DNA from: Ostreococcus lucimarinus | Taxonomy: Eukaryota | DNA: 64,000 nucleotides | Reading direction: 5' to 3' (one strand) | Assembly (NCBI GenBank): GCA_000092065.1 | Contig: CP000585.1 | Shown: positions 1 to 64,000 of the stretch, piece after piece | Position numbering within the stretch: the stretch's first letter is position 1 | Layout: each line of letters begins with the position of its first letter | The notes under the pieces: model-generated | What the model saw: only the letters and a program-made list of their open reading frames with translations | Database searches by the model: none | What the model was told of the DNA's origin: nothing | Position numbers and translations under genes: made by a program

Positions 1-20
1 TGTGTTCGCGTCGTCGCGGT

Positions 21-590
21 TCACCGTCGCTCATCACGACGCTCGGAATCGTCGCGGTGGAAATCCCGACTTCGACTTCTACTACGGCTTCGACGCCGCT
101 CGCGACGCTTCTCCTTCTTCCTTCGCCGCCGTCGACGCTCCGACGCCGAATCTGACGATTCCGAACTCGAATCACTATCATCGCTCGAATCACGTCCTCG
201 TCGTTTCTTCTTTCTCGACGACTTTTTCCGTCCTCGCCTTCGTTCGTCGTCTTCGTCTTCGTCGCTCCGCGCGTCTCGTCTCCGCCTCGACCCTTTACCC
301 TTCCTTCCCTCCCCGCTCGTCGACGTCAGCGGCGGTAACCCCAACGCCGCGCGCATCGCCGCCTCCTCCGCCGCTTTCACGCGCGCGAACTCGCTCGCGG
401 TCGATTTTTCATCCTCCGTCTCCTTGTCCCTGTTGTACCAGTACACGTCTTTGCCTTTGCACCACCTCCCCGTCGTCGCCTTGACGCTGTGCCCCAGGTA
501 GAACTCGCGATCGGCGCTTTCCTTGACGTCGTTCCACGAGAACTGATCGCGGCCGCCGCGCGTGCCGCCGCGCGCCGGCCCTTCGGCCAT
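21..590 (-). CDS. MMTAG2-like protein with conserved N-terminal domain and RS/RD/K-rich tail. The ORF extends to a GTG at 653; the first ATG is at 590.
   Basis: N-terminus MAEGPARGGTRGGRDQFSWNDVKESADREFYLGHSVKATTGRWCKGKDVYWY matches the conserved N-terminus of the multiple myeloma tumor-associated protein 2 family (GGxRGGxDQFxWxxVK...YLGxS...GRWxKG). The C-terminus is Arg/Ser/Asp/Lys-rich low complexity. The stop lies just inside the window edge. Confidence 0.6.
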   Translation of the reverse strand: MAEGPARGGTRGGRDQFSWNDVKESADREFYLGHSVKATTGRWCKGKDVYWYNRDKETEDEKSTASEFARVKAAEEAAMRAALGLPPLTSTSGEGRKGKGSRRRRDARSDEDEDDERRRGRKKSSRKKKRRGRDSSDDSDSSSESSDSASERRRRRRKKEKRRERRRSRSRSRSRDFHRDDSERRDERR

Positions 591-674
591 TCGCGTCGCG
601 TTTTGAGGTTTGTCCCAAAACAGCGCGCGCTTTTCGGCTCTTCGGGACGCCACATCGCGCGTCGTCGCCGGTCG

Positions 675-1997
675 ATGTCGCGCGCGCTCGCGGTCTCGAT
701 CGCGCCGAGCGACAGCGCGCGTCGCGCGCGATCGCGGACGCGAGAGAGAGGCGCGATGACGCGCGCGGCGGCGGCGGTGGCGCCGTTTGAGTTTCAGACG
801 GCGACGAGGATGGTTTTCGGGAGGGACGCGCTCGAGCGCGTCCCGGCGCTCGTGCGCGAGCTCGCGACGTTAGAGGGCGTGGACGTGGAAAAGAATCCGG
901 TGTTCATCGTCGCCGGGGAGTCGACGCGGTTTTCAGAGCGACTGGAGCGATTGTTGAGGGAGGGCGGCGTCGGCGGGACGACGCGGACGTTTCACTGCCC
1001 TCGCGGCGAACCGACGGTGGCGAGCGCGCTCAGCGCGACGGAAGCGGCGGTGGAAAGCGATTGTGGAATCGTCATCGCGATCGGTGGTGGGACTCCGGTG
1101 GACACGGCGAAGTGCGTGGCGGCGATGATTACGAACCGGCGACCCGGCGAAAATCCGGATTTGTACGAGTATCTCGAAGTCGTCGGACGCGCGCAGCCGC
1201 TGACGAAGCGCACGGCACCGTTCATCGCGATTCCCACCACAGCTGGACCGGGGGCAGAGGTGGCGAAAAACTCCGTTCTCGAGGCGGGTGATCGTAAGGT
1301 GTCGATGCGGCATCCATTCATGCTGCCGTCGGTGGCGGTGATAGATCCGATGTTGACGCTGAGTCTGCCGCGCGCGGTGACGGTGGACACTGGACTGGAC
1401 GCGCTCACGCAGTGCATCGAGCCGTACGTGTGTTGCGTGCCGAATCCGATGATTGATGCGATTTCCATGGCTGGCATCGTCGCCGGCGCTGGCGCGCTTC
1501 GCCGCGTCGTGGACGACGGCTCAGACATCGACGCGCGCGAGCAAATGTGCCTGTGCTCGTACTACGGCGGCTTGTCCTTGGCGAACGCCAAGCTCGGCGC
1601 CGTACACGGGTTCAGCGGAACGCTAGGTGGTTTACTACACGCGCCGCACGGCGCGATCTGCGCATCGCTGCTGCCGCACTCGTGGACGATTAACATCGCC
1701 GCGTTGGAGGGGCGCGTCGCCGCCGAAGATCCGGCGCTCGCCGCGCGCGCGCTCGAGCGATACGCGCAAGTCGCGCGCGCGATCACGGGGAACGCAGACG
1801 CCACGGTGCAAGACGGTATCGCGTGGATCGTCGATCTGTGCGAATACTGCGGCGTACCGGGATTGGGAAGCCTCGGATTGAAGGAATCCGATTTCGCCTC
1901 CGTCGTGGAGAAGTCAAAACAGAGTTCGTCCATGAAGGGCAACTGCGTGGCGCTGAACGACGCCGAGCTCACGGCGATGCTCAAACTCGCGATGTGA
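675..1997 (+). CDS. Iron-containing (group III) alcohol dehydrogenase family protein, hydroxyacid-oxoacid transhydrogenase/ADHFE1-like, with an Arg-rich N-terminal presequence
   Basis: Fe-ADH signature AIGGGTPVDTAKCVAAM and overall Fe-ADH architecture. The ORF opens at 489, but that overlaps the divergent MMTAG2-like gene; the first ATG at 675 gives MSRALAVSIAPSDSARRARSR, which looks like a mitochondrial presequence. Confidence 0.8.
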   Translation: MSRALAVSIAPSDSARRARSRTRERGAMTRAAAAVAPFEFQTATRMVFGRDALERVPALVRELATLEGVDVEKNPVFIVAGESTRFSERLERLLREGGVGGTTRTFHCPRGEPTVASALSATEAAVESDCGIVIAIGGGTPVDTAKCVAAMITNRRPGENPDLYEYLEVVGRAQPLTKRTAPFIAIPTTAGPGAEVAKNSVLEAGDRKVSMRHPFMLPSVAVIDPMLTLSLPRAVTVDTGLDALTQCIEPYVCCVPNPMIDAISMAGIVAGAGALRRVVDDGSDIDAREQMCLCSYYGGLSLANAKLGAVHGFSGTLGGLLHAPHGAICASLLPHSWTINIAALEGRVAAEDPALAARALERYAQVARAITGNADATVQDGIAWIVDLCEYCGVPGLGSLGLKESDFASVVEKSKQSSSMKGNCVALNDAELTAMLKLAM

Positions 1998-2045
1998 TCT
2001 CGACGCGCGACGACCATCTATTGTTTTTGATCACTACTGTACACG

Positions 2046-2149
2046 CGCTACAATTTAGCTACCCACGCGTCGACGGCGGCGCTTCGACCGCGCCTACGCG
2101 CGCTACAATTTAGCTACCCACGCGTCGACGGCGGCGCTTCGACCGCGCC
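2046..2149. repeat. Tandem direct repeat: two ~49-bp copies (cgctacaatttagctacccacgcgtcgacggcggcgcttcgaccgcgcc), period 55 bp
   Basis: Exact duplication visible at 2046-2094 and 2101-2149, just downstream of the ADH stop. Confidence 0.9.
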
Positions 2150-2777
2150 GCCACGCGTCGTCGTCCTCCTTCGACTTGTCCACGCGCAAACTCTCCGCCG
2201 CGCGCGTCCATCCAAACCGTCTCAAAGCCGCGTCCACGGCCAACCCCACGGCGTTACAATCCTCGACCACGCTTTGATTACTCCGATACGCCGCGCGATC
2301 GCCGATGATGTCGCAATCCCCGACCATCGCCGTCGCGTACCTCCGCCCGCGCGCGTCGCCCGCGCCGTCGCCGTTTCGCGCCTTCGCCTCCCTCAAAATC
2401 ATCTTCACCGCGTCCCGCGCCTCCGCCGCCGGTTCGTCGCCCTCCGCCGTCTCCACCACGAACACCACCGTCGCCTCTTCCTCCGTCGCCGCGTCCATCG
2501 CGCGTCTCGTCGCCGTCACCGCGCACGACGCCACCTCCGCGCGTCGTCCCGCGCCCTTCCTCGTCCACGCCGTCGCCACCATCGCGCTCATCTCCCGTCC
2601 CAGCGCGCCGCCGAGGCACACCACGCGCATCGCGTCTTCGCCGTCGCCGTCGCGCGTCGTCGCGCGTCGCGCGCGTCGTCGCGCGCGTCGCGCGATCGCG
2701 TCGAGCACCGCGTCGACGCACGCGCGCAGCGACCGCGCGACGTCCCAGAGCGCGTGCGCGCGCGTCGCGCGCGGCAT
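2103..2777 (-). CDS. Hypothetical protein (224-aa ORF; plausible ~175-aa core MRVVCLGGALG...RRFGW). Its 3' end runs into the 55-bp tandem repeat.
   Basis: Protein-like amino-acid diversity (K, E, D, I, M, N, Q, W present), unlike the pure R/A/P-rich artefact ORFs nearby. No family recognised. It is overlapped by several artefactual ORFs. Confidence 0.35.
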   Translation of the reverse strand: MPRATRAHALWDVARSLRACVDAVLDAIARRARRRARRATTRDGDGEDAMRVVCLGGALGREMSAMVATAWTRKGAGRRAEVASCAVTATRRAMDAATEEEATVVFVVETAEGDEPAAEARDAVKMILREAKARNGDGAGDARGRRYATAMVGDCDIIGDRAAYRSNQSVVEDCNAVGLAVDAALRRFGWTRAAESLRVDKSKEDDDAWRRGRSAAVDAWVAKL

Positions 2778-2790
2778 GCGCGCGCGGATG

Positions 2791-2905
2791 GCGATCGATC
2801 CGCGTCAGCGCGCCGTCGACGCGCGCGTATGCGCAAACAGTCACGGGTCGATCGATCCGCGTCAGCACGCGGCGTCGACGTGTGCGCAAACAGTCACGGG
2901 TCGAT
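2791..2905. repeat. Imperfect tandem duplication (~56-58 bp unit, cgatcgatccgcgtcagcgcg...tgcgcaaacagtcacgggt, two copies)
   Basis: Direct visual alignment of the two copies. Confidence 0.8.
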
Positions 2906-2940
2906 CGACATCTCGAAATCGCCGCGGCGCTACAGTGGAC

Positions 2941-3168
2941 CCGCTTTGAAGGGTGACGAATCGCCATGTAGCGCCGCGCGATTGCACGCTAAAATCGATA
3001 TAGTGTTGGACCGACCGCGACCGACCGACGGGGCGCGACGGCGCGCGCGCGCGCGAGAACCCGCTTTGAAGGGTGACGAATCGCCATGTAGCGCCGCGCG
3101 ATTGAGCTAAAATCGATATAGTGTTGGACCGATCGCGACGGCGCGACGGCGCGCGCGCGCGCGCGAGA
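2941..3168. repeat. Tandem duplication of a ~120-bp unit (cccgctttgaagggtgacgaatcgccatgtagcgccgcgcgattg...gctaaaatcgatatagtgttggaccga...)
   Basis: Copy A 2941-3060 and copy B 3061-~3168 are near identical, with small indels. Confidence 0.9.
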
Positions 3169-3179
3169 CGCGCGCGCGC

Positions 3180-3300
3180 GAGCGATCGCGACGCGAGACG
3201 CGGGAGACGATGCGGGAGACGTCGCGACGCGAGACGCGGGAGACGACGCGGGCGACGACGCGGGAGACGACGCGACGCGAGACGCGCGACGCGAGGCGCG
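3180..3300. repeat. Microsatellite-like (GAGACGCGG / GACGACGCGG)n tract in the 5' leader of the giant gene
   Basis: Reiterated gagacgcgg gagacgacgcgg gcgacgacgcgg units. Read in frame they give the (RET/TRE)n stretch of the ORF-track protein before the real signal peptide. Confidence 0.7.
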
Positions 3301-3323
3301 AACGTCGAGGAGGGCACGGGACG

Positions 3324-6300
3324 ATGCGGCGATGGCGATGCGTCGACGCCGTGGTCGTCGGCGCGGCGTTGATGTTGATGGCGACGGTGACGTCGGCGTT
3401 GTCGGCGCGCGGCGCGGGCGCGCACCGCGATGCGGAGGGCGAAGGCGATGTCGGCGGCGTCGTCGACGACGCGGCGGACGCGAGCCGCGGCGCGAACGAG
3501 ACGGCGGGGAACGACGCGACGGCCGCGCTCGGCTGGGGATGCGACGAGACGCTCCGAGGGTGGAGAGACGAAGGGTATCGAGGGTGCCAGACGAGGACGA
3601 GGAACGGTCGCACGTGTCAGCAGTGGGATTCGCAGTCGCCCCACGGGCACTCGAGACGAAACTGCGCCAAGGGCTCGTGCGGGCGCGGGAACAACTACTG
3701 CAGAAATCCTGACGGCGAACCCACGATCTGGTGCTACACGACGAACAGAAACGTACGCTGGGAGTATTGCGATCCGTTACCTCAACCGGTGCATTGTGCG
3801 GGACGTTGGGGTTCGTACACGTCGTGCGACGCCTTGTGCGGGAGCGGACGCAAATACAAGACATACACGGTGACCAGAAACGCACAGCACGGCGGCCGCT
3901 CGTGCAGTTATAGCAACGGGGCCAAACACTATGCAGATTGTACCACCTCGTGCGCCGCTCCGACGGTTTCCATCGGTAATCCGTTGACGCGCGTGGCGTC
4001 AAACACTGTTGATTTCGGTCTCTCGGTGAAACACTCCGTGGCGTGCGGCGGCGATTGTCTAACGTCAGCTTGGTCGAGGCGATGGATGGTTAAAATCTTC
4101 GCGACGGTCAGAAAAGACGGCGTTTCGTGTTCATCCTACGGCGCATATCTCCCTTGCAAGCGCTGGGACGATTTTCGAGACGACACGACGCACCCATCCC
4201 AGTTACTGGGATTGACCACGGACACGGGCGCGCTCGATCCGGGAACGTACGTGATCGAGTACGTGGCCGTCTTGAATCACTACATCACGAAGCAAGAGCT
4301 GTCGCGCACGACAGGGACGCACACTTTCTCCATCGAGCGCGGTTGCGAATCGATTTTACCTTCGGCGTCGTCGGACAGCGGCGTGGAAAACTCTGAACTC
4401 ACCAAGTACGTCCTGTTGTCGGCGGATGATTTCGTCCGCGCGCCGTGCGACAAACTTCACGACGTGCGGGAATCGATCTTTCGCAAGTACGACACCAATC
4501 CAACCGACGGCGTACTCGATTACGACGAGCTCGACCGCGCGATTCGCGAACAAGGTGGAGACGGGTACATCTTGAAAGTGTGGAACCAGATTCGCCCGCT
4601 TCGTCTGTCGCTCGGCCACTTCATGGAGGCGATCGTCGCGCCGCACACGTGCGCGTCGTCTGAAAGCGTGCAGTCCGTATCTTTTAAGAGCGTCGTGTAT
4701 CCGTCGACCGAGGCTGGTCGAGAGACGACGCGTAAGGATTGCGCGAAAAACGCCGGAGCGATGGCTGTGGACTGGGGGTACGGACCTAAAAATCCACCTA
4801 AGTCGGGAGACACTGTGTGCGTCTTTGTGGACGGCGTCTTGTTTCAAGTCAACGAGCCGAAAAACACAGCGCCGCCGCACAGTAAGGATCATCACTCCGA
4901 GGTGGCTGGACTGTGGACCCTGACAAAAATTACCGATAAGCGACCCGTCGTGGGTGCGATCGGGGACGTGCAACCGTCTCTCGTCGCGCAGTTCACCTTT
5001 GACACCGAGCGCGAGATTGGAGACACCGTCAGAAGCGATCGCATTTTCTCCGCGGCGCCGCTCGCCTCGGGAGAAAAGGCTAGACCGTACATTTCGTATT
5101 CAGGTCAGCATATATCCGCGTGCTCGGGAGCGTCCGGTGGTCAGTGCATCGTAGCACGCGGAGACGGTTTTAACTACGTCGGCGATTCACTCGGCGGCGC
5201 CGTCGCGTTTTCAGCTTGGGTCAGGGTCGCGGAGAGCTCGGCGACGACGTTGATTGAATTCAGCGGTACGGATGGACAACTGAGGAATTCTTTCACGTTG
5301 GTCATGGACTGTTCTTCATCCGCGTGTACGCTGCGCGCGTCGTACGATTCTGTCGGAACTGGTGGCAATCTCGCAAAGAAAGAAATTTCGGCGCCAATGC
5401 GTCAGTGGGTGCTCGTGGGTTTCACGCTCAGCCATAACGCCGGCTTGAAACTGTTCGCATTGCCGGACGATTCGACGTCGACGACGACTGCGAGTCACCC
5501 CTCGTGGCCGAAAGACACGCTTCCAAAACTTCCAAACATCAAGCTCTTCTCAGCGTCGAGGGGCGGTGGTCAGCAGCACATCGACGACGTTCGATTGTAC
5601 GCCGGCGTCATGGACATGGAAATGTTTTTCATCGCGCGCGACTGCGGACGAGGCACGTTGTGCGCAATGCGCGCGCACGCGACTCCTTCGCATCGCCGCG
5701 TCGTCTGCGTGTTCACGCAAGTCAAGGGCGCGAAGACGGGACAGCCTGCGTGCGCCGGCGCGTTGTACTACGACGGAACGGCGATCGACGTACGCGCATC
5801 GATGGATCTCGCTGGAGTCTTTTTTGAGTTTCGAGACACCGCCTGGGAAGAAAAGTCGTTTGAAATCGAGCGTAGAGCGCCGGCGGTCAACGGTAACTTT
5901 GACTCCAAATTTGATACCGTCGTTCTGATTGAAGGCGGGTTGAAGGGCTGCGCCGCAAAGTTCAGCTCCATCACATACATAGATAGGGATGCCTCGTACA
6001 CGCCCTACTCCGAATGGCTGTATCGCATCACGACGAAGAATCCGGATTCAGACGACGCAAATGAGATAACGTACTTGTTGTCTCCCCAGCTCACTTTCCG
6101 CACGCCTTGGATGTCGCAGATCGAGGGACGCGTGCTGGCCGGCGCGTCCACTGAGGGAGTTCGAAACGTGCGAATGTGTGCAGAATTCGACACATTCGTG
6201 ACGCGCACGCCGGCGACTGAAGATTTTCAAGCTGACGTTGAGTATGAGAATCTCGCCGCTTTCAAAAGTGTGACGCATTCAAACAGAGCTCAAACGTCTA

Positions 6301-9300
6301 CGTCATACGTCGTCACGGATGGCGATGATGCGGGCAAAAGCAGCAACGTCGACGCTAACGAGCACATACGAATCAATCTCGGCAGTTGGGCATCCGTGTC
6401 GACTGTGGAGGTGTGCCATAAACGTCTGGAATCATCGGCGACGTCGATGTTCAGCGCGCACGTCCAAGATTACGACCCGGGTAAAAGTACTTACTTTGGA
6501 CACGATTGTTTGATGGACTCGGTGAGGGACGTGTGCGACGAGACGCTCCGAGGCCAGGGAGGCATAGGGTATCGAGGGTGCCAGACGAAGACGAGGAGCG
6601 GCCGCACGTGTCAGCAGTGGGATTCGCAGTCGCCCCACGGGCACTCGAACCGAAATTGCGCCAAGGGCTCGTGCGGGAACAACTACTGCAGAAATCCTGA
6701 CGGCGCACCCACGATCTGGTGCTACACGACGGACAGATACAAACGCTGGGAGTATTGCGATCCGGATCCGTTACCACACGCGTGTTTGACGTACACGTGT
6801 AAAGGCACCGACGTGAATTCGTTTCACGGACAGTACGTCACCGTGAAAGCCCTGACGAAGGCTCAAGTGACGGAAATCAAGGTCAACGGTCGCAAGACGA
6901 AATGCAAGTACACCGCGGTCACCGACGATGACGGCGAATACGCGATGGATCTCAAAGACACCTCAGGCAAGCTTCCGGTGAAAGCGACGCTGCACATCGG
7001 GGCTTACAAGGAGGAAATTTTCCCTGAAACTACGGAAGTCTTGATTGACTCAAAGAGGAACGCTCAAGGACAGTACCCGGTCCCGAAGAGTCAGGCGCAC
7101 AACGTGTTGCTCATTCTTCGAGAGAATTTCGAAACCTCCGAGCTTGGAATGCTTCGAAACGACAGGCGAACCGAAACCACGTCTTCGCCGCACGCGTCGG
7201 CGAATGGAGTTTACGTGGACGAATTTGCAGCTATGCAAGAGCTCGGATACGACGAGTTTGAAAACGCTGATGAATTTGAAAACGGTTTGCAAAACGACCA
7301 AACAGAGTACGATGTCCATCACGATGGCGGAAATGAGACGGCGGGGAACAACACGACGGCCGCGCTCGGCTGGGGATGCGACGAGACGCTCCGAGGGTGG
7401 AGACACGAAGGGTATCGAGGGTGCCAGACGAGGACGAGGAGCGGTCGCACGTGTCAGCAGTGGGATTCGCAGTCGCCCCACAGGCACTCGAGACGAAACT
7501 GCGCCAAGGGCTCGTGCGGGAACAACTACTGCAGAAATCCTGACGGCGAACCCACGATCTGGTGCTACACGACGGACAGACGCAAACGCTGGGAGTATTG
7601 CAATCCGTTACCTCAACCAGTAAACTGCTACGGTTATTGGGGACAGTGGTCGAATGAGTGTACTCCAACTTGCACGAGCGGCCGACGTTACAGATGGAGG
7701 TACTACAGAATCTCGAGATATCCTAGGCATGGCGGTCTGAGTTGCTCGTACAAAAACGGGCAAAAGGGCTGGGGGTACTGTCCGCCGAAACCGTGTCCAG
7801 TGAATTGTGATGGCAGGTTTGGATCGTGGTCGACGTGTAGTGCGAAGTGTGGTTGGGGCAAGAGACAAAAGACGTTCACAATACACACAGCAGCGGCACA
7901 CGGCGGCCAATCGTGTAGTCACAAGAACGGGTACACGGTAACCGAAAACTGTTATTCCCAACACTGTCCGCCACCCCCGCCGCCACCCCCGCCACCAGGC
8001 GCCGCCGAGGTGGAGGAATTCATCGAGTGGGTGCTTTTGAAGGGCGTCGAATCAAATCGAAAAGGGCATGTCGAAAGGACGCTAACAGGGTCAGGATGGA
8101 CGGCGGGTGCTGTGAGTAAACGCGCCATTCGTGGAGCATCCGATACCGTTCGAGGCGTCTCCGCCGTGTGCAAAGAGTCGACGAGCCAACACAGGATGAT
8201 TGCGATGAATTCACAGTCGACTGCGGATTCCACCTCTTACCAAAGTCTTGATTTCGCAATTTACTGTTTTCCTTGGAACTCGGTGAGTTATGTACGAGTC
8301 TATGAGAGAGGCAAAGCTTTTGGGAATGCTGCAAAGGCGTATAGTGAGAGCGCCGTCGTTCAGATCGCGCTCAACGATGCCGGCAAGGTGGAGTATTTCG
8401 TGGACGGTTTGAAGCTCATGACGAGCGATCAGACGGTGACGTATCCACTTCACGTTGATGTGAGCCTACACGAACAAGGCGCGTCGCTGGAGGATGTGCG
8501 CTGGACTAGGAGAGTCTCGTCACCTCCGCCCTCACCTCCACCTTCGCCGCCTCCGTCCCCTCCGCCTTCGCCGCCTCCGCCCCCTCCGCCTTCCCCGCCT
8601 CCGCCGAATCACGAACTCGAGGACGTTGATTTCGACGGATCGGGTAATGTGATGCGGAGCGAGTTGGTCGACTACATTGAAGCTATCACAATATCGTCCG
8701 AAGGTGGCCACGTCATCATTACGGACGATGTATGGGCGAAGCTCGATCGGGATGAAGACGGCGTGCTCGACGCGACTGAATTTAAGGACGTTGTGAACCG
8801 TATCGAGGCGCAACAGTTGGTCGTGGAGCCAATCATCGTGTTCCCACTTCAAGATGCCCAGTACATGTACGATTTCAGCATGTTTCAGACGTCTGACGAC
8901 GCTGCAAATAGCGGCCCGCGCACGGGCCACGTGCTAGAAGGCGGCGAATCGTGTGAAAATTTGATGATTGTGAGAAGTCGCTCCGCCACTCTGCCGTTCG
9001 GAAACGCTCAATGGACAAAATTTTACGAGACATTGCGAGACGAGCAACACCGTTTCGAGTGCAGAAATCTGAGTAAAATCGAGGTTCCAGCAATCGACGT
9101 CGGCGCGGTGGACAGCACGTACGTCATACCCGTGCTCGCGCACAAGAACGGCACGAATTACCTCATACTCGACACCACGTCCGTCGCGGTGCATACGTCG
9201 AACGAGACGAAAGCGTTGGATATGATGCATCGAATGACTCGAGATAACTTTCGTCTGCGCGTTCAAGCCCAAAAGCGGCTTCCGGATATCTTGCACAGCT

Positions 9301-12300
9301 TTAACAAGCCTCCCGTGCCGCGGGGTGCGTTGCCCGAGGCGCCGAGTGACGAGGAAATCGTCGAACAGGTATTTTCAGATCAAGTGGCGTTGGATAGGGT
9401 CACTTTATCAGTCAAGCATAAACGCGTCGAAGAGAAAGACTTTACGGATGACACGACAGTTATCGTAAACGGTGCCGTACTGTTCCCCAGGGATCTCGTC
9501 GAACAATCCAACGACTGCGGACTCTTCAAGGCGACTATTGAAGTATTCGAACCCGAAGGAGAAGTTGAGGAATACCATACGGATGAGCGAGGCTTCTTCA
9601 AGTTTGCTCTCACTCGTGGGAAAACGTTCAACATACGCCCAAAATACAAGAATCACACGATATGCTACGCTGGCAAAACCATAGAGAACGCTGTCGAAGA
9701 CGTGCACACATGCAAAGGACGCAGCGTGGTCAAGACGCTTCCAAACGTTCAAGATGGCAACTTTGTATTTTTCACCGACGTCACGCGAGGTGTCATCGAC
9801 CTTGGACTATACCACGGAGAGTGTGAACGGCGATACAGCGGTGCTGTGTTTAAGATCACGCCGATCAATGGATGCCACGCTCCAAAGTTTGTGAAGAGCG
9901 AAGAAGTTGAAGGGTGGAATGTCGCAAACACCGGGATGAGTGAGGACGCTAAATTTTGGCCGTTCGCCGCCATGGATTACTCGATCAAGCTCGTGTCGGG
10001 GCCTGACGTGAATGGCATCCAACCGTTGATTGAGAATGAGCCGTGGGCGGACGGATGTGGTACGGAGCCTGGCTCGATGGTGGCTTTCTTTCGATCACGA
10101 AACGCCCATGAACGAATGGCGGCCATGCGCGACGACTACGATTTGGTGACAATTCGGTACAAGTATCACGGCTACATTTGCGTTGAGATCGTGGACATTC
10201 CCAAAATACGAGATCCATTGGAAGTCTGTTACGATCCAAACGAAGCGGACGGTAATCTCACGATTCAACATTTCCTCGGAACTACGACTTCCGAAGATTT
10301 GGGCAGCGTGAGCGGTCAGATTCTTCTCCAAGCGAAAGTGTTCGAATTGCATCTTGATCAAGTCGACGGCGAGCCTGTGCTTTCAAAATGCTTTGAAGCG
10401 TTACCTAACAAGGAAGCTCAGACGGGCAGCACTCTGCTCAGTTTCAGACAGTCGGTCACCGATGAAGACGACAATGAGTGCCATCCAAACCGAGGCGGCG
10501 GACCACTGTGTGATTTTGACACGACGATCGAGCCTGCGTCCGAACTCGTCATTTGGAATACAGACGGTGATACCAGCGTGGAGGTCGTCGCTGGTACGCC
10601 TAATCTCGCCGGTAATCATCGACGAACTGTGGAATTCACCATCAAGCGCTTCGATACGTACAAACTCGTCACCGCGTACGCAAAGCGTGAGCTCATACCT
10701 CTGGGCTCGAAACCTCGAGGAGAAGGGCTCTTCGGACCGGACAGTGACGATGTCTACTGGGCGACTGTGCCTTTGGAGGGTTTGGTCTACACCGTCGTGC
10801 ACGATCCACCCGGTGGTCTCTCGTACGCGGAATTATCGACGGGCTCTCAAATTGGACTTCAGTTTGACTTGGTTGGGAAACGTATGGCGAGCGAGGGCAA
10901 AGGTGGGGCGTCGAAGAAACAACTTCCCGAAATCGATAAGTCCGTCGATGTTGGTTTCAACGCCGGATGGATCGCCGAAGGTTCTTTGTCGACGGACCTG
11001 CATTTGATCTCGTCAAAAGGCGAGTTCAAAACTAAAACGGATGGTCCAACGATGCGTATAACGAGCAAAGAAGACAAGGGGTGGAGTCTCGAAACCACGA
11101 CAGAACGAACGATTCGTTCGAGCAAGGACGCAGGTACTCCTGGGAGAGCAGGCGATGTCATTCTCGGCGGTGGTATCGAGCTCGTGTACAAAATATCGGA
11201 CATCTTGGATGTCGTAAACGATGTTCGAACACTCAAAAAGCCTTGCTTGTACGTGTATGGCGAAATCACGTGGTTACCGCGAAAGCCGACGTCGTACATC
11301 ATGAGCGTCGCGTCGATCGAGACACAAGTCATGCCTAATCTGTACTACTTGCGAACGTTGGTGCAGGAAGGTGGCATCGAAGCAGACGGGTCGGAAATGT
11401 TTTATGACTGCGCTTCCGGCGCGACGAGTAAAGAAATGACCAAGTGCACGAAAGAGGATCAAATCGAAGCTTGGATGCAATATCTCGACAACAAGATTGA
11501 CCTTTGGCGTCGAACACTTGAATGGTCTTCTCCGAAAGTGTTCACCATCGATGAGGGTGGTGTGAAGACGAAGTTTTACGAAGCCATCGAGAGAATCACA
11601 AAACCGGCGTCTGATGGTGGTTTTATGCACACGAACTACAAAGTCCAGGTGGAACAATTCAAGAAGGCGTACGCCAGACCGATTAAGGATATTATCGAAG
11701 AGGTCGGCAGTGCTTGGGATTCAAGTTTCTTCATGATGCCTTTCAACGGTATCGGCCCACCACCGTTTTTTGACGACCCGAGAGTAATTGGTGGCGTGGA
11801 TTGGATGCTTGATTCGCGGTACTGGGAGTATGGTAAAGGCGACACAGCTACGTACAGTAGAATCCGTGGGATTACACCTCGGACGGATTCTGACGCGAGA
11901 ATCGCCGCTTTTGCCTCCTTGGATGCCATTGTCAATACCGGAGGCATCATCGACACGGTGACGAAGAATTTAGACGCGCCGAAGAAACTCGCCGCCCGTC
12001 GCAAGGCGGCTGCCGCCGCTGCTGCTAAGATAAGTAAATCGTATGCTGCTAAGCAAAGGCTATTAAAGGCGGCCTCTAAATGGAAAAGTCTTGCAAAGAA
12101 ACCACCGCCGGGATTCATCACGAGATCCGCCCAAAAGCTCACGGCGGCCAAGAACATGGCCACAAAGGCGGCCAAGACCACAGCCGGACAAGTTGCGGGC
12201 GCCATCTTGCTCAGCGCGGCGGTAGCGGGCGCAGTCGCAGCTGGCCCGGCGATGGATCAGATGGGCTACAAGTATGCCGCCTATCCACGCAAGTATTACG

Positions 12301-14834
12301 AGGATGGCATACCGGCATTTGAAGAAAACTTCTTCGACGATGATTCTGGAGTGCTCACAAAAGAAGACCAAGCCAAAGATGAAGACGGGATGCGAGGAGC
12401 CTATACGTGGGGGATGTTCAGTTCGGCGACGAACGATTTGTTGCGACAATTTAAAAGTTGTGCCGGGAGAGAGTGCAATCGCGATGATATCAGAGTCGAA
12501 ACGCTGTCGATGAGCAACACATCTTTCGGCGAAGACTACTTACTTTGGAACACAAATGACGCACCTGATGTGTCGCGGAGGGTCGTGGCGTCCTTCACGG
12601 GTGGACAAGCTGCTACGGGTATGAATGTGACGACGAACGTGAACGCTACAGACGGTGTACCCGACAAGGGGACGTTATTATTGACGTTCGGCGGCGGTGG
12701 TCACACCGCAGATTATTCATTTTCTTCGAATGAAAAGATTGCAGATCTTCACACCAGCCTCGGTGTTCAACTGTCAGCAAAGCAGTCCAACAAATACAAA
12801 CTCAAACTCGGAGGCTTGCTCGGCTCGACCGTTCAACTTGCCATGGCGCTCGGCGGGGTGGACGATGAGGCTGTCTATACCTTCAAAAAGTCATTCGCTG
12901 AAGATCGAACGTTCGCTTGGAACAGACACGCCTCTCTGAAAACGTTGTACAGTCTAGGTGACGCTCAACTCGGAGATAAGTTTGTCGTGCAGGTTGGAGA
13001 AGACGTGCGCTTTGGTACGCCGGTGTTCATCACAAAGGGTGGCAGAAGCTCGTGTCCCGGTGAACCTTTGACGATGTTTCGACAGGCGGGCTTTTCCTTA
13101 TCCAAAGAAACTTCGTTTAACGAAAATCTGAATCCTGATGAAAGTGCTTTGTTACACTTGAAATTGACCAACGAGTCGCCGTACAAGGAAACGTTTCCGC
13201 TCGGAATGCGCATTGTTGACGGTCTCGTGATGTCGGTCCACAAAGTGATTCAGGACATGTACGAAACGCTGGCCAAGGAAGACGTGACAGGGTTGGACGT
13301 TTTGAAAGCCGTCGATAATTCGATCGCGTCGCTCGCTATCGGGAAAGATGCCGACGTCATCAAAACAATGAAAGAAAACGCGCGAGTGGCCGTGGAAGAA
13401 CACTCGGCGACAGCAGTGGACGTCGCAGCGGTGGTTGTACAAGCCTCGCGGAGAGCTCCACCAACGTTTGAAGACTTGCAGAACATCGAGTTCAGTATGG
13501 GTGGAGAGGAAGTATACTTTGGCGACGTATTACCTCTAAAATTTGTGGACGGTGAAGATTTGAAAGTTCAGAAGAAGGTACTTGAGACGTCTTTCGCGCT
13601 TACCGTGACGGCTGCGAGCCCGTCGAGTCTTCGACTGGAGCACGTCGCCGTCGTCGTCATGAGTTTATGCGAACACGAAATCAGCCTAATGTCAAAGTTC
13701 GGTCGAGAACCGATCAGCACGAACACTCTTCCGCTAGGATTGATGACGTGGAATCAAAAGTGTCCGAAAGTCGCCTTCGACGGTTCCACAGTGGCGGATT
13801 ACTTGTTCTCGAGCGTCTCATCTGCCACGCCCAAGCCACTCAAGTTGACCGTCTTCAATCCGGACGGAGCTTTGTTATGGCCTGGCTCTTCGGATGACGT
13901 CCGAGCTATCAACCCGAATCTTCGATTCGTTCGGTTGCAATATCGTCCCGCGAGCGGCGGCGAATGGATCACGGCAAAGTCTGAAGACAGCGATCCAAAG
14001 TTCAGTTACAAGAAAAACCTGTTATGCGACGGGTCACGTCTCGGTGGTTGCACTTTTGACTGGGACGTCAATAACCAGTACGAAAAGCTTCTCAGTGGCT
14101 TTAAGGATAACATTTACGAGTTGAGATTGAAGAACTTTTGCTTTGGCACGGAAAGTCGTCCGATCAGCGCCTTGGCGGACAGCACCGTTCACGAGTACGT
14201 CTCTGATCAAATCCTCACGCTCAGAGTGGACACCAAGACGCCGATTCCCGGCAGGTCGTATCCTTCGTTCAAGCGATTTTACACTGTCGAGTTCCCCGAA
14301 GCGATCGACTGCTCGGATCAAAAAGTTGCCATCACGAAGAAACGCGCATCCTGCGGAGACGACGGGCAAAGCGTCAATCAAGCCGTGAGCGAAGACGCAA
14401 TCAAGTCAGGCTTTGACTTCCAATGCTCCAATAACGAGGTTGGCTTCAAGTGGATGGTTGGATTTCCTAACACTGAAGTGGGTCAGTACGCCGTCGAAGT
14501 GAGCGGTGTTCGTGACGAAGCCGGGAACGCCGCCGCGCCGTTTACCTTCGTCATGGACGCGAACTGCGCGTCTTCTCAAAAGCTGTCCCTCGCGCGCTTC
14601 GGTCTAGGCGCGAAGAAACGGTCGACTGAGGAAACGGGCGATGTGCCAACGAGTGCATTTGACGTTCCAATCACATCGATGCCCGGCACGTGGGTTCTCG
14701 CGGGGTGCTGCCTCGTCGCCGTCTTCGCCGTCGTCGTCGGCGTTTTCCGTCGCGCGCCGCGCGTCGAGGACAAGGAAAAATCTCCACTCTCCTTTGTCGC
14801 CCGTCGACACCCGCCGTACGGCGCGGTGGTGTAA
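3324..14834 (+). CDS. Giant secreted type-I membrane glycoprotein (3,836 aa, single exon): signal peptide, 3 kringles, 3 TSP1 repeats, LamG/ConA-like segment, poly-Pro and SPPP repeats, EF-hand pair, large uncharacterised region, C-terminal TM helix
   Basis: Signal peptide MRRWRCVDAVVVGAALMLMATVTSALSA from ATG 3324. Kringle consensus: CDETLRGWRDEGYRGCQTRTRNGRTCQQWDSQSPHGHS..NYCRNPDGEPTIWCYTT..WEYC, three times. TSP1: WGSYTSCDALCGSGRKYKTY...GGRSCS, YWGQWSNECTPTCTSGRRYRWRY..., FGSWSTCSAKCGWGKRQKTFT.... EF loops: DFDGSGNVMRSE and DRDEDGVLDATE. Extensin-like: SPPPSPPPSPPPS. C-terminal TM: GTWVLAGCCLVAVFAVVVGVF then RRAPR. Confidence 0.85.
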   Translation: MRRWRCVDAVVVGAALMLMATVTSALSARGAGAHRDAEGEGDVGGVVDDAADASRGANETAGNDATAALGWGCDETLRGWRDEGYRGCQTRTRNGRTCQQWDSQSPHGHSRRNCAKGSCGRGNNYCRNPDGEPTIWCYTTNRNVRWEYCDPLPQPVHCAGRWGSYTSCDALCGSGRKYKTYTVTRNAQHGGRSCSYSNGAKHYADCTTSCAAPTVSIGNPLTRVASNTVDFGLSVKHSVACGGDCLTSAWSRRWMVKIFATVRKDGVSCSSYGAYLPCKRWDDFRDDTTHPSQLLGLTTDTGALDPGTYVIEYVAVLNHYITKQELSRTTGTHTFSIERGCESILPSASSDSGVENSELTKYVLLSADDFVRAPCDKLHDVRESIFRKYDTNPTDGVLDYDELDRAIREQGGDGYILKVWNQIRPLRLSLGHFMEAIVAPHTCASSESVQSVSFKSVVYPSTEAGRETTRKDCAKNAGAMAVDWGYGPKNPPKSGDTVCVFVDGVLFQVNEPKNTAPPHSKDHHSEVAGLWTLTKITDKRPVVGAIGDVQPSLVAQFTFDTEREIGDTVRSDRIFSAAPLASGEKARPYISYSGQHISACSGASGGQCIVARGDGFNYVGDSLGGAVAFSAWVRVAESSATTLIEFSGTDGQLRNSFTLVMDCSSSACTLRASYDSVGTGGNLAKKEISAPMRQWVLVGFTLSHNAGLKLFALPDDSTSTTTASHPSWPKDTLPKLPNIKLFSASRGGGQQHIDDVRLYAGVMDMEMFFIARDCGRGTLCAMRAHATPSHRRVVCVFTQVKGAKTGQPACAGALYYDGTAIDVRASMDLAGVFFEFRDTAWEEKSFEIERRAPAVNGNFDSKFDTVVLIEGGLKGCAAKFSSITYIDRDASYTPYSEWLYRITTKNPDSDDANEITYLLSPQLTFRTPWMSQIEGRVLAGASTEGVRNVRMCAEFDTFVTRTPATEDFQADVEYENLAAFKSVTHSNRAQTSTSYVVTDGDDAGKSSNVDANEHIRINLGSWASVSTVEVCHKRLESSATSMFSAHVQDYDPGKSTYFGHDCLMDSVRDVCDETLRGQGGIGYRGCQTKTRSGRTCQQWDSQSPHGHSNRNCAKGSCGNNYCRNPDGAPTIWCYTTDRYKRWEYCDPDPLPHACLTYTCKGTDVNSFHGQYVTVKALTKAQVTEIKVNGRKTKCKYTAVTDDDGEYAMDLKDTSGKLPVKATLHIGAYKEEIFPETTEVLIDSKRNAQGQYPVPKSQAHNVLLILRENFETSELGMLRNDRRTETTSSPHASANGVYVDEFAAMQELGYDEFENADEFENGLQNDQTEYDVHHDGGNETAGNNTTAALGWGCDETLRGWRHEGYRGCQTRTRSGRTCQQWDSQSPHRHSRRNCAKGSCGNNYCRNPDGEPTIWCYTTDRRKRWEYCNPLPQPVNCYGYWGQWSNECTPTCTSGRRYRWRYYRISRYPRHGGLSCSYKNGQKGWGYCPPKPCPVNCDGRFGSWSTCSAKCGWGKRQKTFTIHTAAAHGGQSCSHKNGYTVTENCYSQHCPPPPPPPPPPGAAEVEEFIEWVLLKGVESNRKGHVERTLTGSGWTAGAVSKRAIRGASDTVRGVSAVCKESTSQHRMIAMNSQSTADSTSYQSLDFAIYCFPWNSVSYVRVYERGKAFGNAAKAYSESAVVQIALNDAGKVEYFVDGLKLMTSDQTVTYPLHVDVSLHEQGASLEDVRWTRRVSSPPPSPPPSPPPSPPPSPPPPPPPSPPPPNHELEDVDFDGSGNVMRSELVDYIEAITISSEGGHVIITDDVWAKLDRDEDGVLDATEFKDVVNRIEAQQLVVEPIIVFPLQDAQYMYDFSMFQTSDDAANSGPRTGHVLEGGESCENLMIVRSRSATLPFGNAQWTKFYETLRDEQHRFECRNLSKIEVPAIDVGAVDSTYVIPVLAHKNGTNYLILDTTSVAVHTSNETKALDMMHRMTRDNFRLRVQAQKRLPDILHSFNKPPVPRGALPEAPSDEEIVEQVFSDQVALDRVTLSVKHKRVEEKDFTDDTTVIVNGAVLFPRDLVEQSNDCGLFKATIEVFEPEGEVEEYHTDERGFFKFALTRGKTFNIRPKYKNHTICYAGKTIENAVEDVHTCKGRSVVKTLPNVQDGNFVFFTDVTRGVIDLGLYHGECERRYSGAVFKITPINGCHAPKFVKSEEVEGWNVANTGMSEDAKFWPFAAMDYSIKLVSGPDVNGIQPLIENEPWADGCGTEPGSMVAFFRSRNAHERMAAMRDDYDLVTIRYKYHGYICVEIVDIPKIRDPLEVCYDPNEADGNLTIQHFLGTTTSEDLGSVSGQILLQAKVFELHLDQVDGEPVLSKCFEALPNKEAQTGSTLLSFRQSVTDEDDNECHPNRGGGPLCDFDTTIEPASELVIWNTDGDTSVEVVAGTPNLAGNHRRTVEFTIKRFDTYKLVTAYAKRELIPLGSKPRGEGLFGPDSDDVYWATVPLEGLVYTVVHDPPGGLSYAELSTGSQIGLQFDLVGKRMASEGKGGASKKQLPEIDKSVDVGFNAGWIAEGSLSTDLHLISSKGEFKTKTDGPTMRITSKEDKGWSLETTTERTIRSSKDAGTPGRAGDVILGGGIELVYKISDILDVVNDVRTLKKPCLYVYGEITWLPRKPTSYIMSVASIETQVMPNLYYLRTLVQEGGIEADGSEMFYDCASGATSKEMTKCTKEDQIEAWMQYLDNKIDLWRRTLEWSSPKVFTIDEGGVKTKFYEAIERITKPASDGGFMHTNYKVQVEQFKKAYARPIKDIIEEVGSAWDSSFFMMPFNGIGPPPFFDDPRVIGGVDWMLDSRYWEYGKGDTATYSRIRGITPRTDSDARIAAFASLDAIVNTGGIIDTVTKNLDAPKKLAARRKAAAAAAAKISKSYAAKQRLLKAASKWKSLAKKPPPGFITRSAQKLTAAKNMATKAAKTTAGQVAGAILLSAAVAGAVAAGPAMDQMGYKYAAYPRKYYEDGIPAFEENFFDDDSGVLTKEDQAKDEDGMRGAYTWGMFSSATNDLLRQFKSCAGRECNRDDIRVETLSMSNTSFGEDYLLWNTNDAPDVSRRVVASFTGGQAATGMNVTTNVNATDGVPDKGTLLLTFGGGGHTADYSFSSNEKIADLHTSLGVQLSAKQSNKYKLKLGGLLGSTVQLAMALGGVDDEAVYTFKKSFAEDRTFAWNRHASLKTLYSLGDAQLGDKFVVQVGEDVRFGTPVFITKGGRSSCPGEPLTMFRQAGFSLSKETSFNENLNPDESALLHLKLTNESPYKETFPLGMRIVDGLVMSVHKVIQDMYETLAKEDVTGLDVLKAVDNSIASLAIGKDADVIKTMKENARVAVEEHSATAVDVAAVVVQASRRAPPTFEDLQNIEFSMGGEEVYFGDVLPLKFVDGEDLKVQKKVLETSFALTVTAASPSSLRLEHVAVVVMSLCEHEISLMSKFGREPISTNTLPLGLMTWNQKCPKVAFDGSTVADYLFSSVSSATPKPLKLTVFNPDGALLWPGSSDDVRAINPNLRFVRLQYRPASGGEWITAKSEDSDPKFSYKKNLLCDGSRLGGCTFDWDVNNQYEKLLSGFKDNIYELRLKNFCFGTESRPISALADSTVHEYVSDQILTLRVDTKTPIPGRSYPSFKRFYTVEFPEAIDCSDQKVAITKKRASCGDDGQSVNQAVSEDAIKSGFDFQCSNNEVGFKWMVGFPNTEVGQYAVEVSGVRDEAGNAAAPFTFVMDANCASSQKLSLARFGLGAKKRSTEETGDVPTSAFDVPITSMPGTWVLAGCCLVAVFAVVVGVFRRAPRVEDKEKSPLSFVARRHPPYGAVV
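3507..3790 (+). repeat. Kringle-encoding DNA repeat, copy 1 (near-identical at nucleotide level to copies 2 and 3)
   Basis: The segment ggccgcgctcggctggggatgcgacgagacgctccgagggtgga...tgcgccaagggctcgtgcggg...aactactgcagaaatcctgacggcgaacccacgatctggtgctacacgacg recurs at 7343-7615, with few substitutions over >240 bp. Confidence 0.9.
6534..6770 (+). repeat. Kringle-encoding DNA repeat, copy 2
   Basis: Same unit: tgcgacgagacgctccgaggccagggaggcatagggtatcgagggtgccagacgaagacgaggagcggccgcacgtgtcagcagtgggattcgcagtcgccccacgggcactcgaaccgaaattgcgccaagggctcgtgcgggaacaactactgcagaaatcctgacggcgcacccacgatctggtgctacacgacggacag. Confidence 0.9.
7343..7615 (+). repeat. Kringle-encoding DNA repeat, copy 3
   Basis: Near-identical to copy 1, including 30 bp of upstream flank (gggaacaacacgacggccgcgctcggctgggga...). 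Confidence 0.9.
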
Positions 14835-14944
14835 ACGACGGCACAACACCACCGAAGCGGTCGTTCCCGAGATCATCACGAACGACGAATTTTGATTATA
14901 ATTTCCATGAAAACAAATTTTTACGACTTCACTCCGCGGGCGCG

Positions 14945-15946
14945 ATGATTCGAATCGTCACTCGCGCGCGCGACGCGGCGGCGTCGATGGGCGACGGCGC
15001 GACGACGACGACGACGCACCGGTTCGAGCGACGCGGTCTCGTCTTCGACGCGCGCGTGCGGCACGACGCCGAGGCGCGCGCGCTCGACGTCGCGCTGCGT
15101 CGCACCGACCGCGCGCGCGCGACGACGACGCGGTACGCGGGCGCGTTCGACGGCGCGTGGATCGAGCGCGTCGCGAACCGCGCGCGCGCGGCGACTTTCG
15201 ATCGACTTCGAATCGTCGACGGCGAGCGTCGCGCGCGGTCGGAGGCGGAGGCGGAGGCGGTGGGGCGGTTGGCGCGGGCGCTGCGACGAGGGATGGACGG
15301 CGGCGACGACGCGAGCGCGGCGGACGCGATGAGCGAAAAGACGCTGCGGCGGTTGCGGGACGGGCAAGACGCGGACGACGACGATGGCGTCGAGACGCGG
15401 TACGTGTTGATCGCGACGGAGATCGCGGAGGATGGGACGCGGACGCGCGTGCCGTTGCCGCTGGACCGCGTCGACGCGCGAATCGCGGCGGCGGCGGCGC
15501 GGTCGGGGAGGGACGAGACGAAAGCGAACGAGGACGCGGCGGCGCGGCTGAGGGATGCGTTGAGGGCCACGACGCGGGAGCGCGATGAGATGCGGCGCGC
15601 GTTGGAGCGACGAGCGAAGGCGCAGACCAGGGCGGCGTTGAAGGCGCAGGCGGCGGAGGCGAAGACGAAGGCGAAAATCGTCGAGCTCGAGGCGGAAAAC
15701 GAAGCGTTGCGCGAGAACGAAACGAAATTGAAGGTTAAAGTGCGCGATCTCGGGGCGACGTTGAAGTCGATACAGCGCACGCGAGGTGGCGCGGCGATCG
15801 CGGCGGCGCCGGTCGTCGGCCGCCGCGTCGTCGCGTCGCCGCCGCGACGCTCCTTCGTCGACGCCGGGGACGAAATGCTCGATGAAATCGACGCGAGATT
15901 GCACTCGCTGCAGACATTTCTGGCGCGCGCGAAGGACACGAAATGA
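14945..15946 (+). CDS. Hypothetical protein with N-terminal globular region and C-terminal coiled coil (333 aa from first ATG)
   Basis: ORF 14690-15946. The upstream part overlaps the 3' end of the giant gene, so the start was moved to ATG 14945 (MIRIVTRARD...). The C-terminal half has a heptad-like pattern: AKIVELEAENEALRENETKLKVKVRDLGATLKS. Confidence 0.5.
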   Translation: MIRIVTRARDAAASMGDGATTTTTHRFERRGLVFDARVRHDAEARALDVALRRTDRARATTTRYAGAFDGAWIERVANRARAATFDRLRIVDGERRARSEAEAEAVGRLARALRRGMDGGDDASAADAMSEKTLRRLRDGQDADDDDGVETRYVLIATEIAEDGTRTRVPLPLDRVDARIAAAAARSGRDETKANEDAAARLRDALRATTRERDEMRRALERRAKAQTRAALKAQAAEAKTKAKIVELEAENEALRENETKLKVKVRDLGATLKSIQRTRGGAAIAAAPVVGRRVVASPPRRSFVDAGDEMLDEIDARLHSLQTFLARAKDTK

Positions 15947-16022
15947 TTAGATTAGACTACTAGTGTGAATTAGAGACGGCGACAAAATGATGCTAAGCTA
16001 AACGCTACTGTACGTGCTACGT

Positions 16023-17981
16023 TTACGCGAGTCGTTCGCGGCGCTCGCGCTTCGGTCTCTCCGCCGCCTGTCGCTTCGGGAGCTCGCGATCGAAAACGTC
16101 GTCCCACGACTCTCCACGATGCCGTCCACAAAGAATTTTCACCACGGCGTCGATGTTGAGGACGGTGTGCGTTTGCTCGGGCCTGTGTTCGCGAATGGGT
16201 AATCGCGCGCATCGAAACGAACTCGCGTTCGCTCGCGTCAGGCTCGTCCGCATCCCTCGCGTCGCTAAATCGACGATGCCTCCGACCACGTACACCTTAC
16301 TCGCGTCCACTTCATCCAAAACCTCGGAAGCGTCCGGCGACATGTACACGACGTCGCGCGCGTCGAACGCCTCCTCAACGCTTCGCGGGTCCATCTTCAC
16401 CGAAGACCATCGATCGCTGAAGAAAAACTCTCGCGACTCTTCCGCGATGGGACCGCTGAAGTCACAATACGTCATCGCGAGTGCGTCTTCGCGGTGCGCG
16501 ATGCCGACGCACTCGCAGAGCTGCTTCGCCACGCTGCGTCTCGCTCGCGTGGAATCTTGCTCGTACGAGACGTCCACGGCCACGCGCAAGGCGTCCGGGT
16601 TACTAAACCGTTCCGATAGTTCGACGTTGGACTTCTTCTTCGACTTCTTTTCCCATTGCTTCTCGCTCTTGCCCGCGGCGTTCGCGAGCGCGTCTTCGAC
16701 GGTGAACGCGACGCTCGGCTCGAGCGGCGCCGTCGCCGTCGATCCGAGCGCCGTCGTCATGAACGATTTACCGAATCTGCACAAGCTCACCTCGGTGACG
16801 TTCTCGTACCCCAAAGCGCGCATTTCGTGCGCGATGGGAACACCGCTGATGAAGACGTGCCTCTCGGCGACGTCGCGAAACTTTTCAAGCGCGGGCGCGT
16901 ACTCGGACGCGCTCGCGCCCGGCGCGCTTCTCCCGTCGCCGTCGCCGCCGCCGAGCGCGACGCGGCGACCGAACGGTAAATTCGCGACGAGCGCGCGCAC
17001 GCGCTTACCTTTGCACCCGTACGCATCGTCAAAAGCACCAGGAACCAAAGCGTCGCGCTCGATCACGTTCGGCATCGCCGATGACTCGGGCGCGCGCGCG
17101 ACAAAGTGGCTGAGATTTTGCTTGGCCATGACGACGGCGCCCGGCGACACGTCGCCGCCCGCCGCGGCGAACCCACGCGTCCACGCCGCGTGGAGCATCG
17201 TTCCCGACCCACAACACGGATCGACGATGACGCTGTCACCGCTTCGAGCGTCGAACGCGCGCGGGTCGTGCGCTGAGGCGACGTTGACGCACGCGAGCGC
17301 GATTTCCGCGCGCGTCCCCGCGCTGAAATGCCGCGGCTTTCTCGCCCAATCCACCGCGCGCGCGCTCGGGCTCGACGGCGACGGCGCGTACGTCACCAAA
17401 CCGAACACGTACCCCCCCAAACCCTCCACCACCGCGAATCGCATCGCGTTCGACCGCTCGTCTCGCGAATCGTCGAGCCCGCGCGCGCTCCATCGCGCCA
17501 CGACGCCGCGAAATCGCCTCGACACCTCGTCGCTCGACATCCTCCTCGCGTTCCTCGCCACGCAGTCGTGATAAAACGCCACCGCGCGCGTCTCCACGCG
17601 CACTCTCATTCCCTCGACCGTCTCCAGCAGCTCCTCCGCGCTCGCCGCGCACGCCAACGGCATGATCTCCGCCCGCGTCCCCGCGCACGCCCGCGTCGTC
17701 CCGTCGCCGCCGTTCGCCGCCGCGAACATCCCCGCCTCCATCGCCCGCGCCGCCGGCCTCGTCACCGCCGCCACTTCGCACGCGTACGCGTTGTACAGAT
17801 TCTCGTTCTTGTGCGTCAGCACGATCCTCGGCGTCGTCGTCGTCGTCGTCTCGCGCTTCGTCGTCGTCCCGCCCGCGTCGTCCCTCGCCCACAGCCTCGC
17901 GCACGCCGCCGCGCCCTCGCGCGACGACAGCGCCCAGATCGCTAACACGTCGTCGTCGCACGCGCGTTCGCGGTCGTTCAT
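16023..17981 (-). CDS. Bifunctional tRNA methyltransferase fusion: THUMP domain + class-I (Rossmann) guanine-N2-type MTase + lysine-rich linker + TRM10-type SPOUT tRNA m1G9 MTase
   Basis: MTase motif I: VIVDPCCGSGTMLHAA. Motif IV: LVANLPFG (NPPY-like). THUMP-like region upstream. C-terminal 170 aa match TRM10/TRMT10: VYMSPDASEVLDEVDASKVYVVGGIVDLATRGMRTSLTRANASSFRCARLPI...HTVLNIDAVVKIL. The ORF runs on to 19043, but that part is antisense to SGF11, so the start was set at ATG 17981 (MNDRERACDDD). An alternative ATG lies near 18110. Confidence 0.7.
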   Translation of the reverse strand: MNDRERACDDDVLAIWALSSREGAAACARLWARDDAGGTTTKRETTTTTTPRIVLTHKNENLYNAYACEVAAVTRPAARAMEAGMFAAANGGDGTTRACAGTRAEIMPLACAASAEELLETVEGMRVRVETRAVAFYHDCVARNARRMSSDEVSRRFRGVVARWSARGLDDSRDERSNAMRFAVVEGLGGYVFGLVTYAPSPSSPSARAVDWARKPRHFSAGTRAEIALACVNVASAHDPRAFDARSGDSVIVDPCCGSGTMLHAAWTRGFAAAGGDVSPGAVVMAKQNLSHFVARAPESSAMPNVIERDALVPGAFDDAYGCKGKRVRALVANLPFGRRVALGGGDGDGRSAPGASASEYAPALEKFRDVAERHVFISGVPIAHEMRALGYENVTEVSLCRFGKSFMTTALGSTATAPLEPSVAFTVEDALANAAGKSEKQWEKKSKKKSNVELSERFSNPDALRVAVDVSYEQDSTRARRSVAKQLCECVGIAHREDALAMTYCDFSGPIAEESREFFFSDRWSSVKMDPRSVEEAFDARDVVYMSPDASEVLDEVDASKVYVVGGIVDLATRGMRTSLTRANASSFRCARLPIREHRPEQTHTVLNIDAVVKILCGRHRGESWDDVFDRELPKRQAAERPKRERRERLA

Positions 17982-18218
17982 TCGCACGCGGTCGCGCGCG
18001 CGCGCGAACTCGTCGTGGCGCGCGTCGACGATCGCCGTCGGTGGAAACCGCCCACCCTTCGAGCTCTTCGACGCGCGCGCGCGCACGCGACGACGCGCCG
18101 CGCGGGGCATCGACGCGCGTACGTACGATCGCGCCATCGATCGCGCCATCGCGCGCGTCGCGCTGTCGCGTCGTCGCGCGCGGACGCGCGAATGAATCAT
18201 CGACCGCACTGCGCGCCG

Positions 18219-18536
18219 ATGTCGACGCGCAAACGCGAGCGAACCATCGCCGAGCTCGTCGCGCGGTACGAACGACAAGGGACGATCGTTCGCGACGCGC
18301 TCGACGCCGCGGCGCGCGTCGTGAGCGACGACGCGGGCGCGGAGGCGGTGGTGGAGGCGACGCGCGAGGCGACGCGCGAGGCGACGAAGCGACGGCGCGA
18401 GGACGCGCGCGAGGCGCGGGAGCGCGAGGGGGGGCACGCGACGGTGACGGTGACGTGCCCGAAGTGCGGACGGGGGGTCGGCGCGCGAAGGTTCGCGTGG
18501 CACCTCGAGCGGTGTCTCAGGGCGAACGCGGCGTGA
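18219..18536 (+). CDS. SGF11: SAGA-associated factor 11 (SGF11/ATXN7L3)-like small protein with C-terminal SGF11-type zinc finger
   Basis: C-terminus CPKCGRGVGARRFAWHLERCL matches the Sgf11 zinc-finger consensus CxxCx(6-7)SRFAxHLEKC. Start set at first ATG (MSTRKRERTIAELV). Confidence 0.6.
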   Translation: MSTRKRERTIAELVARYERQGTIVRDALDAAARVVSDDAGAEAVVEATREATREATKRRREDAREAREREGGHATVTVTCPKCGRGVGARRFAWHLERCLRANAA

Positions 18537-18582
18537 GCGACGGCGAGCGACGGCGACGGCGAACGCGAGGACGAACGACGGG

Positions 18583-18975
18583 ATGAAGGCGAAGGCGCCG
18601 CAGGCGCAGGGGATGCGATGGATGAAACGGTGTAAGCGCCGGGCGAAGGAACGGGCGCGGGCGCGCGCGGAGTGGGGAGAGGCGAACGGGGCGGACGCGC
18701 GAGCGGAGACGACGACGACGGAGACGACGGAGACGACGGAGACGGAGACGACGACGACGACGACGACGAGCGCGTTGGATCGAGCGTTGCAGAGCGGGAA
18801 GAAGAAGAATAAGGGTAAGGCGAAGAAGAAGGAGTCGTACGCGGTGCGCGCGGCGTCGACGGTGCGCGCGGGGGTGTCGAAGAAGCGCGACGGCGCGAAG
18901 ACGAGCGAGGCGACGGCGCCGAAGTACGCGAGCGGGAATCCGTTCGCGGCGCTCGCGATGGCTCGGAAGCGATGA
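18583..18975 (+). CDS. Possible small Lys-rich protein containing an (ETT)n tract, or the SGF11 3'UTR
   Basis: ORF has a basic K/R-rich composition and ends ...KYASGNPFAALAMARKR. No family recognised. Confidence 0.25.
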   Translation: MKAKAPQAQGMRWMKRCKRRAKERARARAEWGEANGADARAETTTTETTETTETETTTTTTTSALDRALQSGKKKNKGKAKKKESYAVRAASTVRAGVSKKRDGAKTSEATAPKYASGNPFAALAMARKR

Positions 18976-19079
18976 CGCGCGCGATTCGGATGGTTCGAAA
19001 GGTGCGATCGTCGCTGGGTGTAATTTATGGTACAACAATACAAACAAAACTGCGAGAATTTCGCGCCTTTTCGGCGTTT

Positions 19080-19961
19080 CTACGAGGTTCTGTCGACGCT
19101 GGTTCGAGGCGAGCGCGACTCGGAACTTATCGATCTCGCCGACGCGTTCGACGTTCGACGCGCTTCGACGCCTCGACGCGACGGACTCATGGAACGATCG
19201 CTCTCGAAAGGCGACGTCGGCACGGACGACCCCGCGGGGCGCGTCTTACGATTCGCGAACGCGTCTCTCGCCGACCCGAAGGCGAATTGCCCGGACGCGC
19301 GTTTGGGCGACATCACGGGATCGTCGCTGACGTAATCGCTATCGCTCACCATCCCCCCCAGCGCTCTCACCTGTCTCTCCAGCGCCCTGTTCCTCTTCAG
19401 CAGCAGCGATATCTGTCCTTGCAGCAAGTTCACGATGTGTTCCTCCTCGCTCTCCAACGCGTTTTCCATTCGCACCTTCTCCTCCCTCAATCGCGCCGTC
19501 TCAAAGCTCAACCGATCCCGTTCTTTGCTCACGCTTTGATTCTCCCGTCCCAAATTTTCCAACACCGACGTCAGGCGGTGCATCATGCACTCTTGTTCGC
19601 GTTCCAACGCGTTTTCCATCTGCACCTTTTCCTCTTGCAGCGTTCGCAGGCGCCGTTCCAGCGCGTCGTCCACGCGTTGCGTCCGCATCGCGTGCGTCAG
19701 CGTCGCGTTCTCGTGCGTGAGAGCGTCGAGCTTTTTATTCAGCGTGCGCACGAGGAACTCCTCCTCCGCTTCGACCGTCTGCGCGAGTTTTTCCGCGCTC
19801 GAGCGCACGCGTCGTAATTCTTCCTCGAGCGTCGTCGTTTTCGCGCGCTCGAGCGCGAGCGCGCGCTCGAGCGACGCGCTCGCGTCGGCGTTGACGCCAT
19901 CGGGCGCGGCGTCGGCGTCCGAGCCGCTCGCGACGCGCGCGGTGCGGATGGGGTCGGGCAT
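19080..19961 (-). CDS. CCDC6: Coiled-coil domain-containing protein 6 (CCDC6)-like
   Basis: Repeated CCDC6-type blocks: EEEFLVRTLNKKLDALTHEN, EQECMMHRLTSVLENL and EEEHIVNLLQGQISLLLKRN (compare [20 protein letters not shown] in human). Followed by an S/P-rich tail. Confidence 0.75.
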   Translation of the reverse strand: MPDPIRTARVASGSDADAAPDGVNADASASLERALALERAKTTTLEEELRRVRSSAEKLAQTVEAEEEFLVRTLNKKLDALTHENATLTHAMRTQRVDDALERRLRTLQEEKVQMENALEREQECMMHRLTSVLENLGRENQSVSKERDRLSFETARLREEKVRMENALESEEEHIVNLLQGQISLLLKRNRALERQVRALGGMVSDSDYVSDDPVMSPKRASGQFAFGSARDAFANRKTRPAGSSVPTSPFESDRSMSPSRRGVEARRTSNASARSISSESRSPRTSVDRTS

Positions 19962-20031
19962 GCGTTCAGGGCGAATTGTGACGCCGGGCGGTTGGCGCCG
20001 TCGGCGGTGGGTCGGTCGATGGGATTAAAAG

Positions 20032-23000
20032 CTAATGAGACGTGTCGTAATCGGCGTATCGTGGATTGGCGCGACGCTCGCGGGCGTCGATGGCGTGCCA
20101 ATCGAATTTGAGCTTCGGCGCGATTTTCTTCAAAGCGTCCGGAAACGAGAGATGCGGTCCGACGCCGCCGTGGCGGACGACGGCCCAAAACACGCGAGGG
20201 GAGGCGACGGCCATGGAGGGAGGAGAGAGATTGGCGCGCGCGGCGGCGTTGGTGTCGGCGTCGGCGGCGACGAGGGCGAGAACGATGGGGAGCATGGCGG
20301 CCGGGATGTCCTGAACGCAGTCAGTTTTCTTCTGGCGACGTCCGGTGGAGATGTCGACGGCTTCGTATTTTACCACCAATCGACCGTCGGCGAGCGTCGA
20401 GTATTCGACGGCACCGGAACGCGCGGCACCACATTTCATGTTACCTTCGGACTCCTTAGCGCGTTCCTCCACCATGGCTTGGAAAGCTGTCTGAAGCGAA
20501 CGAATCGAAGCGTCGTTCACGGCGCGCTTACCGCCCTCGGCGGCGCGAAGGAGATCGATGGACATCGCGCCGGCGGCGCCACCACCGGCGCCAGCGCCTC
20601 GAGGATCCTCGTCTGGATCTTGTAACATCATCTCCGTACTCGTCTCGGATTGCTTGAGTACGGTTTTGAGCCGTCTCTGCACCTTGGCATCCAAAACAGA
20701 CGTATCCAACGCCTTCGCGCGAGCTGCTTTCGTCAACTTTGGTTTCGCCCTGGTCGTCACGATCGTCGCGTCGGCTTGATGCATATCCGGAGCGTTCTCC
20801 GCCTGAAGATTGATCAAATCATTCGCTTGAATCCCAAGCAGCGCGATTGGCGTGCAGAGATCACGGTCGGTGAGCGCGCGCGGCGGGAAACCGCACCGAA
20901 CGACGAAGGCATCAATACTCGCGCCAATCCTTGAAGAAATGCGCGCGCGCATCGCGCTCACCGTCGTCTTGCCCGCATTCGGCAATGTAAAGTCTTTCAC
21001 AGCGCCTCCATCGTTAGGGTCGCGAACGCGCATGGTCCACGCCTCGGATTCATCGTCTTCAGCGATTTCTTCCCGATTGGGGACTCCCGATTGGGGACTC
21101 CCGATGCCGAGAACGCCCCCGTCACTAGCGCGCGCTTCCAATTCTCGCGCGCTCGCCTCAAGTGCCTCGCGCATCCAGCGCGCCTCTTCTTCTTCGCCTT
21201 TCTTCTTTCCATTTCCAAGCACGCGCCCGTCGCCGCCGTTTCGAATGCGCTCGAAGTGATCAGTCACCGCCTTGGCTTTTCTCGCCGCAGCTTCGTCCGA
21301 GCTCTTCGACGGGACGAGCTCGAGACGTTCGAGAATGCGTCGACGCGAAAGCGATTCTGCCACCACTGTTGGCGCCACGTCAGCTTCAGAATCTTCTGTG
21401 ACGTCGTGTCTCGTCGTCGCGTCGAGCGAATCTAGAGACATCTTTGTGCCATTGCGCGCGAGCTCCGATTGTACGTCCAACATGATTTCCTCCGCGGTGT
21501 TCGCCATGGCGAAAACTTTCACGCGGACGGTGTCTTTTTGGCCCATGCGGTGCGCTCGCGAAATGACCTGCTGTTCGAGCGACATATTCGAAAGCGGCTC
21601 CATGAGGAATACGTACGAAACAAACGATAGATCCAAGCCTTCAGCGGCGGCGCGGTTTAGAAGCAAAACGGCGCAGTCGGGATCGTTTTTGAAATTCTTG
21701 AGCGCTTGCTCGCGATCGTATCGACTTTGCCCGATTCTCGTTATGCTTTCGTGAGGAACGCGCGCACCATAAAGTGCTAGATCAATCGTGTCCAAATGTG
21801 GACGAAAATCGCTATAGATGATGCACTTTTTCGGTGGCGGCGCGGTTGGGGTGAAGTCTCGCAGCCTGAGCGGCGTCGCTGCGTCCAGCATACGTTTGCG
21901 GCGTCTACCTTGTTGCGTCGTTCCTTCGCGCGCCTGTGCGTTTGCGTTTAATCGACCACTCCAACCCGGCGTGTTTTCCGACATCCCGTTCGCTTCACGA
22001 GCGAAGAACGCGTCACGATCGTCTTGTTGCTTGACGATTTCCGCGCTCACGGCGGCGCCTATCTTTCGCAGTTCGGCGAGCAAATGATCCACTTTAGAAC
22101 TTTCACCCTGCGCGTACACACCGTCACCGCCCCGACTCTCGTCGACTTTCCACGAGTGTTGTTCGAGCTTTGGCTGAAGCTCGATCAAATCCTTCGGAAC
22201 TTCTTGCACTGGATTCAAGTTGTTGTCATGGTCCTCCTCCATGAAGTAGGCCGATCCACACACAGGACATCCTCGCGGCGCACGGTGCACCCCCGGTGGG
22301 AGCTCTGGTTCGTTCACTCTCTCATCTTCGACGTCCTTGCCATTCAACGTTTTGCCTTTCGGAGGACCGCGCATGACGCAACCGCAGCACAAGATGTGCG
22401 CGCAAGGAGTGACGAGCGGCATCAAGACTTTGTGCAAGCACAAATCGCATGTCCCTTTGCACTGCATCAACATGGGCGAGACGCGTCTCACGCGTGCCTT
22501 GCGTTCTTCATCGCCAAAACCTCGCTCTTTTAGAAGTTGCATCAAAGCGAGAATCGTCTCATCGAATTCATCAGAAGAGCACGTGATCGGCATCTGGCCG
22601 ACGACACACGCGGCTTCGCGGAGGTTGGTCACCGTCGCTGCCGCTTCTCGAACGTTTTTGGGATTCAGCAAAGACTCTGTGTGGTTGGGGTCGCCCCAAT
22701 CTGCCAAAAGTAAATTACGTTTGACGAACGCGACGAGATCATTGTATGAATCGGCGTGTACATCGCTGAATTGCAGCATTGACGTCGTGCGCTTGAGCGG
22801 CGGCAGCTCGATGTGCGACTTGCACGTTCTCACCATGCATCGCCGCAGAACGTCACCGAGACGCACAACGGCATCCGCCTGAGCGAAACGGTCTCTACCT
22901 TCAAGTGGACGCTGCACCGCAGTAGTCCAAAGCCCCGCACTCGTCCCGTAAGGAGGCTGACGTAGAAATCCGAGCAGCGGTTGCAAATGTGCCGTCCCCG

Positions 23001-25284
23001 CGCCTTTGAGCGTCGTCGGCGTCGGTGTTCCTGTCATGAGCCAACGTGCATGTGCCTTCAGTGCACACGCCACAGAAAGCTTGGCCGTGACAGCTAAAGA
23101 CGCCCCGAGCTGATGGCCTTCATCCAAAATCACTCGCTGCCAAAGAATGCGTAAAATCGGCGTATCAACTTTTGAAAACTCTGTGGAAAGTCGATTGATG
23201 GGCATGATGACAATGTCAAAGTCGTTTGCTAAATCTTTCGCATCGACATGCGCCAGATCATTCAAGTGCACGGGTTCCAAGCTACCTTCGGTCTTGTAAA
23301 CTGAGCTGAAGCCGTCCACTTTCGGTGGTTTGTCCAGCACCGCGACGCGCGGGACACCCTCACCGGTGATGTTCCAAGTGCAAAACGATATTTGCTGCAA
23401 CCAATGCTCGATGAGGACACTCGGAATGATGATTAACGTCGCGCTCGATAACCAGACACGCATCGGCTCGCTGCTACTCCCTCTGTTATCGACGACGCGT
23501 ATGGCGTCGTGAAGTGCTTGCTTGTCTAAGATGAGGTCCTCCGTCGCCGACCCGGGCGGCGCGTACGGAATCGCGTTTTCCAACTTGCCGACTCCAGTGT
23601 ACGGTTCCAACCCGAGTGCGCGAAAAATCGGAGGCTGGTCCGAATTTCTGCGAAAGAGTGGCATCGAAAGCGGCATCGCGTGCGACACTTCCTCGGTGTT
23701 TTCTAAAATGTAATCGACGACGTCGCACGTCGCGGCGCGTCCAACGTACACGACGCAGTTTCGAAGAATGCTTTCAAAGTAAGACGTGTTTCGCGCCAAA
23801 CGCGCTGAATCTTCCTTCAACCCCGTGCGCGCGATGAAACCAATGGGGGCGCTGTGTGCCGAGCACTCCAAACGTGTCTGCCAATCTGGAACTTCCACCG
23901 TCGTCGCAGCGGCTAACGCCTCGTACGCTTGTTTCTCTTCTAATTTCGAACGCTTTGCGCTCCTACTCATCGTGCCATCCAACCCATTCTTGCACACCGA
24001 AGCAAAATACCCCACTGGCGTGTTACCGGCTGAGCGTTTGCTTCGCCTCAGGCCGGAAGAGTTACCTCTCGAAGAACTTCCCGCGAACGCGGCAGATGTC
24101 TTCATCGGAGTAATTGCGGGCGTTTCGGCGTCGAGTGTCGGTACGGCAGCCATCACCGCAGGTGAACCGTATCCGCCCGCACCACCGGAGTTTGTGTCTT
24201 CGTAGTACCAACATGATTCCATCTTACGCGCCGTGTAACCGATCGGTGGTGAAGGTCGCCAACCTCGTCGCGCCAGCACGAGCGCGAGCGCAGTCACCGT
24301 CTTCCCCAATCCGGGCTCGTCGCACAGCATTCCTCCTTGCGAGTCTTCGTATACGTCGGGATGGTGATCGCTTAACTCCCCCTTTAAAGTGTGAAGCCAC
24401 AGCACACGACCGTCCTCGCAATCGATTGGCTTCCAAAGTGGATCGAGAATCGGCGGTAGACGAGCGCGTTCGCGCCGTCGCATCCATCCGAGCGCCGCGC
24501 GTTGGTGCGGATGTAAAGTCAACGCCAATCCCGGTGACGTCTCTTCCACGCGCGAACGAAATCCTCTGCACGTACACGCGAGCGTGCTCGCGCACTTCGG
24601 GTCTAAAAATCCTAAAATTCGCTCCACGACGTCCTCTGGCAAATCGCCCGCGCACAAATATCCCGGCGTCGCCGCCTTAATCGTCGCGTGCTCCCGCCGC
24701 ATCTCCGGCCGCAACTCCTCCAACACCGCGCTCAACGTCGCTCGACGATCGCCCACGTGCGTCTGGCATCCTAAAACTCCACAAAACGGTCGCTCATCAC
24801 TCGCCGCCGCCTCCATCGCCTCCGCGTCGAGCGTCGCCGCGTCCCTCGTCGACAAATGTCCAAACGTCGTGATTCGCGCCGCCCGGCTCATCCCTCGCAC
24901 CACCGCTCTCGAGACACCCTCAACCATCATCTCGCATCGACACACGAGCGTCTTCGTCGTCGAAACGTCCGCGCTCGACCCGTCGTCGCGCGTCCGCGCC
25001 GCGCCGTCGTCCAGCGCGCCGACGCACATCACCCGTCCGAGCGCGCCGAACGCCACGAACGCCCGCGCGAACGTTCCCGACGCGCGCACTTCGAACGTCC
25101 TCGCGCTCGCGTCGCTCGCGTCGCTCGCGTCGCGCTCGACGACGCATTCGAACGCGTCCGAGACGAAATCTTGATTCGTCTCGACCGACCTCGGCGCGAC
25201 GCGCAGGACGTCGCCCGCGCCGACGCGCGCGTCGGACGCGCACGTCAGCGCGATGTGCGCGCGCGCGCCATCGCGCGGCGCCAT
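20032..25284 (-). CDS. SNF2-family helicase/ATPase with F-box-like N-terminal motif and RING finger (plant F-box/SNF2/RING family, 1,750 aa from first ATG)
   Basis: F-box-like LPEDVVERILGFLDPKCASTLACTCRGFRS. SNF2 N-terminal DExx region. RING: CDLCLHKVLMPLVTPCAHILCCGCV. Helicase C-terminal: LLLNRAAAEGLDLSFVSYVFLMEPLSNMSLEQQVISRAHRMGQ. The ORF start at 25347 is a GTG; the first ATG is at 25284. Confidence 0.85.
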   Translation of the reverse strand: MAPRDGARAHIALTCASDARVGAGDVLRVAPRSVETNQDFVSDAFECVVERDASDASDASARTFEVRASGTFARAFVAFGALGRVMCVGALDDGAARTRDDGSSADVSTTKTLVCRCEMMVEGVSRAVVRGMSRAARITTFGHLSTRDAATLDAEAMEAAASDERPFCGVLGCQTHVGDRRATLSAVLEELRPEMRREHATIKAATPGYLCAGDLPEDVVERILGFLDPKCASTLACTCRGFRSRVEETSPGLALTLHPHQRAALGWMRRRERARLPPILDPLWKPIDCEDGRVLWLHTLKGELSDHHPDVYEDSQGGMLCDEPGLGKTVTALALVLARRGWRPSPPIGYTARKMESCWYYEDTNSGGAGGYGSPAVMAAVPTLDAETPAITPMKTSAAFAGSSSRGNSSGLRRSKRSAGNTPVGYFASVCKNGLDGTMSRSAKRSKLEEKQAYEALAAATTVEVPDWQTRLECSAHSAPIGFIARTGLKEDSARLARNTSYFESILRNCVVYVGRAATCDVVDYILENTEEVSHAMPLSMPLFRRNSDQPPIFRALGLEPYTGVGKLENAIPYAPPGSATEDLILDKQALHDAIRVVDNRGSSSEPMRVWLSSATLIIIPSVLIEHWLQQISFCTWNITGEGVPRVAVLDKPPKVDGFSSVYKTEGSLEPVHLNDLAHVDAKDLANDFDIVIMPINRLSTEFSKVDTPILRILWQRVILDEGHQLGASLAVTAKLSVACALKAHARWLMTGTPTPTTLKGAGTAHLQPLLGFLRQPPYGTSAGLWTTAVQRPLEGRDRFAQADAVVRLGDVLRRCMVRTCKSHIELPPLKRTTSMLQFSDVHADSYNDLVAFVKRNLLLADWGDPNHTESLLNPKNVREAAATVTNLREAACVVGQMPITCSSDEFDETILALMQLLKERGFGDEERKARVRRVSPMLMQCKGTCDLCLHKVLMPLVTPCAHILCCGCVMRGPPKGKTLNGKDVEDERVNEPELPPGVHRAPRGCPVCGSAYFMEEDHDNNLNPVQEVPKDLIELQPKLEQHSWKVDESRGGDGVYAQGESSKVDHLLAELRKIGAAVSAEIVKQQDDRDAFFAREANGMSENTPGWSGRLNANAQAREGTTQQGRRRKRMLDAATPLRLRDFTPTAPPPKKCIIYSDFRPHLDTIDLALYGARVPHESITRIGQSRYDREQALKNFKNDPDCAVLLLNRAAAEGLDLSFVSYVFLMEPLSNMSLEQQVISRAHRMGQKDTVRVKVFAMANTAEEIMLDVQSELARNGTKMSLDSLDATTRHDVTEDSEADVAPTVVAESLSRRRILERLELVPSKSSDEAAARKAKAVTDHFERIRNGGDGRVLGNGKKKGEEEEARWMREALEASARELEARASDGGVLGIGSPQSGVPNREEIAEDDESEAWTMRVRDPNDGGAVKDFTLPNAGKTTVSAMRARISSRIGASIDAFVVRCGFPPRALTDRDLCTPIALLGIQANDLINLQAENAPDMHQADATIVTTRAKPKLTKAARAKALDTSVLDAKVQRRLKTVLKQSETSTEMMLQDPDEDPRGAGAGGGAAGAMSIDLLRAAEGGKRAVNDASIRSLQTAFQAMVEERAKESEGNMKCGAARSGAVEYSTLADGRLVVKYEAVDISTGRRQKKTDCVQDIPAAMLPIVLALVAADADTNAAARANLSPPSMAVASPRVFWAVVRHGGVGPHLSFPDALKKIAPKLKFDWHAIDARERRANPRYADYDTSH

Positions 25285-25435
25285 CGCGCGTCGCGGTCGC
25301 GCGGCGAGGCGCGCTCTGACGCGACCGGGACGGCGCCATCGCGGCACACGGCGTCGCGCCGCGCCCGACGCCGCGCCGCGCGCGTTGAACGCTCGACGCG
25401 CGCGCCCGCGCGCTCGCGCTCGCGCGCGCCGCGCG

Positions 25436-26438
25436 ATGGCGTCGAGCGCGCCCGCGGCGCGACGGCGTGGCGTCGCGAAACCACCGCTGATGCCGCGCGC
25501 GAACGAACGCGACGACGACGACGCGCCGGCGCGCGCCGCGCGGGACGGGGCGACGGCGACGGGGACGATGCGACGGACGCCGAGCTTTTCTGACGAGCTC
25601 GGACACTATTTCAAGGGGTTCGGCAGGCACGACGCGTACGCGGGAGGAGAGCAGGTGCGCGCGCGCGTCCCGCTCGCGCGCGAAGACTCGACTCGACGCG
25701 AAGGCGAACGACGACGCGCGGTGGGCGAGGGGCGAGACGGACGGGAAAACGAGGACTGACGATGGCGCGCGATGATTCGCGGGCGAACGATCGGCGCAGA
25801 TACGACCTTTGATGCGAGGATGGGTGCACTTCGCGTGCGTCGTGGCGGCGCTGACTGGACGAGGGCTGGGATACTTTAAGAACATGCCGGAACGCGCGTC
25901 GCTGTTCGTGCAGTGCACGATGTTGACGTATTTGGGGTCGACGTGCTTGCACATGGTGCCGTGGAAGACCGCGCTCGGGTACGATGTGGCGTTGGCGATG
26001 GATTTTATCGGGATATCGTGGGGCTTCACCTCGCACTCTATTTTGTGGACGGGCGGCGTGCACAGTTTTAGTCAATTCGGCGCGGTGGCGGTGTTCGCGT
26101 GCATGTGCTTGATGCAGGTGGCGGCGTTTAAACAAAAAAATAAACGCGTGTTGATGTTTATGCGTCGTCGGCGGCTGACGCTGATCCTTTTGAATATGAT
26201 TTTCCTGGGCGTCGTCGAGGCGAGAGCCATCGAGGATTTCAAGACGATGGTGGCGATTCAGGTCCTCTCCAAGATTGTCTCTCCGTGGTATTTCATGGCG
26301 TGCACGCGCTTCGACGCGAAGCACAAGTCATTCTTTGAGATTCAAGGCGTGTGGGGGCCGCATGAAAATTGGCACGTCATCATTCTCGTCGTGCACTTGC
26401 TGCAGCTCAAGGCGCTGCTGTCGCAAGACTCGTTTTGA
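25436..26438 (+). CDS. PAQR/hemolysin-III-like (CREST superfamily) 7-TM protein. Inferred 2-exon model: 25436-25654 + 25800-26438.
   Basis: Exon 2 has seven hydrophobic segments with the CREST motifs STCLHM...LAMDFIGIS (SxxxH...D) and HENWHVIILVVH (HxxxH). TM1 begins MRGWVHF (compare NIWTHL). Exon 1 encodes ...LGHYFKGFGRHDAYAGGEQ. It is joined by a GTGCGC..CAG intron that keeps the frame. Confidence 0.45.
25655..25799 (+). other. Inferred spliceosomal intron (145 bp, donor GTGCGC, acceptor gcgCAG, phase 0) in the PAQR-like gene
   Basis: There is an in-frame stop (TGA 25773) between the two coding segments. Canonical GT..AG boundaries restore a continuous PAQR-like N-terminus. Confidence 0.4.
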
Positions 26439-26676
26439 CGCGTCGCGACGGAGATTGACGCGCCCGCGAGCGGACGAGATGCTCGCGAGGTGACGCGTAA
26501 TGGGGAGGCGTCAATAATATTGTACTTGAACGACGTATTGTTCGTGACGCGCGCGACGATGCTCGCTTGTAATTGGAAGAAGTGACGCGTTGTGACGCTC
26601 GCCTTCGCGCTCGGCCCGGCGCTCGCCGCACACTCCCGCGCGCTCGAGCTCGTCGTGCGTCGAGAGCGCGCGCGAC

Positions 26677-27172
26677 ATGTCGTTGAAGAAACTCTACGAG
26701 ACCCACCGCGCGGGTCAAGAGCAAGTCAAGCGCGAAGTCGGTGCGTCGTCGTCGTTCATTCGTTCGCTCGTTCGCGCTCGCGCGTAACACCAAACGCGCG
26801 CTCGCGCCGTGACTGACGCGCACCGCGCCGCGCGCGCGCCGTCTCGCTCCAGATGCGCTGCGCAAAGAGACCGTCGCGCAGGTGTCCGCGCTCGCGGACG
26901 CGATGACGGATTCGGTGAACCACGGCGTGGTTGAGGTGTTTGAGAATCAAAAGCAAGTCGAGTCGTCGGCGCGCGCGCTGAACGAGACGGCGACGGCGTT
27001 TCGAGAGCGGTCGAGCGAGTGGGCGACGTCGCTGGAGGCGTTCGATAAAGAGCTTAGAGATATCGGGGATTTTGAAAATTGGGTCAAGGCGATGGAGCAC
27101 GATTTGGCGACGTTAGCGGCGGCGTTGGAAGCGAAGGTGAACGCGAAGGCGGCGAATGCGGCGGAAAAGTAG
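26677..27172 (+). CDS. BLOC1S1: BLOC-1 subunit 1 (BLOC1S1/GCN5L1). Two exons: 26677-26740 + 26853-27172.
   Basis: Spliced product MSLKKLYETHRAGQEQVKREVDALRKETVAQVSALADAMTDSVNHGVVEVFENQKQ...FDKELRDIGDFENWVKAMEHDLATLAAALE aligns along its whole length with BLOC1S1 (KEIGDVENWARSIELDMRTIATALE). Confidence 0.75.
26741..26852 (+). other. Spliceosomal intron (112 bp, donor GTGCGT, acceptor ctcCAG, phase 1) in BLOC1S1
   Basis: Exon 1 read-through hits TAA. Splicing restores the conserved BLOC1S1 N-terminus. Confidence 0.7.
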
Positions 27173-27250
27173 CGAGCGAGTATTGTACAGTAAACAACGA
27201 AGATCTAGCATGAATCGTAGCGTCATCATCGAATCAAATCGTTTCATGAC

Positions 27251-28430
27251 TCACGCGTCGGCGGCTTGCATTTCGACGTCGTCGTTCTTCTCTTTGTGCG
27301 CCGAGACGGCGTCGAACAGGGCGCATTTGACGGCGTACGACGCGAACATTTTCGATTGCTCTATCGCGAGCGATATCGCGTCTTGCGTCACCGTGCCGAG
27401 CGCGGAAACATCGCCTGCTTTCTCTAAATTCGATCCCGACGTCGGGGACATCGACATCGAGGCGAGCGACGCCGAAGACGTCGTCGTCGGACCGCCTCGC
27501 TTGATTTCCTTTTCGGCTTTGGCAATCTTCCCCTCCATGTCCGAGACTTGACTCGCGATGAGTTTTCGATTCGCCAGCAGCGTCGACGAACTGAGTGTGT
27601 TGACCCAATACTTCTTCGTCAACGAATCCAAGTTACGCGCGTCGAGCGAGCTCTTGAAAAAGCTCACATCCAACGAGTAATACTTGTTCGCGTGTACGCC
27701 AAAGTCTTCTATCTTGCTCTTTGGGATTCCTAGATTACTCGACGTCGACGGCTCCTCGGGCGCGGTGTATCCATCCGGATACGTCCGAAACGCTCCAATC
27801 TCCACCTTTTCCGCGCGACTCGTCCGGATCGGATCGATGACGATGGCTAAAAACGGTTCCCCGTACCTCTGATTCATGCTCTGCGTGTTCACGTCGATGC
27901 CCGACAACCAGCAGCCGTATCCTGGATGCGAGTGATACCACCCGACGACGTTTTCGTGTCTCCCGACCGCCTTACACGTGTGCGTATACTCCACCATGTA
28001 TTCATACGCCTCCGCCTGCGCGTTGACGCGCGTTTCCGTGCCTTCGACCGGGAGTTCGAACACGTCCAGCACGATGAAGGCGTCGTCCTTCGCGTACCCT
28101 TGCAGCATGCCCATGACTTCGATATCCCCACCGCGTTTGCAGTGCGCCGTCATCTTCATCAGCGCCAGCGCGGACACCTTTACCCTAGAACATAAACGCG
28201 CGAGCGTTTCGCGCCGTCGTCAGTCGCCCGGACGCGTCGCGCGCGGCGTGCGACTCGAGAAAAGTGCGATTGCGAGCGCAATCTGCCGGGGACAACCGTT
28301 ACCTCTTAAAGTAGTGAGGATCGCGCGCCCAAGGCTTTTGAGCGACGAGGAGCTTGTGCGCGACTTCATCGTATGCGTAGAGTTCGTCCGAGGTCGTGAT
28401 GGGAGGCGGGAGTGGTGGGTCTTCGTCCAT
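27251..28430 (-). CDS. CSN5: COP9 signalosome subunit 5 (CSN5/JAB1), JAMM/MPN+ metalloprotease. Two exons: 28430-28303 + 28184-27251.
   Basis: The JAMM motif is included: [25 protein letters not shown]. The flanking [11 protein letters not shown]...[13 protein letters not shown] is near-identical to CSN5. Exon 1 ...[16 protein letters not shown] joins [11 protein letters not shown], matching the human CSN5 segment [23 protein letters not shown]. Confidence 0.85.
28185..28302 (-). other. Spliceosomal intron (118 bp, donor GTAACG, acceptor ttcTAG, phase 2) in CSN5
   Basis: Exon 1 read-through gives AAG AGG TAA (stop). Splicing restores the conserved CSN5 N-terminal segment. Confidence 0.75.
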
Positions 28431-28656
28431 GTCGACGAGGGCGCGAGTGCGGCGCAGTCCGCGTTCGTTTGGTTTGGCTTGGTCCGTTCGATTAAATTTG
28501 ATATTACAGATGAATTTGATGATACACGAGTACAACAGTGAATGGTTTTAATGTCTCGAGGATTTAAATCGTTTCAGTTCGTCGCGTGCGGCGCCTTGCG
28601 CGCCGCCGCGGTGGATGTTTGTAGCACTGATGCTTTCTTGGTTTTCGCCTCTTTCT

Positions 28657-30465
28657 TCAATCTTGAGGGAATCCGTATTGTTCGAGTAATCGAAGTGTCA
28701 CGCCGTTGGTCCAGCCGAAACCACGTTGAGGGATGTATTCGCCGCCTTTACCCACGCCGTCCTCGGTCGAGCGCACGTCGTACTTTTCGTGCATGTAGCC
28801 CGTTGACTTCCACGCTTGATGCGCGGTGCGGAGCCACGAGTGCGCGAGCGTCTTCGCGTACTCTTCCTCGCGAGGGGCGAAAATTTGTATCGCTTCGACA
28901 ATCATGTGAGTCTCCGGCGCCCAAGCGTTAGGCCAATCCCATTGCTGACCGCTCTCGACGAGTGAGGTCGCGATGCCTTTGTCGGTGACCAACTTGGACT
29001 TTTTCAACGACTCGACGACTTCGTACGCTTGATCGCTGTCGGGATCGCAAGCGCCGCACCAAAGCGGAGTAAAATCGCTCGTAAACGGGCTCTCAGATGC
29101 CGCCGTGAGATCATCGCGATCGCGCACGATTCCTCGGGTGTCTTCGCCCATGAGCGGTTCGAACGCCATGTCTCGCCACCGCTTGACGTCGTCGTCCCAA
29201 AGCACGGCGTCAATCGCGCGCCGCCGCACCTCGCTCGCACGGGAGAACTTCTCGAGCAAATGGTTCAAGTACACGCGCTCGGCGAAGAGCTCGTCTTCGT
29301 TTTCCAACGACACTAATGCCTCGCGGGCGAGCAAAGCGATTTGCGTCTCCACTCGTAGCATAAATCCGTTCAAGTCGGATGGAATGATGTTGCACGTGCG
29401 AATCGTCTCCAAGTTATCGCCGTCTAGGAACCATCTCGAGCTGAAGTCGAAGCCGCTCTCCGCCGCGCTAGCAAGATGTCGATATATCTTACGCTTAGCT
29501 TCGAGCTTGGCCACGGCGTCCTCCACCTTTCTGGTCGCTCGGCGCGCCACCTCGACGTCTTCGCGATAGCTCTCTGGCCTCGGACGCGTGGTGTTGGCAA
29601 AATATCGCGACAGCTCGTGCGTCTCTCCGGTTTCCGTGTCACGAATCGTCACCGTGCGTTCACTTCGAGTGAGATAGGCGTATTCTTGCACCAGCAACGG
29701 CAACGCCTGTCGCAACCACTCGACGTCTCGCGTCGCTTGAAACACCTCGGCGACGCACGACGACAACAACGGCGGCTGAGATCGATTCAAATAGTACACG
29801 CGCGCGCCGTTGGGCACGAATCCGTACGTGGTGACCATGTACAACAAATTATTCGTCACTCCCAGCGCCGTGGCCGGCATCTCGCTCGTTAACAACCCCA
29901 AAACGATCCAATACGTATCCCAGTAGTAGGTTTCCCTAAAACGTTCCCCCGGCACCACCGCCGGGTACGGCAATCGAATCCTCGAGCTCGTCGTCCGTCG
30001 CGCCTCGCCCTCCGCGCCGACTTCTTCCTCAGCGTAGTCATCCGCGTCCAACCGCGCGAGCACGCGCCACAGCTCGTGCACGTGCGTCGCAAACTCCCTC
30101 GACTTTTCGCACCTCGCCCCTCTCGCCACCGCCGGCTCGCTTCGCCAGTCCGCCAGTTCCGGCATCTTAGACCTCTCCCTCGGTCCGCTCTCGAAGTGTT
30201 CGTTCAAGAATTCCCGCGCCGCCACGCTACACGTCGCCGCTCGCGACTGCGCCAGCGCCTCGAACACCTTCGCCGGCGGTGATCTCGACCGCGTGTCCAC
30301 GAAATCCTTCGAGTCGCGCCAAATCGCCGCTCGGTGCACCGCCGCCAGTATCGCCGCCGTGCAAAACGCCGCGTACGGCGCCTGCGCGCCGTCCGTCGCC
30401 GCGCCGCCGTCTTCCTCGACGTCGTCTTCGCTCGTCATCGCGCTGTGCGCCGCGTCCGCGAGCAT
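28657..30465 (-). CDS. Trehalase (glycoside hydrolase family 37)
   Basis: GH37 signatures PGERFRETYYWDTYWIVLGLL and QWDWPNAWAP, plus full-length trehalase-like architecture. Confidence 0.85.
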   Translation of the reverse strand: MLADAAHSAMTSEDDVEEDGGAATDGAQAPYAAFCTAAILAAVHRAAIWRDSKDFVDTRSRSPPAKVFEALAQSRAATCSVAAREFLNEHFESGPRERSKMPELADWRSEPAVARGARCEKSREFATHVHELWRVLARLDADDYAEEEVGAEGEARRTTSSRIRLPYPAVVPGERFRETYYWDTYWIVLGLLTSEMPATALGVTNNLLYMVTTYGFVPNGARVYYLNRSQPPLLSSCVAEVFQATRDVEWLRQALPLLVQEYAYLTRSERTVTIRDTETGETHELSRYFANTTRPRPESYREDVEVARRATRKVEDAVAKLEAKRKIYRHLASAAESGFDFSSRWFLDGDNLETIRTCNIIPSDLNGFMLRVETQIALLAREALVSLENEDELFAERVYLNHLLEKFSRASEVRRRAIDAVLWDDDVKRWRDMAFEPLMGEDTRGIVRDRDDLTAASESPFTSDFTPLWCGACDPDSDQAYEVVESLKKSKLVTDKGIATSLVESGQQWDWPNAWAPETHMIVEAIQIFAPREEEYAKTLAHSWLRTAHQAWKSTGYMHEKYDVRSTEDGVGKGGEYIPQRGFGWTNGVTLRLLEQYGFPQD

Positions 30466-30790
30466 CTCGCGTCGTTCGACGACGATCTCGACCCGCTCGC
30501 GAATCGGCGCGCGCGCGCGCGTGCCCTCGGGGCGCGGCGACGCGCGCGCGACGCGCGACGCGCGCGGGCGCGCGCGCGACGCGCCGAGCGCGCGACGTAT
30601 CGAGACCGTTCGCGCCGTCCTGGCGGTGCGCGCGCGCGCGAGACGCGCTCACGCGCGGGGGAGTGACGGCCGGGTCGACCGCGCGACGCCTCGGGCCCCG
30701 ACCTTTGAGACACCGAAAGACGCGAAGGCGAGACGAGCACGCGAGAAACCGGCGCGGAGGCGGAGACGCGAACGCGCGAGCGCGCGAAAA

Positions 30791-30814
30791 AACGAACGAA
30801 CGAACGAACGAACG
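30791..30814. repeat. (ACGA)6 / (GAAC)n microsatellite in the trehalase-GST intergenic spacer
   Basis: acgaacgaacgaacgaacgaacga, followed by an AT-rich stretch (ttaaatcttcatctactttttacttttaatctcc). Confidence 0.9.
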
Positions 30815-30847
30815 AAATCGGGTTAAATCTTCATCTACTTTTTACTT

Positions 30848-31555
30848 TTAATCTCCATCTACGTACGAGACGCACTTTTGCACGAGGTAGCGCCGCGCGT
30901 CGGCGCCGAACGCCTTCGCGTACGCGTCGCGGAGCGCGAGACGGCCCATGTAACGCGCCAGCGCGGGATACGGCGCGAAGCTGACGTCGGGAAAGAACTG
31001 CGGCACGTAGAGCAGATACGCGCCGACGGCGACGTCCGCGACCGAGAAATCGCCCAACAGATAATCTCGAGACGCCAAGACGTCGTCGAGCCGTCGGAGT
31101 CGCTTATTATTCGGGTCGCGCGCCTTGGTGTCCACCACGCCACCGCGCTCGTTCTCGACGAACAGCACGGGATCCAGCGACGCGTTCGCCCACGACACCC
31201 ACGCCGCCGCCGCGGCGCGCGTCTTCGGCGTGTCCAAACCGCCGTACGCGTCGGCGAGGTACATTAAAATCGCCCCGGACTCGAACAGTTCGAGCTCGCC
31301 GCCGTCCGCGTCGGCGTCGTCGCGCAGCGCGGGCACCTGTCCGAACGGGTGCGGGTTCGTCTCGTCCCTCGGCGCGCGCATCGCGAGCTCGAGGCCGATC
31401 TCGTGCGCGTACCAGTTCACCAGCGGCGACCGCGAGCCCTGCGACCCGTACAGCGTCGTCGCGCGCGTCGTCGCGCGGCGTCCCGACGTCGCGCGCGACG
31501 ACGCGCGTCGTCGCGCCGGCGTCGCCGCGCGCGCGCGCGTCGGCGCCGCGCGCAT
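30848..31555 (-). CDS. Glutathione S-transferase with ~33-aa Arg-rich presequence
   Basis: GST N-terminal thioredoxin-like domain: LYGSQGSRSPLVNWYAHEIGL...FGQVPALRDD...LFESGAILMYLADAYGG. The ORF start at 31648 is a GTG; the first ATG is at 31555 (MRAAPTRARAATPARRRASSR). Confidence 0.7.
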   Translation of the reverse strand: MRAAPTRARAATPARRRASSRATSGRRATTRATTLYGSQGSRSPLVNWYAHEIGLELAMRAPRDETNPHPFGQVPALRDDADADGGELELFESGAILMYLADAYGGLDTPKTRAAAAAWVSWANASLDPVLFVENERGGVVDTKARDPNNKRLRRLDDVLASRDYLLGDFSVADVAVGAYLLYVPQFFPDVSFAPYPALARYMGRLALRDAYAKAFGADARRYLVQKCVSYVDGD

Positions 31556-31689
31556 CGGCGTCGTTCGCGCCGCGCGCGTCGCGATGCGGTCGCGACGCCG
31601 CGCCGCGCTGACGTCACGACGACGAGACGCGCGGCGCGCCCCGCACACGACGACGCGCGCGACGCTCGAAGCGCGGCGAACGGCGCGCG

Positions 31690-32256
31690 ATGCTCGCGGC
31701 GACGCTCTCGACGCGCGTCGCGGCGCGCGCGCGCGGCGACGCGACGACGCGCGGCGACGCGCGCGCGCGCGTGGTCGCGCGCGCGAAAAAGGGCGGCGCG
31801 TTCCTTCGCGAATTCGGCCCGGAACCGACGGAGAGCGAGAAGGCGGCGATCGAGGCCAAGGCGCAGGACGCCGCGGGAGGGTTCCCGGCGCTGGAGAAGC
31901 AGGAAGGGCAGGACCCGTTCAGCGTGAACCTGATGGTGAAGAAGTTTGGGCCGCTCAACTTGGTGTGGAACGGCGTCGGGACGCTGCAAGTGCCGGACGC
32001 GGGAAGCAAGCCGGCGAGCGTGAACCTGGCGCGGGTGTGCTTGGCGCAGCGCGCGGAACTGCTGATCGAAAACTTTGAGCGGTTGTATCCGAAATTGAAG
32101 AACGAACGCGTGGAGTGGGCGCTGCAGCCGTTCGACGACCAATACGGCGACGCGTTCGATCCGTTCATGTCTTTACCGGACGATCAGGTCGACGAGTTGG
32201 TGCCCGGGAACTTGCAATTCTTGAAGAAACCGCGCAAGGTCGCGCCGGGGGCGTGA
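31690..32256 (+). CDS. Hypothetical organelle-targeted protein (188 aa). The N-terminus MLAATLSTRVAARARG resembles a transit peptide.
   Basis: Clean ATG. Well-mixed composition after the presequence. No family recognised. Divergent from the GST gene, with a 134-bp spacer. Confidence 0.5.
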   Translation: MLAATLSTRVAARARGDATTRGDARARVVARAKKGGAFLREFGPEPTESEKAAIEAKAQDAAGGFPALEKQEGQDPFSVNLMVKKFGPLNLVWNGVGTLQVPDAGSKPASVNLARVCLAQRAELLIENFERLYPKLKNERVEWALQPFDDQYGDAFDPFMSLPDDQVDELVPGNLQFLKKPRKVAPGA

Positions 32257-32408
32257 TTTAGATTTTGAAGATTGTTATCGACGTTCGCGCGTTCGTCTTC
32301 GTCCCCGCCGCCTCGTCGACGTCGATTGCCCGAGTTCGCGTCACTCGACGACGCGCGCGCGGTCGTTCGAGCGCGCGCTCTCTCTCGCGAGTTTATTTTC
32401 ACGACGTC

Positions 32409-34541
32409 ATGGCGTCGTGCGTCGCGCGCGCCGCGCTCTCGACGCCGTCGCGCGTCGTTTTCTACGACAAAAAGCGCACCCCAGCCGCCGCCACGCGCGC
32501 GAGGGTCGTCGTCCCGCGCGCCGCGGACGCCGACGCCGACGCCGCGGCGCCCGCGGACGCGTGGCTCGAAGCTCGCCGCGCGGACCTGAGCGCGCTGACG
32601 GTGGAGAAAGGGCTGAAACCGCTGTGTCGAGGGTACGGGCTGAAGCTCGGCGGCTCGAAGACGGCGCTGCTGGAGCGCGTGCTGGCGCACGAGAGCGCGA
32701 ATCGCGCGGAATTCGCGCCGATGGAGGCGGTGGTGGAAAAAGCGAGCGCGTGGAGAAATTCCAGGGTGGTTCGAGTGGACGAGGCGAGCGCGAGGGCGAT
32801 CGAGGAGGCGAATGCGGTCAAAGCGGAACGACGGGAAAAAGCCGGAGGCTGGGGACGGGACGAAGAGGACGATTACGGCGACGACGTGGACGAAGACCGA
32901 GGATGGGGGTCGTCGTGGGCGCGCAGGGAGGACGAGGAGGAATCGTCCACGGCGCGCATGCGAGATATCGAGGCGAGGTACCCGCAGTTGAGGTTGGCAG
33001 ATGAGAAATTGACCAAGGATGACTTGGCGCGACGCGTGGCGGTGGTGAACGGCTTGCGAGCGCTCGCCAAGGAAAAAGAAGGCTATGAGGCAGATGTAGG
33101 GTTGCATTTGGAAGCCATCGCGCGAGCGATCGATAGGGGCTATAGAGATATGCGAGGGAGCGCGCTGACGGTGTTGCAAAAAGAAGTTCGGGCGCGGATA
33201 GACGTGAGCGTGGACATCGACGTGCAACGCGGTCGATTCGCCGTGCTCGTGCAAGTCGTCGGTCGAGGCGGGACAGTTGAGCGCGAATACGACGACACCA
33301 AATTTTTCACGTTCAATGTCCGGCGACAAAATCGCATGCGAACGTTGATTCGTTACATGAGCGAGGAGATTAAAACTGGCGTCGCGCGTCTGGCGACGGA
33401 AGATTTCGTCGGTCAAATCGGCAACGTCGTCGACGGCACGTTGCGTTTCCGCACCGAAACCGGGTCGTGGATGATGGACATAAAAGGCGGCGCCGCGGGT
33501 GTGATCCCGCCAGAGGAGCAGCTCTTGACTTATAACGACTTACCACTCAAGCAAGGGGACGAGTTGTCGTGCTTCGTGCTCGACGTCGATCAAAACTTGT
33601 TCACCGGTCGCGAGCAAACCCCGGTGGTGCTGTCGATGACCATTCCGGCGTTGGTCGGCGCCATCATTCGCGAAGAAGTTCCAGAGGTTGCGCGCGGGGA
33701 GATAGAGATTAAGTCGATCGCGAGAATGGCAGGCAAGGTGACGAAAGTCGCGGTAGCTCTACGCGAAGGATCAACTTCGTGGAGCAACGCGGTGGAAACG
33801 TGCCTGGGCGAAGATCAGAGCATTTTGAGACGCATTCGCGAACGATGCGGCGGCGAAGTCGTGCACTTCCTTCCTTGGTCCGACGATCCAGCGGAACTGA
33901 TCAAGTCTTCTTTATTCCCAGCTGAAGTGTTACGAGTGGAAGAAAGCTTCCCGGATGGCACGCAAAAGCGAAAGTTTACGGCGTACGTGAAGGAGGTGGA
34001 TCTCCGTCGAGCGATCGGCGCCGGCGGTAATAACGTCAAACTCTGCGCGTCGCTCACCAACGCATTCATCGTCATCGAAGTTGACGAGACCGCAGGAAAC
34101 ACTCAACGTCGTGGATCTTTCAACGACGATCTGGACGACTCTTACGACAGTGGATTCTGGGGCGACGATCGCGAAGATGACTTTTTCGGCGGCGGCGACG
34201 CTGAAAATTTTGCCAACAATCTCAACAAGGATAGATTCAGCGAGCAGACGCAAAGCGTGCAACTGGACGATCTCGGCTGGCCCGATCTCGATGACTTCGA
34301 TGATTTACCCACCACGAATGCCGCGGGGCGGGGACCTCAGGACATCCCCTCGGTGAGCGAATTGAAAACGCTCGGCGAGACGTTCTCGCAATCGTTCGAA
34401 GGCGACGACGACGCGGAGGAATGGGACGTCGGTCCGGGCCGTCCGGGATTGACCACGTTCGGCGCTACGGGACGTCCGGGTGTCGTCGGCACCGCTCTCT
34501 TCTTTGGCGACGAAGCGGGTGAATACGACGACGACGAATAG
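32409..34541 (+). CDS. NusA-like transcription factor homolog (S1 + two KH-like domains) with N-terminal presequence, SAP domain and acidic C-terminal tail
   Basis: SAP: LTVEKGLKPLCRGYGLKLGGSKTALLERVL. NusA core: VGAIIREEVPEVARGEIEIKSIARMAGKVTKVAVAL...VHFLPWSDDPAELIKSSLFPAEVLRV...AIGAGGNNVKLCASLTNAFIVIEVDE (compare bacterial NusA EVPEI..G.VEIKAIAR.PG.RAKIAV......IVLWSDDPAQFV.NA..PA.V...AIGRNGQNVRLASQLTGW.L). The ORF start at 32265 is a non-ATG; the first ATG is at 32409. Confidence 0.65.
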   Translation: MASCVARAALSTPSRVVFYDKKRTPAAATRARVVVPRAADADADAAAPADAWLEARRADLSALTVEKGLKPLCRGYGLKLGGSKTALLERVLAHESANRAEFAPMEAVVEKASAWRNSRVVRVDEASARAIEEANAVKAERREKAGGWGRDEEDDYGDDVDEDRGWGSSWARREDEEESSTARMRDIEARYPQLRLADEKLTKDDLARRVAVVNGLRALAKEKEGYEADVGLHLEAIARAIDRGYRDMRGSALTVLQKEVRARIDVSVDIDVQRGRFAVLVQVVGRGGTVEREYDDTKFFTFNVRRQNRMRTLIRYMSEEIKTGVARLATEDFVGQIGNVVDGTLRFRTETGSWMMDIKGGAAGVIPPEEQLLTYNDLPLKQGDELSCFVLDVDQNLFTGREQTPVVLSMTIPALVGAIIREEVPEVARGEIEIKSIARMAGKVTKVAVALREGSTSWSNAVETCLGEDQSILRRIRERCGGEVVHFLPWSDDPAELIKSSLFPAEVLRVEESFPDGTQKRKFTAYVKEVDLRRAIGAGGNNVKLCASLTNAFIVIEVDETAGNTQRRGSFNDDLDDSYDSGFWGDDREDDFFGGGDAENFANNLNKDRFSEQTQSVQLDDLGWPDLDDFDDLPTTNAAGRGPQDIPSVSELKTLGETFSQSFEGDDDAEEWDVGPGRPGLTTFGATGRPGVVGTALFFGDEAGEYDDDE

Positions 34542-34606
34542 CCGCGCCGCGTTCACATTGCTGTAACTCAACCGACACACGACTTTTCTTCACACGACGA
34601 CGCACC

Positions 34607-35869
34607 ATGTCGACCGTCGACCCGTTCGTGTATCCGATGATCGCTCGCTCGCTCGCTCTCTTCGCGCTGAGCTTCGTCACCGCCGCCGACCGACGCGAGG
34701 ACGACGCGACGTTGCGGTTGGAACTGACCTTGACCACGCGCGTGGCGTCGGCGAGCGCGACGCTTCGCGTCGCTCGTCGGACAATGTCGCATCCCGAAGC
34801 GTTCATGCGCGCCTTCGCCGAAATGCTCGACGCGTACGGTCTCGAACAGACGAAGATGTTTTCACACGCGACGCTGTTCGTGCCGACGGCGTCCAACTGC
34901 GCGGTGCGGTTCGCCAAGAGTCTCGGCGCCGAGTGGAGCAGACAGGTCGTCGAGAGCGTCGGAGACGAAGTTCAATGTTGGTTGATACTGGATTTTGAAT
35001 GGTCGGGCGCGCAAGATTCTCGAACAACTTTCTTGCGGGACACGTTCGGGCTGTTCTTGAATGGATTGCGCGCGGCGATGTTGTTTGTTGATATTGGAGC
35101 GCGAGTCGACGAAGTCGTGTACGACGACGAACGATCGACGGCAAACGCGGCGACAGTATTCGTGAACTGCGCTCGGCGAATCGGGATCTCGGATTCGACC
35201 TGGGCCGCCATCGTGCGCGTTGTCGTTGGTTCGATCGAGAGTCGCCCCTTCATCGACCGCGACGGTATTTCGGTGTACATCAACGGAAGTTTGATGCCGT
35301 GGCGTCAGACTCGCGCCATGGTTGATCATTTGTGGACGCTCGACGAACGATTCAAATCGTTTGGACTCCCTCCGCTTCGCCAAGATCTCACTTTGGACGC
35401 CAATGCCGAGCACGTCGTATACTTTGCGCCACCTTGTGAGACGACAACGACGACGACGTACGTGCGCCGCGTCACGATACACTTTCTCTCCACCGCGGCA
35501 AAGCCCGCCGACGTGGTTTGCTCGGCGTTTCCGCTCGCGGGTGTCGCCGACGCGATGAAAACCACGATGACTTCCGATATTCCGATACGCGTCAGCGCAG
35601 AGTTGTCCACCGCGGGCATGTTCGACGCCCTGCAAATACTGAAACGCGACGATCCGATGCGATTTAGCTCGGCGGAGGAGAAGGAATTCATTGAGACGAG
35701 CGATCGCATCGGCCGGGGCGTGCTCGCGATTTTAGAATCGCCCTCGAGCGACGTCGCGCGAGACTTTTGCTCGCAGCGCGATGCGGATGATGAAGACTGG
35801 CGACGAAAGGTGCTGAGTAACCTTCGATCGAGTCGCGTGTACGCGGCGAATTGCGTGGAGATGAAGTGA
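34607..35869 (+). CDS. Hypothetical protein (420 aa), no recognised domain
   Basis: Clean ATG, protein-like composition, fills the gap between two confident genes. Confidence 0.5.
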   Translation: MSTVDPFVYPMIARSLALFALSFVTAADRREDDATLRLELTLTTRVASASATLRVARRTMSHPEAFMRAFAEMLDAYGLEQTKMFSHATLFVPTASNCAVRFAKSLGAEWSRQVVESVGDEVQCWLILDFEWSGAQDSRTTFLRDTFGLFLNGLRAAMLFVDIGARVDEVVYDDERSTANAATVFVNCARRIGISDSTWAAIVRVVVGSIESRPFIDRDGISVYINGSLMPWRQTRAMVDHLWTLDERFKSFGLPPLRQDLTLDANAEHVVYFAPPCETTTTTTYVRRVTIHFLSTAAKPADVVCSAFPLAGVADAMKTTMTSDIPIRVSAELSTAGMFDALQILKRDDPMRFSSAEEKEFIETSDRIGRGVLAILESPSSDVARDFCSQRDADDEDWRRKVLSNLRSSRVYAANCVEMK

Positions 35870-35914
35870 AAGAATTATACGCTGGTTTAACAACTGTTGG
35901 TACAACGACCGCGA

Positions 35915-36940
35915 TCACCCGCGGGCGCCTGGGAATAGCACGGTCTCGGCGAAGTCTCGCGCCCACTCTTCTCCGTACCAGCTTGCAAACATCGCGATCG
36001 CTGGATCGTGCTCTAACTGCCACGCGTCGTGCGCGTCTTGCGCCTCGCGCGCCGAAGCCTCCGTCAGCACGCACCTCCGCACGTCCTCGAGAGACAGACC
36101 GAATTTGCACGCTCCGTCCATCGCCTCTGCCTCGCGCTCGGCTTCATCCAAACGATCGAGCCAGACGTCTAAGTACGCCCGCACGACGTCCAGCGACCGC
36201 GCCATCGTCTCCTCGTTCGCGAGAGCCGGTCGCGCGAAGAACATCCCGCGCGAGAAATACGTGGCGTCTTCGTAAAACTTCTTCGACGGCGTCGTCGCGT
36301 TCAGCGCCTCCGCGCACGCCGACAGCGCGCCTCCATCCCTAAGTTTCAACAATTTCGGCACGTACGCGTCGTTGTAATCGCGATCCCGACTCATCGGCTG
36401 CAAATCCACCCCTATTAAAATCTTCCTCGCCGCGCCGACGCCGACGCAAATCAAATCCACGCCGAACACCGGCGCATCGCACGCCTCGCACGCCGGATAC
36501 ACCGCGCAGTTATAAATCTGCGCCTTCTCCCCCCCGTCGACGTACGTCGAGCGCACGCGCCGCAGCCTGCGCGACGACCACGCCTCCGTCGTCGTCGTCA
36601 CGCCGCGCTTCGCGTTCGCTCGCGCCGCGAACGCGTCGTCCACGCGCGCCTCCTCGAGTCCCTCGCCGCAGCGCGCGCGAAGCGTCGTCCGCACGCACGC
36701 CTCGTGTCGCCGAAAGCTGAACCGCGCGTCGCCCGCGTCGCCGTCCTCGCGCGTCCTCGCCGTCGCCTCGGCGTCGCCGCGCGCCGTCGCCCGCCCGCTC
36801 GCGCGTCGCCTCGGCGTCGCCGCGCGCGCGCGTCCCGCCGCGCGCCTCGGCGTCGCCGCGCGCGCGCGCGTCGACGCGTCCATCGCCGCGTTCGCGTCGC
36901 GCGCGATCGCGACCGCGCGCGCGCGCGTGTGCGACGGCAT
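35915..36940 (-). CDS. Ferredoxin-dependent bilin reductase (FDBR family; PcyA/HY2/PebA-like) with plastid-type presequence
   Basis: FDBR core KAQIYNCAVYPACEACDAPVFGVDLICVGVG (compare K.....V.FP....DlPiFG.DlV). Overall ~340 aa after moving the start from the GC-artefact ORF start at 37351 to ATG 36940 (MPSHTRARAVAIARDANAAMDAST...). Confidence 0.65.
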   Translation of the reverse strand: MPSHTRARAVAIARDANAAMDASTRARAATPRRAAGRARAATPRRRASGRATARGDAEATARTREDGDAGDARFSFRRHEACVRTTLRARCGEGLEEARVDDAFAARANAKRGVTTTTEAWSSRRLRRVRSTYVDGGEKAQIYNCAVYPACEACDAPVFGVDLICVGVGAARKILIGVDLQPMSRDRDYNDAYVPKLLKLRDGGALSACAEALNATTPSKKFYEDATYFSRGMFFARPALANEETMARSLDVVRAYLDVWLDRLDEAEREAEAMDGACKFGLSLEDVRRCVLTEASAREAQDAHDAWQLEHDPAIAMFASWYGEEWARDFAETVLFPGARG

Positions 36941-37525
36941 TCGCTCGCGCGCGCGTCGACGCCCATCGTCATCATGCGCGCGCGCGCGACCGCGAGCACC
37001 GTCGCGCGCGCGCCCGTCGCGCGCGTCGCCCGTCGCCGCGCGCGCGTCGCCGTCGCCGCGGCGCGCGCGCGCGCTGGACGCGCCGACGCCGACGCGAACG
37101 CGACGCCGACGGCCGCGGTCGACCGCCGCGCGGTCGTCGTCGTCGCGCTCGCGTCGTGCGTCGCGCGCGCCGCGATCGCGCCGACGCCCGCGCGCGCGGT
37201 CGATCTCGCCGAGGCCGCCGCCGCGAAGGAGGCGCGCAAGGCGGCGCTGCGCGCGGCGGCGGCGGCGAGCGCGACGTCGGGGCGAGGGGAATCGGCGTTC
37301 GACGCGCCCGAGTACGGCGTGAGCGAGGAGAGCCGCACGCCGAACGCGCACAGTCGACAGGAGGAGGGGCTGAAGAAGGCGGTTCGCGACAACGCGTGAG
37401 CGCCGGAGCGCGCGCGACGGCGCGAAGGGCGTCGCTTTTTGTAATCGTCAAAGTCACACACGTTTTTGTCGAGCGCGCGACGAACGCGCGCGACGTCACA
37501 CGCGCGCGATGGGACGACGACGGGC

Positions 37526-39910
37526 ATGAAGCGCACGCTCGAGGGGACGGTGAAGACGTCGGCGCGCGCGTCGCGCGCGCGGGCGGCGCGTGCGAGCGGG
37601 CGGGCGGTGGGACGGACGGACGCGGTGCTGGCGCGCGCGCGCGGCGCGACGCTCGGAGACGTGCGACGCGAGCAGATCGACGCGGCGCTGCGGTTACTGA
37701 TCGACGAGCAGTGCACGCTGCCGTTCGTGGCGAGGTATCGCAAGGAGAGGACGGATGGGCTGGACGAGGGACAGTTGCGCGCGGTGGCGGCGGCGCACGC
37801 GGAGTGGACGCGATTGGAATCGAAGCGCGAGAGCGCGTTCGAGGCGTTGACGCGGTTGGAGATCGTGGACGAAAGGTTGTTCGCGAGATTGCGCGAAGCG
37901 AGCGCGGTGGAGACGATCGAAGACTTGATGAGCAAGTATAAGACGAAGACGAGCAGTCGCGCGGACAGGGCGCGAGAGCTCGGCTGCGAACCGCTCGCGG
38001 AGAAGATTTTGAGCGACGGCGCGGGGGGGGTCGAGGCGTTAGCGCGCGCGTACGTGAATGGGAATGATGTTCCAGACGTGTGCGAGGCGTTGAGGCTGGC
38101 GAAAGATGTGCTCGCGGAGAGGGCGGCGAACGAGACGAGCGCTCGGGAGGCGGCGAGACGATCGACGTGGCAAAACGGAAGGCTTCAGTGCGCGTTGACG
38201 ACGAATGGGAAGGCGGCGGTGGAGGGAAAGATTGACGATAAAAAGATGAAGAAGATAGCCGACGCGTTGAGGGACTACTACGAGTTCAACGCGCCATTGC
38301 GAAGGGTGAAGCCGCATCAGACCTTGGCGATTTTACGCGGCGAAGCCGCGAAGGTGTTGCGAGTGAAGATTGATTTCGACGTCGCGTGGGCAACGTCGGC
38401 GGCGATGAAAGCCATGGTAGGCTCGAGACGCTTAGGTGGGGGTTGTTATAACGTCGTTAGCGAGGCGGTGGAAGATGGTGTGAAACGGTTGCTCGCACCC
38501 TCCATCGAACGCGAGGCGAAGAGTCGACTCAAGACGGAGGCGATGGAGCGCGCCATCGCAGATTTCGGCGCTAATCTTCGCTCACTGCTTCTTCAACCGC
38601 CGCTGACACCCGCAGCTGTCGTGCTCGGCGTTGATCCAGCGTATCGCACCGGCTGCAAACTCGCCGTGGTTGACCCTACGGGAGCTCTGCTCGATACCGG
38701 CGTCGTACACTTGCCGCAATTCGAGTCGAAGGTGAAACGAGAAGGCGGCGGTCAATCCGCAGCCGCGAGCAAGCTGCAAGCGTTGGTGAAGCAATGGAAC
38801 GTCAAGGCGATCGCGATCGGCGACGGCGTAGCGAGTCGCGAAACCGAATCGCTCGTCGCCACCGCGCTCGCTGGTTTTGAAGGCGTCGGTTGGCGCGTCG
38901 TCTCGGAAGCCGGCGCCTCGGTGTACAGCGCCTCCGAAATCGCGGCGAAAGAGTTGCCGGACATAGACGTGTCATTGCGCGGAGCGGTATCTATCGCGCG
39001 AAGACTGCAAGATCCGATGGCCGAGCTCGTTAAGATCGAGCCCCAGTCCATCGGTATAGGACTGTATCAGCATGACGTCAAGGAGAAGGAGCTCGCTGAC
39101 GCGTTGACGGCGACGGTGGAGAGCGCGGTGGCAAACGTCGGTGCGAATCTAAACACATCCTCACAGTCGCTCTTGTCGCGTATTCCAGGCCTCGGCCCGT
39201 CGCTCGCGGCGAAGATCGTGCGACATCGCTCTGAGCGTGGAAGGTTCCGCGAACGCGCCGCGCTGAAAACCATCGCGGGCGTGGGCGCAAAGACGTATGA
39301 GCAAATAATTGGGTTCTTGCGCGTCCCGGACGCGAAAGACGCGCTGGAGCGCACTTCGGTGCACCCCGAGAGCTACCACATCGCCAAAAAGCTGTTGAAG
39401 ATGCTCGAAAGAGACGTGGCTGAGGTGATTGATCTCACGGCGAGCGACGCCGGCGACACGTCGATGGACGCGCTGAAACGCCTCAAGCCCAAACTCAAGG
39501 CACTTCGCGACGACGTAAAAGACCTCGAGGCGCGCGCTGCGCGCCTCAAGTGCCACCCCTTAACGCTCAAAGACATCGCGAACGAACTCAGCGCCCCGGG
39601 TGATGACGCCCGAGGCCAAGCCGCCGAGCAAAACGTGCTCCGAACGCAAGCGCTCACGCTCGAGGACTTGCAAACGGGCGCCGAAATCAAAAACGCCGTC
39701 GTCCGCAACGTCGTCCCTTTCGGCTGTTTCCTCGATCTCGGCGTCGGCCGCGACGCCCTCCTACACGTCACCGCGATGCGCAAACGCACCGACGCCAACC
39801 CCAACGCCCAAATCGATCCCCACGCGCTCTATCGCGTCGGCCAAACGTGCGCCGTTCGCGTCAAATCCGTCGACATCGCTCGCCAGCGCATCGCCGTCGA
39901 GCTCCCTTAA
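37526..39910 (+). CDS. Tex-like transcription accessory protein (SRBD1-type: HTH/YqgF/HhH/S1) with N-terminal presequence
   Basis: LLIDEQCTLPFVARYRKERTDGLDEGQLR (compare Tex LLDEGNTVPFIARYRKE.TGGLDD.QLR), central YqgF/HhH region, C-terminal S1 domain GAEIKNAVVRNVVPFGCFLDLGVGRDALLHVT. Confidence 0.8.
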   Translation: MKRTLEGTVKTSARASRARAARASGRAVGRTDAVLARARGATLGDVRREQIDAALRLLIDEQCTLPFVARYRKERTDGLDEGQLRAVAAAHAEWTRLESKRESAFEALTRLEIVDERLFARLREASAVETIEDLMSKYKTKTSSRADRARELGCEPLAEKILSDGAGGVEALARAYVNGNDVPDVCEALRLAKDVLAERAANETSAREAARRSTWQNGRLQCALTTNGKAAVEGKIDDKKMKKIADALRDYYEFNAPLRRVKPHQTLAILRGEAAKVLRVKIDFDVAWATSAAMKAMVGSRRLGGGCYNVVSEAVEDGVKRLLAPSIEREAKSRLKTEAMERAIADFGANLRSLLLQPPLTPAAVVLGVDPAYRTGCKLAVVDPTGALLDTGVVHLPQFESKVKREGGGQSAAASKLQALVKQWNVKAIAIGDGVASRETESLVATALAGFEGVGWRVVSEAGASVYSASEIAAKELPDIDVSLRGAVSIARRLQDPMAELVKIEPQSIGIGLYQHDVKEKELADALTATVESAVANVGANLNTSSQSLLSRIPGLGPSLAAKIVRHRSERGRFRERAALKTIAGVGAKTYEQIIGFLRVPDAKDALERTSVHPESYHIAKKLLKMLERDVAEVIDLTASDAGDTSMDALKRLKPKLKALRDDVKDLEARAARLKCHPLTLKDIANELSAPGDDARGQAAEQNVLRTQALTLEDLQTGAEIKNAVVRNVVPFGCFLDLGVGRDALLHVTAMRKRTDANPNAQIDPHALYRVGQTCAVRVKSVDIARQRIAVELP

Positions 39911-40115
39911 CCGCACCATCGCTTGTGACGAGACTTTTAAAGACCTTCGTTCCTCCATCGGCCGTCGCGGGCGACGCCACGGCGCGCGCGTCCGCGAAAT
40001 TTCCAACCGACGAACCCGCCGCGGGCAGAATACAAGATGCGACGCCTCGCGCTGTGAGATCATCTTCGACCGGCGCGTCACTTCGAGTCGCGCACCGCGC
40101 GCCCGCCGCGCCACG

Positions 40116-42851
40116 ATGCGTGCGAAAGTTCTCGCGACGCTCTCCGTCGCGCTGTGCGCGCTGTGCGCGCTGTGCGCGGGCGCACACGGCGCCGTCATGG
40201 GCATCGATCTCGGCGGTGAGTTTCTCAAAGCTTCGCTCGTCGCTCCCGGCCGAACGCCGATCGCCATCACCCTGAACGAGGTTTCGAAGCGTAAAACGAC
40301 CGCCGCGGTGTCGTTTTTCAACGATGAACGCGCGATCGGGGAGCCGGCGAACGATTTGATGCCGCGATCGCCTACGGATGTGGCGACGCGAGCGAGAGAC
40401 GCTCTCGGCGCGCGCGCGAGCGATGAACGCGTGCGCGCGGTGAAGACGAATTCGAAGCTGGCGTATGAAATTGAAGGAGATGGTGCGAGAGATGGTGCGG
40501 TGAGAGCCGTGCTGGGGAAGAAGAGCTACGCGGCGGAGGAGTTGGTGGGGATGACGCTGGAGTACGCGATGGCGATCGGGGAGGCGGCGGGACGAGGGAA
40601 GATTCGTGACGCGGTGATCGCGGTGCCGCCGTTTGCGTCGCAATCGCAGCGAAGGGCGTTGCGGGATGCGGCGGAGATCGCTGGGTTGAACGTGCTGGCG
40701 ATGAAGAGCGATTTGTCGTGCGCGGCGCTGCAGTGGGGAATCGACAAGGAGTTTCCAGAGCCAAAGTGGGTCATTTTGGTGGACGTCGGACACACGTCCG
40801 CGGGTGCCGCGCTCGTGAAATACAGCTCGTTCTCCAGTGGTAAGGTGAAGAAACAGCACGGGCAATTCGAGATGGTGTCGGTGAAGTGGGACGAAACCGT
40901 GGGCGGCGACGCGCTCGACATGCTCCTCGTCGAGCACTTTCAAGAAGAGTTCAAACAAAAGCACGGTACGGATTTATCCACGATTCCGCGCGCTGTCGGT
41001 AAGATGCGTAAGCAAGTTCGCAAGACGAAGGAAATCCTGTCTGCGAACAAAGAAGCGCCGTTTAGTGTGGAATCATTGCACGACGAAATTGACTTGCGAT
41101 CGAAAATCACTCGCGACGAATTCACTACGCTCGCCGGGGATATTTTCGAACGCATGACTGGTCCGTTGCGAGCAATCGTGGCCTCGCTCGGCGACTTCAA
41201 CATCACGCTCGATGAAATCGAGGCTATCGAAGTCATCGGCGGGAGCACGCGCGTGCCCGGAGTGAAGGAGGAGATTGGAAAAGCCATCAATGGTCGCAAG
41301 TTTGACGTGCACCTCGACGCGGACGAAGCCGTGGCCATGGGCGCAGGTCTTTTCGCCGCCAACATGTCCACAACGTTCCGCATGCGAAAGTTTGGCGCCG
41401 CGGACGCGATGCCACATGGAATGACGTATGAAGTTACACCGAGCGACGATTTTACGTCGGGTGAAGCGGCCACGCTCGTTCCGGCGTTTGCGAATTCGCC
41501 GCTTCGCCAGCGAGTGCAACTGCTCAATCGCACCGAGGACGCTAAGTTCACCGTGAACCTTGATGTGTCGAACGGCTCACCGTTACCTCCGGGCACAGAC
41601 ACCGACCAAGTCATGGTCGTCGATGTCACCGGGGTGAAGGAGGCGATGGCAAAGTACAACGACACTGTGGGCAAGATGAACGTGTACTTTGAGTTTGATG
41701 CCAATGGCGTGTTGGATGTCTACGAGGCGGTGTACGCGGTTGAGATCATCGACTACGTTCCGGAAAAACCCAAAAAGAAGCCGAAAGTGGAAAAGACAAA
41801 GGTCGATAACAACGCAACAGAAGCCACCAACGTCACGGATGACGAATCGTCGGCGACTGAAAACGCAACCGAAGCAGAGATGAACGCAACGGCTGCGGAA
41901 GACGTCACGGAAGCCACTGAAAACACCACCGCAGAAGAAGTCGTGGAAGAAGAGGAGAATCCCAAAATGAAAATGCGCCGCCGCGTGATGAAGACTTCGC
42001 TTGAAGTTAAAGTTTCGGGCTTGCACATGGAACCGATGACGCAAGCGCAACTTGAAGCTTCCGTGTCTGTGCTCGGTGAGTTGCGTAAGGTTGACGAAGC
42101 TAAGCGCGCGCAAGAAGCGGCTAAGAGTAACCTCGAGGCGTACATTTACGCCATCCGTGCCAAGCTCGACGAGGATGAAATTCAAGTCGTGACGACAGAG
42201 GAGGAACGCGAAGCTTTGAAGGAGGAACTTACAGACAAAGAGGATTGGCTGTATATGGACGGTGCAGATTCCACCACAGAAGTGTTCAAGCAAACTCATG
42301 ACGACCTCAAGTCTAAGGGCGACGCCATTGAGTTCCGCGCTAAGGAAATGACGCGACGACCTGCGATGATTGCGAAGGCGAGAGCGTTTATCGAAAAGGC
42401 CAAGCCCGAAGTAGAGTCTTGGCCGGAAAAGAAACCGTGGTTGAACGAAACGCACGTCGCGAACTTACTTGAAGAGATCAAGCAATTCGAATCGTGGCTC
42501 GACGAGAAGATTGAGGCACAAGACAAGTTGGCGGCGACTGAAGCGCCAACGCTCGAGTCAACCGAGATAAAAATCAGCCAACGACCCATTGAGACCAAGT
42601 TCGGCAAGTTGAAGAAAAAGTCCAAGCCGAAACCTCCAAAGGTTGAGAAGAACGAGACAGAAGCGAATGAAACGGATGCGAACGAAACGATCGCGAACGC
42701 AACGGATGCAGACGCGCCTACAGACGAGCCGCCGGCGGAGGACGTCGCCGGAGGAACCGATGCGGATCAGTCCGCGGAAGAAGAGCAGGTTCAGCGCGAG
42801 ACAGAGGACGAGCAAACTCCCGATCAAACGCCTCCCAAAGATGAACTTTAA
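40116..42851 (+). CDS. HYOU1: ER-lumenal Hsp70-family protein, hypoxia up-regulated protein 1/GRP170/Lhs1-like, with signal peptide and C-terminal KDEL
   Basis: Signal peptide MRAKVLATLSVALCALCALCAGAHG. Hsp70 N-terminal ATPase motif: VMGIDLGGEFLKASLVAPGRTPIAITLNEVSKRKT. Long acidic C-terminal extension ending PPKDEL. The ORF start at 39600 overlaps the Tex 3' end; the first suitable ATG is at 40116. Confidence 0.85.
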   Translation: MRAKVLATLSVALCALCALCAGAHGAVMGIDLGGEFLKASLVAPGRTPIAITLNEVSKRKTTAAVSFFNDERAIGEPANDLMPRSPTDVATRARDALGARASDERVRAVKTNSKLAYEIEGDGARDGAVRAVLGKKSYAAEELVGMTLEYAMAIGEAAGRGKIRDAVIAVPPFASQSQRRALRDAAEIAGLNVLAMKSDLSCAALQWGIDKEFPEPKWVILVDVGHTSAGAALVKYSSFSSGKVKKQHGQFEMVSVKWDETVGGDALDMLLVEHFQEEFKQKHGTDLSTIPRAVGKMRKQVRKTKEILSANKEAPFSVESLHDEIDLRSKITRDEFTTLAGDIFERMTGPLRAIVASLGDFNITLDEIEAIEVIGGSTRVPGVKEEIGKAINGRKFDVHLDADEAVAMGAGLFAANMSTTFRMRKFGAADAMPHGMTYEVTPSDDFTSGEAATLVPAFANSPLRQRVQLLNRTEDAKFTVNLDVSNGSPLPPGTDTDQVMVVDVTGVKEAMAKYNDTVGKMNVYFEFDANGVLDVYEAVYAVEIIDYVPEKPKKKPKVEKTKVDNNATEATNVTDDESSATENATEAEMNATAAEDVTEATENTTAEEVVEEEENPKMKMRRRVMKTSLEVKVSGLHMEPMTQAQLEASVSVLGELRKVDEAKRAQEAAKSNLEAYIYAIRAKLDEDEIQVVTTEEEREALKEELTDKEDWLYMDGADSTTEVFKQTHDDLKSKGDAIEFRAKEMTRRPAMIAKARAFIEKAKPEVESWPEKKPWLNETHVANLLEEIKQFESWLDEKIEAQDKLAATEAPTLESTEIKISQRPIETKFGKLKKKSKPKPPKVEKNETEANETDANETIANATDADAPTDEPPAEDVAGGTDADQSAEEEQVQRETEDEQTPDQTPPKDEL

Positions 42852-42940
42852 CGATGAAAACAAATCGAAAATTTTTATTAATATCAACCGAGAGTATTCT
42901 TTCCAGCACAAAACAACGAGTCGTCGCAATTAAATTAAAT
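42852..42940. terminator. AT-rich convergent 3' end / polyadenylation region shared by the HYOU1-like (+) and sterol oxidase (-) genes
   Basis: 89-bp A/T-rich island (taacgatgaaaacaaatcgaaaatttttattaatatc...aattaaattaaatctaatcc) between two convergent stop codons, in otherwise ~68% GC DNA. Confidence 0.35.
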
Positions 42941-44050
42941 CTAATCCACCTTCTTGGAAGGCAAGGAGCGCTCGTTCGGCGCGCCTCGGAACACGGCTGG
43001 GTACGCCAAAGACTCACTCCCACCTCTAAGCTTGAGTTGATGCTTTCTAAATTCCTTATCCGTGCCAAACATCCAGTCGCACCACGTGAAAACGCTCGAG
43101 TACGGCCCTTCGAACGTCTTGTGATGGAAATCGTGGTGCACCGCGCCACCCCAAAATGGAATCAAATTTGTGGGATTCCACGGCACGTCGTAGCCAGAGT
43201 GATCCTCCACCGTTTCCACGAGCCTGAAAAACAACCAAACCCACAGCGTCACCATGTGCTTGGCGAAAAACAACGGCCCGAGCAACGTGCCGATGCCCAA
43301 AAAGAACGTCTCCACCGGGTGCGCGTACTCGGCGGCGATGCCGAACGGAAATTTGTGCTCGTGATGAATCTTGTGCACGTACTTGTACACCCGCTTATGG
43401 TGCAATCCCCTGTGAACCCAGTAAAAGTAGAAATCTTCAATCGCGAAAAACACCGGAATCTGCCACAACAAATCCCTCGATTTCGGCAACGCCTCCATCG
43501 CCAGCGAAAATCCAAAGTACGGCGCCACGAAATAAAACATCATTTGCATCGGCAACTGAATGAACACGTGCGACTTCAAAAGCTTCGTCAGGCACTTCAT
43601 CACCATTTCCTTGCTCGGCGTTTTATCCGGCTGTATCTTCCATCGCTTAAAGTATTCAAACTGATCCATCGCCAACCACGGCGTCCACGCGCCGAAGTAC
43701 ACCGCCTCGTGGTACGCGAACGTCAGCGGACCCGCGATGACGAACGGGTGAAAGTTATCCAGCACGACGCGCCAAACTTTCGCGAACATCGCGTCGACGC
43801 GTCGCTCGAGCGCGAGCGCGGCCTCGAGCGCGCGATCGACGAGGGGATCTTTCGACGCGCGGCGCGCGAATGCGGTCAGGTGCGACGTCAACGCGTCCGC
43901 GGACGCCGCGTGCGCGAGCGTCGCGGCGCCGGCGACGACGAGCGCGACGGCGAGGATCATCCTCGCGCCGTGATCGGGCATGGCGGGCGACGACGCGCGC
44001 GCCGGCGAGTGCGGCAGCGCAAGATGGGAGTCAGCCGCCAACGTCATCAT
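42941..44050 (-). CDS. C-4 methylsterol oxidase / fatty acid hydroxylase superfamily (SMO/ERG25-like)
   Basis: Histidine boxes HRGLHHKRVYKYVHKIHHEH and HHDFHHKTFEG, with N-terminal TM segments and ATG ATG start. Confidence 0.8.
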   Translation of the reverse strand: MMTLAADSHLALPHSPARASSPAMPDHGARMILAVALVVAGAATLAHAASADALTSHLTAFARRASKDPLVDRALEAALALERRVDAMFAKVWRVVLDNFHPFVIAGPLTFAYHEAVYFGAWTPWLAMDQFEYFKRWKIQPDKTPSKEMVMKCLTKLLKSHVFIQLPMQMMFYFVAPYFGFSLAMEALPKSRDLLWQIPVFFAIEDFYFYWVHRGLHHKRVYKYVHKIHHEHKFPFGIAAEYAHPVETFFLGIGTLLGPLFFAKHMVTLWVWLFFRLVETVEDHSGYDVPWNPTNLIPFWGGAVHHDFHHKTFEGPYSSVFTWCDWMFGTDKEFRKHQLKLRGGSESLAYPAVFRGAPNERSLPSKKVD

Positions 44051-44221
44051 TTTGGATAAAATGTCGCCGACGCGCGCGCGCGCGCCGCTCGAGTCGCGAA
44101 ACCGTCGCTCGCCGCGCCGTGCCGCGACGCGCGTGGCGCCGAGCTAAAAAACAATACAAACTACACCATCTACCGCGCGCGCGCGAGTCGCGCGCTCTAA
44201 ACGCGTCGTCGTCGACGCGGC

Positions 44222-44731
44222 TCACCGTCCCCTGGCCTCGAGCGAACGCGAACAAATATCCGCGCACTCAAACAAGCAGTACTCCCTCGACCGAAAGCTG
44301 TCCTTGAACACGATCGGGTCGCGACGAACGCTCGCCGGCCCCAATCCCGGCCCCCCGCCGCCGCCGCGCGCGCACGTCGCCAAGCATTTATTCGCGCACT
44401 TTTCCACCGCCTTCCCGTTCGGCCCCGACGTGAGCGACTTCAGCGACCGCCTCGCGCGCGAATCGCTCTCGCTCGCGCGCAATCCGTCCGGGACGTCTTC
44501 GATGTAAAACTCCGCGCGCGCCGACGGCGCGTGCGCGCCGACGACGACGCACGCCGCGACGCCGCACGCCGCGCGCGCCAACGCCGCGCCGTCGAACGCG
44601 TCGAACGAGCGACCGCGCCGGCGCGCGTCGTCGCGCGCCGTCGCGCCGGCGCGCGTCGTCGCGCGCGCGTCGCGCCGCGCGCGCGTCGACGCCGTCCCGA
44701 GGCGGCGCGGCGTCGCGCGCGCGAGCGTCAT
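44222..44731 (-). CDS. Small Cys-rich protein with bipartite plastid/thylakoid-lumen-type targeting sequence (hypothetical)
   Basis: N-terminal R/T/A-rich transit-like region, then hydrophobic ALARAACGVAACVVVGAHA ending AHA (AxA lumenal cleavage motif). Mature part has the Cys patterns KCANKCLATC and CLFECADIC. Confidence 0.35.
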   Translation of the reverse strand: MTLARATPRRLGTASTRARRDARATTRAGATARDDARRRGRSFDAFDGAALARAACGVAACVVVGAHAPSARAEFYIEDVPDGLRASESDSRARRSLKSLTSGPNGKAVEKCANKCLATCARGGGGGPGLGPASVRRDPIVFKDSFRSREYCLFECADICSRSLEARGR

Positions 44732-44769
44732 CGGCGTCGCGTTGTCGCGCGCGAAGCGACACTTCGCGC

Positions 44770-45912
44770 ATGCCGAGCGTCGCCGTCGTCAAGTTCGGCG
44801 GCGCCGTGCTCACGGACAAGCGTCAACGCGGCGTCGTCGACGCGCGCGGGCTCGCGGATTGCGCGCGCGTCGCGCGACTCGCGCGCGACGCGGGCGCGTC
44901 GTTGATCATCGCGCACGGCGCGGGGAGTTTCGGACACGGTGCGACGCGACGGACGCGCGCGACGCGACGGACGCGATGGACGCGACGCGCGACTGACGCG
45001 CGCGGTGGCGACGCGGTCGCAGCGGAGGCGAAGGCGTGCGGGTGCGCGCGCGGCGGTGACTTGCGGGACGCGGCGTTCGCGCTGGGCGTCGACGGGACGC
45101 GAGCGAAAGTGCTCGAATTGAATCGACTCGTCGTCGACGCGCTGCGAGATGCCGGCGTGAACGCGCGAGGGATGACGCCGTGGCGCGAGGGGTGGCGAAC
45201 GCGAGGGCCGGGGCGGCCGGAGACGAGCGGACGAGACGAAGGACGCGCGGTGCTCGACGCGGTGCGCGACGGCGTCGTGCCGGTGATACACGGCGACGTG
45301 GTCGAGGACGTCGCGCAAGGCACGTCAGTGTTGAGCGCGGATACGATCGTCGAGATGTGCGCGAAATGGGCGATGGAAGAGTGGCCCGATGAGTGCCCGC
45401 GAGTGGTGTTTTGCAGCGACGTCTTCGGCGTCTACGACTCGCCGCCGACGACGCGAATCATAAACGCCGACGTCACCGACGGCGACGTACCGCTCCGCGT
45501 GAACGAAACCGAAACCGCCGTGCTCTTACGCGACATCATCGTCGACGCCGACGCCGACGCGAGCGATGGCACTCGCGTTCCCTGGCGATGCGCTCGCGCG
45601 TCGCCGCTCGCGCGTCTCGCCGAAGCCGCCGACGCCGCCGCCCTCGACGCCACGTTCGCCATCGACGACGCCATCGCCGACGTCACCGGCGGTGTTCGCG
45701 CCAAGCTCACCACCGCGATCGCCATCGCCTCGTATCTTCCCCCAGGCCCTCCCCGCGTGTTCCTCGCTCGGCCGGGCGCGTTTGCCGCCGAACCGTCGCG
45801 CGTCTCCGATCACGCCCTCAACGCCATCCTCGCCTTCGACGCGCGCGGCGCGCCCGACGATGCGGCACTGAATAATTTTATCGGCACCGCCATCGCGCGC
45901 CGCGCGCCGTAG
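44770..45912 (+). CDS. IPK: Isopentenyl phosphate kinase-like (amino acid kinase superfamily)
   Basis: VVKFGGAVLTDK, IIAHGAGSFGH, VPVIHGDVVED and ADVTGGVRAKL match the IPK motifs LKLGGSILSDK, LVHGGGAFGH, VPVIHGDIVID and IDVTGGMKYKI. A low-complexity insert GATRRTRATRRTRWTRRATD is encoded by a short tandem repeat. Confidence 0.65.
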   Translation: MPSVAVVKFGGAVLTDKRQRGVVDARGLADCARVARLARDAGASLIIAHGAGSFGHGATRRTRATRRTRWTRRATDARGGDAVAAEAKACGCARGGDLRDAAFALGVDGTRAKVLELNRLVVDALRDAGVNARGMTPWREGWRTRGPGRPETSGRDEGRAVLDAVRDGVVPVIHGDVVEDVAQGTSVLSADTIVEMCAKWAMEEWPDECPRVVFCSDVFGVYDSPPTTRIINADVTDGDVPLRVNETETAVLLRDIIVDADADASDGTRVPWRCARASPLARLAEAADAAALDATFAIDDAIADVTGGVRAKLTTAIAIASYLPPGPPRVFLARPGAFAAEPSRVSDHALNAILAFDARGAPDDAALNNFIGTAIARRAP

Positions 45913-45956
45913 CGCCGATTTCCCCGTCTCGCGCGTCCCGCCTCGCGTGTCGTCCC

Positions 45957-48900
45957 ATGTCTAGAGTCCCAACCCTCCGCGCTCCGCGCGTCGGTCCCCA
46001 GTCGTCGCCTCTCGCGCCCGTCATGGCGCGCGCGAGCCGAGGCGTCGACGCGTCCGCCGACGCGAATGCCGACGCGTCCGACGCGCCCGCCGACGCGCCC
46101 GACGCGACGTCGCCGCACGTCGACGCGGCGGTGGGCGCCGACGACGTCGCGCCCACCGCCGCGATCGCGCCCGACGCGCAATCCGCGCCCGACGCGCACG
46201 ACGCGAGCGACGACGACGCGCCGAACGCCGCGAAATCGGAGAATAAAAACAGCACCGGTCGCGGAAGCGGACGCGCGAGCGATGGACCGCACGGTGGCGG
46301 CGGCGACGGGACGCTGACGGTCACCCCGGACTCGCCCGCGGACGAGACGTGGCGCGCGCGGCGCGGGCCGCTGGACGCGAGCGACGGTGGACCGTGGACG
46401 AGCGAGGACAGCGCGGGTGCGTGAGATTAATTCGACGCGCGCGACGACGCGCGCGGGACGGGAGAGGGCGCGAGAGGGTGGTGGCGACGCGATGATGGAG
46501 TGGACCTAGTGGTGGATCTCTCGCGACGCGCGACTGACGACGGATGTACCGACGGAAACAGGGCCGCAACCCGTGGACATGTACGGGAAATTCACGTGGA
46601 AGATTGAAAACTTTTCGGAAATCAGTAAGCGGGAATTGCGATCGAACGTGTTCGAGGTGGGCGGGTATAAGTGGTACATTTTGGTGTACCCGCAAGGATG
46701 CGACGTGAGCAATCACCTGTCGTTGTTTTTGTGCGTCGCCGATTACGACAAGCTGTTGCCGGGATGGAGTCATTTCGCGCAGTTTACGATTGCGGTGGTG
46801 AATAAGGATCCGAAAAAGTCCAAGTACAGCGATACGTTGCACCGGTTCTGTAAGAAGGAGCACGACTGGGGTTGGAAAAAGTTTATGGAGCTCACGAAGG
46901 TGCTCGACGGTTTCACCGTGGCGGACACGCTCGTGATTAAGGCTCAGGTTCAAGTGATACACGAGAAAGTCGCGAGACCTTTCAGATGCCTAGACCCGCA
47001 GTACAGGCGCGAGCTCGTTCGGGTGTACCTTACGAATGTCGAGGTGCGTAGAGGCGAAAAGCGACGTCTCGAGCCGTCGAACCGAAACATCCATCGTGCT
47101 GATGAAAACACATATCAAGCATTTCTCGTTCTGAGCAATATATTCTGATGAACATCTATACACCCATAGAATCTGAACGATGGATGGATTCGAGCTCGAC
47201 TGACTCGAGCGCGCGCGTGGCGAGACAAGCGACGACGACTGACTTTATTTTCATCTTGACCAAACGCAGGGCATTTGTCGAAGATTTTTAGATGAGAAGC
47301 GCGAGAAACTGATGACGATGCGCGCGGACGAAGAGCAATGGTCAAATCTTCGTCAATTCTGGAACTCTCGCGAGGGGAAAGAGAAGGTACAGCTCACGAT
47401 GGAGAAGTCTGACATTCTGCTCAAGGGGATCGTCAAGCGCTTCTTCAACGAAAAGGAAGTGACGTCGACGCTCGTCATGGATGCACTTTACTGCGGCTGC
47501 CGCGCGTTGGACATCGCGGAAAATGACTTGGAAGCCAAGGCGACCTCCGTGAGTACCTCGAATAAGTGCTCTGTGGCCATGAGCATCGTGCAAAACAAGA
47601 GTGTTTTGACGGGTGACTTTGTCTCGGCGCTCGAGCGGGCCGCTGACGGAACCGCGTTTGACGCGGACGAAGAAGACAAGAAATCCGCCTCGGATGACCT
47701 GTCCGCCACCGATGCCGTCGAACGCGATGAAAAACGATTAGCCGAACTTGGTCGTCGCACCATCGAGATGTACGTTCTCTCGCACGTGTTTGTCAACCGC
47801 GTCGAAATCGCGTTTCGCGAAGCCGAGGCGTTGATGCGCCAAGAGGCGCTTATCGCTGAGGAGGAAGAAGCCGAACGACTCGCACAAGAGCTTGAAGGTC
47901 AGAAGAAGAGCAAGAAGCAAAAGCAAAAAGAGCGTCAACGACAGAAGAAGGCTATCGAAGACGCTGAGAAGGCTGAAAAGGAGGCGGAAGAGGCTCGCAT
48001 TCGCGAAGAAGCCGAAGCGGCGAAGGAAGCTGAGCGCGCCGCCAAGGCAGCTGCTAAGGCAGCAGCGTTGGCAGAAGAGCGCGCGCGCGAGGAGGCGGAA
48101 GCGGCCATCAAAGCAAAGGCTGAAGCCGAAGCTCGCGCCGCGCGCGAAGCCAAGGCAGCGGCCAAGGCTGCCGAGAAGGCGAAACGAGAAGCCGAGGAAA
48201 AGGCCAAGGAGGACGAGGCGAGAAAGCTCAAGGAGGAAGCCGAAGCTAAGGCCGCCGCGGAGGCCGCGGCGAAGGCTATTCCGTCCCCTAAAGCTGATAG
48301 CCCTTCGACGCCCACCCGCACGAAGTCCATGTCGCAAGTTTCGTCACCTTCGAAGGTTATCCCGGCTCCGTTGTCGAACGAAGTGAGCACGTTGCGTTCG
48401 CGAATCTCTCAGCTCGAGCTTCAGCTCGACGAGAAGACGAGCGAATGCGCGCAACTTACCGCGGATTTGGACAAAGCGAAGGATATTATTTTGCAACTAC
48501 GAAGCGAGATGGTGAGCGGTGTATCGTCGATGTCGATGCAAAAGCAGTCGTCCATGGAGTCGCTTGGCGATGTCGCTCGTACCGCCCAGGCGGCTTCGGC
48601 GATGCTCGGCGATAGCACCAATATCGTGCGCATGGGATCATCGAGCATGATCGCGAATGGCGCATCCAACGGTGCGGTGACGTCGGGTATGCAGCCGATT
48701 TTGGCGAGCGCCAAGTCGCAGCCTCCGCTTCCTCCCGGGCCTCCGCCTCCAGGAAGCGGCGACGTCGGTCCGCCGCCGCCGCCGCGCGGTCCGCCGCCGC
48801 CTGGTTCGGCGCGCGTGAACGAAACTGGACCTGCATCGCCGCAACACAGTTCTAACAGCGGCTTACCGCCTTCCTTCGCCGCCATGGCGGCTGGATCGCG

Positions 48901-49120
48901 TCCGCCAGAACCTCCAGTGGTGCCGCCCGGCATGAGTAGCTACGGTCAACAACCGCCGCCGCCCGGCATGGGTCAGCAAGTCAATCCGCTCGGCACACCG
49001 CCATCGATGAAAACTATGGCCCCACCTCCGGGGATGGGTCACCCTTCCACGTGGTCTCCGGGCATACAGGAAGAGTTCCCGCACCTCGGCATGATCAGCG
49101 ACCTGTTGGACTTCGATTGA
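45957..49120 (+). CDS. Plant-type TRAF-like MATH-domain + coiled-coil protein. Three exons: 45957-46416 + 46562-47043 + 47270-49120.
   Basis: MATH domain YGKFTWKIENFSEISKRELRSNVFEVGGYKWYILVYPQGCDVSNHLSLFLCVADYDKLLPGWSHFAQFTIAVVNKDPKKSKYSDTLHRFCKKEHDWGWKKFMEL follows Arabidopsis TRAF-like proteins almost residue by residue. Exon junctions restore ...SAGPQPVDMYGKFTW and ...RVYLTNVE|GICRRFLDEKREKL (compare YLTNVEQICRRFVEEKRSKL). C-terminus EFPHLGMISDLLDFD. Confidence 0.75.
46417..46561 (+). other. Inferred intron 1 of MATH gene (145 bp, donor GTGCGT, acceptor aaaCAG, phase 1)
   Basis: Exon 1 read-through hits TGA directly after the donor. The downstream frame has a stop (TAG ~46508) before the conserved GPQPVDMYGKFTW. 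Confidence 0.6.
47044..47269 (+). other. Inferred intron 2 of MATH gene (226 bp, donor GTGCGT, acceptor acgCAG, phase 0); AT-richer than its flanks
   Basis: Exon 2 read-through shortly gives stops. Splicing joins YLTNVE to GICRRFLDEKREKL, exactly as in plant homologs. Confidence 0.7.
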
Positions 49121-49341
49121 TCGCGTCGCGACGTTTGGGGACGACGACAAACCACATCCGTCATCGATATCCGCCGCTAGCGAGCGAAACAACTGAAAAC
49201 CTGAACCCAGGAGAGTAGATAGACCGTCGCGCTTCCACGTAGAGCTTGGAAAGACAAATTCTCCTCATTTAAAACTTTTCCTCGCGAGCGCTAACGCGCC
49301 GTCGCGTCACTGCTCGACGCGTCACTGCTCGACGTCGCGCC

Positions 49342-50502
49342 ATGTCGACCCTCGATCTCGGCGTTCACGCTCGATGCGTGTGCGCCGTACCGAGCGTGGC
49401 GCGCGCAGACGGCGACGAACCATCGCCCTCGTCGTCGTCGTCGCGATTCTTCACCGCCACGAACACGCTAAGAGGCGAAAACAAATTGATCCAAGTCGAA
49501 TTCACTCCCGAGACGAAAACGTGCGCGACGACGACGTCCATCGCGCTCGAACACCGCTGTTGCGAGACCGTCGACGTCGACGAGACTGGTACACACGTCG
49601 TGGTGACGTACGAAGACGCAGGACGGGAGACGAAGCGCGTGCGAGGCGTGGCGACGGCGGCGGTGGGCGAGCGGGACGGCGCGAGCGGGACGCCGACGGA
49701 TTTAAGACTCGACGACGCGTCGTCGAGCGCGACGGCAAAAGACGTCGAAGAGTTTGAAACGGTGAAGTGCGCGCGATTGAACCGCGTCACCGGGACGTTG
49801 GTGACGGTGGATGAGTTTAAGGCGCGCGTGTGGCGTCGTCGGGACGACGGCGCGTTCGCGAGCGCGTCTTCGTGCGCCACTCGCGTCGATCAATCGCGCT
49901 CTGAGATCATCGGCGGAATGAATACGATGCAGGACGGCGTCGCACAAGGCGCATGGGATCCTCACTCGGCGGATGCGTTCGCGTGCGGTGTGGACGCTGA
50001 CGTCGTCGTGTTCGACGCGCGCACGGCGAGTCGCGCGCAGACGATTGAAAAGGCGCACGCCCAGCAAACGCGCGACGTGCGATACAACCCGAACAAACCG
50101 CACGAGATGATGTCGTGCGGCGACGACGGATTGCTCAAGATGTGGGACGCTCGCGCGCACGAGCGGCCGTTGAAAGTCGTCGCCGGGCACGAGCACTGGA
50201 TTTGGAACTGCGCGTACAATCCCGTATACGACGCTCTCACGCTCAGCGCCGGTTCCGACGGCACCGTGCGTCTGTGGTGCGATGACGACGCGTTACCGAG
50301 CGACTCGCACAGCGCTTCACGCGCGGACGCTCGAAGCGGCATTCGCGCCGTATCCCGCCGCGTCGTCCGCGCCGACTCCGTTTCGGCGCGCGCGTGCGCG
50401 TGGAGCGCCGCCGACCCTTGGACGTACGCCGTCGTCACCGCCGACGGCGCCTTCACCGCGCTCGAAGTTCCGCGCGAGGAAAAATATAGAATTCTCCTGT
50501 AA
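49342..50502 (+). CDS. EIPR1: EARP/GARPII-interacting protein 1 (EIPR1/TSSC1) WD40-repeat protein
   Basis: RDVRYNPNKPHEMMSCGDDGLLKMWDAR...GHEHWIWNCAYNPVYDALTLSAGSDGTVRLW...ACAWSAADPWTYAVVTADGAFTALEVPREEKYRILL is closely collinear with human TSSC1 ([27 protein letters not shown]...[28 protein letters not shown]...[36 protein letters not shown]). Confidence 0.8.
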   Translation: MSTLDLGVHARCVCAVPSVARADGDEPSPSSSSSRFFTATNTLRGENKLIQVEFTPETKTCATTTSIALEHRCCETVDVDETGTHVVVTYEDAGRETKRVRGVATAAVGERDGASGTPTDLRLDDASSSATAKDVEEFETVKCARLNRVTGTLVTVDEFKARVWRRRDDGAFASASSCATRVDQSRSEIIGGMNTMQDGVAQGAWDPHSADAFACGVDADVVVFDARTASRAQTIEKAHAQQTRDVRYNPNKPHEMMSCGDDGLLKMWDARAHERPLKVVAGHEHWIWNCAYNPVYDALTLSAGSDGTVRLWCDDDALPSDSHSASRADARSGIRAVSRRVVRADSVSARACAWSAADPWTYAVVTADGAFTALEVPREEKYRILL

Positions 50503-50560
50503 AGCGACGCACGTCCGAGCGAACGCCGCCGTCGCCGTCCGTCCGTCTCAGCGAAAAAAA

Positions 50561-50582
50561 GTCGGCACGCCGAGGTGCCGAC
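50561..50582 (+). other. Perfect 8-bp-stem hairpin (gtcggcac-gccgag-gtgccgac) in the EIPR1 3' flank, just after an A7 run
   Basis: Inverted repeat read directly. Located ~55 nt downstream of the EIPR1 stop, preceded by gcgaaaaaaa. Confidence 0.6.
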
Positions 50583-50791
50583 TCGGCGCCGACGCGTCAT
50601 TCCGAGACGCGACGATCGCGTCGCGCGACCGCGTCGACGCGCGCGGGCGACGTCGCGACGCGCGCGAGCGACAAAAACTAAAACGAGCGAACGAACGCGC
50701 GCGCGCGAGGTCGACGGCGCGACGCGGGCGCGGGCGCGCGACGCGGTGATTACGAATTCGACATTCGTCGTCGACACTCATCGGCGGACGC

Positions 50792-51859
50792 ATGGGGAAA
50801 GACTTTTACGAGACGCTGGGGGTGTCGCGCGCGGACGCGGACGATCAGGAAAAATTGAAAAAGGCGTACAAGAAGGCGGCGCTGAAATCGCACCCGGATC
50901 GACCGGGAGGCGACGCCGAAAAGTTCAAGGCGGTGGGTTTGGCGTACGATGCGCTGAGCGACGCGAACAAGCGGACGATATACGACCGATACGGTGAGGA
51001 GGGGTTGAAGCAAGGGTTCGTGCCGCCGGAAGCGAGGGGCGAGGCGAGCGGTGCGAGCGCGGGTGGGTTTCCGGGAGGAGGATTTTCGGGAAGCGCGCCC
51101 GGGAGTGGATTTCGCGCGTCGAGCGGCGGCGGCGGTTTCGGGTTCCCCGGCGGCGGCGGGTTTCATGAATTCACCGGTGCAGACGCGGAAGATTTGTTCG
51201 CCAGGTTTTTCGGCGGTGGCGGCGGCGGCGGCGCGGGGTCACCGTTTGGAGGAGGAATGGGCGACGCGTTCGGCGCGGGCGTGGGGAGCAAACGACGTCG
51301 TCCCGAGTGCGTGTTGAATCTCGAGTGCACGCTCGAGGAGCTGTTTAGAGGCGGACGCCGGGACATCAACTACGTTCGAAACGTGCGTGCGGGAACGAGC
51401 GGTCAGATGGCTCAAAGTAATGAGTGCATCTCGATCGATTTCAAACCCGGTTGGAAAACCGGCACGAAAATTACATTTGCCGGAAAAGGGAACGAAGACG
51501 CGCAAACCGGCGAAGCGGCGGATCTGGTCGTGGTGATCAAGGAAACGCCGCACAAATTCTTACGACGAGATGGAGATGACTTGGTGTACGAAGTTCCTCA
51601 AATCTCACTTCGCAGCGCGTTGATTGGTTGGAAGGTTGAATTCGTCAACGTAGACGGCGAGAAGGTGCGTCTATCGTTCGACGATCCTACGGCTCCAGGA
51701 TCGGCGCGCGCGGTTCGAGGAAAAGGAATGCCGAATCAGAAGACCGGGCGGAGAGGCGACCTCATCGTCACCGTAAAAACCGTCAAGTTTCCCTCGCATC
51801 TCAACTCGAAACAAAAAACATTGCTACGCGAAGCCTTCGCTCCAGGTGCCGCGGCGTGA
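50792..51859 (+). CDS. DnaJ/Hsp40 co-chaperone, subfamily B (Sis1/DNAJB-like)
   Basis: J domain: [60 protein letters not shown], with HPD motif. Followed by a Gly/Phe-rich region and the C-terminal peptide-binding domains. Confidence 0.85.
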
Positions 51860-51914
51860 GCTTCGTGGCGCGTAGACCGTCGGTACAATATTTTGTCATC
51901 ATCGACATATTACA

Positions 51915-54356
51915 TCACATCATCTTTCGAAAGTTCTCTCTAATTTGTTCTAGTTTGTGCGTCGGATTCGCGCTCTTTTTCATTTCCTTACCCGCGCATT
52001 CCACCGCTTCTTCGACGAGCAAATCGATGTCGTCGCCGATGCCTCGAAGGATGGCGTCAATTTCCGATCGGAGGCGTCGACATCGTTTCACGTCGATCGG
52101 CGTTAAAGCGTCATCGTCGACTTGATCGGATTTCGATTCCGCCTTCGAGCCATCGTCACCGATGGTTTGCGTCGCGGTAGTTTCCTTCGACTTGGCGCTC
52201 GCGCGAACGCGTGCGAGTTCTTCTTCGTAATCTTTGAGCATTTGTTTCGTTCGCGGGTTGAGGGTCGGATCGATTTCGTTGGAAATCGTTCGCATGCGAC
52301 ACGACGCGGCGTGGCCTTCCGCGTTGTACGGCGACACGTCTTCCTTCCCACAAGAACCGCACACGTGGTATCCAGAGCACTCGCCTTTCTTCTGCGAGCA
52401 AAATCCCTTCGCGCTACCGCCGAGGAGGGCCTTTTCAAACTCGCGAATGCCGACCATGGACTTCATGAAGTATAAAAAGCATGGTTGCTTGTTCGCGTCC
52501 GGAATCACACCGCACACAGAGTGCAGTTTACACTCTGGCTTGTGTTTGCCGCGTCCTTCTTCACCGCAGTGACCGCAAATGTGTCGAGAGTGACATCGAT
52601 CGCCCTTGCCGCACAACGCCCAGCCACCGCTGCTTCCGATTTTAAACTTTTGCGAGTCGCTCTCCATCTTGAAATAGTCTCCGAGAGAGTGCAAGTAGTA
52701 CTTTCGACACAAATCGACTGGAGCAGAGTCGGCGAAGACGGCGTGTAAGCGACACGTCGGTAAATGCGCGTCGTTGCCGCTCTTTCCGCACGCGCCGCAC
52801 ACGTGCTCGAGCATGCACTTGTCGCTGCGGGGACACAAATTCCAAACGTGCTTTTCTTGATCCCATCCGTTACGCAAAGCTCCGCCGGTGTCGTCCACGG
52901 AGTTCAAGTAATAATCCAAGCACACTTTGTTCTCCACGCGTTTATGAATGTTGGCGTAGAGTGACGGACACATTCCAAACGTGTGACGCGGCGACTCGCA
53001 GAGTTGACACACGTGTCGACTCACGCACCCGTTGCATCCGAACTTATCCCCGCGCAAATTAAACGCAGTGCATATTTCACCAGCCGACGGCTCGCGCTGC
53101 AGATCGCGGAACACGCTGTTCGTCGGTGGCGCGGAAACTTCCTCCTTGATGGAATCGTCGTCGAGCGCAGAATCGCCCAACGTCTCCGTGGCTTGACGAA
53201 GTATGCGCGATCGATTCAACAGATCTGTGAGTTCGGCCGGGGTGGCGTCCAGACCCAGTGCATCCGCTTCGAATCGACCGGCTGTGAGTTCGGCGAGGTC
53301 GATTTCGTCTGCATCGCCGCCACGAAGTCCGGAAATGTCTTCGTGCGGCGCCACGTCGACACCATCTTCTAGCGCGCCTCCGAGGACACCACTCGCTGAG
53401 GCGTCCACGGAAGAGAAAAACGGACTCAATTCTCTGTCACCCGCTGACGGGACGTTGTGCTCGAGTTGTTGATGCGAGTTCACCGACGGTGAAGTGTATC
53501 CGAGAGGGATGTTCGCGCCCACGCGCGCGTCTCCTGTATCACCTCCGAGAAGCGCCGCGGAAAAATCACTCATCATACTTTCGATGTAATCATCACCGCT
53601 CGCTCGCGCTGGCGCGGCTTCGCTCGGCGACGCGAAGGCTGGCGAAAAGAACGACGGCGACGCGGCGCCAAACGTACCCAGCGGCAGCGACGACGCACCA
53701 GGGCCGGACGCACTCCCCATCGGCGGTGTCTGCCCGTTCGTCGACGTCGGCCCACGAGTCGCGGTGCCCCCGCGCGTCGTTCGCGGCGTCAACATCGGCG
53801 ACTTCGTCCGAGTCGGTTGCCCCGTCGGTTGCCCCGCCGCGCGCGTCGGCGCCGGCGGCTCGCTCTGTATTATCCCTCCCGCTTCATCCTTCCTCAAAAT
53901 CCGCGGACTCGCCCCTTTCATGATCCCGCTCAACATCCCCAACACGTCTTGGTTCGTCGCTCCCATCATCTTCGCCGGCGGCGGTCCGCTCGGCGAGCCC
54001 TCCGTCGACGTCTCCCCGCGGTTCGCCGGCGCCCCGACGTTCGCGTTCGTCGCCTCACCATCATCCAGCACGCACACCCGTTCGCCGCGTTCCACTCGCA
54101 CCACGCGTATCGCTCGCGCGTTCACCAGCTCTCGCTCCACGTTCGCGTCGACGCACACGAATTCTTCCGCGTTCAGCGCCGCGCGCGCCGCGCTCGAGCT
54201 CACCAGCACCCGATCTGGGCTCTTCAGTCCGATCAGAATCACCCCGAGCCGTCCGCCGCCCGCCGAGCGCGTCTCGACGACGTATCGCTGTTTCTTCGTC
54301 CCGTCCGCGCCGAGCGCGAGCTTGAACACGCGCTTGGCGTCCGCGGGGGCGGGCAT
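51915..54356 (-). CDS. Multi-zinc-finger protein with four tandem Cys/His modules (pattern C-x5-C-x3-H-x-C-G-x-C-G-x7-9-H-x3-C-x2-H), family unassigned
   Basis: CNGCVSRHVCQLCESPRHTFGMCP; CPRSDKCMLEHVCGACGKSGNDAHLPTCRLH; CGKGDRCHSRHICGHCGEEGRGKHKPECKLH; CSQKKGECSGYHVCGSCGKEDVSPYNAEGHAASC. Long S/P/G-rich low-complexity region and an acidic/coiled C-terminus. Confidence 0.55.
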   Translation of the reverse strand: MPAPADAKRVFKLALGADGTKKQRYVVETRSAGGGRLGVILIGLKSPDRVLVSSSAARAALNAEEFVCVDANVERELVNARAIRVVRVERGERVCVLDDGEATNANVGAPANRGETSTEGSPSGPPPAKMMGATNQDVLGMLSGIMKGASPRILRKDEAGGIIQSEPPAPTRAAGQPTGQPTRTKSPMLTPRTTRGGTATRGPTSTNGQTPPMGSASGPGASSLPLGTFGAASPSFFSPAFASPSEAAPARASGDDYIESMMSDFSAALLGGDTGDARVGANIPLGYTSPSVNSHQQLEHNVPSAGDRELSPFFSSVDASASGVLGGALEDGVDVAPHEDISGLRGGDADEIDLAELTAGRFEADALGLDATPAELTDLLNRSRILRQATETLGDSALDDDSIKEEVSAPPTNSVFRDLQREPSAGEICTAFNLRGDKFGCNGCVSRHVCQLCESPRHTFGMCPSLYANIHKRVENKVCLDYYLNSVDDTGGALRNGWDQEKHVWNLCPRSDKCMLEHVCGACGKSGNDAHLPTCRLHAVFADSAPVDLCRKYYLHSLGDYFKMESDSQKFKIGSSGGWALCGKGDRCHSRHICGHCGEEGRGKHKPECKLHSVCGVIPDANKQPCFLYFMKSMVGIREFEKALLGGSAKGFCSQKKGECSGYHVCGSCGKEDVSPYNAEGHAASCRMRTISNEIDPTLNPRTKQMLKDYEEELARVRASAKSKETTATQTIGDDGSKAESKSDQVDDDALTPIDVKRCRRLRSEIDAILRGIGDDIDLLVEEAVECAGKEMKKSANPTHKLEQIRENFRKMM

Positions 54357-54603
54357 CGCGCCGCGTTCGCGGACTCGACACGGCGCGGGCGGCGCGACGC
54401 GAAACCGCGCGCGCGGTCGCGGCGCGTCCGCAAACGCGGCGCCGAACGACGCTCGATGCGCGCGTCGACGTGCCGCGGGCGCGGGCGCGGGCGCGCGCGC
54501 GACGAGGGACGCTCGCGGGACGCGGAGTGACGCGACGGGAGGTTGGCAGTCAACCGCCGGGGCGCGCGAGGCGGGCGACGAAGGAATCGAATGACAACTC
54601 GAG

Positions 54604-55407
54604 CTACTTCTTGCGCCTGACGGCTGGCTTGCGCTTCTGCGCCGGTTTACGCTTCGTCGCGGGCCTGCGAGCGGACGCGCCCGAGGCTTTGGAGGTCTCC
54701 GCGGCGCGCTTGCGCTTGGCGCCGACGGCGACGTCTTCGTCGTCGACGTCTTCGTCCTGGTCGAAGAGCGAACCGACGCCGAAATTCTCCATGCCGCCCA
54801 TCGCGCTCGGGTCTTCGCGAAGCTGCACGAACTCGCGGTGTACGCTCTCGATCTTGGCTACGTCGGCGTTGACGGCGACGACGACGACGGTGCCGGCGCT
54901 CGAGACGACGCGCGCGTTGTACATCACGCCCTTCATGTCAACCTTGAGCGCGCGCGAGGACTCGGCGAGCCAACGACCCACGGCGCCGGTATCGCCGTCT
55001 AAATCCACCGCCTCTCCGGCGCCTTCGATCTCAAACAAAACCTTGGACTTACCGCCTAAATTCGCCGTCGCGACGAGCTCCACGGCTGTCGAAGACGACT
55101 CCGCCGCCGGCTTCGCCGCGAGCGCCTTCGCCGTCTTCCCTTCGCTCGCCTTCGCCGCGTCGCCCGTCTCCCTCGCCGTCGTCGTCCCCATCGCGTCCTC
55201 ATCGCCACCACCGTCCCTCACCGCCGCCCTCGCCTCGTTCTCCTTCCCGTCGTCCGCGTCCACGATTCTCAAATCGTCGTCGCTCGACGAAGCCGCCGCC
55301 GCCGTCGCCGCCGCGCGCGTCCGCTCCGGCGACTTAAATTTCTCCACCCACGCCGGTTCGCTCTCGCTTCCCGATCCATCGTCGTCCGCGATCGTCGGCA
55401 GCGTCAC
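54604..55407 (-). CDS. Hypothetical protein (267 aa) with acidic N-terminus, central beta-rich segment and basic KRK-rich C-terminus. Start is GTG in the track (ATG start unresolved).
   Basis: ORF with protein-like central region LFEIEGAGEAVDLDGDTGAVGRWLAESSRALKVDMKGVMYNARVVSSAGTVVVVAVNADVAKIESV and a nuclear-localisation-like tail KRKRAAETSK...RKPAQKRKPAVRRKK. Confidence 0.4.
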   Translation of the reverse strand: MTLPTIADDDGSGSESEPAWVEKFKSPERTRAAATAAAASSSDDDLRIVDADDGKENEARAAVRDGGGDEDAMGTTTARETGDAAKASEGKTAKALAAKPAAESSSTAVELVATANLGGKSKVLFEIEGAGEAVDLDGDTGAVGRWLAESSRALKVDMKGVMYNARVVSSAGTVVVVAVNADVAKIESVHREFVQLREDPSAMGGMENFGVGSLFDQDEDVDDEDVAVGAKRKRAAETSKASGASARRPATKRKPAQKRKPAVRRKK

Positions 55408-55527
55408 CGTTCGTTTCTTCGTCGGCGTCGTCGTCGCCGTCTATCGCGCGTCGCGTCGTCGTTTCGTTTCGTTGCGTCAGTCGGTCCGCCGCGTTTGAAT
55501 TCCAGACAGCTCGTCGCGCGCGCGTCG

Positions 55528-55551
55528 CCATCCATCCATCCATCCATCCAT
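55528..55551. repeat. (CCAT)6 microsatellite in the divergent spacer between the 54604-55407(-) and 55759-56691(+) genes
   Basis: ccatccatccatccatccatccat. Confidence 0.9.
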
Positions 55552-55758
55552 CGTCGTCGCGTCGCGTCGTCGTCGTCGCGCACCTCGATCGGACTCGCGA
55601 CGGCGCGCAGCAGACTCGGTAACGGTTTGAACTCGTCGTCGTCGCTCGAGTCGTCGTTGATGACGATCATCGGCGCGAATCGATCGACCGCGCGCGTCGA
55701 AGAGTGACGCGATCGACTCGACGTCAATCATCGACGCGTCGCGCGTCGCGCGCGCGCG

Positions 55759-56691
55759 ATGCCGCGCTTGGAGCTCGAGCGCGATGACGTGCGAATAACG
55801 CCGACGCGCGGGCTCGGGTTCGCGTGCGAGACGGTGTCGCCGAAGCGCGACGGCGAGGCGATGAAGTCGACGGAGGTTGGTTCGGTGCTGCTGTTGCACG
55901 GATTGAATTCGCACGCGACGAACCCGAACGCGCGCGCGATGGCGGTGGCGCTCGCGAAACGAGGGATGCGAGTGATATCGTTCGATCTGCCGGGACACGG
56001 GGCGTGCGAGAGCGATGGGGACGCGCGAGGGGTGTACGCGGGGAAGGAGGCGGCGTTGGCGCGGGCGCGAAGCGCGTTGGCGGCGACGGCGACGGAAAGA
56101 TTCACGATCGTTGGATCGTCCATGGGAGGCGCGTTGGCGATATTTTGCGCGAATGCGATGCGCGGCGAGGAGGGACGCGCGGTCGAGCGCGTGGTGTTGA
56201 TAAATCCGTTGATGAAGATGAAGATGGCGCTGCCGCGCGTCGCGTTGGCGGCGCTGCGACTGGCGAGCTACGCGGCGCCGCGGTTGGAGGTGTCGCCGAA
56301 ACCGAGGGATAAGCTCGACGTGGACGAAGATCAGAGACCTGACTTTGACGACGAGGCGCAGGCGCAGTGCGACGCGGACGCGTTGAGCTGGGATAAAGGG
56401 GTGTCGTTGCGCACGGCGGTGGAGCTGTACGATTTAGTAGCGCACAACGCGGGAAATCGGCCGGAAGATTGCGGCATGGTGCGCTTGAGCTTCGAGACTC
56501 CCGTCTTACTCATCACGGGCGGACGCGACAACGTCATCTCGCCCGACACCGCCATCGATCGCGCGAAATTGGCCGTGCAAGCAGGTGGGAAGGCGGAGCA
56601 CGTGCAGTTCGCGCTCGCCGGGCACTCGTTGACTTTGCAAAGTCGCAGAGAAGAAGTGTTCGATCTCGTCGCGAATTGGCGATGGAAGTGA
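55759..56691 (+). CDS. Alpha/beta-hydrolase fold protein (serine hydrolase; lysophospholipase/monoacylglycerol-lipase-like)
   Basis: LLHGLNSHATNP...MRVISFDLPGHGAC...FTIVGSSMGGALA (GxSxG nucleophile elbow) ... ITGGRDNVISPD ... AGHSL (catalytic His region). Confidence 0.7.
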   Translation: MPRLELERDDVRITPTRGLGFACETVSPKRDGEAMKSTEVGSVLLLHGLNSHATNPNARAMAVALAKRGMRVISFDLPGHGACESDGDARGVYAGKEAALARARSALAATATERFTIVGSSMGGALAIFCANAMRGEEGRAVERVVLINPLMKMKMALPRVALAALRLASYAAPRLEVSPKPRDKLDVDEDQRPDFDDEAQAQCDADALSWDKGVSLRTAVELYDLVAHNAGNRPEDCGMVRLSFETPVLLITGGRDNVISPDTAIDRAKLAVQAGGKAEHVQFALAGHSLTLQSRREEVFDLVANWRWK

Positions 56692-56753
56692 GGTGAGGAT
56701 GTAATGATAATATCGGCTATTTCTTGTACACGACGTCCATCGGCTAAGAGATC

Positions 56754-57506
56754 CTATGCGACCGTTTTGTAAATGGTCAAAGACACGCCGAGTACGACGA
56801 GAATTAATATCGCGTCCATGCAAAATTTTCTCGTCGAGCGAATCTTCGTCACCGCCTCCTTCAACCGGGAGTTCGCCGTTCGCATGTCCGCGTTCACGGA
56901 ATCGAGCTTATCTTCGATCGCATCCGTGATCGGTTGCTGACGGCGCATCTCCTCTTGCATCTCGCCCCCGATGTCCTTCAACACGCCCAAACCGCGCGAG
57001 ATGACGTCCAAGCCTTTGTCTTGCTTGGCTTTCCGAGCTTCAAACTCTTGTCTAAACGCTTCGCTCGCCTCGCTTTGCTCCATGTTCAAGAACGGATTCG
57101 CACTCGATCCCGGATCGGCGTCGCTCGAGATGTTCACCACGGTCGACGTCCCCCCGAATCCCCCCGCCGGCTTTTTCTTTTGCGGCGGCAACCCGCGCGT
57201 GACGCCATCCGCCACCGCCTCGACTCGATCCTCCAAATTATCCACAATCTCCAACATCGCACGCACGTCATCCTCCGTCGTCCCCGCACTCTTCACCCTC
57301 GCGACCTTCCTCAGCTTCGGCAGCTCCCCGCGCAGATAATTCTTCCCTCGACGCACCTCCGCGTTGAGCGTCGCCACCGTCGCTCGATTTCGTTCGCTCT
57401 TCACCGCCGCCGCCTTTTCAATCAATTCTTCCAAAACCGTCTCCGAATTCGTCAGCATCGCCGCGAACGCATCGGTACCGCGTAATTTCGATATTCTCTC
57501 CTCCAC
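56754..57506 (-). CDS. Qc-SNARE, syntaxin-6/Tlg1/SYP6-like (SNARE motif + C-terminal TM anchor). N-terminus possibly incomplete (GTG start in track).
   Basis: DKGLDVISRGLGVLKDIGGEMQEEMRRQQPITDAIEDKLDSVNADMRTANSRLKEAV...RKFCMDAILILVVLGVSLTIY is collinear with syntaxin 6 ([74 protein letters not shown]). Confidence 0.7.
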   Translation of the reverse strand: MEERISKLRGTDAFAAMLTNSETVLEELIEKAAAVKSERNRATVATLNAEVRRGKNYLRGELPKLRKVARVKSAGTTEDDVRAMLEIVDNLEDRVEAVADGVTRGLPPQKKKPAGGFGGTSTVVNISSDADPGSSANPFLNMEQSEASEAFRQEFEARKAKQDKGLDVISRGLGVLKDIGGEMQEEMRRQQPITDAIEDKLDSVNADMRTANSRLKEAVTKIRSTRKFCMDAILILVVLGVSLTIYKTVA

Positions 57507-57571
57507 CTGCGCCGTGGTCTCCGTTTTCGGGAGATAGGCGTCGTATCTATCGCCGTTCGCGCCACCTGGTC

Positions 57572-57572
57572 A

Positions 57573-57601
<29 letters not shown>
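57572..57601. repeat. (GTC)10 microsatellite upstream of the syntaxin gene
   Basis: gtcgtcgtcgtcgtcgtcgtcgtcgtcgtc, ~65 bp upstream of the syntaxin ORF start and ~350 bp upstream of the YeeE-like ATG. Confidence 0.9.
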
Positions 57602-57604
<3 letters not shown>

Positions 57605-57950
57605 TCGTCTCCCTCTCGTCCGCCCCGCGTCCCACCGCCGCGCCTCTCCTCGTTCGACGACGCGCATCGCTCGCGTTTTCGCCCTCGCACGCACTTCTTC
57701 AACAGCGCGTCCGCGCGCGCGAGCAAATCTCCCGCCGACGCCATGCGCGCGCAAACGTCTTCCCGTCGTCGCGATTCCCGTTTTCCCGTCCCGTTTCCCC
57801 GTCGTCGCGCGCCCCCGTCGCCGCCGATCGACGCGCTCGACCGTCCGTCGTCGATCGACGCGTCCTCGATGTCGCGTCGCGCGTCGCGCGTCGCGCGGCG
57901 TCGCGTTTTGCCGTTCGATTCGCAGCGCGTCGTCGTCAGAATCGCGCGGG

Positions 57951-58997
57951 ATGTCGCGCGGCGCGCTCGAGTTCGCGCCCCATCACGCGCTGGGCGGCGG
58001 CGTCCTGCTCGGCCTGGCCGTGATCGGCAAGCTCGCGCTCACCGGGCGCGTGCTCGGCGTGAGCGGCGCGTTCAAGGGGCTCGTGCGGGGCGATCGCGCG
58101 CCGTGGCGCGTCGCCTTCGTCGGTGGTTTGCTCGCCGCGGGGGCGTGCGCGCGCGAACTCGGCGCGCTGGACGCGAGCGTGTCGACGGCGATGGTGAGCG
58201 GCGCGCGCGCGGCGTGCGCGGGGGCGCTGGTCGGCGTCGGCACGGCGATGGGACGGGGGTGCACGAGCGGGCACGGCATCGTCGGCAACTCGCGGCTGAG
58301 CGCGCGGAGCGCGGCGTACACGGTGACGTTCATGCTGGCGGGAGCGGTGACGGCGACGATGTTCGACACGAACGAGGCGCTGGGGGTGGACTCGACGCGA
58401 TACACGCTCGGGCGAGGGGCGCGGAGCGCGGAGGCGGATGAATTCGGGCTGTGGGTAAAAGTCGGCGCGGCGAGCGCGTGCGCGTTCGCCGCGGCGTGGT
58501 TTTACATCGCGCGCGCGATCAAGACGGGGAGTGACGATGGGAAGGAGGGACCGAGCGCGGCGAAGCGACACGCGATCGACGTCGTCGTCGACGGCGCCGC
58601 TGGGTTTACGTTTGGCCTAGGGCTGGCGGTGAGCGGGATGATGTCGCCGGCCAAAGTGTCGGGATTTCTGAGCGTCACGCGAGCGTCTTTCGACCCTTCG
58701 TTGATGTTTGTCATGGGCGGCGCGATGGCGGTGACGATGATCGGCATGCGCGTCATCGGCGCGCACACCGGTCGCCGACCGGCGTGCTCGTACAACTCGT
58801 TCGACTTCTCGTCGAACACCAAAATCGATAAACCTCTGCTGTTGGGCGGCGTGTTATTCGGCGCGGGCTGGGGCTTGGCCGGCATTTGCCCCGGTCCCGC
58901 CATGGTGTCCTCCGTCGCGACGCCGAGCGCGGAAAACTTGATGTGGATCGCCTCCTTCATCGCGGGCATGTGGGCGCACGAACGCGCCGCCGGGTGA
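57951..58997 (+). CDS. YeeE/YedE-family (DUF395) sulfur-compound (thiosulfate-type) transporter-like membrane protein
   Basis: Two-repeat polytopic membrane protein with the family Cys motif: VGVGTAMGRGCTSGHGIVG in repeat 1 and a related GAGWGLAGICPGPAMV in repeat 2. Gly-rich TM helices throughout. Confidence 0.65.
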   Translation: MSRGALEFAPHHALGGGVLLGLAVIGKLALTGRVLGVSGAFKGLVRGDRAPWRVAFVGGLLAAGACARELGALDASVSTAMVSGARAACAGALVGVGTAMGRGCTSGHGIVGNSRLSARSAAYTVTFMLAGAVTATMFDTNEALGVDSTRYTLGRGARSAEADEFGLWVKVGAASACAFAAAWFYIARAIKTGSDDGKEGPSAAKRHAIDVVVDGAAGFTFGLGLAVSGMMSPAKVSGFLSVTRASFDPSLMFVMGGAMAVTMIGMRVIGAHTGRRPACSYNSFDFSSNTKIDKPLLLGGVLFGAGWGLAGICPGPAMVSSVATPSAENLMWIASFIAGMWAHERAAG

Positions 58998-59219
58998 TTC
59001 GTCGCGCGATTCGATCCCGTCGACGCTCGTCGTCGATCATTGTGTCAATAATATAATGTAATACTACCTTGTACCTCTGCTTTCAATATCACGAGCGCTC
59101 GTTCGCGTTGGCGTCCGCGTCCGTCGCCTTCGCGCGCCGCTCGCGCGACGCCGCGTCCGCGTTCTCGGAAAAATCTCGTCCAGACCTGACCCTGGAGCTG
59201 CGGCACAATCGCACGCGTC

Positions 59220-60024
59220 ATGGCCTCCACCTCGTGCGCCTTTTCCGTCACCGCGCGTCCGCGCGCGACGAACAAATCCACCGCTCGCGGTAAACGCGTC
59301 GTTCGCGCCCGCGCGGCGGACGCCGAGGCCGCGCCGGCGGTGGATGTGAGCTCGACCGAGGTGCGATCGCGACGCCTCTTCGCCATCGTTTTCGCGCGCG
59401 CGACGCGAACGACGCGCGCGAGCGCGCGCGAAACGCGGCCGAGACGCGGATGCGATCGCGTCGCGTCGCGGGGGTCGACGACGCGGCGCGCGCGATCGGA
59501 GGCGCGATGAAAGAGACGCGGATATGCGAAAGTTATCCATAAAGACGACGAAGGCGCGCGGCGACGGGAGGACTGACGACGAAGGCGCGCGCGCGCGACG
59601 AACGCAGGTGAAGCAGTTCTACTACTGCGTCGCGAACGCCGATTTTATGCTCAACGATGAGAACAACGAGCACTTCCCGGAGATTTTGCGCGAACGACGA
59701 CGATTCTTCAAGGAAAAGTCCAAGCCGCAAGACTTTTGGATCGTGCCGAACCCGGCGTTTTTGGACGCGATGCCGGACGTGAAGAAGAAGATTCGTCAGC
59801 CGTGCGTCGCGGTCGTCACCACGGACAAAGTTTGGAACGATTTCGTCAAGTTGCGCATGGATAGAGTGTACAAGGGCGGCGTCGAGGGCGCGGTGTGCGA
59901 TATTTTGAAGAGCTCCGCCGCCATCGATCCGAACGCGTTCCCGGCGCCGACGAATTGGACCGCGCCGTACGCCAAGTACGCCGCGGGTTGGTGGAACGCC
60001 TTCGAGCCCAACGGTGGATTTTAA
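59220..60024 (+). CDS. ycf54: Ycf54 (LCAA; Mg-protoporphyrin IX monomethyl ester cyclase accessory factor) with chloroplast transit peptide. Two exons: 59220-59345 + 59608-60024 (an alternative donor is possible).
   Basis: Exon 1 gives a typical cTP: MASTSCAFSVTARPRATNKSTARGKRVVRARAADAEAAPAVD. Exon 2 VKQFYYCVANADFMLNDENNEHFPEILRERRRFFKEKSKPQDFWIVPNPAFL matches cyanobacterial Ycf54 (YYYALASQKFLLEEEPFEEVLKERRRDYGEKNKEIDFWQV..PAFL). Confidence 0.7.
59346..59607 (+). other. Inferred intron of ycf54 (262 bp, donor GTGAGC, acceptor acgCAG, phase 0). Alternative model: donor GTAAAC at 59290 with acceptor gaAG at 59584 (phase 1).
   Basis: Exon 1 frame continues into low-complexity sequence and stops at 59510. 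The Ycf54 homology only begins at 59608. Both models keep the frame. Confidence 0.5.
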
Positions 60025-60205
60025 TATTCTTCGCGGCATCACGACGCGTTTCCCGGCCGCTTAGCGTTTCATAGCCGTAGCGATTCTCGTTTCGATGTCA
60101 TCGACGCCTCACCTCCACTAATCTTTTCACTCATCTTTCAATCGTGCGCACGCGCGCGCGGCGCCACTCCGAGTCGTCGCGCGCGGACGGTCGAACCCGT
60201 GAGCG

Positions 60206-61588
60206 ATGATCGCATCGCGCGCGCGAATCGCCGTCGCCCCTCGACGCGCGCTCGCGTCCTCGCGCGCGCGTTCGCCCGCGCTCGCGTCGACGTCGTCGAT
60301 GAAACTCTCGCGCGCGGCGACGCCGCGACGCGTCGCGGCGACGCCGCGCGCGGCGGTCGACGCCGAGCGCACGGTGCGCGAAATGTACGAGCGAATCAAC
60401 GCTCGAGACGTCGACGGTGCGCTCGCGTGCGTGGATGAGAACGTGGTTTACGAGGATTTCAACTTTCCGGCGCCGTTTCGAGGCAAGGCGGCGGTGAAGA
60501 AGCTGTTCGAGGAGAGCTGCGAGGGCATACCGGACGATTTGACGTTCGTGATCGATGCGTCGACGTGCGGTGGGGACGCGGTGGGGCTGACGTGGCACGT
60601 GGAGCTGATGGGGGAGGCGTTTCCGAACGCGCGCGGGTGCTCGTTTTATCGCGTAGACGAGACGAACGGAAAGTTGGTCTACGCGCGGGATTGCGTGGAG
60701 TCGCCGTTGAAGCCGGGAGAGGCGAGTTTTGGGATCATACGGCTGGTGGCGCCGTTGGTGAAGAAACAAATCGCGGCGAAGAGGGGTGAGGGCGGCGGTG
60801 GAGACGGCGCCGTCGAGACGGCGAAATCCTCGTCTTCGGACGCGGGCGGAAACGCACTGGTGAGCGCGGCGTTTTGGCTCGCGGGCGCGGCGTACTGGTA
60901 CGTCTTGTTATTGTCACCTTCGGATAATCCGATTCCGGGTGACCCGGCGTATGCGATTAAGCCCGAGACGCTGCAAGAAGTCATCGCGGAATCAACAGAC
61001 TTCTTTTTCGTGCTTCCCGTGTTGAATAAGTTCGGGATTGACGCGTTAGGCACGGCGCCGGCGGTGCACCCCGTGTCTCTCGGTGTGTTCAACTTTGCGG
61101 AGGCATTCATTTTCATGCTACTCCCGCTGTACTTTATGGACAAACGGGGAAGAGATTTGCCTACGACGAAAATGTGGTCCATCGGTATGTTTCTTACGAA
61201 CGCCGTGTTGTTACCGTACATGGCGATTCGCGCGGCGACGCCGGTTCGTGATTGGAACCCGGAGTCAAATGCGAACGTGGATGGCTGGCGCGAGACGCGA
61301 TTGGGGGAAAAGGGCGTGATGAGTAAACTCTTTGGCGGTTTCGGACTCGCCGTCGGGCTTCTGTCAGTGTATTGGACTTTGTTTGAAGACCCCTCCGCGG
61401 GTGGGCTCAGCGAGCGGGCGGCGTACTTCAATAACCTGATGCACACCGATCGAGTCAGCGTGGCTTTTGTCGTAGATATCGCGCTTGTGTGCTGCTGGCA
61501 AGCTTACTTTATGAAATCTCTCGACAAGGACTCGGGCGCGCTCGCGTACATTCCGTATTGGGGATTATGCATTTGGCTGTTGATGTAG
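60206..61588 (+). CDS. Plastid-targeted (predicted) protein with SnoaL/NTF2-like domain fused to a polytopic membrane domain
   Basis: Presequence MIASRARIAVAPRRALASSRARSPALASTSS. NTF2/SnoaL-like VREMYERINARDVDGALACVDENVVYEDFNFPAPFRGKAAV. Then at least 5 hydrophobic helices (AFWLAGAAYWYVLLL, FFFVLPVLNKFGI, FIFMLLPLYFM, IGMFLTNAVLLPYMAI, FGLAVGLLSVYWTLF). Confidence 0.55.
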   Translation: MIASRARIAVAPRRALASSRARSPALASTSSMKLSRAATPRRVAATPRAAVDAERTVREMYERINARDVDGALACVDENVVYEDFNFPAPFRGKAAVKKLFEESCEGIPDDLTFVIDASTCGGDAVGLTWHVELMGEAFPNARGCSFYRVDETNGKLVYARDCVESPLKPGEASFGIIRLVAPLVKKQIAAKRGEGGGGDGAVETAKSSSSDAGGNALVSAAFWLAGAAYWYVLLLSPSDNPIPGDPAYAIKPETLQEVIAESTDFFFVLPVLNKFGIDALGTAPAVHPVSLGVFNFAEAFIFMLLPLYFMDKRGRDLPTTKMWSIGMFLTNAVLLPYMAIRAATPVRDWNPESNANVDGWRETRLGEKGVMSKLFGGFGLAVGLLSVYWTLFEDPSAGGLSERAAYFNNLMHTDRVSVAFVVDIALVCCWQAYFMKSLDKDSGALAYIPYWGLCIWLLM

Positions 61589-61639
61589 CTCGTTTAAAAA
61601 GAATTGTTTCGCGCTTTCGCGTATTGAATAACGGTACGA

Positions 61640-63988
61640 TCAGAGCTCGGACTTTTTGCTCTTCTTCTTCTTTCTTCTGCGTTTTTTCGCCTTCTTGGCA
61701 GCCTCTTCTTTGAGCTTCGCCTCCTCCGCTAAGATGGCGTCGAGGCGCGCCTGCGTCTCGAGTTCCTCCTGCGCTCTCTGGGCGAGGTCCTCACGTGACA
61801 GCGCGGCCTCGCCTTCGACTTCCTCGCTCATAATATCGCTCAAATCGAATTCTTCCTCGACGATTTCTTCCTCGACGATTTCCTCCACCGTCTCTCCACC
61901 TTCGACCAGCTTCGGCATCTCTTGAAACCTCCACGTCTTCACCTTGCCGCCGAGAATGTCTGTACAAAAGTCTCGAACTGCAATCTCGTCGAAAGCGCCC
62001 TTGTGCGTGGCGTAACGCGACGTGCGCATCGCCAGTACAGTCACAGTGGGATAATCCACTGGATTGTTCACGTCGAAGACGCTCGAGAATGTGCGCTGCT
62101 TGGTCGGATCGACGATGGCGAAATGATACGGCTTGCCGTACAGCGCCTTGGCGACGGCGTGGATAATCTTCTTGTGCTCCGCGTTGTCGTCTTTGATGAA
62201 CGCCACGACGCACAAACCACCTTTTGCCGCGCATTGTTCGTCGAGCGCCGCCGATGTATCCACGGTCATCGGCATCGAGACCAGTGCGTCCTTGTCGACG
62301 CCGATGACGTGGTCTCGAATCTGCTGCAACCACGAGTTGACGATGGGCGTCATCAACTGTTCGACGGGGTACTTTTGAACCGACATGCGCATGCCACCCT
62401 CTTCGTCGGAGTTTTTATCGGCTTCGCGATATACCACGACGAGCGCGGGTCGAGTCTTGATCTGGAACTGCTCCGTCAACGCCTCGCTGGTGTCCGACGT
62501 AACGCCGTAGATGAAATCTTTCTGCACCGCAGACATCAGGTGAAGCACCTTTCGAGACGTCTCATCGCTCTCATCGGCGAACAGCAATACTTTGGGCGCC
62601 ATGGACGCGACGCCAAACAACGCGCTGTCGATGTTCTTAGCCGTGACAGGAATGGTGGTGTCGACGACGTTGTCGAGAAAGAATCGCCCGACGGCGTCGG
62701 GAGCAAAGCCTTCAATAGTCGCGACCGATGGCTTGAAAACGATCGGATCGCGATCGTCGTCTTCGTCATCGGTCGATGGGAACATGACCAATTCCGCACA
62801 CTTATCTTTGGACTTGAACAATCCGAATTTCGTCACCAAAGCCCGTGCGGCTTCGTCGTCGTCTCGCGCGATGACTTCTCGGAAATCAAAGACGCCTTCG
62901 TACTCGTGGAAACTTTTGGGTAAGGCGTCGACGAGTTCGACGCACTCGTCGCTAGCCTTCGTGAACGCGACCACCTGAATACGCTTGTGATTCGACAGCA
63001 CGTCGGTTTCGAAATCTTTCGCGAGCGCAGGCTTGAAAAGAGACGTCGAAAAGTCTTGTTTTTGCCCATCCTTTTTCGGCGTCGCGTCGATGGTTTCCAT
63101 CTTCAACTCCACCTCCGGTCCGGCGTGCTCGGTCAAGAACTCCAAAACCACTTCGCGCTTCATCGACGCGCTCTCAAAGGGAATCGGCGTCGCAGAAACG
63201 TCGGTCGGGTACACGACGAGTCGCGCGTCCTCGGGAGCGCCGGGCAACTGCGGCGCGACGTCGCCCTCGTACACCGCCTCGATGAAGCGCACGCGACCCT
63301 CGAGAGCGTGAGAGATGGATTTCAACAACGCCGACGTCGACGGTTTGTTCGTCAATAAAACAGCGATCGGCAGCGTGACGTCGCCACCGAAAGCCGCGCG
63401 AATCGACGCCGCGCTCGCGAAGCGCTCGGCGTCCTCCGTCGCGCTCGCGCGATTCACCAAGTGCGTCGGCAAAGCGTTTTCCGCGAACGCCGCGAACGCC
63501 TTCGCCCGCACGTCCCCAACCTGACCGTCTTCTCGCGAAATCGGATAATTCACCGGCATTTTCGCCGACCGCCGCGCGTCGTACGGATTCAACGTCGCGA
63601 ACGTCGGGTACGCGCTCACCGCGGGAATCGTCGTCAACCGCGTCAGCCTCCCCAACCGCTCGAGATCGACCCCCTCCCTCGTCACGTCCAGGCTCCCGAA
63701 ATTCACCCTCAATTTCTCCCCCGCCCCCCTCGCCGCCTTCTCGAACTCGCGCGACACCTCCCCGCAGATCGCGCACTTCTCCGAGCTCCCCGTGAACGAC
63801 ACCACCCACGGCTCGCGCGAGCGCGTCGCCAGCGTCTCGAACGCGTCCACGTCCAGCGTCACCACCGCGCCCTCGCCGCGCGCGCCGCGCGCCCTCGCCA
63901 TCGCGAGCATCGTCACCACCGCCCCGAGCGCGCCTCGCGCGCCGCGCGCGCGTCCTCGCGTCGTTCGCTCGCGAGAACGCGCGAACAT
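61640..63988 (-). CDS. Large thioredoxin-like-fold protein (PDI-related?) with CxxC site, acidic region and Lys-rich C-terminus ending KSEL
   Basis: WVVSFTGSSEKCAICGEVSREFEKAA resembles a thioredoxin active-site region (W..F....C..C). Protein-like composition over 782 aa. The tail ...KKAKKRRRKKKKSKKSEL is a possible ER-retrieval variant. The ORF reaches within 12 bp of the window end. Confidence 0.5.
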   Translation of the reverse strand: MFARSRERTTRGRARGARGALGAVVTMLAMARARGARGEGAVVTLDVDAFETLATRSREPWVVSFTGSSEKCAICGEVSREFEKAARGAGEKLRVNFGSLDVTREGVDLERLGRLTRLTTIPAVSAYPTFATLNPYDARRSAKMPVNYPISREDGQVGDVRAKAFAAFAENALPTHLVNRASATEDAERFASAASIRAAFGGDVTLPIAVLLTNKPSTSALLKSISHALEGRVRFIEAVYEGDVAPQLPGAPEDARLVVYPTDVSATPIPFESASMKREVVLEFLTEHAGPEVELKMETIDATPKKDGQKQDFSTSLFKPALAKDFETDVLSNHKRIQVVAFTKASDECVELVDALPKSFHEYEGVFDFREVIARDDDEAARALVTKFGLFKSKDKCAELVMFPSTDDEDDDRDPIVFKPSVATIEGFAPDAVGRFFLDNVVDTTIPVTAKNIDSALFGVASMAPKVLLFADESDETSRKVLHLMSAVQKDFIYGVTSDTSEALTEQFQIKTRPALVVVYREADKNSDEEGGMRMSVQKYPVEQLMTPIVNSWLQQIRDHVIGVDKDALVSMPMTVDTSAALDEQCAAKGGLCVVAFIKDDNAEHKKIIHAVAKALYGKPYHFAIVDPTKQRTFSSVFDVNNPVDYPTVTVLAMRTSRYATHKGAFDEIAVRDFCTDILGGKVKTWRFQEMPKLVEGGETVEEIVEEEIVEEEFDLSDIMSEEVEGEAALSREDLAQRAQEELETQARLDAILAEEAKLKEEAAKKAKKRRRKKKKSKKSEL

Positions 63989-64000
63989 CTTTTTCCGAAT

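What the first reader, a model, noticed from the sequence alone, without database searches (positions are those of the whole stretch)
3507..7615. Three kringle modules are near-identical at the DNA level and GC-rich, embedded in a much lower-GC gene body
Copies at 3507-3790, 6534-6770 and 7343-7615 share >240 bp of almost identical nucleotide sequence, including ~30 bp of non-kringle flank for copies 1 and 3. They are ~70% GC, whereas the intervening and downstream coding DNA of the same gene is ~48-58% GC by my per-line counts. That pattern suggests recent intragenic duplication or ongoing gene conversion of the kringle cassette, or import of the cassette from a GC-richer source. Antisense artefact ORFs (MPVGRLRIPLLTRA...) recur three times for the same reason.
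Basis: seen in the sequence. Interest (0 to 1): 0.6.

Follow-up and report, generated by a model that had tools for sequence, protein, structure and literature searches.

The report
Three kringle cassettes swapping sequence in-gene
A giant cell-surface protein gene of the tiny marine alga Ostreococcus lucimarinus holds three scattered kringle-domain copies that are almost identical in DNA, because they were copied within the gene recently and still overwrite one another by gene conversion; this is a clear new example of a well-known process.

Summary
The DNA observation is real. The three kringle cores (3540-3770, 6534-6758, 7377-7601) are 92-96% identical in nucleotides. They use the same codon at 61-69 of 64-69 shared residues, against about 29 expected. 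K1 and K3 also share 45 nt of 5' flank and about 20 nt of 3' flank. The GC claim is overstated: the units are 62-63% GC, not about 70%, in a 54% gene body. The excess lies in GC3 (78% vs 62%), which is normal for neighbouring genes.

The window is Ostreococcus lucimarinus. The host is one intron-less 3,836-aa ORF (signal peptide, kringles, TSP1, EF-hands, C-terminal TM helix). The O. tauri ortholog has no kringle at any of the three sites and has one at a fourth site. More distant homologs also lack K1 or K2.

Five independent assemblies keep three copies at the same spacing. Their alleles are mosaics of the paralogs. Divergence between haplotypes is 4-8x higher in the kringles than in the rest of the gene. 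The single-copy O. tauri kringle shows no such excess and no raised GC3.

Best reading: lineage-specific in-frame cassette copying, then ongoing intragenic gene conversion, probably GC-biased. Foreign import, assembly artefact and pure protein constraint are not supported. This is a new member of a known kind, of moderate interest.

The parts
3324..14834 (+). Single uninterrupted ORF of 3,836 aa (ATG 3324 to stop), the host gene. It has an N-terminal signal-like hydrophobic stretch (3351-3404), 3 kringles, TSP1 repeats, EF-hands (about 8622-8801), Pro-rich spacers (7968-8000, 8517-8555) and a C-terminal TM helix (14691-14747). About 2,000 aa have no family match.
   Evidence: ORF list and translation. 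Pfam. Coordinates. Homologous proteins start at MRRWRC. O. tauri ortholog P0172 is 3,762 aa. No PDB sequence match for the C-terminal 2,044 aa.
3495..3790 (+). Kringle unit K1: 5' flank NETAGNDATAALGWG (3495-3539), kringle core C1..C6 (3540-3770), linker DPLPQPV (3771 to about 3790). It carries a 6-nt insertion (extra Arg-Gly, about 3684-3689).
   Evidence: The flank motif is present at the same N-terminal site in O. tauri, P0002 and P0007, so it is ancestral to this site.
6534..6775 (+). Kringle unit K2: core 6534-6758 plus linker GATCCGGATCCGTTACC. The linker shares GATCCGTTACC with K1's linker, with GATCCG doubled. It is a clean insertion between ...CLMDSVRDV and ACLTYTC.
   Evidence: The site is empty in O. 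tauri P0172 and in P0216 and P0217.
7332..7621 (+). Kringle unit K3: copied 5' flank NETAGNNTTAALGWG (7332-7376), core 7377-7601, linker NPLPQPV (7602 to about 7621). It lies directly before a TSP1 repeat.
   Evidence: The site is empty in O. tauri. A 6-nt GCGGGC insertion at 7515 is present in L001, L006 and L004/L008 but absent in the window.
3792..3917 (+). TSP1 repeat after K1. It is similar in protein to the one after K3 but diverged in DNA, and it marks the 3' limit of the homogenised tract.
   Evidence: Pfam TSP1_spondin/TSP_1 on residues 4-42 of the 3792-6530 fragment, below the curated cut-off. DNA alignment.
7623..7967 (+). Two TSP1 repeats after K3. They are present in O. tauri without the kringle.
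   Evidence: Pfam. Protein alignment.
6451..6777 (-). Antisense ORF across K2. Others lie across K1 (2989-4002 and 3107-3613, minus strand) and K3 (7231-7668, minus strand). These are composition artefacts of the repeat and not genes.

Best explanation
The window is Ostreococcus lucimarinus nuclear DNA. One intron-less gene encodes a giant, probably type-I, surface protein. In the lineage leading to O. lucimarinus, a roughly 240-300-nt kringle cassette was copied in frame to new, non-homologous places within this gene.

Origin of the copies (inferred):
- K1 is the oldest site, because it is shared with the closest relative found (P0002).
- K3 was copied from the K1 site together with 45 nt of K1-specific upstream flank. 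Its 3' end lies where both sites already had a TSP1 repeat, so TSP1 homology may have anchored one end of the event.
- K2 is kringle plus linker only.

Maintenance (the comparative and population patterns are shown; the mechanism is inferred from them): since then the three copies have kept exchanging short tracts by non-reciprocal intragenic (ectopic) gene conversion. This has two effects. It holds the paralogs at dS of 0-0.07. It also turns differences between paralogs into allelic variation, so natural haplotypes carry different mosaics.

GC3 (less certain): the cassette's raised GC3 (78% vs 62%) is most simply the mark of GC-biased conversion in a repeatedly converted tract. Alternatively it is left over from a recent donor with genome-typical GC3.

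Function (inferred): the kringles are probably ligand-binding modules. The residues that vary lie in loops that correspond to the lysine-binding pocket of plasminogen kringles.
For: Organism:
- Five neighbouring ORF products are exact matches to sequences in the collection that sit in the same clusters as Ostreococcus lucimarinus CCE9901 proteins on an 847,696-bp contig; three of the five carry that accession themselves.
- The NCBI partial kringle models P0222 and P0223 are identical to K3 and K1.

DNA-level identity:
- Shown: - Paralog dS is 0 (K1-K3) and 0.066 (K1-K2, K2-K3). The same gene body against the nearest relative L002 has dS 0.37, and against O. tauri it is saturated.

Lineage-specific sites:
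- O. tauri P0172 has no kringle at the K1, K2 or K3 sites and has one at a fourth site.
- P0216 and P0217 lack K2. P0007 lacks K1.
- The orthologous K1 pair (O. lucimarinus vs L002) is far more diverged (dS about 1.0, dN 0.49) than the flanking gene (0.37, 0.14).

Not an assembly artefact:
- L001, L004, L006 and L008 each carry three copies with start-to-start spacing of 2994 and 843 or 849 nt.

Conversion:
- Mosaic alleles and a distance matrix that disagrees with copy position.
- 53 of 136 pairs of informative sites are incompatible, and a PHI-type permutation test gives p = 0.027.
- Allelic divergence is 4.3-4.6% in the kringles vs 0.6-1.0% elsewhere (p = 2e-15, 3.5e-12, 2.3e-7). Both pS and pN are raised.
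- Control: the single-copy O. tauri kringle is not more diverged between strains than the rest of its gene.

GC:
- GC3 is 77-79% vs 62%.
- Single-copy kringles match their host genes: O. tauri 58 vs 59%, L002 70 vs 67%.
- Pessia et al. 2012 (PMC5635611) report patterns consistent with gBGC in O. lucimarinus.
Against: - The population evidence comes from short-read metagenome assemblies. Two records (P0161, L007) are plainly repeat-induced chimeras, so some mosaicism could be artefactual. Against that, diagnostic sites are less than about 70 nt apart, and K2's first diagnostic block starts 20 nt from unique flank. Paralog mis-threading at large k is therefore unlikely.
- The PHI-type test is only moderately significant, and the data are 10 distinct sequences of 231 nt.
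- Every difference between K1 and K3 is non-synonymous (8 vs 0). Loop-directed selection on a very recent duplicate could give part of this pattern without conversion.
- The 6-nt indel could recur by slippage, since it is an imperfect GCGGG(C/A) doublet.
- No polarised AT-to-GC substitution test was done, so the gBGC step remains an inference.
- The phylogenetic position of the metagenomic homologs (P0002, P0007, P0216, P0217) is inferred only from percent identity.
Confidence: 0.68

Rival explanations
1. Very recent intragenic duplication only. K2 and K3 are young copies of K1 that have not had time to diverge, and no conversion is going on.
For: K2 and K3 are absent from O. tauri and from other homologs. 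dS is 0-0.07. Identity blocks have sharp ends, as expected for copied segments.
Against: - K2 alleles differ by 6.7% between strains whose gene bodies differ by 0.6%, and hap-B K2 is nearer to K1 and K3 than to hap-A K2.
- Many site pairs are incompatible.
- K1 is shared with the L002 lineage, yet its ortholog pair is about 3x more diverged than the flanks.
- The single-copy O. tauri kringle shows no excess allelic divergence.
Confidence: 0.15
2. Assembly artefact: the triplication, or its near-identity, arises from collapsed, expanded or mis-threaded repeats.
For: The repeats do confuse assemblers. P0161 joins K3's upstream flank to K1's downstream sequence, and L007 is rearranged.
Against: Four independent metagenome assemblies from different samples reproduce three copies in unique flanks with the same spacing. 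The ORF stays open across all three. NCBI models of the reference genome match K1 and K3 exactly.
Confidence: 0.02
3. Protein-level constraint plus codon bias alone keeps the DNA similar, with no recent event.
For: This kringle type is highly conserved, with 84% amino-acid identity to Micromonas kringles.
Against: - 61-69 of 64-69 shared residues use the same codon, against about 29 expected.
- Identity extends into 45 nt of non-kringle flank.
- Against the O. tauri kringle, BLAST aligns only 175 nt, at about 70% identity.
Confidence: 0.01
4. The cassette was imported from a GC-richer foreign source, such as a virus, a bacterium or another eukaryote.
For: GC3 is 16 points above the host gene and 18 points above the expectation from amino-acid content.
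Against: - GC3 of 78% is typical of neighbouring O. lucimarinus genes, which range 65-88%.
- The nearest kringles are Mamiellales proteins.
- There are no viral matches.
- A degenerate CQQWDSQSPH DNA pattern found only this gene in JGI metagenomes.
- An intragenomic donor gene is not excluded.
Confidence: 0.04
5. Selected diversification. The three cassettes act as a reservoir that reshuffles ligand-pocket loops of a surface receptor, under virus- or grazer-driven selection.
For: - pN/pS in the kringles is 2.2-2.4 between alleles and 1.25 or higher between paralogs.
- Variable residues fall at positions aligned to plasminogen K4 residues 32, 35, 57-58 and 67-70, next to the lysine-binding pocket. 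The alignment is; the pocket residues are from my own knowledge.
- The whole gene has pN/pS of 1.7-1.8, against 0.47 in a neighbouring gene.
Against: - Counts are small (0-3 synonymous changes).
- Nei-Gojobori counting is biased when GC3 is skewed.
- pS is raised as much as pN in the kringles, which conversion alone explains.
- There are no functional data.
Confidence: 0.1

Closest known systems
Apolipoprotein(a) kringle IV type 2 repeats (human LPA)
   Same: Kringle modules repeated within one gene and nearly identical at the nucleotide level, kept alike by recombination or conversion. The domain is clearly homologous (E about 1e-18 to apo(a) and plasminogen kringles).
   Different: KIV-2 units are tandem, each made of two exons with introns, and highly variable in copy number (from my own knowledge). 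Here the copies are dispersed (2,994 and 843 nt apart, separated by unrelated coding sequence), lie in an intron-less ORF, and number three in every assembly examined.
Concerted evolution of paralogous sequences by interlocus (ectopic) gene conversion
   Same: Paralogs are more alike than orthologs. There are mosaic tracts and sharp tract ends. Allelic diversity is raised inside the converted region, which is the dual effect described in PMC3966223 (abstract seen).
   Different: Donor and acceptor are domains of one and the same ORF, only 0.8-3.8 kb apart. The tracts are very short, at most about 300 nt in total and apparently tens of nt per event.
Kringle as the classic exon-shuffling module (Patthy; symmetrical phase 1-1 modules in animal proteases)
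   Same: The same domain has been placed at different positions in orthologous genes: four different sites across O. lucimarinus and O. tauri. It also occurs in many unrelated Mamiellales architectures.
   Different: There are no introns at any cassette boundary. The insertions are in-frame DNA copies inside a continuous ORF. Intron-mediated shuffling cannot be read from the present sequence. Past introns that were later lost are not excluded.
GC-biased gene conversion
   Same: GC3 is raised only in the multi-copy, converting cassette and not in single-copy orthologous kringles. [quoted passage not shown]
   Different: Here it would act on a 230-nt ectopic tract and not on an allelic recombination hotspot. 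The direction of the substitutions was not tested.

Membership tests
Kringle domain (Pfam PF00051) | Profile score above the curated threshold | tested here: met
   173.4 bits vs cut-off 34.3, with three stretches. phmmer E of 1e-18 to 5e-18 to plasminogen K4 and apo(a) KIV chains.
Kringle domain (Pfam PF00051) | Six conserved cysteines in the C1-C6, C2-C4, C3-C5 spacing | tested here: met
   All three units have Cys at CDETL, GCQT, RTCQ, NYCRN, IWCY and WEYC. They also have an extra pair (NCAKGSC). Disulfide connectivity itself was not tested.
Kringle domain (Pfam PF00051) | Lysine-binding pocket: anionic residues 55/57, cationic 35/71, aromatic 62/64/72 (plasminogen K4 numbering, from my own knowledge) | tested here: inconclusive
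   The alignment places D, E, R, W, Y and W at positions 55, 57, 71, 62, 64 and 72 in K1 and K3. K2 has Ala at 57, and hap-B K1 has Ser-Thr. No structure or binding test was done.
Concerted evolution by gene conversion | Paralogs within a genome are closer than orthologs between species | tested here: met
   K1-K3 dS is 0 and K1/K3-K2 dS is 0.066. K1 in O. lucimarinus vs K1 in L002 has dS about 1.0, while the flanks have dS 0.37.
Concerted evolution by gene conversion | Mosaic tracts, or phylogenetic incongruence between copy position and sequence | tested here: met
   Site table and distance matrix. 53 of 136 site pairs incompatible, PHI-type p = 0.027. The sequences are short-read assemblies.
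Concerted evolution by gene conversion | Excess allelic diversity confined to the repeated tract, and absent where the tract is single-copy | tested here: met
   4-8x excess in O. lucimarinus. No excess in the single-copy O. tauri kringle.
Concerted evolution by gene conversion | Direct observation of conversion events on phased molecules | not testable with these tools
   Needs long reads, clones or mutation-accumulation lines.
apo(a)-type tandem kringle array | Head-to-tail tandem units with variable copy number | tested here: not met
   The copies are dispersed, with spacing 2,994 and 843 nt. Every full assembly has three copies.
Exon-shuffled module | Introns at both module boundaries | tested here: not met
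   There is one continuous ORF across all boundaries. No transcript data were available to exclude cryptic splicing.
GC-biased gene conversion tract | Local GC3 excess relative to flanks and to single-copy homologs | tested here: met
   78% vs 62% (expected 59%). O. tauri 58 vs 59% and L002 70 vs 67%.
GC-biased gene conversion tract | Excess of AT-to-GC over GC-to-AT among polarised changes | not tested
   There are too few sites and no reliable outgroup DNA for the cassette.
Horizontally acquired segment | Composition outside the host range and nearest relatives in another lineage | tested here: not met
   GC3 is within the neighbouring genes' range. The nearest kringles are Mamiellales. No viral hits.

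The most novel reading that the evidence does not exclude
The three kringle cassettes form a small built-in variation system. Short conversion tracts among them continually reshuffle the ligand-pocket loops of a giant surface receptor, and the resulting diversity is kept by selection, for example from prasinoviruses or grazers. This would be a eukaryotic-algal counterpart of the cassette-based surface variation known in pathogens. A linked claim is that kringle-sized coding cassettes can move in frame to new sites of intron-less genes in Mamiellales: there are four different sites in two sister species, and a 1-vs-2-copy difference in a Micromonas gene.
Probability: 0.12. Interest if true: 0.7.

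Novelty: new member of a known kind. Interest (0 to 1): 0.4.

Why it matters
- It is a clean natural example of domain gain by in-frame DNA copying without introns. Sister species carry the same domain at four different places in one orthologous gene.
- It also shows intragenic gene conversion doing two things at once: keeping paralogous domains alike and creating allelic mosaics in wild populations of a haploid picoalga.
- It gives a small, well-delimited tract of about 230 nt in three copies, with single-copy controls in O. tauri. That allows ectopic and possibly GC-biased conversion to be measured in Mamiellales.
- It flags a 3,836-aa surface-protein gene that the O. lucimarinus reference annotation seems to represent only as two tiny partial models. 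The gene's raw pN/pS above 1 makes it a candidate for host-virus or cell-cell recognition studies.

Tried and rejected
- Exact-product look-ups of the giant ORF from either start codon found nothing.
- The first whole-protein homology search timed out.
- The kringle-only search was limited to short proteins (52 candidates). It therefore could not list full-length proteins that carry the closest kringles.
- A kringle-deleted query returned only 6 hits and, oddly, neither the self cluster nor the O. tauri cluster.
- The degenerate DNA pattern scan found no second locus that could be a donor and nothing in viral contigs.
- My first 'both states present in paralogs' test was badly designed, because it counts replacement of a K2-specific state as a non-match. 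I do not rely on it.
- A first dS run used the wrong frame (first line) and was redone.
- Sawyer-type run tests on single pairs gave only p of 0.02-0.04 without multiple-test correction.
- PDB sequence search and Pfam found nothing for the C-terminal roughly 2,000 aa.
- Full-text searches found no paper that discusses kringles in Ostreococcus or other Mamiellophyceae. The one paper that contains both words is about choanoflagellate GPCRs.
- Structure prediction was not run. It would not bear on the DNA-level question.

Full report
OBSERVATION

A single ORF runs from 3210 to 14834 on the + strand, and the likely start is the ATG at 3324. Pfam finds three Kringle domains (173 bits against a cut-off of 34.3), TSP1 repeats and EF-hands. 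tblastn finds exactly three kringle-coding segments in the 64-kb window.

The cores run from the first to the last kringle cysteine: 3540-3770, 6534-6758 and 7377-7601. After a 6-nt insertion in K1 is removed, nucleotide identity is 96.4% (K1-K3), 92.0% (K1-K2) and 92.4% (K2-K3).

The identity is at DNA level and not just at protein level. Among residues that are identical between copies, 69/69, 61/64 and 63/66 use the same codon. About 28-30 would be expected from this gene's codon usage.

K1 and K3 also share 45 nt upstream (coding NETAGNxxTAALGWG) and about 20 nt downstream. After that, identity falls to background, even though a TSP1 repeat follows both copies. The recurring antisense peptide is confirmed and is trivial.

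The GC statement is overstated.
The cores are 61.8-61.9% and the rest of the gene is 54%.
- Only 3.9% of 231-nt windows in the gene body reach 62%.
- The excess is in third codon positions: 77-79%, against 62% in the rest of the gene and 59% expected from the kringle's amino acids with the gene's codon usage.
- Neighbouring genes have GC3 of 65-88%. The cassette is therefore genome-typical, and the giant gene body is at the low end.
- Intergenic spacers in this window are 70-77% GC. That explains the very GC-rich stretch just before K1.

WHAT AND WHERE

Five neighbouring ORF products are exact matches to collection entries clustered with Ostreococcus lucimarinus CCE9901 proteins on an 847,696-bp contig. 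Three of the five carry that accession themselves. Two NCBI 'partial' models of 66 and 74 aa on that contig are identical to K3 and K1. The giant ORF itself does not appear as one annotated product.

The protein has a signal-like N-terminus and a C-terminal TM helix, so it is probably a type-I surface protein. Roughly 2,000 aa match no family and no solved structure.

COMPARATIVE ANATOMY

The O. tauri ortholog (P0172, CEF99734.1, 3,762 aa) aligns along its whole length. It has no kringle at the K1, K2 or K3 sites. It has one kringle at a fourth site, where O. lucimarinus, P0002 and P0007 have none.
- K2 is a clean insertion. It is also absent from two further homologs, P0216 (53% identity) and P0217 (40%).
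- The K1 site holds a kringle only in O. lucimarinus and its nearest relative found (P0002/L002, 84% nucleotide identity). O. tauri and P0007 have a different Cys-rich segment there.
- The flank motif NETxGxxxxAxLG is present at the N-terminal site in all four species and is not present at the K3 site of O. tauri. K3 was therefore copied from the K1 site with its flank.

The copies are much younger than, or have been homogenised since, the split from the nearest relative.
- The gene body has dS of 0.37 against L002, and is saturated against O. tauri.
- The paralogs have dS of 0-0.066.
- The orthologous K1 pair is far more diverged (dS about 1.0, dN 0.49) than the flanks. Its central loop cannot be aligned.

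POPULATION EVIDENCE

An ENA contig (L001) was found. A degenerate DNA pattern scan of JGI metagenomes then gave five more loci, all from this same gene. Viral contigs gave none.

L001, L004, L006 and L008 each hold three kringles at spacings of 2994 and 843 or 849 nt. The triplication is therefore not an assembly artefact.

The kringles fall into at least three haplotype groups, and their alleles are mosaics of paralog states.
- In haplotype B, K2 has the K1/K3-type 5' block, the 6-nt insertion and K3-type middle sites. It differs from the window's K2 at 15 sites, but from the window's K3 at 5 and K1 at 7.
- Haplotype C and P0170 have other breakpoints.
- K3 carries the K1-type 6-nt insertion in L001, L006, L004 and L008, but not in the window.

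Divergence between haplotypes is 4.3-4.6% in the kringles against 0.6-1.0% in the rest of the gene (p = 2e-15 to 2e-7). Both pS and pN are raised. 53 of 136 pairs of informative sites are incompatible, and a PHI-type permutation test gives p = 0.027.

As a control, the single-copy O. tauri kringle is no more diverged between strains than the rest of its gene. It also has no GC3 excess: 58 vs 59% in O. tauri, and 70 vs 67% for K1 in L002.

CAVEAT

These are short-read assemblies. P0161 and L007 are clear repeat-induced chimeras. However, diagnostic sites are less than about 70 nt apart, and K2's first diagnostic block begins 20 nt from unique flank. Paralog mis-threading at the large k used by these assemblers is therefore unlikely. 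Haplotype B also has private variants that are found in no copy of haplotype A.

MECHANISM

Shown:
- The copies are identical at DNA level.
- The insertion sites are lineage-specific.
- K3 carries flank from the K1 site.
- Alleles are mosaic, and excess allelic divergence is confined to the multi-copy tract.

Inferred:
- In-frame copy-insertion, possibly anchored at the 3' side by pre-existing TSP1 homology.
- Continuing short-tract intragenic gene conversion after the copying.
- GC-biased conversion as the cause of the GC3 excess. Pessia et al. 2012 (PMC5635611) report gBGC-like patterns for O. lucimarinus. A recent donor with typical GC3 remains possible.

SELECTION

Differences among the kringles are mostly non-synonymous. 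K1-K3 has 8 non-synonymous and 0 synonymous differences, and allelic pN/pS is 2.2-2.4. They lie in loops that align next to the lysine-binding pocket of plasminogen K4 (alignment; pocket residues from my own knowledge). The counts are small, so this is a lead and not a result.

COMPARISON WITH KNOWN SYSTEMS AND VERDICT

The domain is a bona fide kringle. The behaviour is concerted evolution by gene conversion, and it echoes the near-identical apo(a) KIV-2 kringles. Here, however, the copies are dispersed, fixed at three, and in an intron-less ORF. It is neither a tandem array nor an exon-shuffling case as read from the present sequence.

No paper in the library discusses kringles in Mamiellophyceae.

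I rate it a new member of a known kind, with moderate interest (0.4). The more novel reading is a selected cassette-reshuffling system in a surface receptor, together with intron-free domain mobility. It is not excluded, but it is weakly supported (probability about 0.12).

Noticed in passing
window 3324-14834: The 3,836-aa ORF seems not to be annotated as one gene in the O. lucimarinus CCE9901 reference. Only two 'predicted protein, partial' models of 66 and 74 aa (P0222, P0223) match K3 and K1. The O. tauri ortholog, in contrast, is annotated as a 3,762-aa protein (CEF99734.1).
   Followed up: partly
window 3324-14831 vs L004, L005, L008: Outside the kringles, the whole giant gene has more non-synonymous than synonymous divergence between natural haplotypes (pN/pS 1.7-1.8; for example 92 N vs 15 S changes against L005). 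The part of neighbouring ORF 16023-19043(-) that L005 covers (to 18068) gives 0.47. This suggests relaxed or diversifying selection on a surface protein. Nei-Gojobori bias was not excluded.
   Followed up: partly
O. tauri P0172 aa about 684-756 (L003 about 2527-2742): The O. tauri ortholog carries its single kringle at a fourth site, between RPSLQSKVG and KACSGASGGKC. That kringle lacks the first two conserved cysteines.
   Followed up: partly
L002 about 690-915 (P0002 aa 99-173): In the nearest relative, the kringle at the K1 site has a central loop that cannot be aligned (GFWPLEFQIGQSHIFGGNAIRH), and only the six canonical cysteines. Its precomputed Pfam domains list no Kringle. Either it is decaying, or the O. 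lucimarinus K1 was overwritten.
   Followed up: partly
P0020 vs P0055 (Micromonas commoda-like proteins): Two otherwise near-identical Micromonas proteins differ by having two kringles or one. These kringles are 82-84% identical in amino acids to the O. lucimarinus cassette, including the CDETL start and the WEYCDPLP end. The module seems to be dynamic across Mamiellales.
   Followed up: no
window 3161-3304 and 3000-3165: A GC-rich 12-nt tandem repeat (GACGCGGGAGAC-like) lies just upstream of the start codon. It has a 12-nt deletion polymorphism in L001 (3254-3265). There is also a 48-nt direct repeat beginning ATAGTGTTGGACCGA at 3000-3047 and 3118-3165.
   Followed up: no
whole window, e.g. 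2500-2900, 15000-15500, 25000-26000, 30000-32000, 36000-38000, 44000-46000: GC rises to 70-79% in gene spacers and 5' ends, while long coding regions sit at 50-60%.
   Followed up: partly
L003 about 4050 and 4210: An O. tauri-like metagenome contig has two in-frame stop codons in the orthologous gene (CYKNT*SKLP, GVN*FHGQ). This could be sequencing error, or a pseudogenised allele in that population.
   Followed up: no
P0161 (TARA_145 scaffold) and L007 (JACLAB010009002.1): These public assemblies are chimeric at the kringle repeats. In P0161, K3's upstream flank is joined to K1's body and downstream sequence. L007 has inverted and rearranged blocks. Public gene models of this locus are therefore unreliable.
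   Followed up: yes
window 42854-44059: The + strand ORF here has GC1 of 0.74 and GC3 of 0.53, the reverse of every other gene in the window. It overlaps a minus-strand ORF of similar length (42941-44050). The real gene is probably on the other strand or in another frame.
   Followed up: no

Follow-up and report, generated by a model that had tools for sequence, protein, structure and literature searches.

The closest described counterparts of the introns analysed here are the canonical introns of Ostreococcus lucimarinus itself. For EST-confirmed introns of this species outside chromosome 2, Irimia and Roy (2008, PLoS Genet, PMC2483917) reported the donor consensus GTGCGTG, together with the branch motif, found as ACTGAC (87% of these introns) and as the longer GACTGACG (66.5%). 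In the related genus Micromonas, Verhelst (2013, PMC3879977) found AG/GTGCGT (the slash marks the splice junction throughout) and NCTGAC in canonical introns, which lie mostly within the 5' region of genes. The same work describes Micromonas introners, namely IE-A1/A2 elements with AG/GYGCGT donors and short IE-C elements of RCC299 with GACTGACG.

The window, a 64-kb stretch of DNA with exact protein matches to O. lucimarinus CCE9901 (XP_001418101.1, XP_001417863.1, XP_001417856.1, XP_001417852.1), contains nine introns for which the boundaries are established (Table 1), and excision at the RNA level is observed for six of them. With a probability of about 93%, they are ordinary, vertically inherited canonical U2-type spliceosomal introns of O. 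lucimarinus. Their common GTGCG start is the splice-site consensus printed for this species in 2008 and no mark of a spreading intron family; both the donor and the branch signals are already known from that paper (PMC2483917). Direct examination covered the nine introns in 64 kb, while the genome-wide statement on signals is taken from the 2008 paper. All nine introns have GT..AG ends, restore the reading frame when spliced out, and lie in the first (5') third of the CDS. The initial annotation had reported six of them, five of which (PAQR-like, BLOC1S1, CSN5, MATH introns 1 and 2) proved exact to the base, while the ycf54 donor had to be moved; the three that it lacked in the same span (IPK, the unnamed gene and the SYP7 SNARE) are all present in RNA contigs.

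Table 1. Introns of the window and the putative snoRNA in one of them, with branch motifs and their distance (nt) from the acceptor hexamer
Feature	Position	Strand	Length (bp)	Phase	Donor	Acceptor hexamer	Branch motif, distance	CDS	Remarks
PAQR-like membrane-protein gene intron	25655..25799	+	145	0	GTGCGCG	GCGCAG	GACTGACG, 40	25436-26438	
BLOC1S1/GCN5L1 intron	26741..26852	+	112	1	GTGCGTC	CTCCAG	GACTGACG, 36	26677-27172	
CSN5 intron	28185..28302	-	118	2	GTAACG	TTCTAG	GACTGACG, 35	27251-28430	non-consensus donor
Isopentenyl phosphate kinase-like (IPK) intron	44939..45022	+	84	1	GTGCGAC	TCGCAG	GACTGACG, 26	44770-45912	
MATH/TRAF1-like intron 1	46417..46561	+	145	1	GTGCGTG	AAACAG	GACTGACG, 24	46023-49120	
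MATH/TRAF1-like intron 2	47044..47269	+	226	0	GTGCGTA	ACGCAG	GACTGACT, 27		49% GC
Putative C/D-box snoRNA in MATH intron 2	47090..47182	+							boxes, terminal stem, snoR8a model match
Unnamed acidic protein gene intron	55441..55583	-	143	0	GTGCGCG	CGATAG	GACTGACG, 36	54604-55670	(GATG)n run inside
SYP7-type SNARE intron	57547..57694	-	148	2	GTGCGTG	CGATAG	GACTGACC, 23	56754-57744	(GAC)n run inside
ycf54 intron, corrected donor	59361..59607	+	247	0	GTGCGAT	ACGCAG	GACTGACG, 31	59220-60024	

The evidence from RNA consists of exact junction k-mers (40-mers, and a 56-mer for CSN5) sought in RNA contigs, and such matches were obtained for five of the nine introns. The CSN5 junction is present in three contigs, and the spliced CSN5 protein (353 aa) was found exactly in an MMETSP transcript. 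The IPK intron keeps the frame and contains no stop codon; its junction occurs in two contigs, and the protein collection contains the spliced 352-aa form, while the unspliced 380-aa form was not found there. Junctions of the unnamed gene were retrieved in three contigs and its spliced 307-aa product in the protein collection; the SNARE junction was retrieved in one contig (L007), and the spliced SNARE (280 aa) is XP_001418101.1 exactly. As to the PAQR-like gene, splicing leaves an intact ORF, the junction GGEQ/IRPLM is present exactly in the NCBI model XP_001417852.1 (241 aa), and P0285, a protein of 285 aa derived from Logan RNA, differs from the spliced model by a single F/V change. The label "PAQR-like" is that of the initial annotation; Pfam and PDB gave no match for this protein.

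The ycf54 intron is the case in which the initial annotation erred, placing the donor at GTGAGC (59346, giving a 262-bp intron). The junction joining positions 59360 and 59608, with a GTGCGA donor, was found as an exact 40-mer in RNA contigs of four separate runs (L007, L008, L009, L010), and the earlier junction is absent from all of them. Proteins P0098 and P0101 (185 aa) read AVDVSSTE/VKQFYY across the site. An alternative donor, GTAAAC at 59290, was rejected because joining it to the acceptor at 59607 shifts the reading frame.

For the BLOC1S1 intron and MATH introns 1 and 2, no O. lucimarinus RNA contig was found across the junction, and these three therefore rest on homology, orthologous introns and splice signals. 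It is quite improbable that they are spliced otherwise, with different junctions or with the upstream "exon" being a separate ORF or UTR, although the missing contigs, an NCBI BLOC1S1 model that is partial (exon 2 only, without exon 1), and the precedent of a plausible-looking yet wrong ycf54 junction would allow it. Against this, the spliced BLOC1S1 protein aligns with Pfam GCN5L1 over positions 3-110 in one gap-free stretch that spans the two exons (106.1 bits, compared with 100.6 bits over positions 12-110 for exon 2 by itself), and RNA contig L002 breaks off exactly at the BLOC1S1 acceptor. Splicing of MATH intron 1 restores the reading frame; in L006, whose GC content is 49%, the coding sequence of exon 1 is conserved as far as the donor, and a counterpart intron (GTAGGT..ACTGAC..AAACAG) occupies the same place, its spliced form being present in P0305. 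The product of MATH intron 2 splicing, RVYLTNVE/GICRRF, aligns without gaps to Volvox RVYLANVEGICRRF (77% identity, 242 aa) as well as to TRAF1a/b homologs from land plants (60-81% identity). In addition, all three introns combine GTGCGT with GACTGAC at the expected spacing. The claim that homology extends across the junctions of BLOC1S1, CSN5 and MATH intron 2 is borne out.

As a by-product of the analysis, a putative C/D-box snoRNA, conserved and similar to snoR8a of plants, came to light in MATH intron 2. The boxes were read directly, in order, as C (TGATGA), D' (CTGA), C' (TGATGA) and D (CTGA), with a 6-bp terminal stem (CCATCG/CGATGG, the slash here separating the two arms). The best Rfam match is snoR8a with the whole model covered; at 29.1 bits (E = 0.004, search over 401 nt) it falls short of the gathering score, which is 37. 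When this intron is compared between the window and L006, strong conservation is confined to the two guide-plus-box blocks.

Six introns (PAQR-like, BLOC1S1, CSN5, MATH 1, MATH 2 and IPK) are found at the same position and in the same phase in diverged relatives among the Mamiellales, where the sequences of the introns are unrelated; this points to old, vertically inherited introns. The relatives concerned range from 93% nucleotide identity (L004) to different genera; one has 49% GC (L006), and others have a protein identity of just 52-77%. The PAQR-like and CSN5 introns are kept in L004, L016 and L017 (CSN5 with donor GTTCGT in L016 and GTACGT in L017) and the BLOC1S1 intron in these and L005; the sequences of all three are unalignable in L016 and L017. 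The counterpart of MATH intron 2 in L006 lies at the same position and has the donor GTGCGA, and the IPK intron is kept in L018 (GTGCGT..GACTGACG..AAAG). The IPK intron is missing from the Bathycoccus-like ortholog in L006, and conservation is thus not universal.

Instead of convergence under selection alone, the extreme uniformity of donor (GTGCGTG) and branch (GACTGACG) in Ostreococcus might go back to introners that spread in a burst long ago, in a Mamiellales ancestor, and whose interiors have decayed past recognition so that the selected signal blocks are left; we consider this very unlikely. As an observation in its own right, an identical GACTGACG is present in the short IE-C introners of Micromonas, and positional conservation gives the minimum age of the introns, with which such an old origin is compatible.

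A recent spread is highly improbable. The initial annotation had raised the possibility that the GTGCGY introns are a family of related, recently propagated introns. They would then be introner-like copies of a mobile element with a recent spread in Ostreococcus genes, comparable to IE-A or IE-C in Micromonas, and we found no support for this. The motifs by themselves are compatible with it (AG/GYGCGT in Micromonas IE-A1/A2, GACTGACG in RCC299 IE-C), and the IPK intron is short (84 bp), internally repetitive and, as stated above, missing from one ortholog; the same signals are, however, documented for singleton canonical introns (PMC3879977, PMC2483917), and the positional conservation of six introns with unrelated sequences speaks against it. 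Interiors were compared by local alignment after removal of the donor and branch-to-acceptor regions, with z calculated against dinucleotide shuffles. Pairwise alignments were at background level (scores <=29, most z about 3 or below), with a sole outlier (z 7.9, reverse orientation) that is a CGT/ACG repeat, and apart from CG and GAC runs of low complexity the interiors of the nine introns have nothing in common. A blastn search of the 64-kb window with each intron detected no further copies, only low-complexity CG/GAC matches of 15-38 nt; each intron is thus a singleton among the nine and within the window. DNA-transposon introners, reported by Huff et al. in 2016, are said to have terminal inverted repeats and target-site duplications. 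Here the longest inverted terminal matches are CG runs of 5-8 nt, and no consistent direct repeat was found across the intron boundaries.

The donor signal is far from what chance would provide. GTGCG starts eight of the nine introns, CSN5 (GTAACG) being the exception, and GTGCG[T/C] starts six; GACTGAC is present in all nine, 23-40 nt before the acceptor; ACTGAC is counted in 9/9 and GACTGACG in 7/9. Among the six introns first reported, four indeed share GTGCG[T/C] (GTGCGC in PAQR-like; GTGCGT in BLOC1S1, MATH 1 and MATH 2), as had been noted; GTGCGY makes up 2.3% of GT sites in the window, and the probability of at least four in six is 4e-6. The suggestion that GTGCGY is the donor consensus of this genome agrees with Irimia and Roy (2008, PMC2483917) and with the counts of GTGCG and GACTGAC given above. 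Two introns (MATH intron 2 and ycf54) end in acgCAG, as also claimed, but this agreement carries little weight: the nominal P is about 0.003-0.008, and the hexamer was picked after the fact. Both strands together (128 kb) have 17 copies of ACTGAC, 10 of which lie in the nine introns (1,368 nt in total) in sense orientation. The chance that base composition accounts for the common donor, GTGCG being frequent at any GT in a CG-rich genome of 61% GC, is negligible: CG-rich hexamers are common in the window, where GTGCG[CT] occurs 180 times (both strands), but GCG follows just 4.0% of GT dinucleotides versus eight of nine validated donors (P = 6e-11 for at least that many), the companion ACTGAC is about 55-fold enriched in introns, MATH intron 2 keeps its GTGCGT start despite 49% GC, and the motif is retained in low-GC relatives (GTGCGA in L006, GTGCGT in L018).

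In the preferred reading, that of ordinary spliceosomal introns, O. lucimarinus is a species that is intron-poor outside chromosome 2 and whose few introns have unusually uniform signals, namely the donor (A)G/GTGCGTG and the extended branch site GACTGACG, which in the window lies 23-40 nt upstream of a YAG acceptor. As in splicing generally, U1/U6 would recognise the donor motif and SF1/U2 the branch motif. Given this uniformity, the GTGCGY donors would represent a requirement of the splicing machinery of the species and not common descent of the introns. The uniformity itself may result, as Irimia and Roy argued, from selection acting strongly on the quality of splice signals in a genome with few introns.

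Comparison with the described systems places the nine introns with the canonical O. lucimarinus introns outside chromosome 2 (PMC2483917), with which they share the genome, GTGCGTG, ACTGAC/GACTGACG, GT-AG ends, low intron density and lengths of roughly 100-250 bp. There is no substantive difference; the CSN5 donor belongs to the minority already on record there. In Micromonas RCC299/CCMP1545 (PMC3879977), canonical introns are likewise 5'-biased singletons with AG/GTGCGT and a CTGAC-type branch site, but there the branch site lies 43-52 bp upstream of the acceptor (23-40 nt here) and its motif is less extended (NCTGAC). Micromonas IE-A/IE-C elements (Worden 2009; Verhelst 2013; Simmons 2015, PMC4540971) resemble the introns studied here in GYGCGT donors (IE-A1/A2), GACTGACG (IE-C), high GC content and location in genes; introner elements, however, have alignable interiors, tens to thousands of copies and presence/absence differences between close lineages, whereas our introns have no common interior and are positionally conserved across genera. 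Finally, the BOC1/chromosome-2 introns of Mamiellophyceae are also spliceosomal GT-AG introns of the same organisms, but they are short and AT-rich, with weak 5' sites (GTRNGT) and no discernible branch motif (PMC3879977, PMC2483917), and the introns described here are of the opposite type.

All nine introns recognized in the 64-kb window contain the branch sequence GACTGAC, seven carry the branch GACTGACG, and the donor GTGCG, found at 4.0% of all GT sites, opens eight of the nine (P = 6e-11). The branch A lies 23-40 nt from the acceptor, exon position -1 is G in 8/9 cases, and every intron falls within the first third of its CDS. These counts refer to the window; the genome-wide statement is that of Irimia and Roy (2008; PMC2483917), who reported for this genome ACTGAC in 87.2% and GACTGACG in 66.5% of EST-confirmed non-chromosome-2 introns and described the 5' boundary as "the atypical consensus GTGCGTG". 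The initial annotation had offered two explanations for the recurrent GTGCGY donors, of which the first, that they represent the donor consensus of this genome, is correct and already published. The acceptor context shows at most a mild preference, with acgCAG ending two introns (nominal P about 0.008, for a motif chosen post hoc) and CGCAG four. The boundaries, the excision from RNA, the signals and the conservation of the signals are demonstrated in this analysis; from general splicing knowledge, the donor and branch motifs would be the recognition sites for U1/U6 and SF1/U2, and their uniformity may reflect how tightly the signals of an intron-poor genome are constrained, as argued in PMC2483917.

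Introns and intronic snoRNA of the window, with the principal evidence for each (a slash in a peptide marks the splice junction)
Feature	Coordinates	Strand	Length, donor	Evidence or remarks
PAQR-like intron	25655-25799	+		junction in NCBI model and in 285-aa protein from Logan RNA assemblies
BLOC1S1 intron	26741-26852	+		Pfam GCN5L1 match unbroken across junction
CSN5 intron	28185-28302	-		junction 56-mer in 3 RNA contigs
IPK-like kinase intron	44939-45022		84 bp, GTGCGA	RNA junction 40-mer, spliced protein
MATH intron 1	46417-46561	+		supported by low-GC relative (L006)
MATH intron 2	47044-47269	+		spliced product RVYLTNVE/GICRRF
C/D-box snoRNA	47090-47182	+		predicted, unannotated; C, D', C', D boxes; 6-bp terminal stem CCATCG/CGATGG
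Unnamed-gene intron	55441-55583	-	143 bp, GTGCGC	RNA junction 40-mer, spliced protein
SYP7 SNARE intron	57547-57694	-	148 bp, GTGCGT	RNA junction 40-mer, spliced protein
ycf54 intron (corrected)	59361-59607	+	247 bp, GTGCGA	RNA junction 40-mer, spliced protein

Six of these introns (PAQR-like, BLOC1S1, CSN5, two in the MATH gene, and ycf54) had been described earlier; located here by reading frame and splice signals, they proved largely right, except that the ycf54 junction was corrected by RNA 40-mers and three introns had been omitted. The homology asserted across the BLOC1S1, CSN5 and MATH intron 2 junctions was borne out: spliced BLOC1S1 covers positions 3-110 of Pfam GCN5L1 in one stretch (exon 2 alone, 12-110), an MMETSP transcript ORF is identical to the 353-aa spliced CSN5, and the peptide across MATH intron 2 aligns without gaps to Volvox and land-plant proteins (60-81% identity). 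No O. lucimarinus RNA contig was found across the BLOC1S1 junction, and both MATH junctions are likewise without RNA evidence in this species. The acceptor of the BLOC1S1 intron is the exact end of one RNA contig (L002, at 26852/3), as the splice site at 57546 is of another (L013). The NCBI model of BLOC1S1 (gene 26677-27172), XP_001417853.1, is a 90-aa partial comprising exon 2 only. The PAQR-like protein, counted from its second methionine, equals XP_001417852.1, and NCBI records of O. lucimarinus CCE9901 identical to window proteins also include the hydrolase XP_001417863.1 and XP_001417856.1; the exact 353-aa CSN5 and 185-aa ycf54 spliced proteins turned up only in transcript-derived sources, without NCBI accession.

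For ycf54, an exact 40-mer of the junction 59360/59608 was found in four RNA contigs from separate runs, and two proteins of the transcript-derived collection (P0098 and P0101) read ..AVDVSSTE/VKQFYY across it, which together establish the intron and donor listed in the table. The donor GTGAGC at 59346 is plausible and in frame, but its junction occurs in none of those four contigs, while with the alternative donor GTAAAC the acceptor at 59607 would be out of frame.

ACTGAC occurs 17 times in the window on both strands, seven times within the six reported introns (including twice in MATH intron 2), and three other occurrences pointed to the three additional introns, for all of which (3/3) exact junction 40-mers were recovered from RNA contigs and exact spliced proteins from the collection; the spliced SNARE is identical to XP_001418101.1. 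A looser CTRAC-based scan yielded many false candidates within long ORFs, the real ones being only those with GACTGAC. Further splices are absent from 27066-30161 and 51211-60340, which are covered by three RNA contigs (L001, L007 and L013). Each of these contigs traverses several neighbouring genes of both strands, a sign that transcripts or UTRs overlap in a compact genome. The unnamed-gene intron contains a (GATG)5-6 microsatellite, and the SNARE intron has about 10 GAC units immediately upstream of the branch site. The IPK intron is in frame and devoid of stop codons, so that prokaryote-style gene callers read through it; a spurious insert, GATRRTRATRR.., is accordingly present in 383-aa database entries named "isopentenyl phosphate kinase". 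Within this intron, strains differ by one 9-nt repeat unit.

The comparison with related genomes revealed introns kept at the same sites. The PAQR-like, BLOC1S1 and CSN5 genes of a metagenome contig of 93% nucleotide identity (L004) each have their intron, with conserved signals. Two more distant syntenic contigs, L016 (59% GC) and L017 (64% GC), whose CSN5 shows ~60-77% protein identity, carry introns at matching positions and phases in the same three genes. In length and interior sequence these introns are unrelated to those of the window, and the donors are not always the same (CSN5, GTTCGT in L016 and GTACGT in L017; PAQR-like, GTGCGC and GTGGGC; BLOC1S1, GTACGT and GTGCGT). Both MATH introns occur at identical sites in the syntenic contig L006 (49% GC), probably from Bathycoccus, and a transcript-derived protein (P0305) has its MATH intron 1 spliced out. 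The IPK intron is missing from L006, where HGAGSFGH/MDAKRCG runs contiguous; in another relative (L018) it has the same site and phase, with GTGCGT..GACTGACG..AAAG. For the six introns compared (PAQR-like, BLOC1S1, CSN5, the two of the MATH gene, and IPK), the shared positions and phases indicate that they are old and vertically inherited. Against L004, intron identity is 95.5% for BLOC1S1 and 97.5% for CSN5 (only 78%, with indels, for PAQR-like), and that of third codon positions in the adjacent exons is lower (88.6% and 93.9%, respectively), although the numbers are small.

The MATH-domain protein (46562-47043 and 47270 onward) is closely orthologous to TRAF1a/1b of plants (At5g43560-type), with about 240 residues at 60-81% identity to land-plant and Volvox proteins; the protein encoded by exon 2 is 96% identical to that of the low-GC relative. 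The best Rfam match of the snoRNA predicted in its intron 2 is plant snoR8a (29.1 bits, short of the 37 required for gathering), and between O. lucimarinus and L006 (about 9900-10000) only the two guide-plus-box blocks of this intron are well conserved. The D-box guide ACACCCAUAGAAU looks complementary to AUUCUAUGGGUG, which we take to be a conserved 18S stretch. As judged from sequence, the snoRNA may explain the length, the higher AT content and the retention of MATH intron 2 across genera. Rfam at gathering thresholds gave no match in the whole window, nor did E-value searches of 25600-28350 and of the ycf54 intron.

The window is gene-dense and averages about 61% GC; a single ORF of ~3,900 codons (3111-14831, +) has a GC fraction of 0.52-0.57 versus 0.62-0.68 in its surroundings. 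The "PAQR-like" protein (25436-26438, +) matches neither a Pfam family (E <= 1) nor a PDB sequence (E <= 10); its label derives solely from motifs read by eye (STCLH, MDF and HENWH), whose pattern SxxxH, D, HxxxH would fit the PAQR/CREST superfamily.

The second explanation, a family of recently propagated introner-like elements, is not supported. Repeated interior sequence defines introner elements (Verhelst et al. 2013; PMC3879977), and when the nine interiors, with the donor and branch-to-acceptor regions cut away, were aligned locally in pairs, their similarity was no better than that of shuffles, the lone high z-score being due to a CGT/ACG repeat. BLAST of each intron against the window returned only runs of CG or GAC (15-38 nt) such as are also frequent in coding sequence, and neither terminal inverted repeats nor target-site duplications were found in the nine introns; moreover, six of the nine positions are shared with relatives. 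The Gozashti 2022 supplement lists Ostreococcus genomes, and we found in it no statement on introner detection in them. The biological weight of these results is small, the donor and branch consensus having been published in 2008 and no sign of introners in Ostreococcus emerging from this window. Their value is in annotation: the corrected ycf54 junction, three added RNA-confirmed introns, a BLOC1S1 exon 1 absent from the partial NCBI model, and a predicted, previously unannotated intronic snoRNA. In Micromonas, the introner elements IE-A have GYGCGT donors and IE-C carry GACTGACG (PMC3879977), and thus the motifs alone do not distinguish an introner from a canonical intron; repetition of the interior and a recent origin do so, and here both proved negative. 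The canonical introns of Micromonas have AG/GTGCGT and NCTGAC and are biased to the 5' end (Verhelst et al. 2013).

Follow-up and report, generated by a model that had tools for sequence, protein, structure and literature searches.

What does a Tex protein of bacterial type do in a unicellular green alga, and in which compartment of the cell would it work? The question is raised by a gene on contig CP000585.1 of Ostreococcus lucimarinus (assembly GCA_000092065.1), within a stretch of 64,000 nucleotides that we analysed as a whole and refer to as the window. The original prediction, made from the letters of this stretch, described a Tex-like transcription accessory protein with an organellar-type presequence, and grouped it with a NusA-like gene and a bilin reductase gene nearby as a local cluster of plastid-directed gene-expression factors. 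Here we consider the gene, its leader, its neighbours and its ancestry in turn.

A full-length Tex-family gene in the nuclear genome

The Tex coding sequence (37,526–39,910, plus strand) is complete and intronless, with 794 codons and a stop, as established from the list of open reading frames (ORFs), Pfam, an exact-sequence look-up, and PDB sequence and fold matches. Its product is identical to a "predicted protein" of O. lucimarinus CCE9901 (ABO96150.1, XP_001417857.1, UniProt A4RY29), so the gene is already publicly annotated. The MKR start is the first ATG and is shared by all Ostreococcus-type orthologues; two of these have in-frame stops close upstream of it, and the MMETSP transcript of one orthologue was called complete from this start. 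A TTG lying upstream in the same frame (37,466) was considered as the start and dismissed for the first ATG, because MKR is conserved and the MMETSP transcript is complete from there. Between the stop of a small upstream ORF and the Tex ATG, sequence reading and the flanking ORFs delimit an intergenic spacer of 126 bp (37,400–37,525, plus strand), which we presume to hold the promoter and 5′ untranslated region. The ORF is a single-exon nuclear gene of O. lucimarinus whose product is a full-length Tex/YhgF/SRBD1-family protein.

Pfam recognizes the complete set of six Tex domains in the canonical order, each above its gathering score. Tex_N (PF09371, E = 2.5e-18; residues 46–108, 37,661–37,849) includes the invariant PF.ARYR.E motif and is followed by the Tex central region (PF22706, E = 3.3e-20; residues 170–345, 38,033–38,560) and the YqgF/RuvX-like domain Tex_YqgF (PF16921, E = 1.3e-44; residues 365–495, 38,618–39,010). 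Two helix-hairpin-helix modules (39,128–39,613), HHH_3 (PF12836, E = 1.8e-21; residues 535–599) and HHH_9 (PF17674, E = 9e-12; residues 606–696), precede a C-terminal RNA-binding S1 domain of OB fold (PF00575, E = 1.2e-6; residues 723–792, 39,692–39,901), which also matches the domains of ribosomal protein S1; all five features lie on the plus strand. The hallmarks that had been read from the sequence, from an N-terminal block to a terminal S1 domain, thus agree with the Tex profiles, and the motifs quoted for them are in place: LPFVARYRKE...GLDEGQLR spans residues 65–85, and the R/A-rich leader MKRTLEGTVKTSARASRARAARASGRAV lies at the N-terminus. LPFVARYRKE itself (residues 65–74) is invariant in our homologue alignment (A1), as are R727, N728, F732, F735, D737, H747 and R788 of the S1 domain; D370, E439 and E461 of the YqgF-like domain are invariant in an alignment of 38 homologues. 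Of the S1 residues, F732, F735, H747 and R788 lie on the domain surface, and the helix-hairpin-helix modules likewise keep their invariant residues. The central region carries a lysine-rich insertion, KIDDKKMKKIAD (approximately residues 233–246), that is gapped against Pseudomonas aeruginosa Tex and contains an internal K[KR]x[KR] pattern (KKMK, residue 239). These results support a genuine and complete Tex/SRBD1-family protein of bacterial type in a eukaryotic (prasinophyte) nuclear genome.

Among solved structures, a PDB sequence search placed P. aeruginosa Tex (2oce/3bzc) first, aligned over residues 43–792 (E = 5e-112). An AlphaFold2 model (pLDDT 85.5, pTM 0.81) matched the same structures with TMq 0.73, TMt 0.79, E = 8e-51 and a structure-based identity of 34–35%, first among all PDB chains and above the Spt6 cores; the fold predicted by the model is that of P. 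aeruginosa Tex. The algal protein has the six-domain order and a length similar to those of bacterial Tex/YhgF (P. aeruginosa PA5201, Escherichia coli YhgF), and retains their invariant PF.ARYR.E, YqgF and S1 residues. Unlike them, it is nuclear-encoded in a eukaryote, begins with an Arg-rich N-terminal extension of 31 residues, and has small insertions, lysine-rich near residue 240 and acidic/basic at approximately 631–700. By analogy, binding of single-stranded nucleic acid through the S1 and helix-hairpin-helix modules would also be expected of it.

Among eukaryotic proteins, human SRBD1, compared here by its published description, is likewise nuclear-encoded and shares the Tex core architecture (PMC10201417, PMC11830093). 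Histone binding and a topoisomerase II role are noted for the human protein. Its Tex-like core occupies residues 211–995, with approximately 210 residues ahead of it (PMC10201417), whereas the algal protein has only the 31 beyond the bacterial N-terminus. According to the same study (PMC10201417), most eukaryotic supergroups contain YhgF/Tex homologues and E. coli YhgF is an RNA binder in vivo. The earlier remark that eukaryotic homologues of SRBD1 type are poorly characterized is partly out of date. The Spt6 core shares the Tex-like fold (HtH, YqgF, HhH, DLD and S1; TMq 0.60–0.69 by Foldseek), but at 16–21% identity, and the algal protein, approximately half the size of Spt6, is clearly nearer to Tex. 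It is without the acidic N-terminal region of Spt6, S1 closes the chain at residue 792 of 794, and Pfam gave no match to the tandem SH2 domain that is a feature of Spt6.

The N-terminal leader and the cellular compartment

The protein has 64 residues ahead of the VPFIARYRKE anchor against a median of 33 in bacterial Tex, which leaves approximately 31 extra. This extension, MKRTLEGTVKTSARASRARAARASGRAVGRT (residues 1–31; 37,526–37,618, plus strand), lies beyond the bacterial N-terminus and is predicted to be disordered or of low confidence, with pLDDT below 50 at residues 1–24; the remainder of the R/A-rich stretch that had been quoted as leader is helix 1 of Tex_N. With seven R, seven S/T, seven A and one acidic residue, the extension is presequence-like and resembles the transit peptides of the plastid-type neighbours. 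A targeting peptide, a nuclear-import patch and a plain low-complexity tail are candidate roles for it.

A role of the leader as a transit peptide or presequence that is cleaved off, at least in the subclade of O. lucimarinus, is a tentative reading for which several observations speak. Its helical hydrophobic moment is the strongest of the 24 window N-termini scored, and four Ostreococcus lineages that form one clade have comparable leaders (P0002, P0003/6, P0416 and the window's own). The protein matches bacterial Tex in size and is 40–49% identical to it, and its gene lies in a run in which six of seven consecutive genes, including those for the bilin reductase and the NusA-like protein, encode Arg-rich N-termini. 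As a conceptual analogue and no more, TEFM, the human mitochondrial transcription elongation factor, has HhH and RuvC/YqgF-like modules related to Tex/Spt6 (PMC3105396), and so offers a precedent for a Tex-related fold working in an organelle. TEFM was absent among the PDB sequence and fold matches of the algal protein. To our knowledge it has no Tex_N, central or S1 domain. An organellar Tex might act as an RNA-binding transcription accessory factor, whether in the mitochondrion or, together with the NusA-like protein and the bacterial-type RNA polymerase, in the plastid; we hold this role, too, to be possible rather than probable. If the protein were organellar, it would be a new bacterial-type factor for algal organelle transcription.

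Against this stands the base rate of such N-termini. The window is GC-rich, and 10 of its 24 scored genes encode Arg-rich, acid-poor N-termini, which are a common by-product of the composition of this genome; the leader itself has a GC content of 0.80 against 0.62 in the gene body. Nor is the extension kept in related orthologues. The excess over bacterial Tex is 5 residues in the O. tauri-type orthologue and 18 in that of P0011 type, from a second Ostreococcus lineage, each with five acidic residues among its first 25; in the Tex of Micromonas commoda it is 12, with an in-frame stop upstream. OUS47783.1 of O. tauri, extended to its MKRRR start, and P0428 of Tetraselmis are among the orthologues compared. 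With the extension missing or acidic in these three, organellar ancestry would require two to three independent losses. Motifs of the type of a nuclear localization signal (NLS) occur instead at the N-termini of other chlorophyte relatives: PPAKRRKG in two other Micromonas lineages, where KRRK is the NLS-type element, and KKR-x12-KKAR in Tetraselmis. Three Ostreococcus lineages have KRRR, KRAR or KRSR from residue 2, and a eukaryotic homologue, P0567, has KR-x11-RKRQR; in all, NLS-type N-terminal patterns were present in the O. tauri-type, P0011-type, P0416, Micromonas, Tetraselmis and P0567 proteins. No cyanobacterial affinity was apparent among the named top matches, and a search of the literature on Tex or SRBD1 in plastids, mitochondria or algae found nothing relevant: no report of a plastid or mitochondrial Tex, and no proteomic or imaging data on localization. 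Of the organellar-type presequence originally proposed, what stands is an extension of presequence-like composition; its weight as a targeting signal is diminished by the base rate and by its absence from related orthologues.

We therefore somewhat favour a vertically inherited, nucleic-acid-binding protein of the Tex/SRBD1 family that is nucleo-cytoplasmic rather than organellar. The compartment is the least certain step; a nucleo-cytoplasmic or nuclear location, like that of human SRBD1, is more likely than a plastid or mitochondrial one, because only one Ostreococcus subclade has the presequence-like leader, and the other chlorophyte orthologues lack a leader or have one that is acidic or of NLS type. 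Human SRBD1 is nuclear, and the NLS-like N-termini of several chlorophyte orthologues fit that location. As a family member, the algal Tex would work as a monomeric nucleic-acid-binding scaffold. Its S1 and helix-hairpin-helix modules would hold single-stranded RNA or DNA, as has been shown for P. aeruginosa Tex, E. coli YhgF and human SRBD1, and it would act on nascent nucleic acid as an accessory factor and not as an enzyme.

Some features of the protein sit less easily with a nuclear, SRBD1-type protein. Searches of its N-terminus with NLS regular expressions (K[KR]x[KR] and bipartite) gave no match, and its leader is transit-peptide-like and shared by the four Ostreococcus lineages; the N-terminal region of SRBD1 is missing from it. 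A further reading, which we regard as unlikely, is that an anciently inherited Tex/SRBD1-type protein gained a functional presequence in the O. lucimarinus subclade and works there in the plastid or mitochondrion, possibly with the NusA-like protein and its SAP domain. Were this gain true, it would represent a recent switch of compartment between sister species, in a family for which we found no paper on an organellar member. The N-termini of sister Ostreococcus lineages do differ sharply, presequence-like in some and acidic with KRRR in others, an observation of modest value.

The gene neighbourhood

The neighbours of the Tex gene are as originally described. The NusA-like ORF (32,409–34,541) ends 2,985 bp upstream, and the gene for a ferredoxin-dependent bilin reductase (35,915–36,940, minus strand; Fe_bilin_red, E = 2.3e-60) lies next to Tex. 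The NusA-like product matches the NCBIfam NusA model below its curated cut-off (E = 4e-36) and Pfam KH_5; it is a divergent, Mamiellales-specific protein with SAP and S1/KH domains, and neither Pfam nor NCBIfam detected a NusA N-terminal domain in it.

The notion that the NusA-like, bilin reductase and Tex genes form a functional, co-regulated cluster for plastid gene expression is very improbable. In its favour, an Ostreococcus lineage with a Tex only 69% identical retains the order of GST-like gene, 188-amino-acid ORF, NusA-like gene, 420-amino-acid ORF, bilin reductase, small ORF and Tex, and six genes out of seven in a row encode Arg-rich N-termini. However, the enrichment in that run was noticed post hoc and reached only P ~0.10 by permutation, the bilin reductase does not belong among gene-expression factors, and the divergence of the NusA-like protein counts against the cluster too. 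The conserved block, moreover, holds the GST-like gene and extends equally over genes for a trehalase, CSN5, an HSP70 of HYOU1 type and a fatty-acid hydroxylase, which points to general collinearity. It also includes genes for ER and cytosolic proteins.

In the comparison with related algae, gene order around Tex was kept among Ostreococcus-type contigs and only there, and neither the NusA-like gene nor the bilin reductase gene lies within 10 kb on either side of Tex in M. commoda. The proposed cluster accordingly reduces to genus-level synteny with unrelated genes, and the adjacency of Tex to the NusA-like and bilin reductase genes is ordinary synteny in a compact genome.

Ancestry of the green-algal Tex genes

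In the sample used, the orthologues from Ostreococcus, Micromonas and Tetraselmis were monophyletic, and their branching matched the species tree; both chlorophyte monophyly and this topology were recovered in 100 of 100 neighbour-joining bootstraps over 709 columns, in trees built without cyanobacterial or alphaproteobacterial Tex or animal SRBD1. This pattern indicates that green algae have long had the gene by vertical descent, and that it is neither a recent transfer nor a contaminant. A recent bacterial transfer or an assembly contamination might be read from the high identity to bacterial Tex (40–44%) and from nearest named relatives in Chloroflexota and Bacillota, but we reject it, since the gene lies between eukaryotic genes on an O. 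lucimarinus chromosome of 847,696 bp, many independent marine metagenome contigs carry it with the same neighbours, its GC content and codon style are like those of the host, its orthologues follow the species tree, and there are introns in the Micromonas gene and in that of P0567, a homologue from outside the Mamiellales on a nuclear scaffold of 10.4 Mb.

A much older transfer, into an early ancestor of the green algae or a still earlier eukaryotic one, is possible. Two observations count against the reading we favour: the similarity of the window protein to bacterial Tex equals that to any eukaryotic relative found, and the grouping of chlorophyte Tex with other eukaryote-like homologues received a bootstrap of only 28–40%. 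Among the matches listed (the closest 120–150), the nearest named bacteria belonged to Chloroflexota and Bacillota, at 40–49% identity, and no cyanobacteria were among them. With the Tetraselmis orthologue as query, the matches listed outside its own cluster were bacterial Tex or unlabelled, at 44–49% identity.

As it stands, the gene is of little moment: it is catalogued (A4RY29), its family is well defined and homologues are reported in most eukaryotic supergroups. Green algae nevertheless retain a compact Tex of bacterial size that tracks the species tree. O. tauri is genetically tractable, and the algal protein could therefore offer a minimal system in which to study the function of SRBD1/Tex, which is poorly understood.

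Two further searches concern more distant relatives. Long matches of 1,000–1,650 amino acids were considered as SRBD1 and ruled out, as they begin at the Tex N-terminus without an extension and form a clade apart from the chlorophytes. A pattern-based scan of GTDB genomes returned 16 loci from Bacilli, Planctomycetota and Nitrospina at 33–38% identity, a result uninformative on ancestry.

Architecture, fold and proposed function of the Tex protein

The ORF at 37526–39910 (+) in the ORF list encodes a 794-residue protein, which exact-sequence look-up matched to ABO96150.1/XP_001417857.1 (UniProt A4RY29), recorded as "predicted protein; S1 motif domain-containing protein". The window belongs to the nuclear genome of the prasinophyte green alga O. 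lucimarinus CCE9901, and other ORFs in it are likewise letter-identical to RefSeq proteins of that strain, among them a YedE-type membrane protein (A4RY39) and the NusA-like protein (XP_001417855.1/A4RY26). Independent marine metagenome contigs carry the identical Tex protein with identical neighbours. The Tex gene is already publicly annotated, and at most an uncharacterised addition to a known family.

All six Tex modules scored above their Pfam gathering thresholds, in canonical order: Tex_N (residues 46–108), the Tex central region (170–345), YqgF-like (365–495), HHH_3 (535–599), HHH_9 (606–696) and S1 (723–792). This confirmed the original prediction of Tex hallmarks from an N-terminal block through a C-terminal S1 domain. 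The top solved relative by sequence was P. aeruginosa Tex (E 5e-112, end-to-end alignment). An AlphaFold2 model, for which 38 homologues were the input, had a pLDDT of 85.5 and a pTM of 0.81, with pLDDT below 50 only at residues 1–24 and 405–409. In superpositions of this model, Tex ranked first (TMq 0.73, TMt 0.79) and the Spt6 cores next. We rejected an Spt6 identity because the window protein lacks the SH2 domains of Spt6 and identity is low (16–21%). The motif PF.ARYR.E, the YqgF-like residues D370/E439/E461 and the S1 residues F732/F735/H747/R788 are invariant in the 38-sequence alignment. Architecture, fold and residue conservation are thereby established, and by every sequence and structure criterion the protein belongs to the Tex/YhgF family.

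Homologues of Tex are on record from across the eukaryotes. RNA binding has been shown in vitro for P. aeruginosa Tex and in vivo for E. coli YhgF, whose targets include mRNAs and sRNAs (PMC10201417). The human protein SRBD1 interacts with histones as well as nucleic acids, and helps topoisomerase II-alpha to localise on chromosomes (PMC11830093). Compared by description, SRBD1 and the window protein have a common core, but SRBD1 has a long N-terminal region that the window protein lacks. By analogy with the family, the window protein may be a monomeric scaffold that would hold single-stranded nucleic acid via its S1 and HhH modules and accompany transcription or replication.

A lysine-rich insertion (KIDDKKMKKIAD; window 38220–38265, residues ~233–246) is gapped in the pairwise alignment with P. 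aeruginosa Tex, and may serve as an internal patch for nuclear import or for binding nucleic acid. Placed by residue number rather than alignment, K[KR]x[KR] motifs occur at similar positions in the homologues P0002 (KRVK) and P0003 (KRAK), and Tetraselmis Tex has a bipartite-like KKDPLAERRNEGGGKSRPK near this region.

Ancestry, N-terminal leader and compartment

In a neighbour-joining tree of 67 sequences and 709 columns, chlorophyte Tex proteins formed a single clade, (Tetraselmis, (Micromonas, ((O. tauri-type, P0011-type), (P0416, (P0003/6, (window, P0002)))))), with 100/100 bootstrap support at every node. This topology indicates an old, vertically inherited gene and rules out recent transfer. 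The nearest named bacteria were Chloroflexota/Anaerolineae and Bacillota (40–49% identity), and no cyanobacteria appeared among the named top matches of either of two database searches. A profile search covering 1.84 billion representatives found more eukaryote-like Tex homologues, scoring slightly above the best bacterial ones; these adjoin the chlorophyte clade in the tree with bootstraps of only 28–40%.

The R/A/T-rich start of the protein had been read as an organellar-type presequence. The VPFIARYRKE anchor is preceded by a median of 33 residues in bacterial Tex proteins and by 64 in the window protein, so the true extension is ~31 residues (MKRTLEGTVKTSARASRARAARASGRAVGRT); the rest of the R/A-rich stretch originally quoted aligns with Tex_N helix 1. 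The leader does resemble a presequence, since it is Arg/Ala/Ser/Thr-rich with one acidic residue and, of 24 N-termini scored in the window, that of Tex ranks first in helical hydrophobic moment. However, composition is a weak signal in this genome, because 10 of the 24 window genes have Arg-rich, acid-poor N-termini and the extension has 80% GC (versus 62% in the gene body). The extension is also found in only one subclade (window, P0002, P0003/6 and P0416).

Outside that subclade, N-termini differ. The O. tauri-type orthologue (58% identity, clustering with OUS47783.1), whose locus has downstream HSP70 and fatty-acid hydroxylase neighbours in common with the window, starts MKRRRAWDGEGGDARGVAGEDARGT with in-frame stops upstream; it is extended by 5 residues, and 5 of its first 25 residues are acidic. 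P0011-type Tex starts MKRARESELDD and has 18 extra residues, 5 acidic. The M. commoda protein starts 12 residues ahead of helix 1, and a stop codon precedes its ATG by three codons. More distant relatives bear nuclear-import-type motifs: PPAKRRKG in two Micromonas lineages, KKRSQIQHPSETVQPKKAR in Tetraselmis astigmatica, and KRDREQDESVAAQRKRQRP in P0567. The gene for this last homologue has introns, and its neighbours on a 10.4-Mb eukaryotic scaffold are CDC14-type phosphatase, F-box and CH-domain genes. In other eukaryote-like relatives the N-terminus is unextended, or bears a SAP domain or a long K/R/E-rich tail.

We lean slightly towards a nucleo-cytoplasmic or nuclear Tex, the least certain step of our reading. 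A pattern search found in the window N-terminus none of the nuclear-localisation patterns seen in relatives, so the nuclear reading rests on orthologues and parsimony: an organellar ancestry requires two or three independent targeting losses, against at most one gain for a nucleo-cytoplasmic ancestry. An organellar Tex is doubtful, and organellar targeting within the single Ostreococcus subclade seems rather unlikely.

Gene neighbourhood and adjoining ORFs

The original prediction further suggested that Tex lies in a local cluster of plastid-directed gene-expression factors with the NusA-like gene (32409–34541, +) and a bilin reductase (35915–36940, −). Gene order is GST-like, 188-aa ORF, NusA-like, 420-aa ORF, bilin reductase, 141-aa ORF, Tex, HYOU1-type HSP70 and fatty-acid hydroxylase. 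All of it is kept in an Ostreococcus lineage with a 69%-identical Tex, and at least Tex, HSP70 and hydroxylase in two more distant lineages; this is whole-block collinearity, to which ER and cytosolic genes also belong. The genes around Tex in M. commoda are DOT1, CCB1, Patched-like, DDA1 and Atg3-like, and both the NusA-like gene and the bilin reductase are absent within 10 kb. Six of seven consecutive genes at 30848–39910 (GST-like, 188-aa ORF, NusA-like, bilin reductase, 141-aa ORF and Tex) have Arg-rich, acid-poor N-termini, a run that is suggestive at most given a within-window permutation P of ~0.10. The synteny and permutation results argue against the cluster. Overall, the original interpretation is partly supported.

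The NusA-like protein is divergent and Mamiellales-restricted, and may be of greater interest than Tex. Its relatives are found only in Mamiellales and, at ~30% identity over a third of its length, among bacterial NusA proteins. It has the NusA S1/KH1/KH2 region, a cTP-like leader and a long acidic C-terminal tail; the NusA N-terminal (RNA-polymerase-binding) domain was not detected with Pfam or NCBIfam, although the PDB alignment to M. tuberculosis NusA begins at chain residue 43. A SAP match is sub-threshold here, and Pfam SAP is recorded for Micromonas-type relatives. The same addition occurs in a Tex-family protein, P0657, encoded on a marine metagenome contig (L026, 437–2917), with an N-terminal SAP ahead of Tex_N through S1 in Pfam.

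Between bilin reductase and Tex lies a 141-aa ORF (36974–37399, +), its ATG 33 bp from the start of the divergently transcribed bilin reductase. An Arg-rich leader is followed by RR, a hydrophobic stretch and A-x-A (RRAVVVVALASCVARAAIAPTPARA, then VD), so that the N-terminus resembles a thylakoid-lumen (Tat-type) signal; three further Ostreococcus-type contigs (L006–L008) conserve its C-terminus (SEE.RTPNAHSRQEEGLKKAVRDNA). The ORF had no Pfam match and no exact counterpart in the protein collection searched, and the reference annotation may therefore lack it. The 420-aa ORF (34607–35869, +) has the same sequence as A4RY27, an annotated predicted protein, and the 90%-identity cluster of the 188-aa ORF (31690–32256, +) includes the shorter annotated A4RY25 (107 aa). 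Neither matched Pfam even at E ≤ 1; contig L006, from a 69%-related Ostreococcus, has a similar-sized ORF at both positions. Elsewhere in the window, a single 3,874-aa ORF (3210–14834, +) has a GC of 0.52–0.57, distinctly lower than the ~0.61 of the window, and a repetitive RETTR-type N-terminus.

Follow-up and report, generated by a model that had tools for sequence, protein, structure and literature searches.

What kind of protein is encoded by an orphan gene of Ostreococcus lucimarinus whose product carries four regularly spaced clusters of Cys and His residues, and do these clusters belong to any known family of zinc fingers? The gene lies in the window of 64 kb that makes up the whole stretch of DNA analyzed here. 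The open reading frame that a sequence-only reading had placed at 51915-54356 proved exact, on the minus strand and 813 amino acids (aa) long. The encoded protein belongs to an orphan family of 10 syntenic ortholog clusters, and the identical protein sequence is present on 307 public contigs. Neither a signal peptide nor a hydrophobic N-terminus is present in the 813-aa protein. Its parts are listed in Table 1.

Table 1. Features of the Ostreococcus gene and its product. Coordinates of modules M1 to M4 were verified by translating the window.
Feature	Residues (aa)	Position in window	Strand	Description
Complete open reading frame		51915-54356	(-)	813 aa + stop; single-exon gene, Ostreococcus lucimarinus
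N-terminal region	1-100	54057..54356	(-)	Conserved; basic, V/A/R-rich; no family match
Linker	101-425	53082..54056	(-)	Acidic, A/G/S/P/T-rich; pI 4.45, net charge -19
Module M1	429-463	52968..53072	(-)	C-x11-C-x2-C-x3-H-x-C-x2-C-x4-H-x4-C; short form
Module M2	479-535	52752..52922	(-)	C-x28-C-x5-C-x3-H-x-C-x2-C-x7-H-x3-C
Module M3	550-609	52530..52709	(-)	C-x31-C-x5-C-x3-H-x-C-x2-C-x7-H-x3-C
Module M4	626-686	52299..52481	(-)	C-x26-C-x6-C-x3-H-x-C-x2-C-x12-H-x3-C
C-terminal region	691-813	51918..52286	(-)	Charged; no family match

The four tandem, regularly spaced modules described in the sequence-only reading are present. The ortholog survey that this reading had recommended returned 10 syntenic orthologs (51-64% overall identity), in all of which the eight Cys/His residues of each module are invariant. 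Across these orthologs the modules follow the general formula C-x11-31-C-x2-6-C-x3-H, one residue, C-x2-C-x4-12-H-x3-4-C, and the ligand positions align in strict register between paralogous modules as well as between orthologs. M2 to M4 are internal repeats (BLASTP, 8.6e-17 for M2-M3, 5.6e-7 for M2-M4 and 3.1e-7 for M3-M4) of 57 to 61 aa, with a conserved insert of 26 to 31 residues that carries YY[LM]xS ... GG[WF]xxC. M3 is the most conserved module (0.86), and a profile of the modules scores the Ostreococcus protein at 278 bits. Such an array far exceeds what is expected by chance: a relaxed core pattern has four matches in the open reading frame and no others when the whole 64 kb is translated in six frames, and when the Cys/His-rich region itself was shuffled 20,000 times, no shuffle contained two or more core matches.

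The pattern itself had to be redrawn. The formula given in the sequence-only reading has no matches as written (CG-x7-9-H), its gap having been miscounted; with the gap corrected to CG-x6-H it fits M2 and M3, the example string quoted for it being aa 582-612. It misses M1, which has C-x2-C and then the classical C-x2-C-x4-H-x4-C, and M4, which has C-x6-C and C-x2-C-x12-H. The His of the trailing C-x2-H (H538, H612), which had been counted as a ligand, varies among H, Y, S and F between orthologs, while the upstream Cys residues C429, C479, C550 and C626, which had been overlooked, are invariant. Once the upstream Cys is added and the trailing His removed, the pattern that had been called unfamiliar divides in two, one half being of the CCCH type and the other of the CCHC-knuckle type. 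It is plausible that each module binds two zinc ions, as had been proposed, given its eight invariant Cys/His residues, and we treat such binding as putative.

Conservation is distributed unevenly along the protein. The zinc region, which is mildly basic (pI 8.4, net charge +7), is the best-conserved part (0.79 vs. 0.47 for the linker), and the N-terminal region is also better conserved than the linker (0.70 vs. 0.47). The long linker had been described as S/P/G-rich, which its composition bears out. Within this poorly conserved segment, short conserved islands stand at approximately aa 137-155, 188-197, 254-271, 306-314, 325-340 and 365-384, and include DDYIESMMSDFSA and LGLDATPAELxDLLNRS. 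Conserved segments in the C-terminal region are DPTLNPRTKQLLKDYEEE and IDVKRCRxLKSEIDAxLRG...NP..KLEKIRE; this region may be helical or have a role in oligomerization.

Searches of curated libraries returned no significant matches. The Pfam scan proposed in the sequence-only reading gave zero matches at E ≤ 10 for the whole protein and nothing at threshold for its separate pieces or for all 36 module copies; NCBIfam likewise gave nothing at threshold for the whole protein. Coverage of the modules by a standard zinc-finger HMM, which would have refuted the sequence-only reading, was thus not observed, all Pfam matches being sub-threshold (at best AIR2-like_ZnK4, E = 0.014; zf-nanos, E = 0.038; zf_CCCH_4, E = 0.038). 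Sequence and profile searches of PDB with the whole protein, M1, M2, M3 and the N-terminal profile yielded no significant match, and the N-terminal region had no match in Pfam either. Matches to Nop10, ZZ and SH3b chains in PDB are at chance level, and retroviral NC chains match a module weakly (E = 0.26). Leaving aside those at chance level, the weak matches among HMMs and PDB chains fall only on zinc modules that bind RNA (AIR2 knuckle, Nanos, zf_CCCH_4 and retroviral NC). Membership in the Nanos family (PF05741, an HMM with two CCHC sites) was rejected, as only 2 of the 36 copies gave a match (E = 0.038), and the PHD, RING and CHY families were rejected on the grounds of both HMM and spacing. 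AlphaFold2 produced unusable models for the whole zinc region with the 10-ortholog alignment (pLDDT 36) and for M3 alone with a 36-row alignment of paralogs and orthologs (pLDDT 45), and the best Foldseek match of the latter low-confidence model to PDB is meaningless (E = 4.9). Neither the protein nor its module was described in the literature searched for the assembly accession and for "CCCH-CCHC".

The distribution of the modules is narrow. Searched exhaustively with HMMER, 1.84 billion representatives yielded the orthologs and the C-terminal motif of a second group of proteins, P0045-type proteins (E = 3e-4 and 7e-4), and nothing else. These proteins belong to an uncharacterized family (P0045-P0052) from marine metagenomes and one NCBI assembly. 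M1 is homologous to their motif along its whole eight-ligand length (hhalign probability 98.5%, E = 2.1e-15, 49% identity over 43 columns), while M2 to M4 are not matched (36% probability over 15 columns). The P0045 motif, C-x9-C-x3-4-C-x3-H-x-C-x2-C-x4-13-H-x4-C, is the same composite as M1 and has non-ligand residues in common with it (FN.xG, HVCQLCESP.H, CP). Each P0045-type protein has the motif once, at its very end, behind an unrelated domain of ~330 aa and a basic K/R/G/S-rich linker, and the family has no counterpart of the long-loop M2 to M4, of the N-terminal domain or of the linker seen in Ostreococcus. This layout, a basic linker followed by a terminal zinc motif, resembles a nucleocapsid-like nucleic-acid-binding tail. 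In one fragment (P0044), a sub-threshold retropepsin-like segment adjoins the motif (gag-asp_proteas, E = 3.4e-5, 24.8 bits vs. a cut-off of 28.2). The P0045 family has no relatives in Pfam, PDB or viral contigs, and neither reverse transcriptase nor integrase was seen beside its genes, so the label "Gag-like" refers to layout only. An origin of the modules in prasinoviruses is unsupported, as a scan of IMG/VR viral contigs gave no relatives of the zinc region or of the P0045 family.

As the best, though still tentative, explanation of these observations, we propose that the protein is an Ostreococcus-restricted zinc-finger array whose CCCH and CCHC modules bind nucleic acid, probably RNA. The protein would be cytosolic or nuclear, and four composite zinc modules would make up its core (aa 426-690). 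Ligands 1 to 4 (C, C, C, H) of each module would form a CCCH-type finger, whose first loop, usually 7-8 residues long, would be extended to 26-31 in M2 to M4. Ligands 5 to 8 (C, C, H, C), one residue further on, would form a CCHC knuckle-type site, so that each module would hold about two Zn and the whole chain about eight. The array is predicted to bind single-stranded nucleic acid, probably RNA, with contacts made by aromatic residues conserved downstream of Cys1 (CxxF/Y) and by basic residues of the modules. The acidic motifs of the linker and the N- and C-terminal parts of the protein may recruit partners or mediate assembly. We infer zinc binding, a sequential rather than interleaved wiring of the ligands, and nucleic-acid binding from sequence. 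In favor of this reading are the eight invariant ligands, the conservation of the zinc region, the canonical-like halves, the weak matches to RNA-binding modules, the homology of M1 to the P0045 motif with its nucleocapsid-like layout, the retropepsin-like segment of P0044, the mildly basic zinc region, and an N-terminus that is not hydrophobic and has no signal peptide. Several observations count against it: no CCCH or CCHC HMM reaches threshold, one CCCH loop per module departs from the rule, only one of the four knuckles has the x4/x4 spacing, aromatic residues are missing between Cys3 and His (M1 to M3) and after the first knuckle Cys (all modules), and the AlphaFold2 models are unusable. 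Furthermore, the array carries only a modest net charge, and the acidic linker with its hydrophobic-acidic islands gives the protein the look of a transcriptional activator rather than of a typical RNA-binding protein.

That look suits an alternative in which the protein is a sequence-specific DNA-binding transcription factor, with SBP-like C3H-then-C2HC modules, activating linker islands and a dimerizing C-terminus. The linker is acidic and has conserved acidic-hydrophobic islands such as DDYIESMMSDFSA, and the modules, at 57 to 61 aa, are of the same order of size as an SBP domain. In SBP domains a CCCH motif comes first and a CCHC motif second (PMC7560695), and the Ostreococcus modules have the same order of ligands, C-C-C-H then C-C-H-C. 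However, the SBP HMM (PF03110) matches neither the whole protein nor any of the 36 module copies at E ≤ 10, the basic bipartite nuclear localization signal of the SBP type is absent from the module end, and the closest real relative of M1 lies in a nucleocapsid-like tail. Moreover, the spacing of SBP domains (C-x4-C-x16-C-x2-H ... C-x2-C-x3-H-x11-C) is entirely unlike that of the modules, and we regard this alternative as unlikely. We give still less credit to a scaffold or adaptor whose modules would mediate protein-protein interactions through interleaved, cross-brace ligation of the ZZ, MYND or RING type. The many conserved short linear motifs of the protein suit such a role, the close spacing of His4 and Cys5, one residue apart, is reminiscent of the tight C-x-H-x2-C-x2-C at the center of cross-brace fingers, and M1 aligns with the ZZ domains of HERC2 (E = 0.24) and ZSWIM2 (E = 2.0) such that C441/C444, C450/C453 and H458 fall on ZZ ligand positions. 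Yet these E-values are not significant, Pfam models of ZZ, MYND, RING and PHD give no match at E ≤ 10, the first ZZ Cys is replaced by Gly426, and M2 to M4 carry C-x5/6-C where cross-brace folds require a C-x2-C knuckle. Membership in the ZZ family itself (PF00569; C-x2-C ... C-x2-C ... C-x2-C ... H-x3-H) was rejected on the same Pfam result, Gly426 and the spacing of M2 to M4. Finally, the Cys/His pattern would be free of metal if the region were disulfide-rich or merely biased in composition. The lack of a confident AlphaFold2 fold (pLDDT 36 and 45) is consistent with this, but the His residues are invariant together with the Cys residues, in strict register across paralogs and orthologs, shuffles of the same composition never exceed one core match, and no signal peptide for secretion is present. 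We consider a metal-free region highly improbable.

A separate proposal concerns the origin of the array and not its function. A CCCH-CCHC motif of the Gag/nucleocapsid type may have been captured from a mobile element, duplicated and expanded in its first loop to give M2 to M4. The hhalign match of M1 (98.5%) to the C-terminal motif of P0045-type proteins, the only non-orthologs matched among the 1.84 billion representatives, agrees with such a capture, as do the retropepsin-like segment of P0044 and the position of M1 as the shortest module and the one nearest to a classical knuckle. On the other hand, the P0045 family is without Pfam, PDB or viral-contig relatives and without reverse transcriptase or integrase beside its genes, M2 to M4 match its motif at only 36% probability over 15 columns, and any transfer of the motif may have gone either way. 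We view capture as a possible origin, though an unlikely one. It is more doubtful still that M2 to M4, with their eight invariant ligands and conserved insert, are more than a finger plus a knuckle, forming instead a novel binuclear zinc domain that folds autonomously and has a wiring of its own, invented in the Ostreococcus lineage when a nucleocapsid-like CCCH-CCHC motif taken from a mobile element was duplicated and its loop lengthened.

If the reading as a nucleic-acid-binding array is true, the known zinc-finger architectures would gain a unit in which CCCH and CCHC are fused directly, together with its long-loop variant. Because current HMM libraries do not recognize the modules, such proteins would be missed in censuses of RNA-binding proteins and transcription factors in picoalgae. 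Ostreococcus is a tiny marine green alga that is abundant in the ocean and serves as a minimal, transformable model eukaryote, and a putative lineage-specific nucleic-acid-binding regulator in it is open to experimental study. The link between M1 and a nucleocapsid-like tail of a protist or metagenomic family offers a small case in which motif capture can be tested. Beyond these points, the protein is of specialist interest only.

How do the two halves of the module compare with known fingers? The canonical RNA-binding CCCH finger (zf-CCCH clan; TTP/TIS11, CPSF30, MBNL) has the spacing C-x7-8-C-x5-C-x3-H. All four modules have its ligand order C-C-C-H and an aromatic residue at +3 after Cys1 (CTAF, CLDY, CRKY and CFLY), the Gly of the Cys2-Cys3 loop is seen in CPRG..C, C.KGDRC and CSQKKGEC, and the C-x-[KR]-G-x-x-C-x3-H of M2 and M3 resembles the canonical C-x2-G-x2-C-x3-H. 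In contrast to the permitted C-x4-15-C-x4-6-C-x3-H, one loop is out of range in every module (x11/x2/x3, x28/x5/x3, x31/x5/x3 and x26/x6/x3 in M1 to M4): the first loop of M2 to M4 has 26-31 residues instead of 4-15, and the second loop of M1 has 2-3 instead of 4-6. Also unlike RNA-binding CCCH fingers, M1 to M3 have no aromatic residue between Cys3 and His, and among HMMs of the clan (PF00642 and relatives) only zf_CCCH_4 gave a sub-threshold match (E = 0.038 in 2 of the 36 copies). In the other half, M1 (C450-C463) has the exact retroviral spacing C-x2-C-x4-H-x4-C, and M2 to M4 keep C-x2-C-G-x2-G and then H-x3-C. Unlike in a CCHC knuckle, 7 (M2, M3; x2/x7/x3) or 12 (M4; x2/x12/x3) residues precede the His and three follow it, and no module has an aromatic residue after the first knuckle Cys. 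The HMMs of this group (PF00098 and relatives) remained below threshold, with AIR2-like_ZnK4 at 15.4 bits vs. a cut-off of 27 (E = 0.019) and seen in 3 of the 36 copies.

At the level of the whole unit, the modules are similar to the SBP domain in placing two putative zinc sites in one compact domain, CCCH then CCHC (PMC7560695), and differ from it in standing in a tandem array, whereas SBP occurs once per protein. Like the RNA-binding CPSF30/Clipper-type proteins, the Ostreococcus protein would combine both finger types in one chain. In CPSF30/Clipper-type proteins the CCCH fingers lie in one block and the CCHC knuckles follow separately, whereas in Ostreococcus each CCCH half is joined to its own CCHC half through a single residue, and it is this joined unit that is repeated.

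The candidate gene lies among compact eukaryotic algal genes (encoding Ycf54, a SNARE, DnaJ, an ankyrin-type ion channel, and a WD40 protein) of Ostreococcus lucimarinus CCE9901, and its limits, as given in the sequence-only reading, are exactly those of one uninterrupted ORF. Synteny is retained around its orthologues, in the order Ycf54, SNARE, hydrolase, unknown ORF, target, DnaJ, channel, WD40, and MATH. The exact product occurs in 307 public contigs (NCBI, MGnify, JGI, and Tara), yet it has no accession in nr, UniRef, or EukProt, whereas the neighboring hydrolase (identical to XP_001417863.1/ABO96156.1) has all three. Hence, the reference annotation may lack a model of the gene or model it differently.

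The ORF directly upstream on the same strand is Ala/Asp/Lys-rich, with no Pfam match on record. Its position is kept in all four orthologous loci examined (257 to 287 aa), and in L007, an orthologous locus examined for synteny, its counterpart ends right where the target gene begins. Elsewhere in the window, a tRNA-Arg gene detected by ARAGORN probably contains an intron, because its 95 nt exceed the standard tRNA length. GC content by 2-kb block varies strongly, from 0.52 to 0.56 at 6001-14000 to peaks of 0.71 to 0.72 at 30001-32000, 36001-38000, and 44001-46000.

Features of the target gene, its protein, and the surrounding window
Feature	Position	Strand	Description
Target gene	51915-54356	-	one uninterrupted ORF, 813 aa
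Module M1	aa 429-463	-	C-x11-C-x2-C-x3-H-x-C-x2-C-x4-H-x4-C
Module M2	aa 479-535	-	C-x28-C-x5-C-x3-H-x-C-x2-C-x7-H-x3-C
Module M3	aa 550-609	-	C-x31-C-x5-C-x3-H-x-C-x2-C-x7-H-x3-C
Module M4	aa 626-686	-	C-x26-C-x6-C-x3-H-x-C-x2-C-x12-H-x3-C
C615	52512-52514		ninth Cys, in 'CG/CT' between M3 and M4
Upstream ORF	54604-55407	-	267 aa
Hydrolase	55759-56691	+	neighboring gene
tRNA-Arg (GCG)	25369-25463	-	95 nt

Every Cys and His of the region was listed, and the window coordinates of the four tandem Cys/His modules (M1 to M4) were verified by translation. When the window was translated in all six frames, a relaxed core pattern had four matches, all of them within the target ORF. The Cys/His-rich region itself was shuffled 20,000 times, and no shuffle reached two core matches. 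The four-module feature is real and non-random. The formula first proposed for it, C-x5-C-x3-H-[IV]-C-G-x-C-G-x7-9-H-x3-C-x2-H, matches nothing in the protein when taken literally, since 6 residues, not 7 to 9, separate C-G from the next His; with this spacing corrected, it fits M2 and M3 only. Judged by BLASTP between M2, M3, and M4 (8.6e−17, 5.6e−7, and 3.1e−7), these three are true internal repeats, and M1 is a shortened form of their unit. The module profile scores 278 bits against the target protein (local hmmsearch).

In an alignment of 10 full-length orthologue clusters (51 to 64% identity), eight Cys/His are invariant in each module. These include an upstream Cys (C429, C479, C550, and C626) that the formula did not count, while the His ending its C-x2-H is variable (H/Y/S at 538 and H/Y/F/S at 612). 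Each module thus has four predicted ligands (C, C, C, and H) followed, after one residue, by four more (C, C, H, and C). An aromatic residue stands at +3 after the first Cys in all four modules (CTAF, CLDY, CRKY, and CFLY). C615 is invariant in all orthologues; no equivalent exists in the other spacers between modules, and it lacks an obvious partner.

Conservation is highest in the zinc region (0.79), which is mildly basic (pI 8.4). Residues 1 to 100 are basic (conservation, 0.70) and have no detectable family. Residues 101 to 425 form an A/G/S/P/T-rich, acidic, poorly conserved linker (pI 4.45; net charge, −19; conservation, 0.47) with conserved islands, including DVLGMLSGIMKGASPR, DDYIESMMSDFSA, and LGLDATPAELxDLLNRS. 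The C-terminal 120 residues are charged and moderately conserved (0.60).

When the zinc-region profile was searched exhaustively with HMMER against 1.84 billion representatives, six matches were returned: two orthologues, two frameshifted orthologue fragments, and the uncharacterized proteins P0044 and P0045 (E values of 3e−4 and 7e−4), in which M1 alone was matched. IMG/VR viral contigs yielded no relatives of the zinc region. Within the reach of these searches, the modules are confined to Ostreococcus-type genomes.

P0045 to P0052, which come from marine metagenomes and a single NCBI assembly, form a small family (~430 to 470 aa) in which a conserved ~330-aa N-terminal domain is followed by a basic linker rich in K/R/G/S and by a C-terminal CCCH-CCHC motif (ICYAFNNxGExCxGxCGKxHVCQxC..P..HPxxxCP). 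In profile-profile alignment, M1 pairs with these C-termini over 43 columns (probability, 98.5%; E = 2.1e−15; 49% identity), and the M1-M4 profile over only 15 columns (36% probability). The family has no relatives in Pfam, PDB, or viral contigs and no further similarity anywhere in the window. In one fragment there is a retropepsin-like segment that scores below threshold, and a 1319-aa DUF4326 protein neighbors one of the members. We infer from their layout that the basic linker and terminal zinc motif resemble a nucleocapsid tail. The family may represent a mobile-element ORF, and M1 may have descended from, or been donated to, such a mobile-element-like family.

We tentatively prefer to read the protein as carrying four putative binuclear zinc modules in a lineage-restricted array, with a predicted CCCH-type site joined to a predicted CCHC-type site in each; the array would bind nucleic acid, most likely RNA. 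The protein could instead be an SBP-like DNA-binding transcription factor, given that the SBP domain has the same C3H-C2HC ligand order (PMC7560695) and that the acidic linker fits, but neither an HMM nor the spacing matches. The whole protein has no match in NCBIfam, nor in Pfam at E ≤ 10, which upholds the earlier claim that no standard zinc-finger model covers the modules. With separate pieces and all 36 module copies, every Pfam match was sub-threshold (AIR2-like_ZnK4, the best, at 0.014; zf-nanos and zf_CCCH_4 at 0.038), and SBP, ZZ, PHD, RING, and CHY were not among them. The modules might also be cross-brace protein-interaction modules, for which a weak ZZ resemblance is the sole point: PDB searches by sequence and by profile found no significant match, M1 coming closest to a ZZ domain of HERC2 (E = 0.24) and to a nucleocapsid of retroviral type (E = 0.26). 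AlphaFold2 models had low pLDDT (36 for the zinc region with 10 sequences; 45 for M3 with 36 paralogous and orthologous rows), and Foldseek with the M3 model found no meaningful match. Ligands 1 to 4 and ligands 5 to 8 may each hold one zinc, or the two sets may be interleaved. That the modules bind no metal at all is very unlikely.

The general significance of the array is modest. The pattern had been called unfamiliar, which holds insofar as no standard model covers the combination; judged by motif, it is nevertheless a composite of known half-sites. Canonical CCCH fingers follow C-x2-G-x2-C-x3-H, which the module segment C-x-[KR]-G-x-x-C-x3-H resembles. Similarly, C-x2-C-G-x2-G resembles the consensus of the canonical CCHC zinc knuckle, whose exact C-x2-C-x4-H-x4-C spacing is present in M1.
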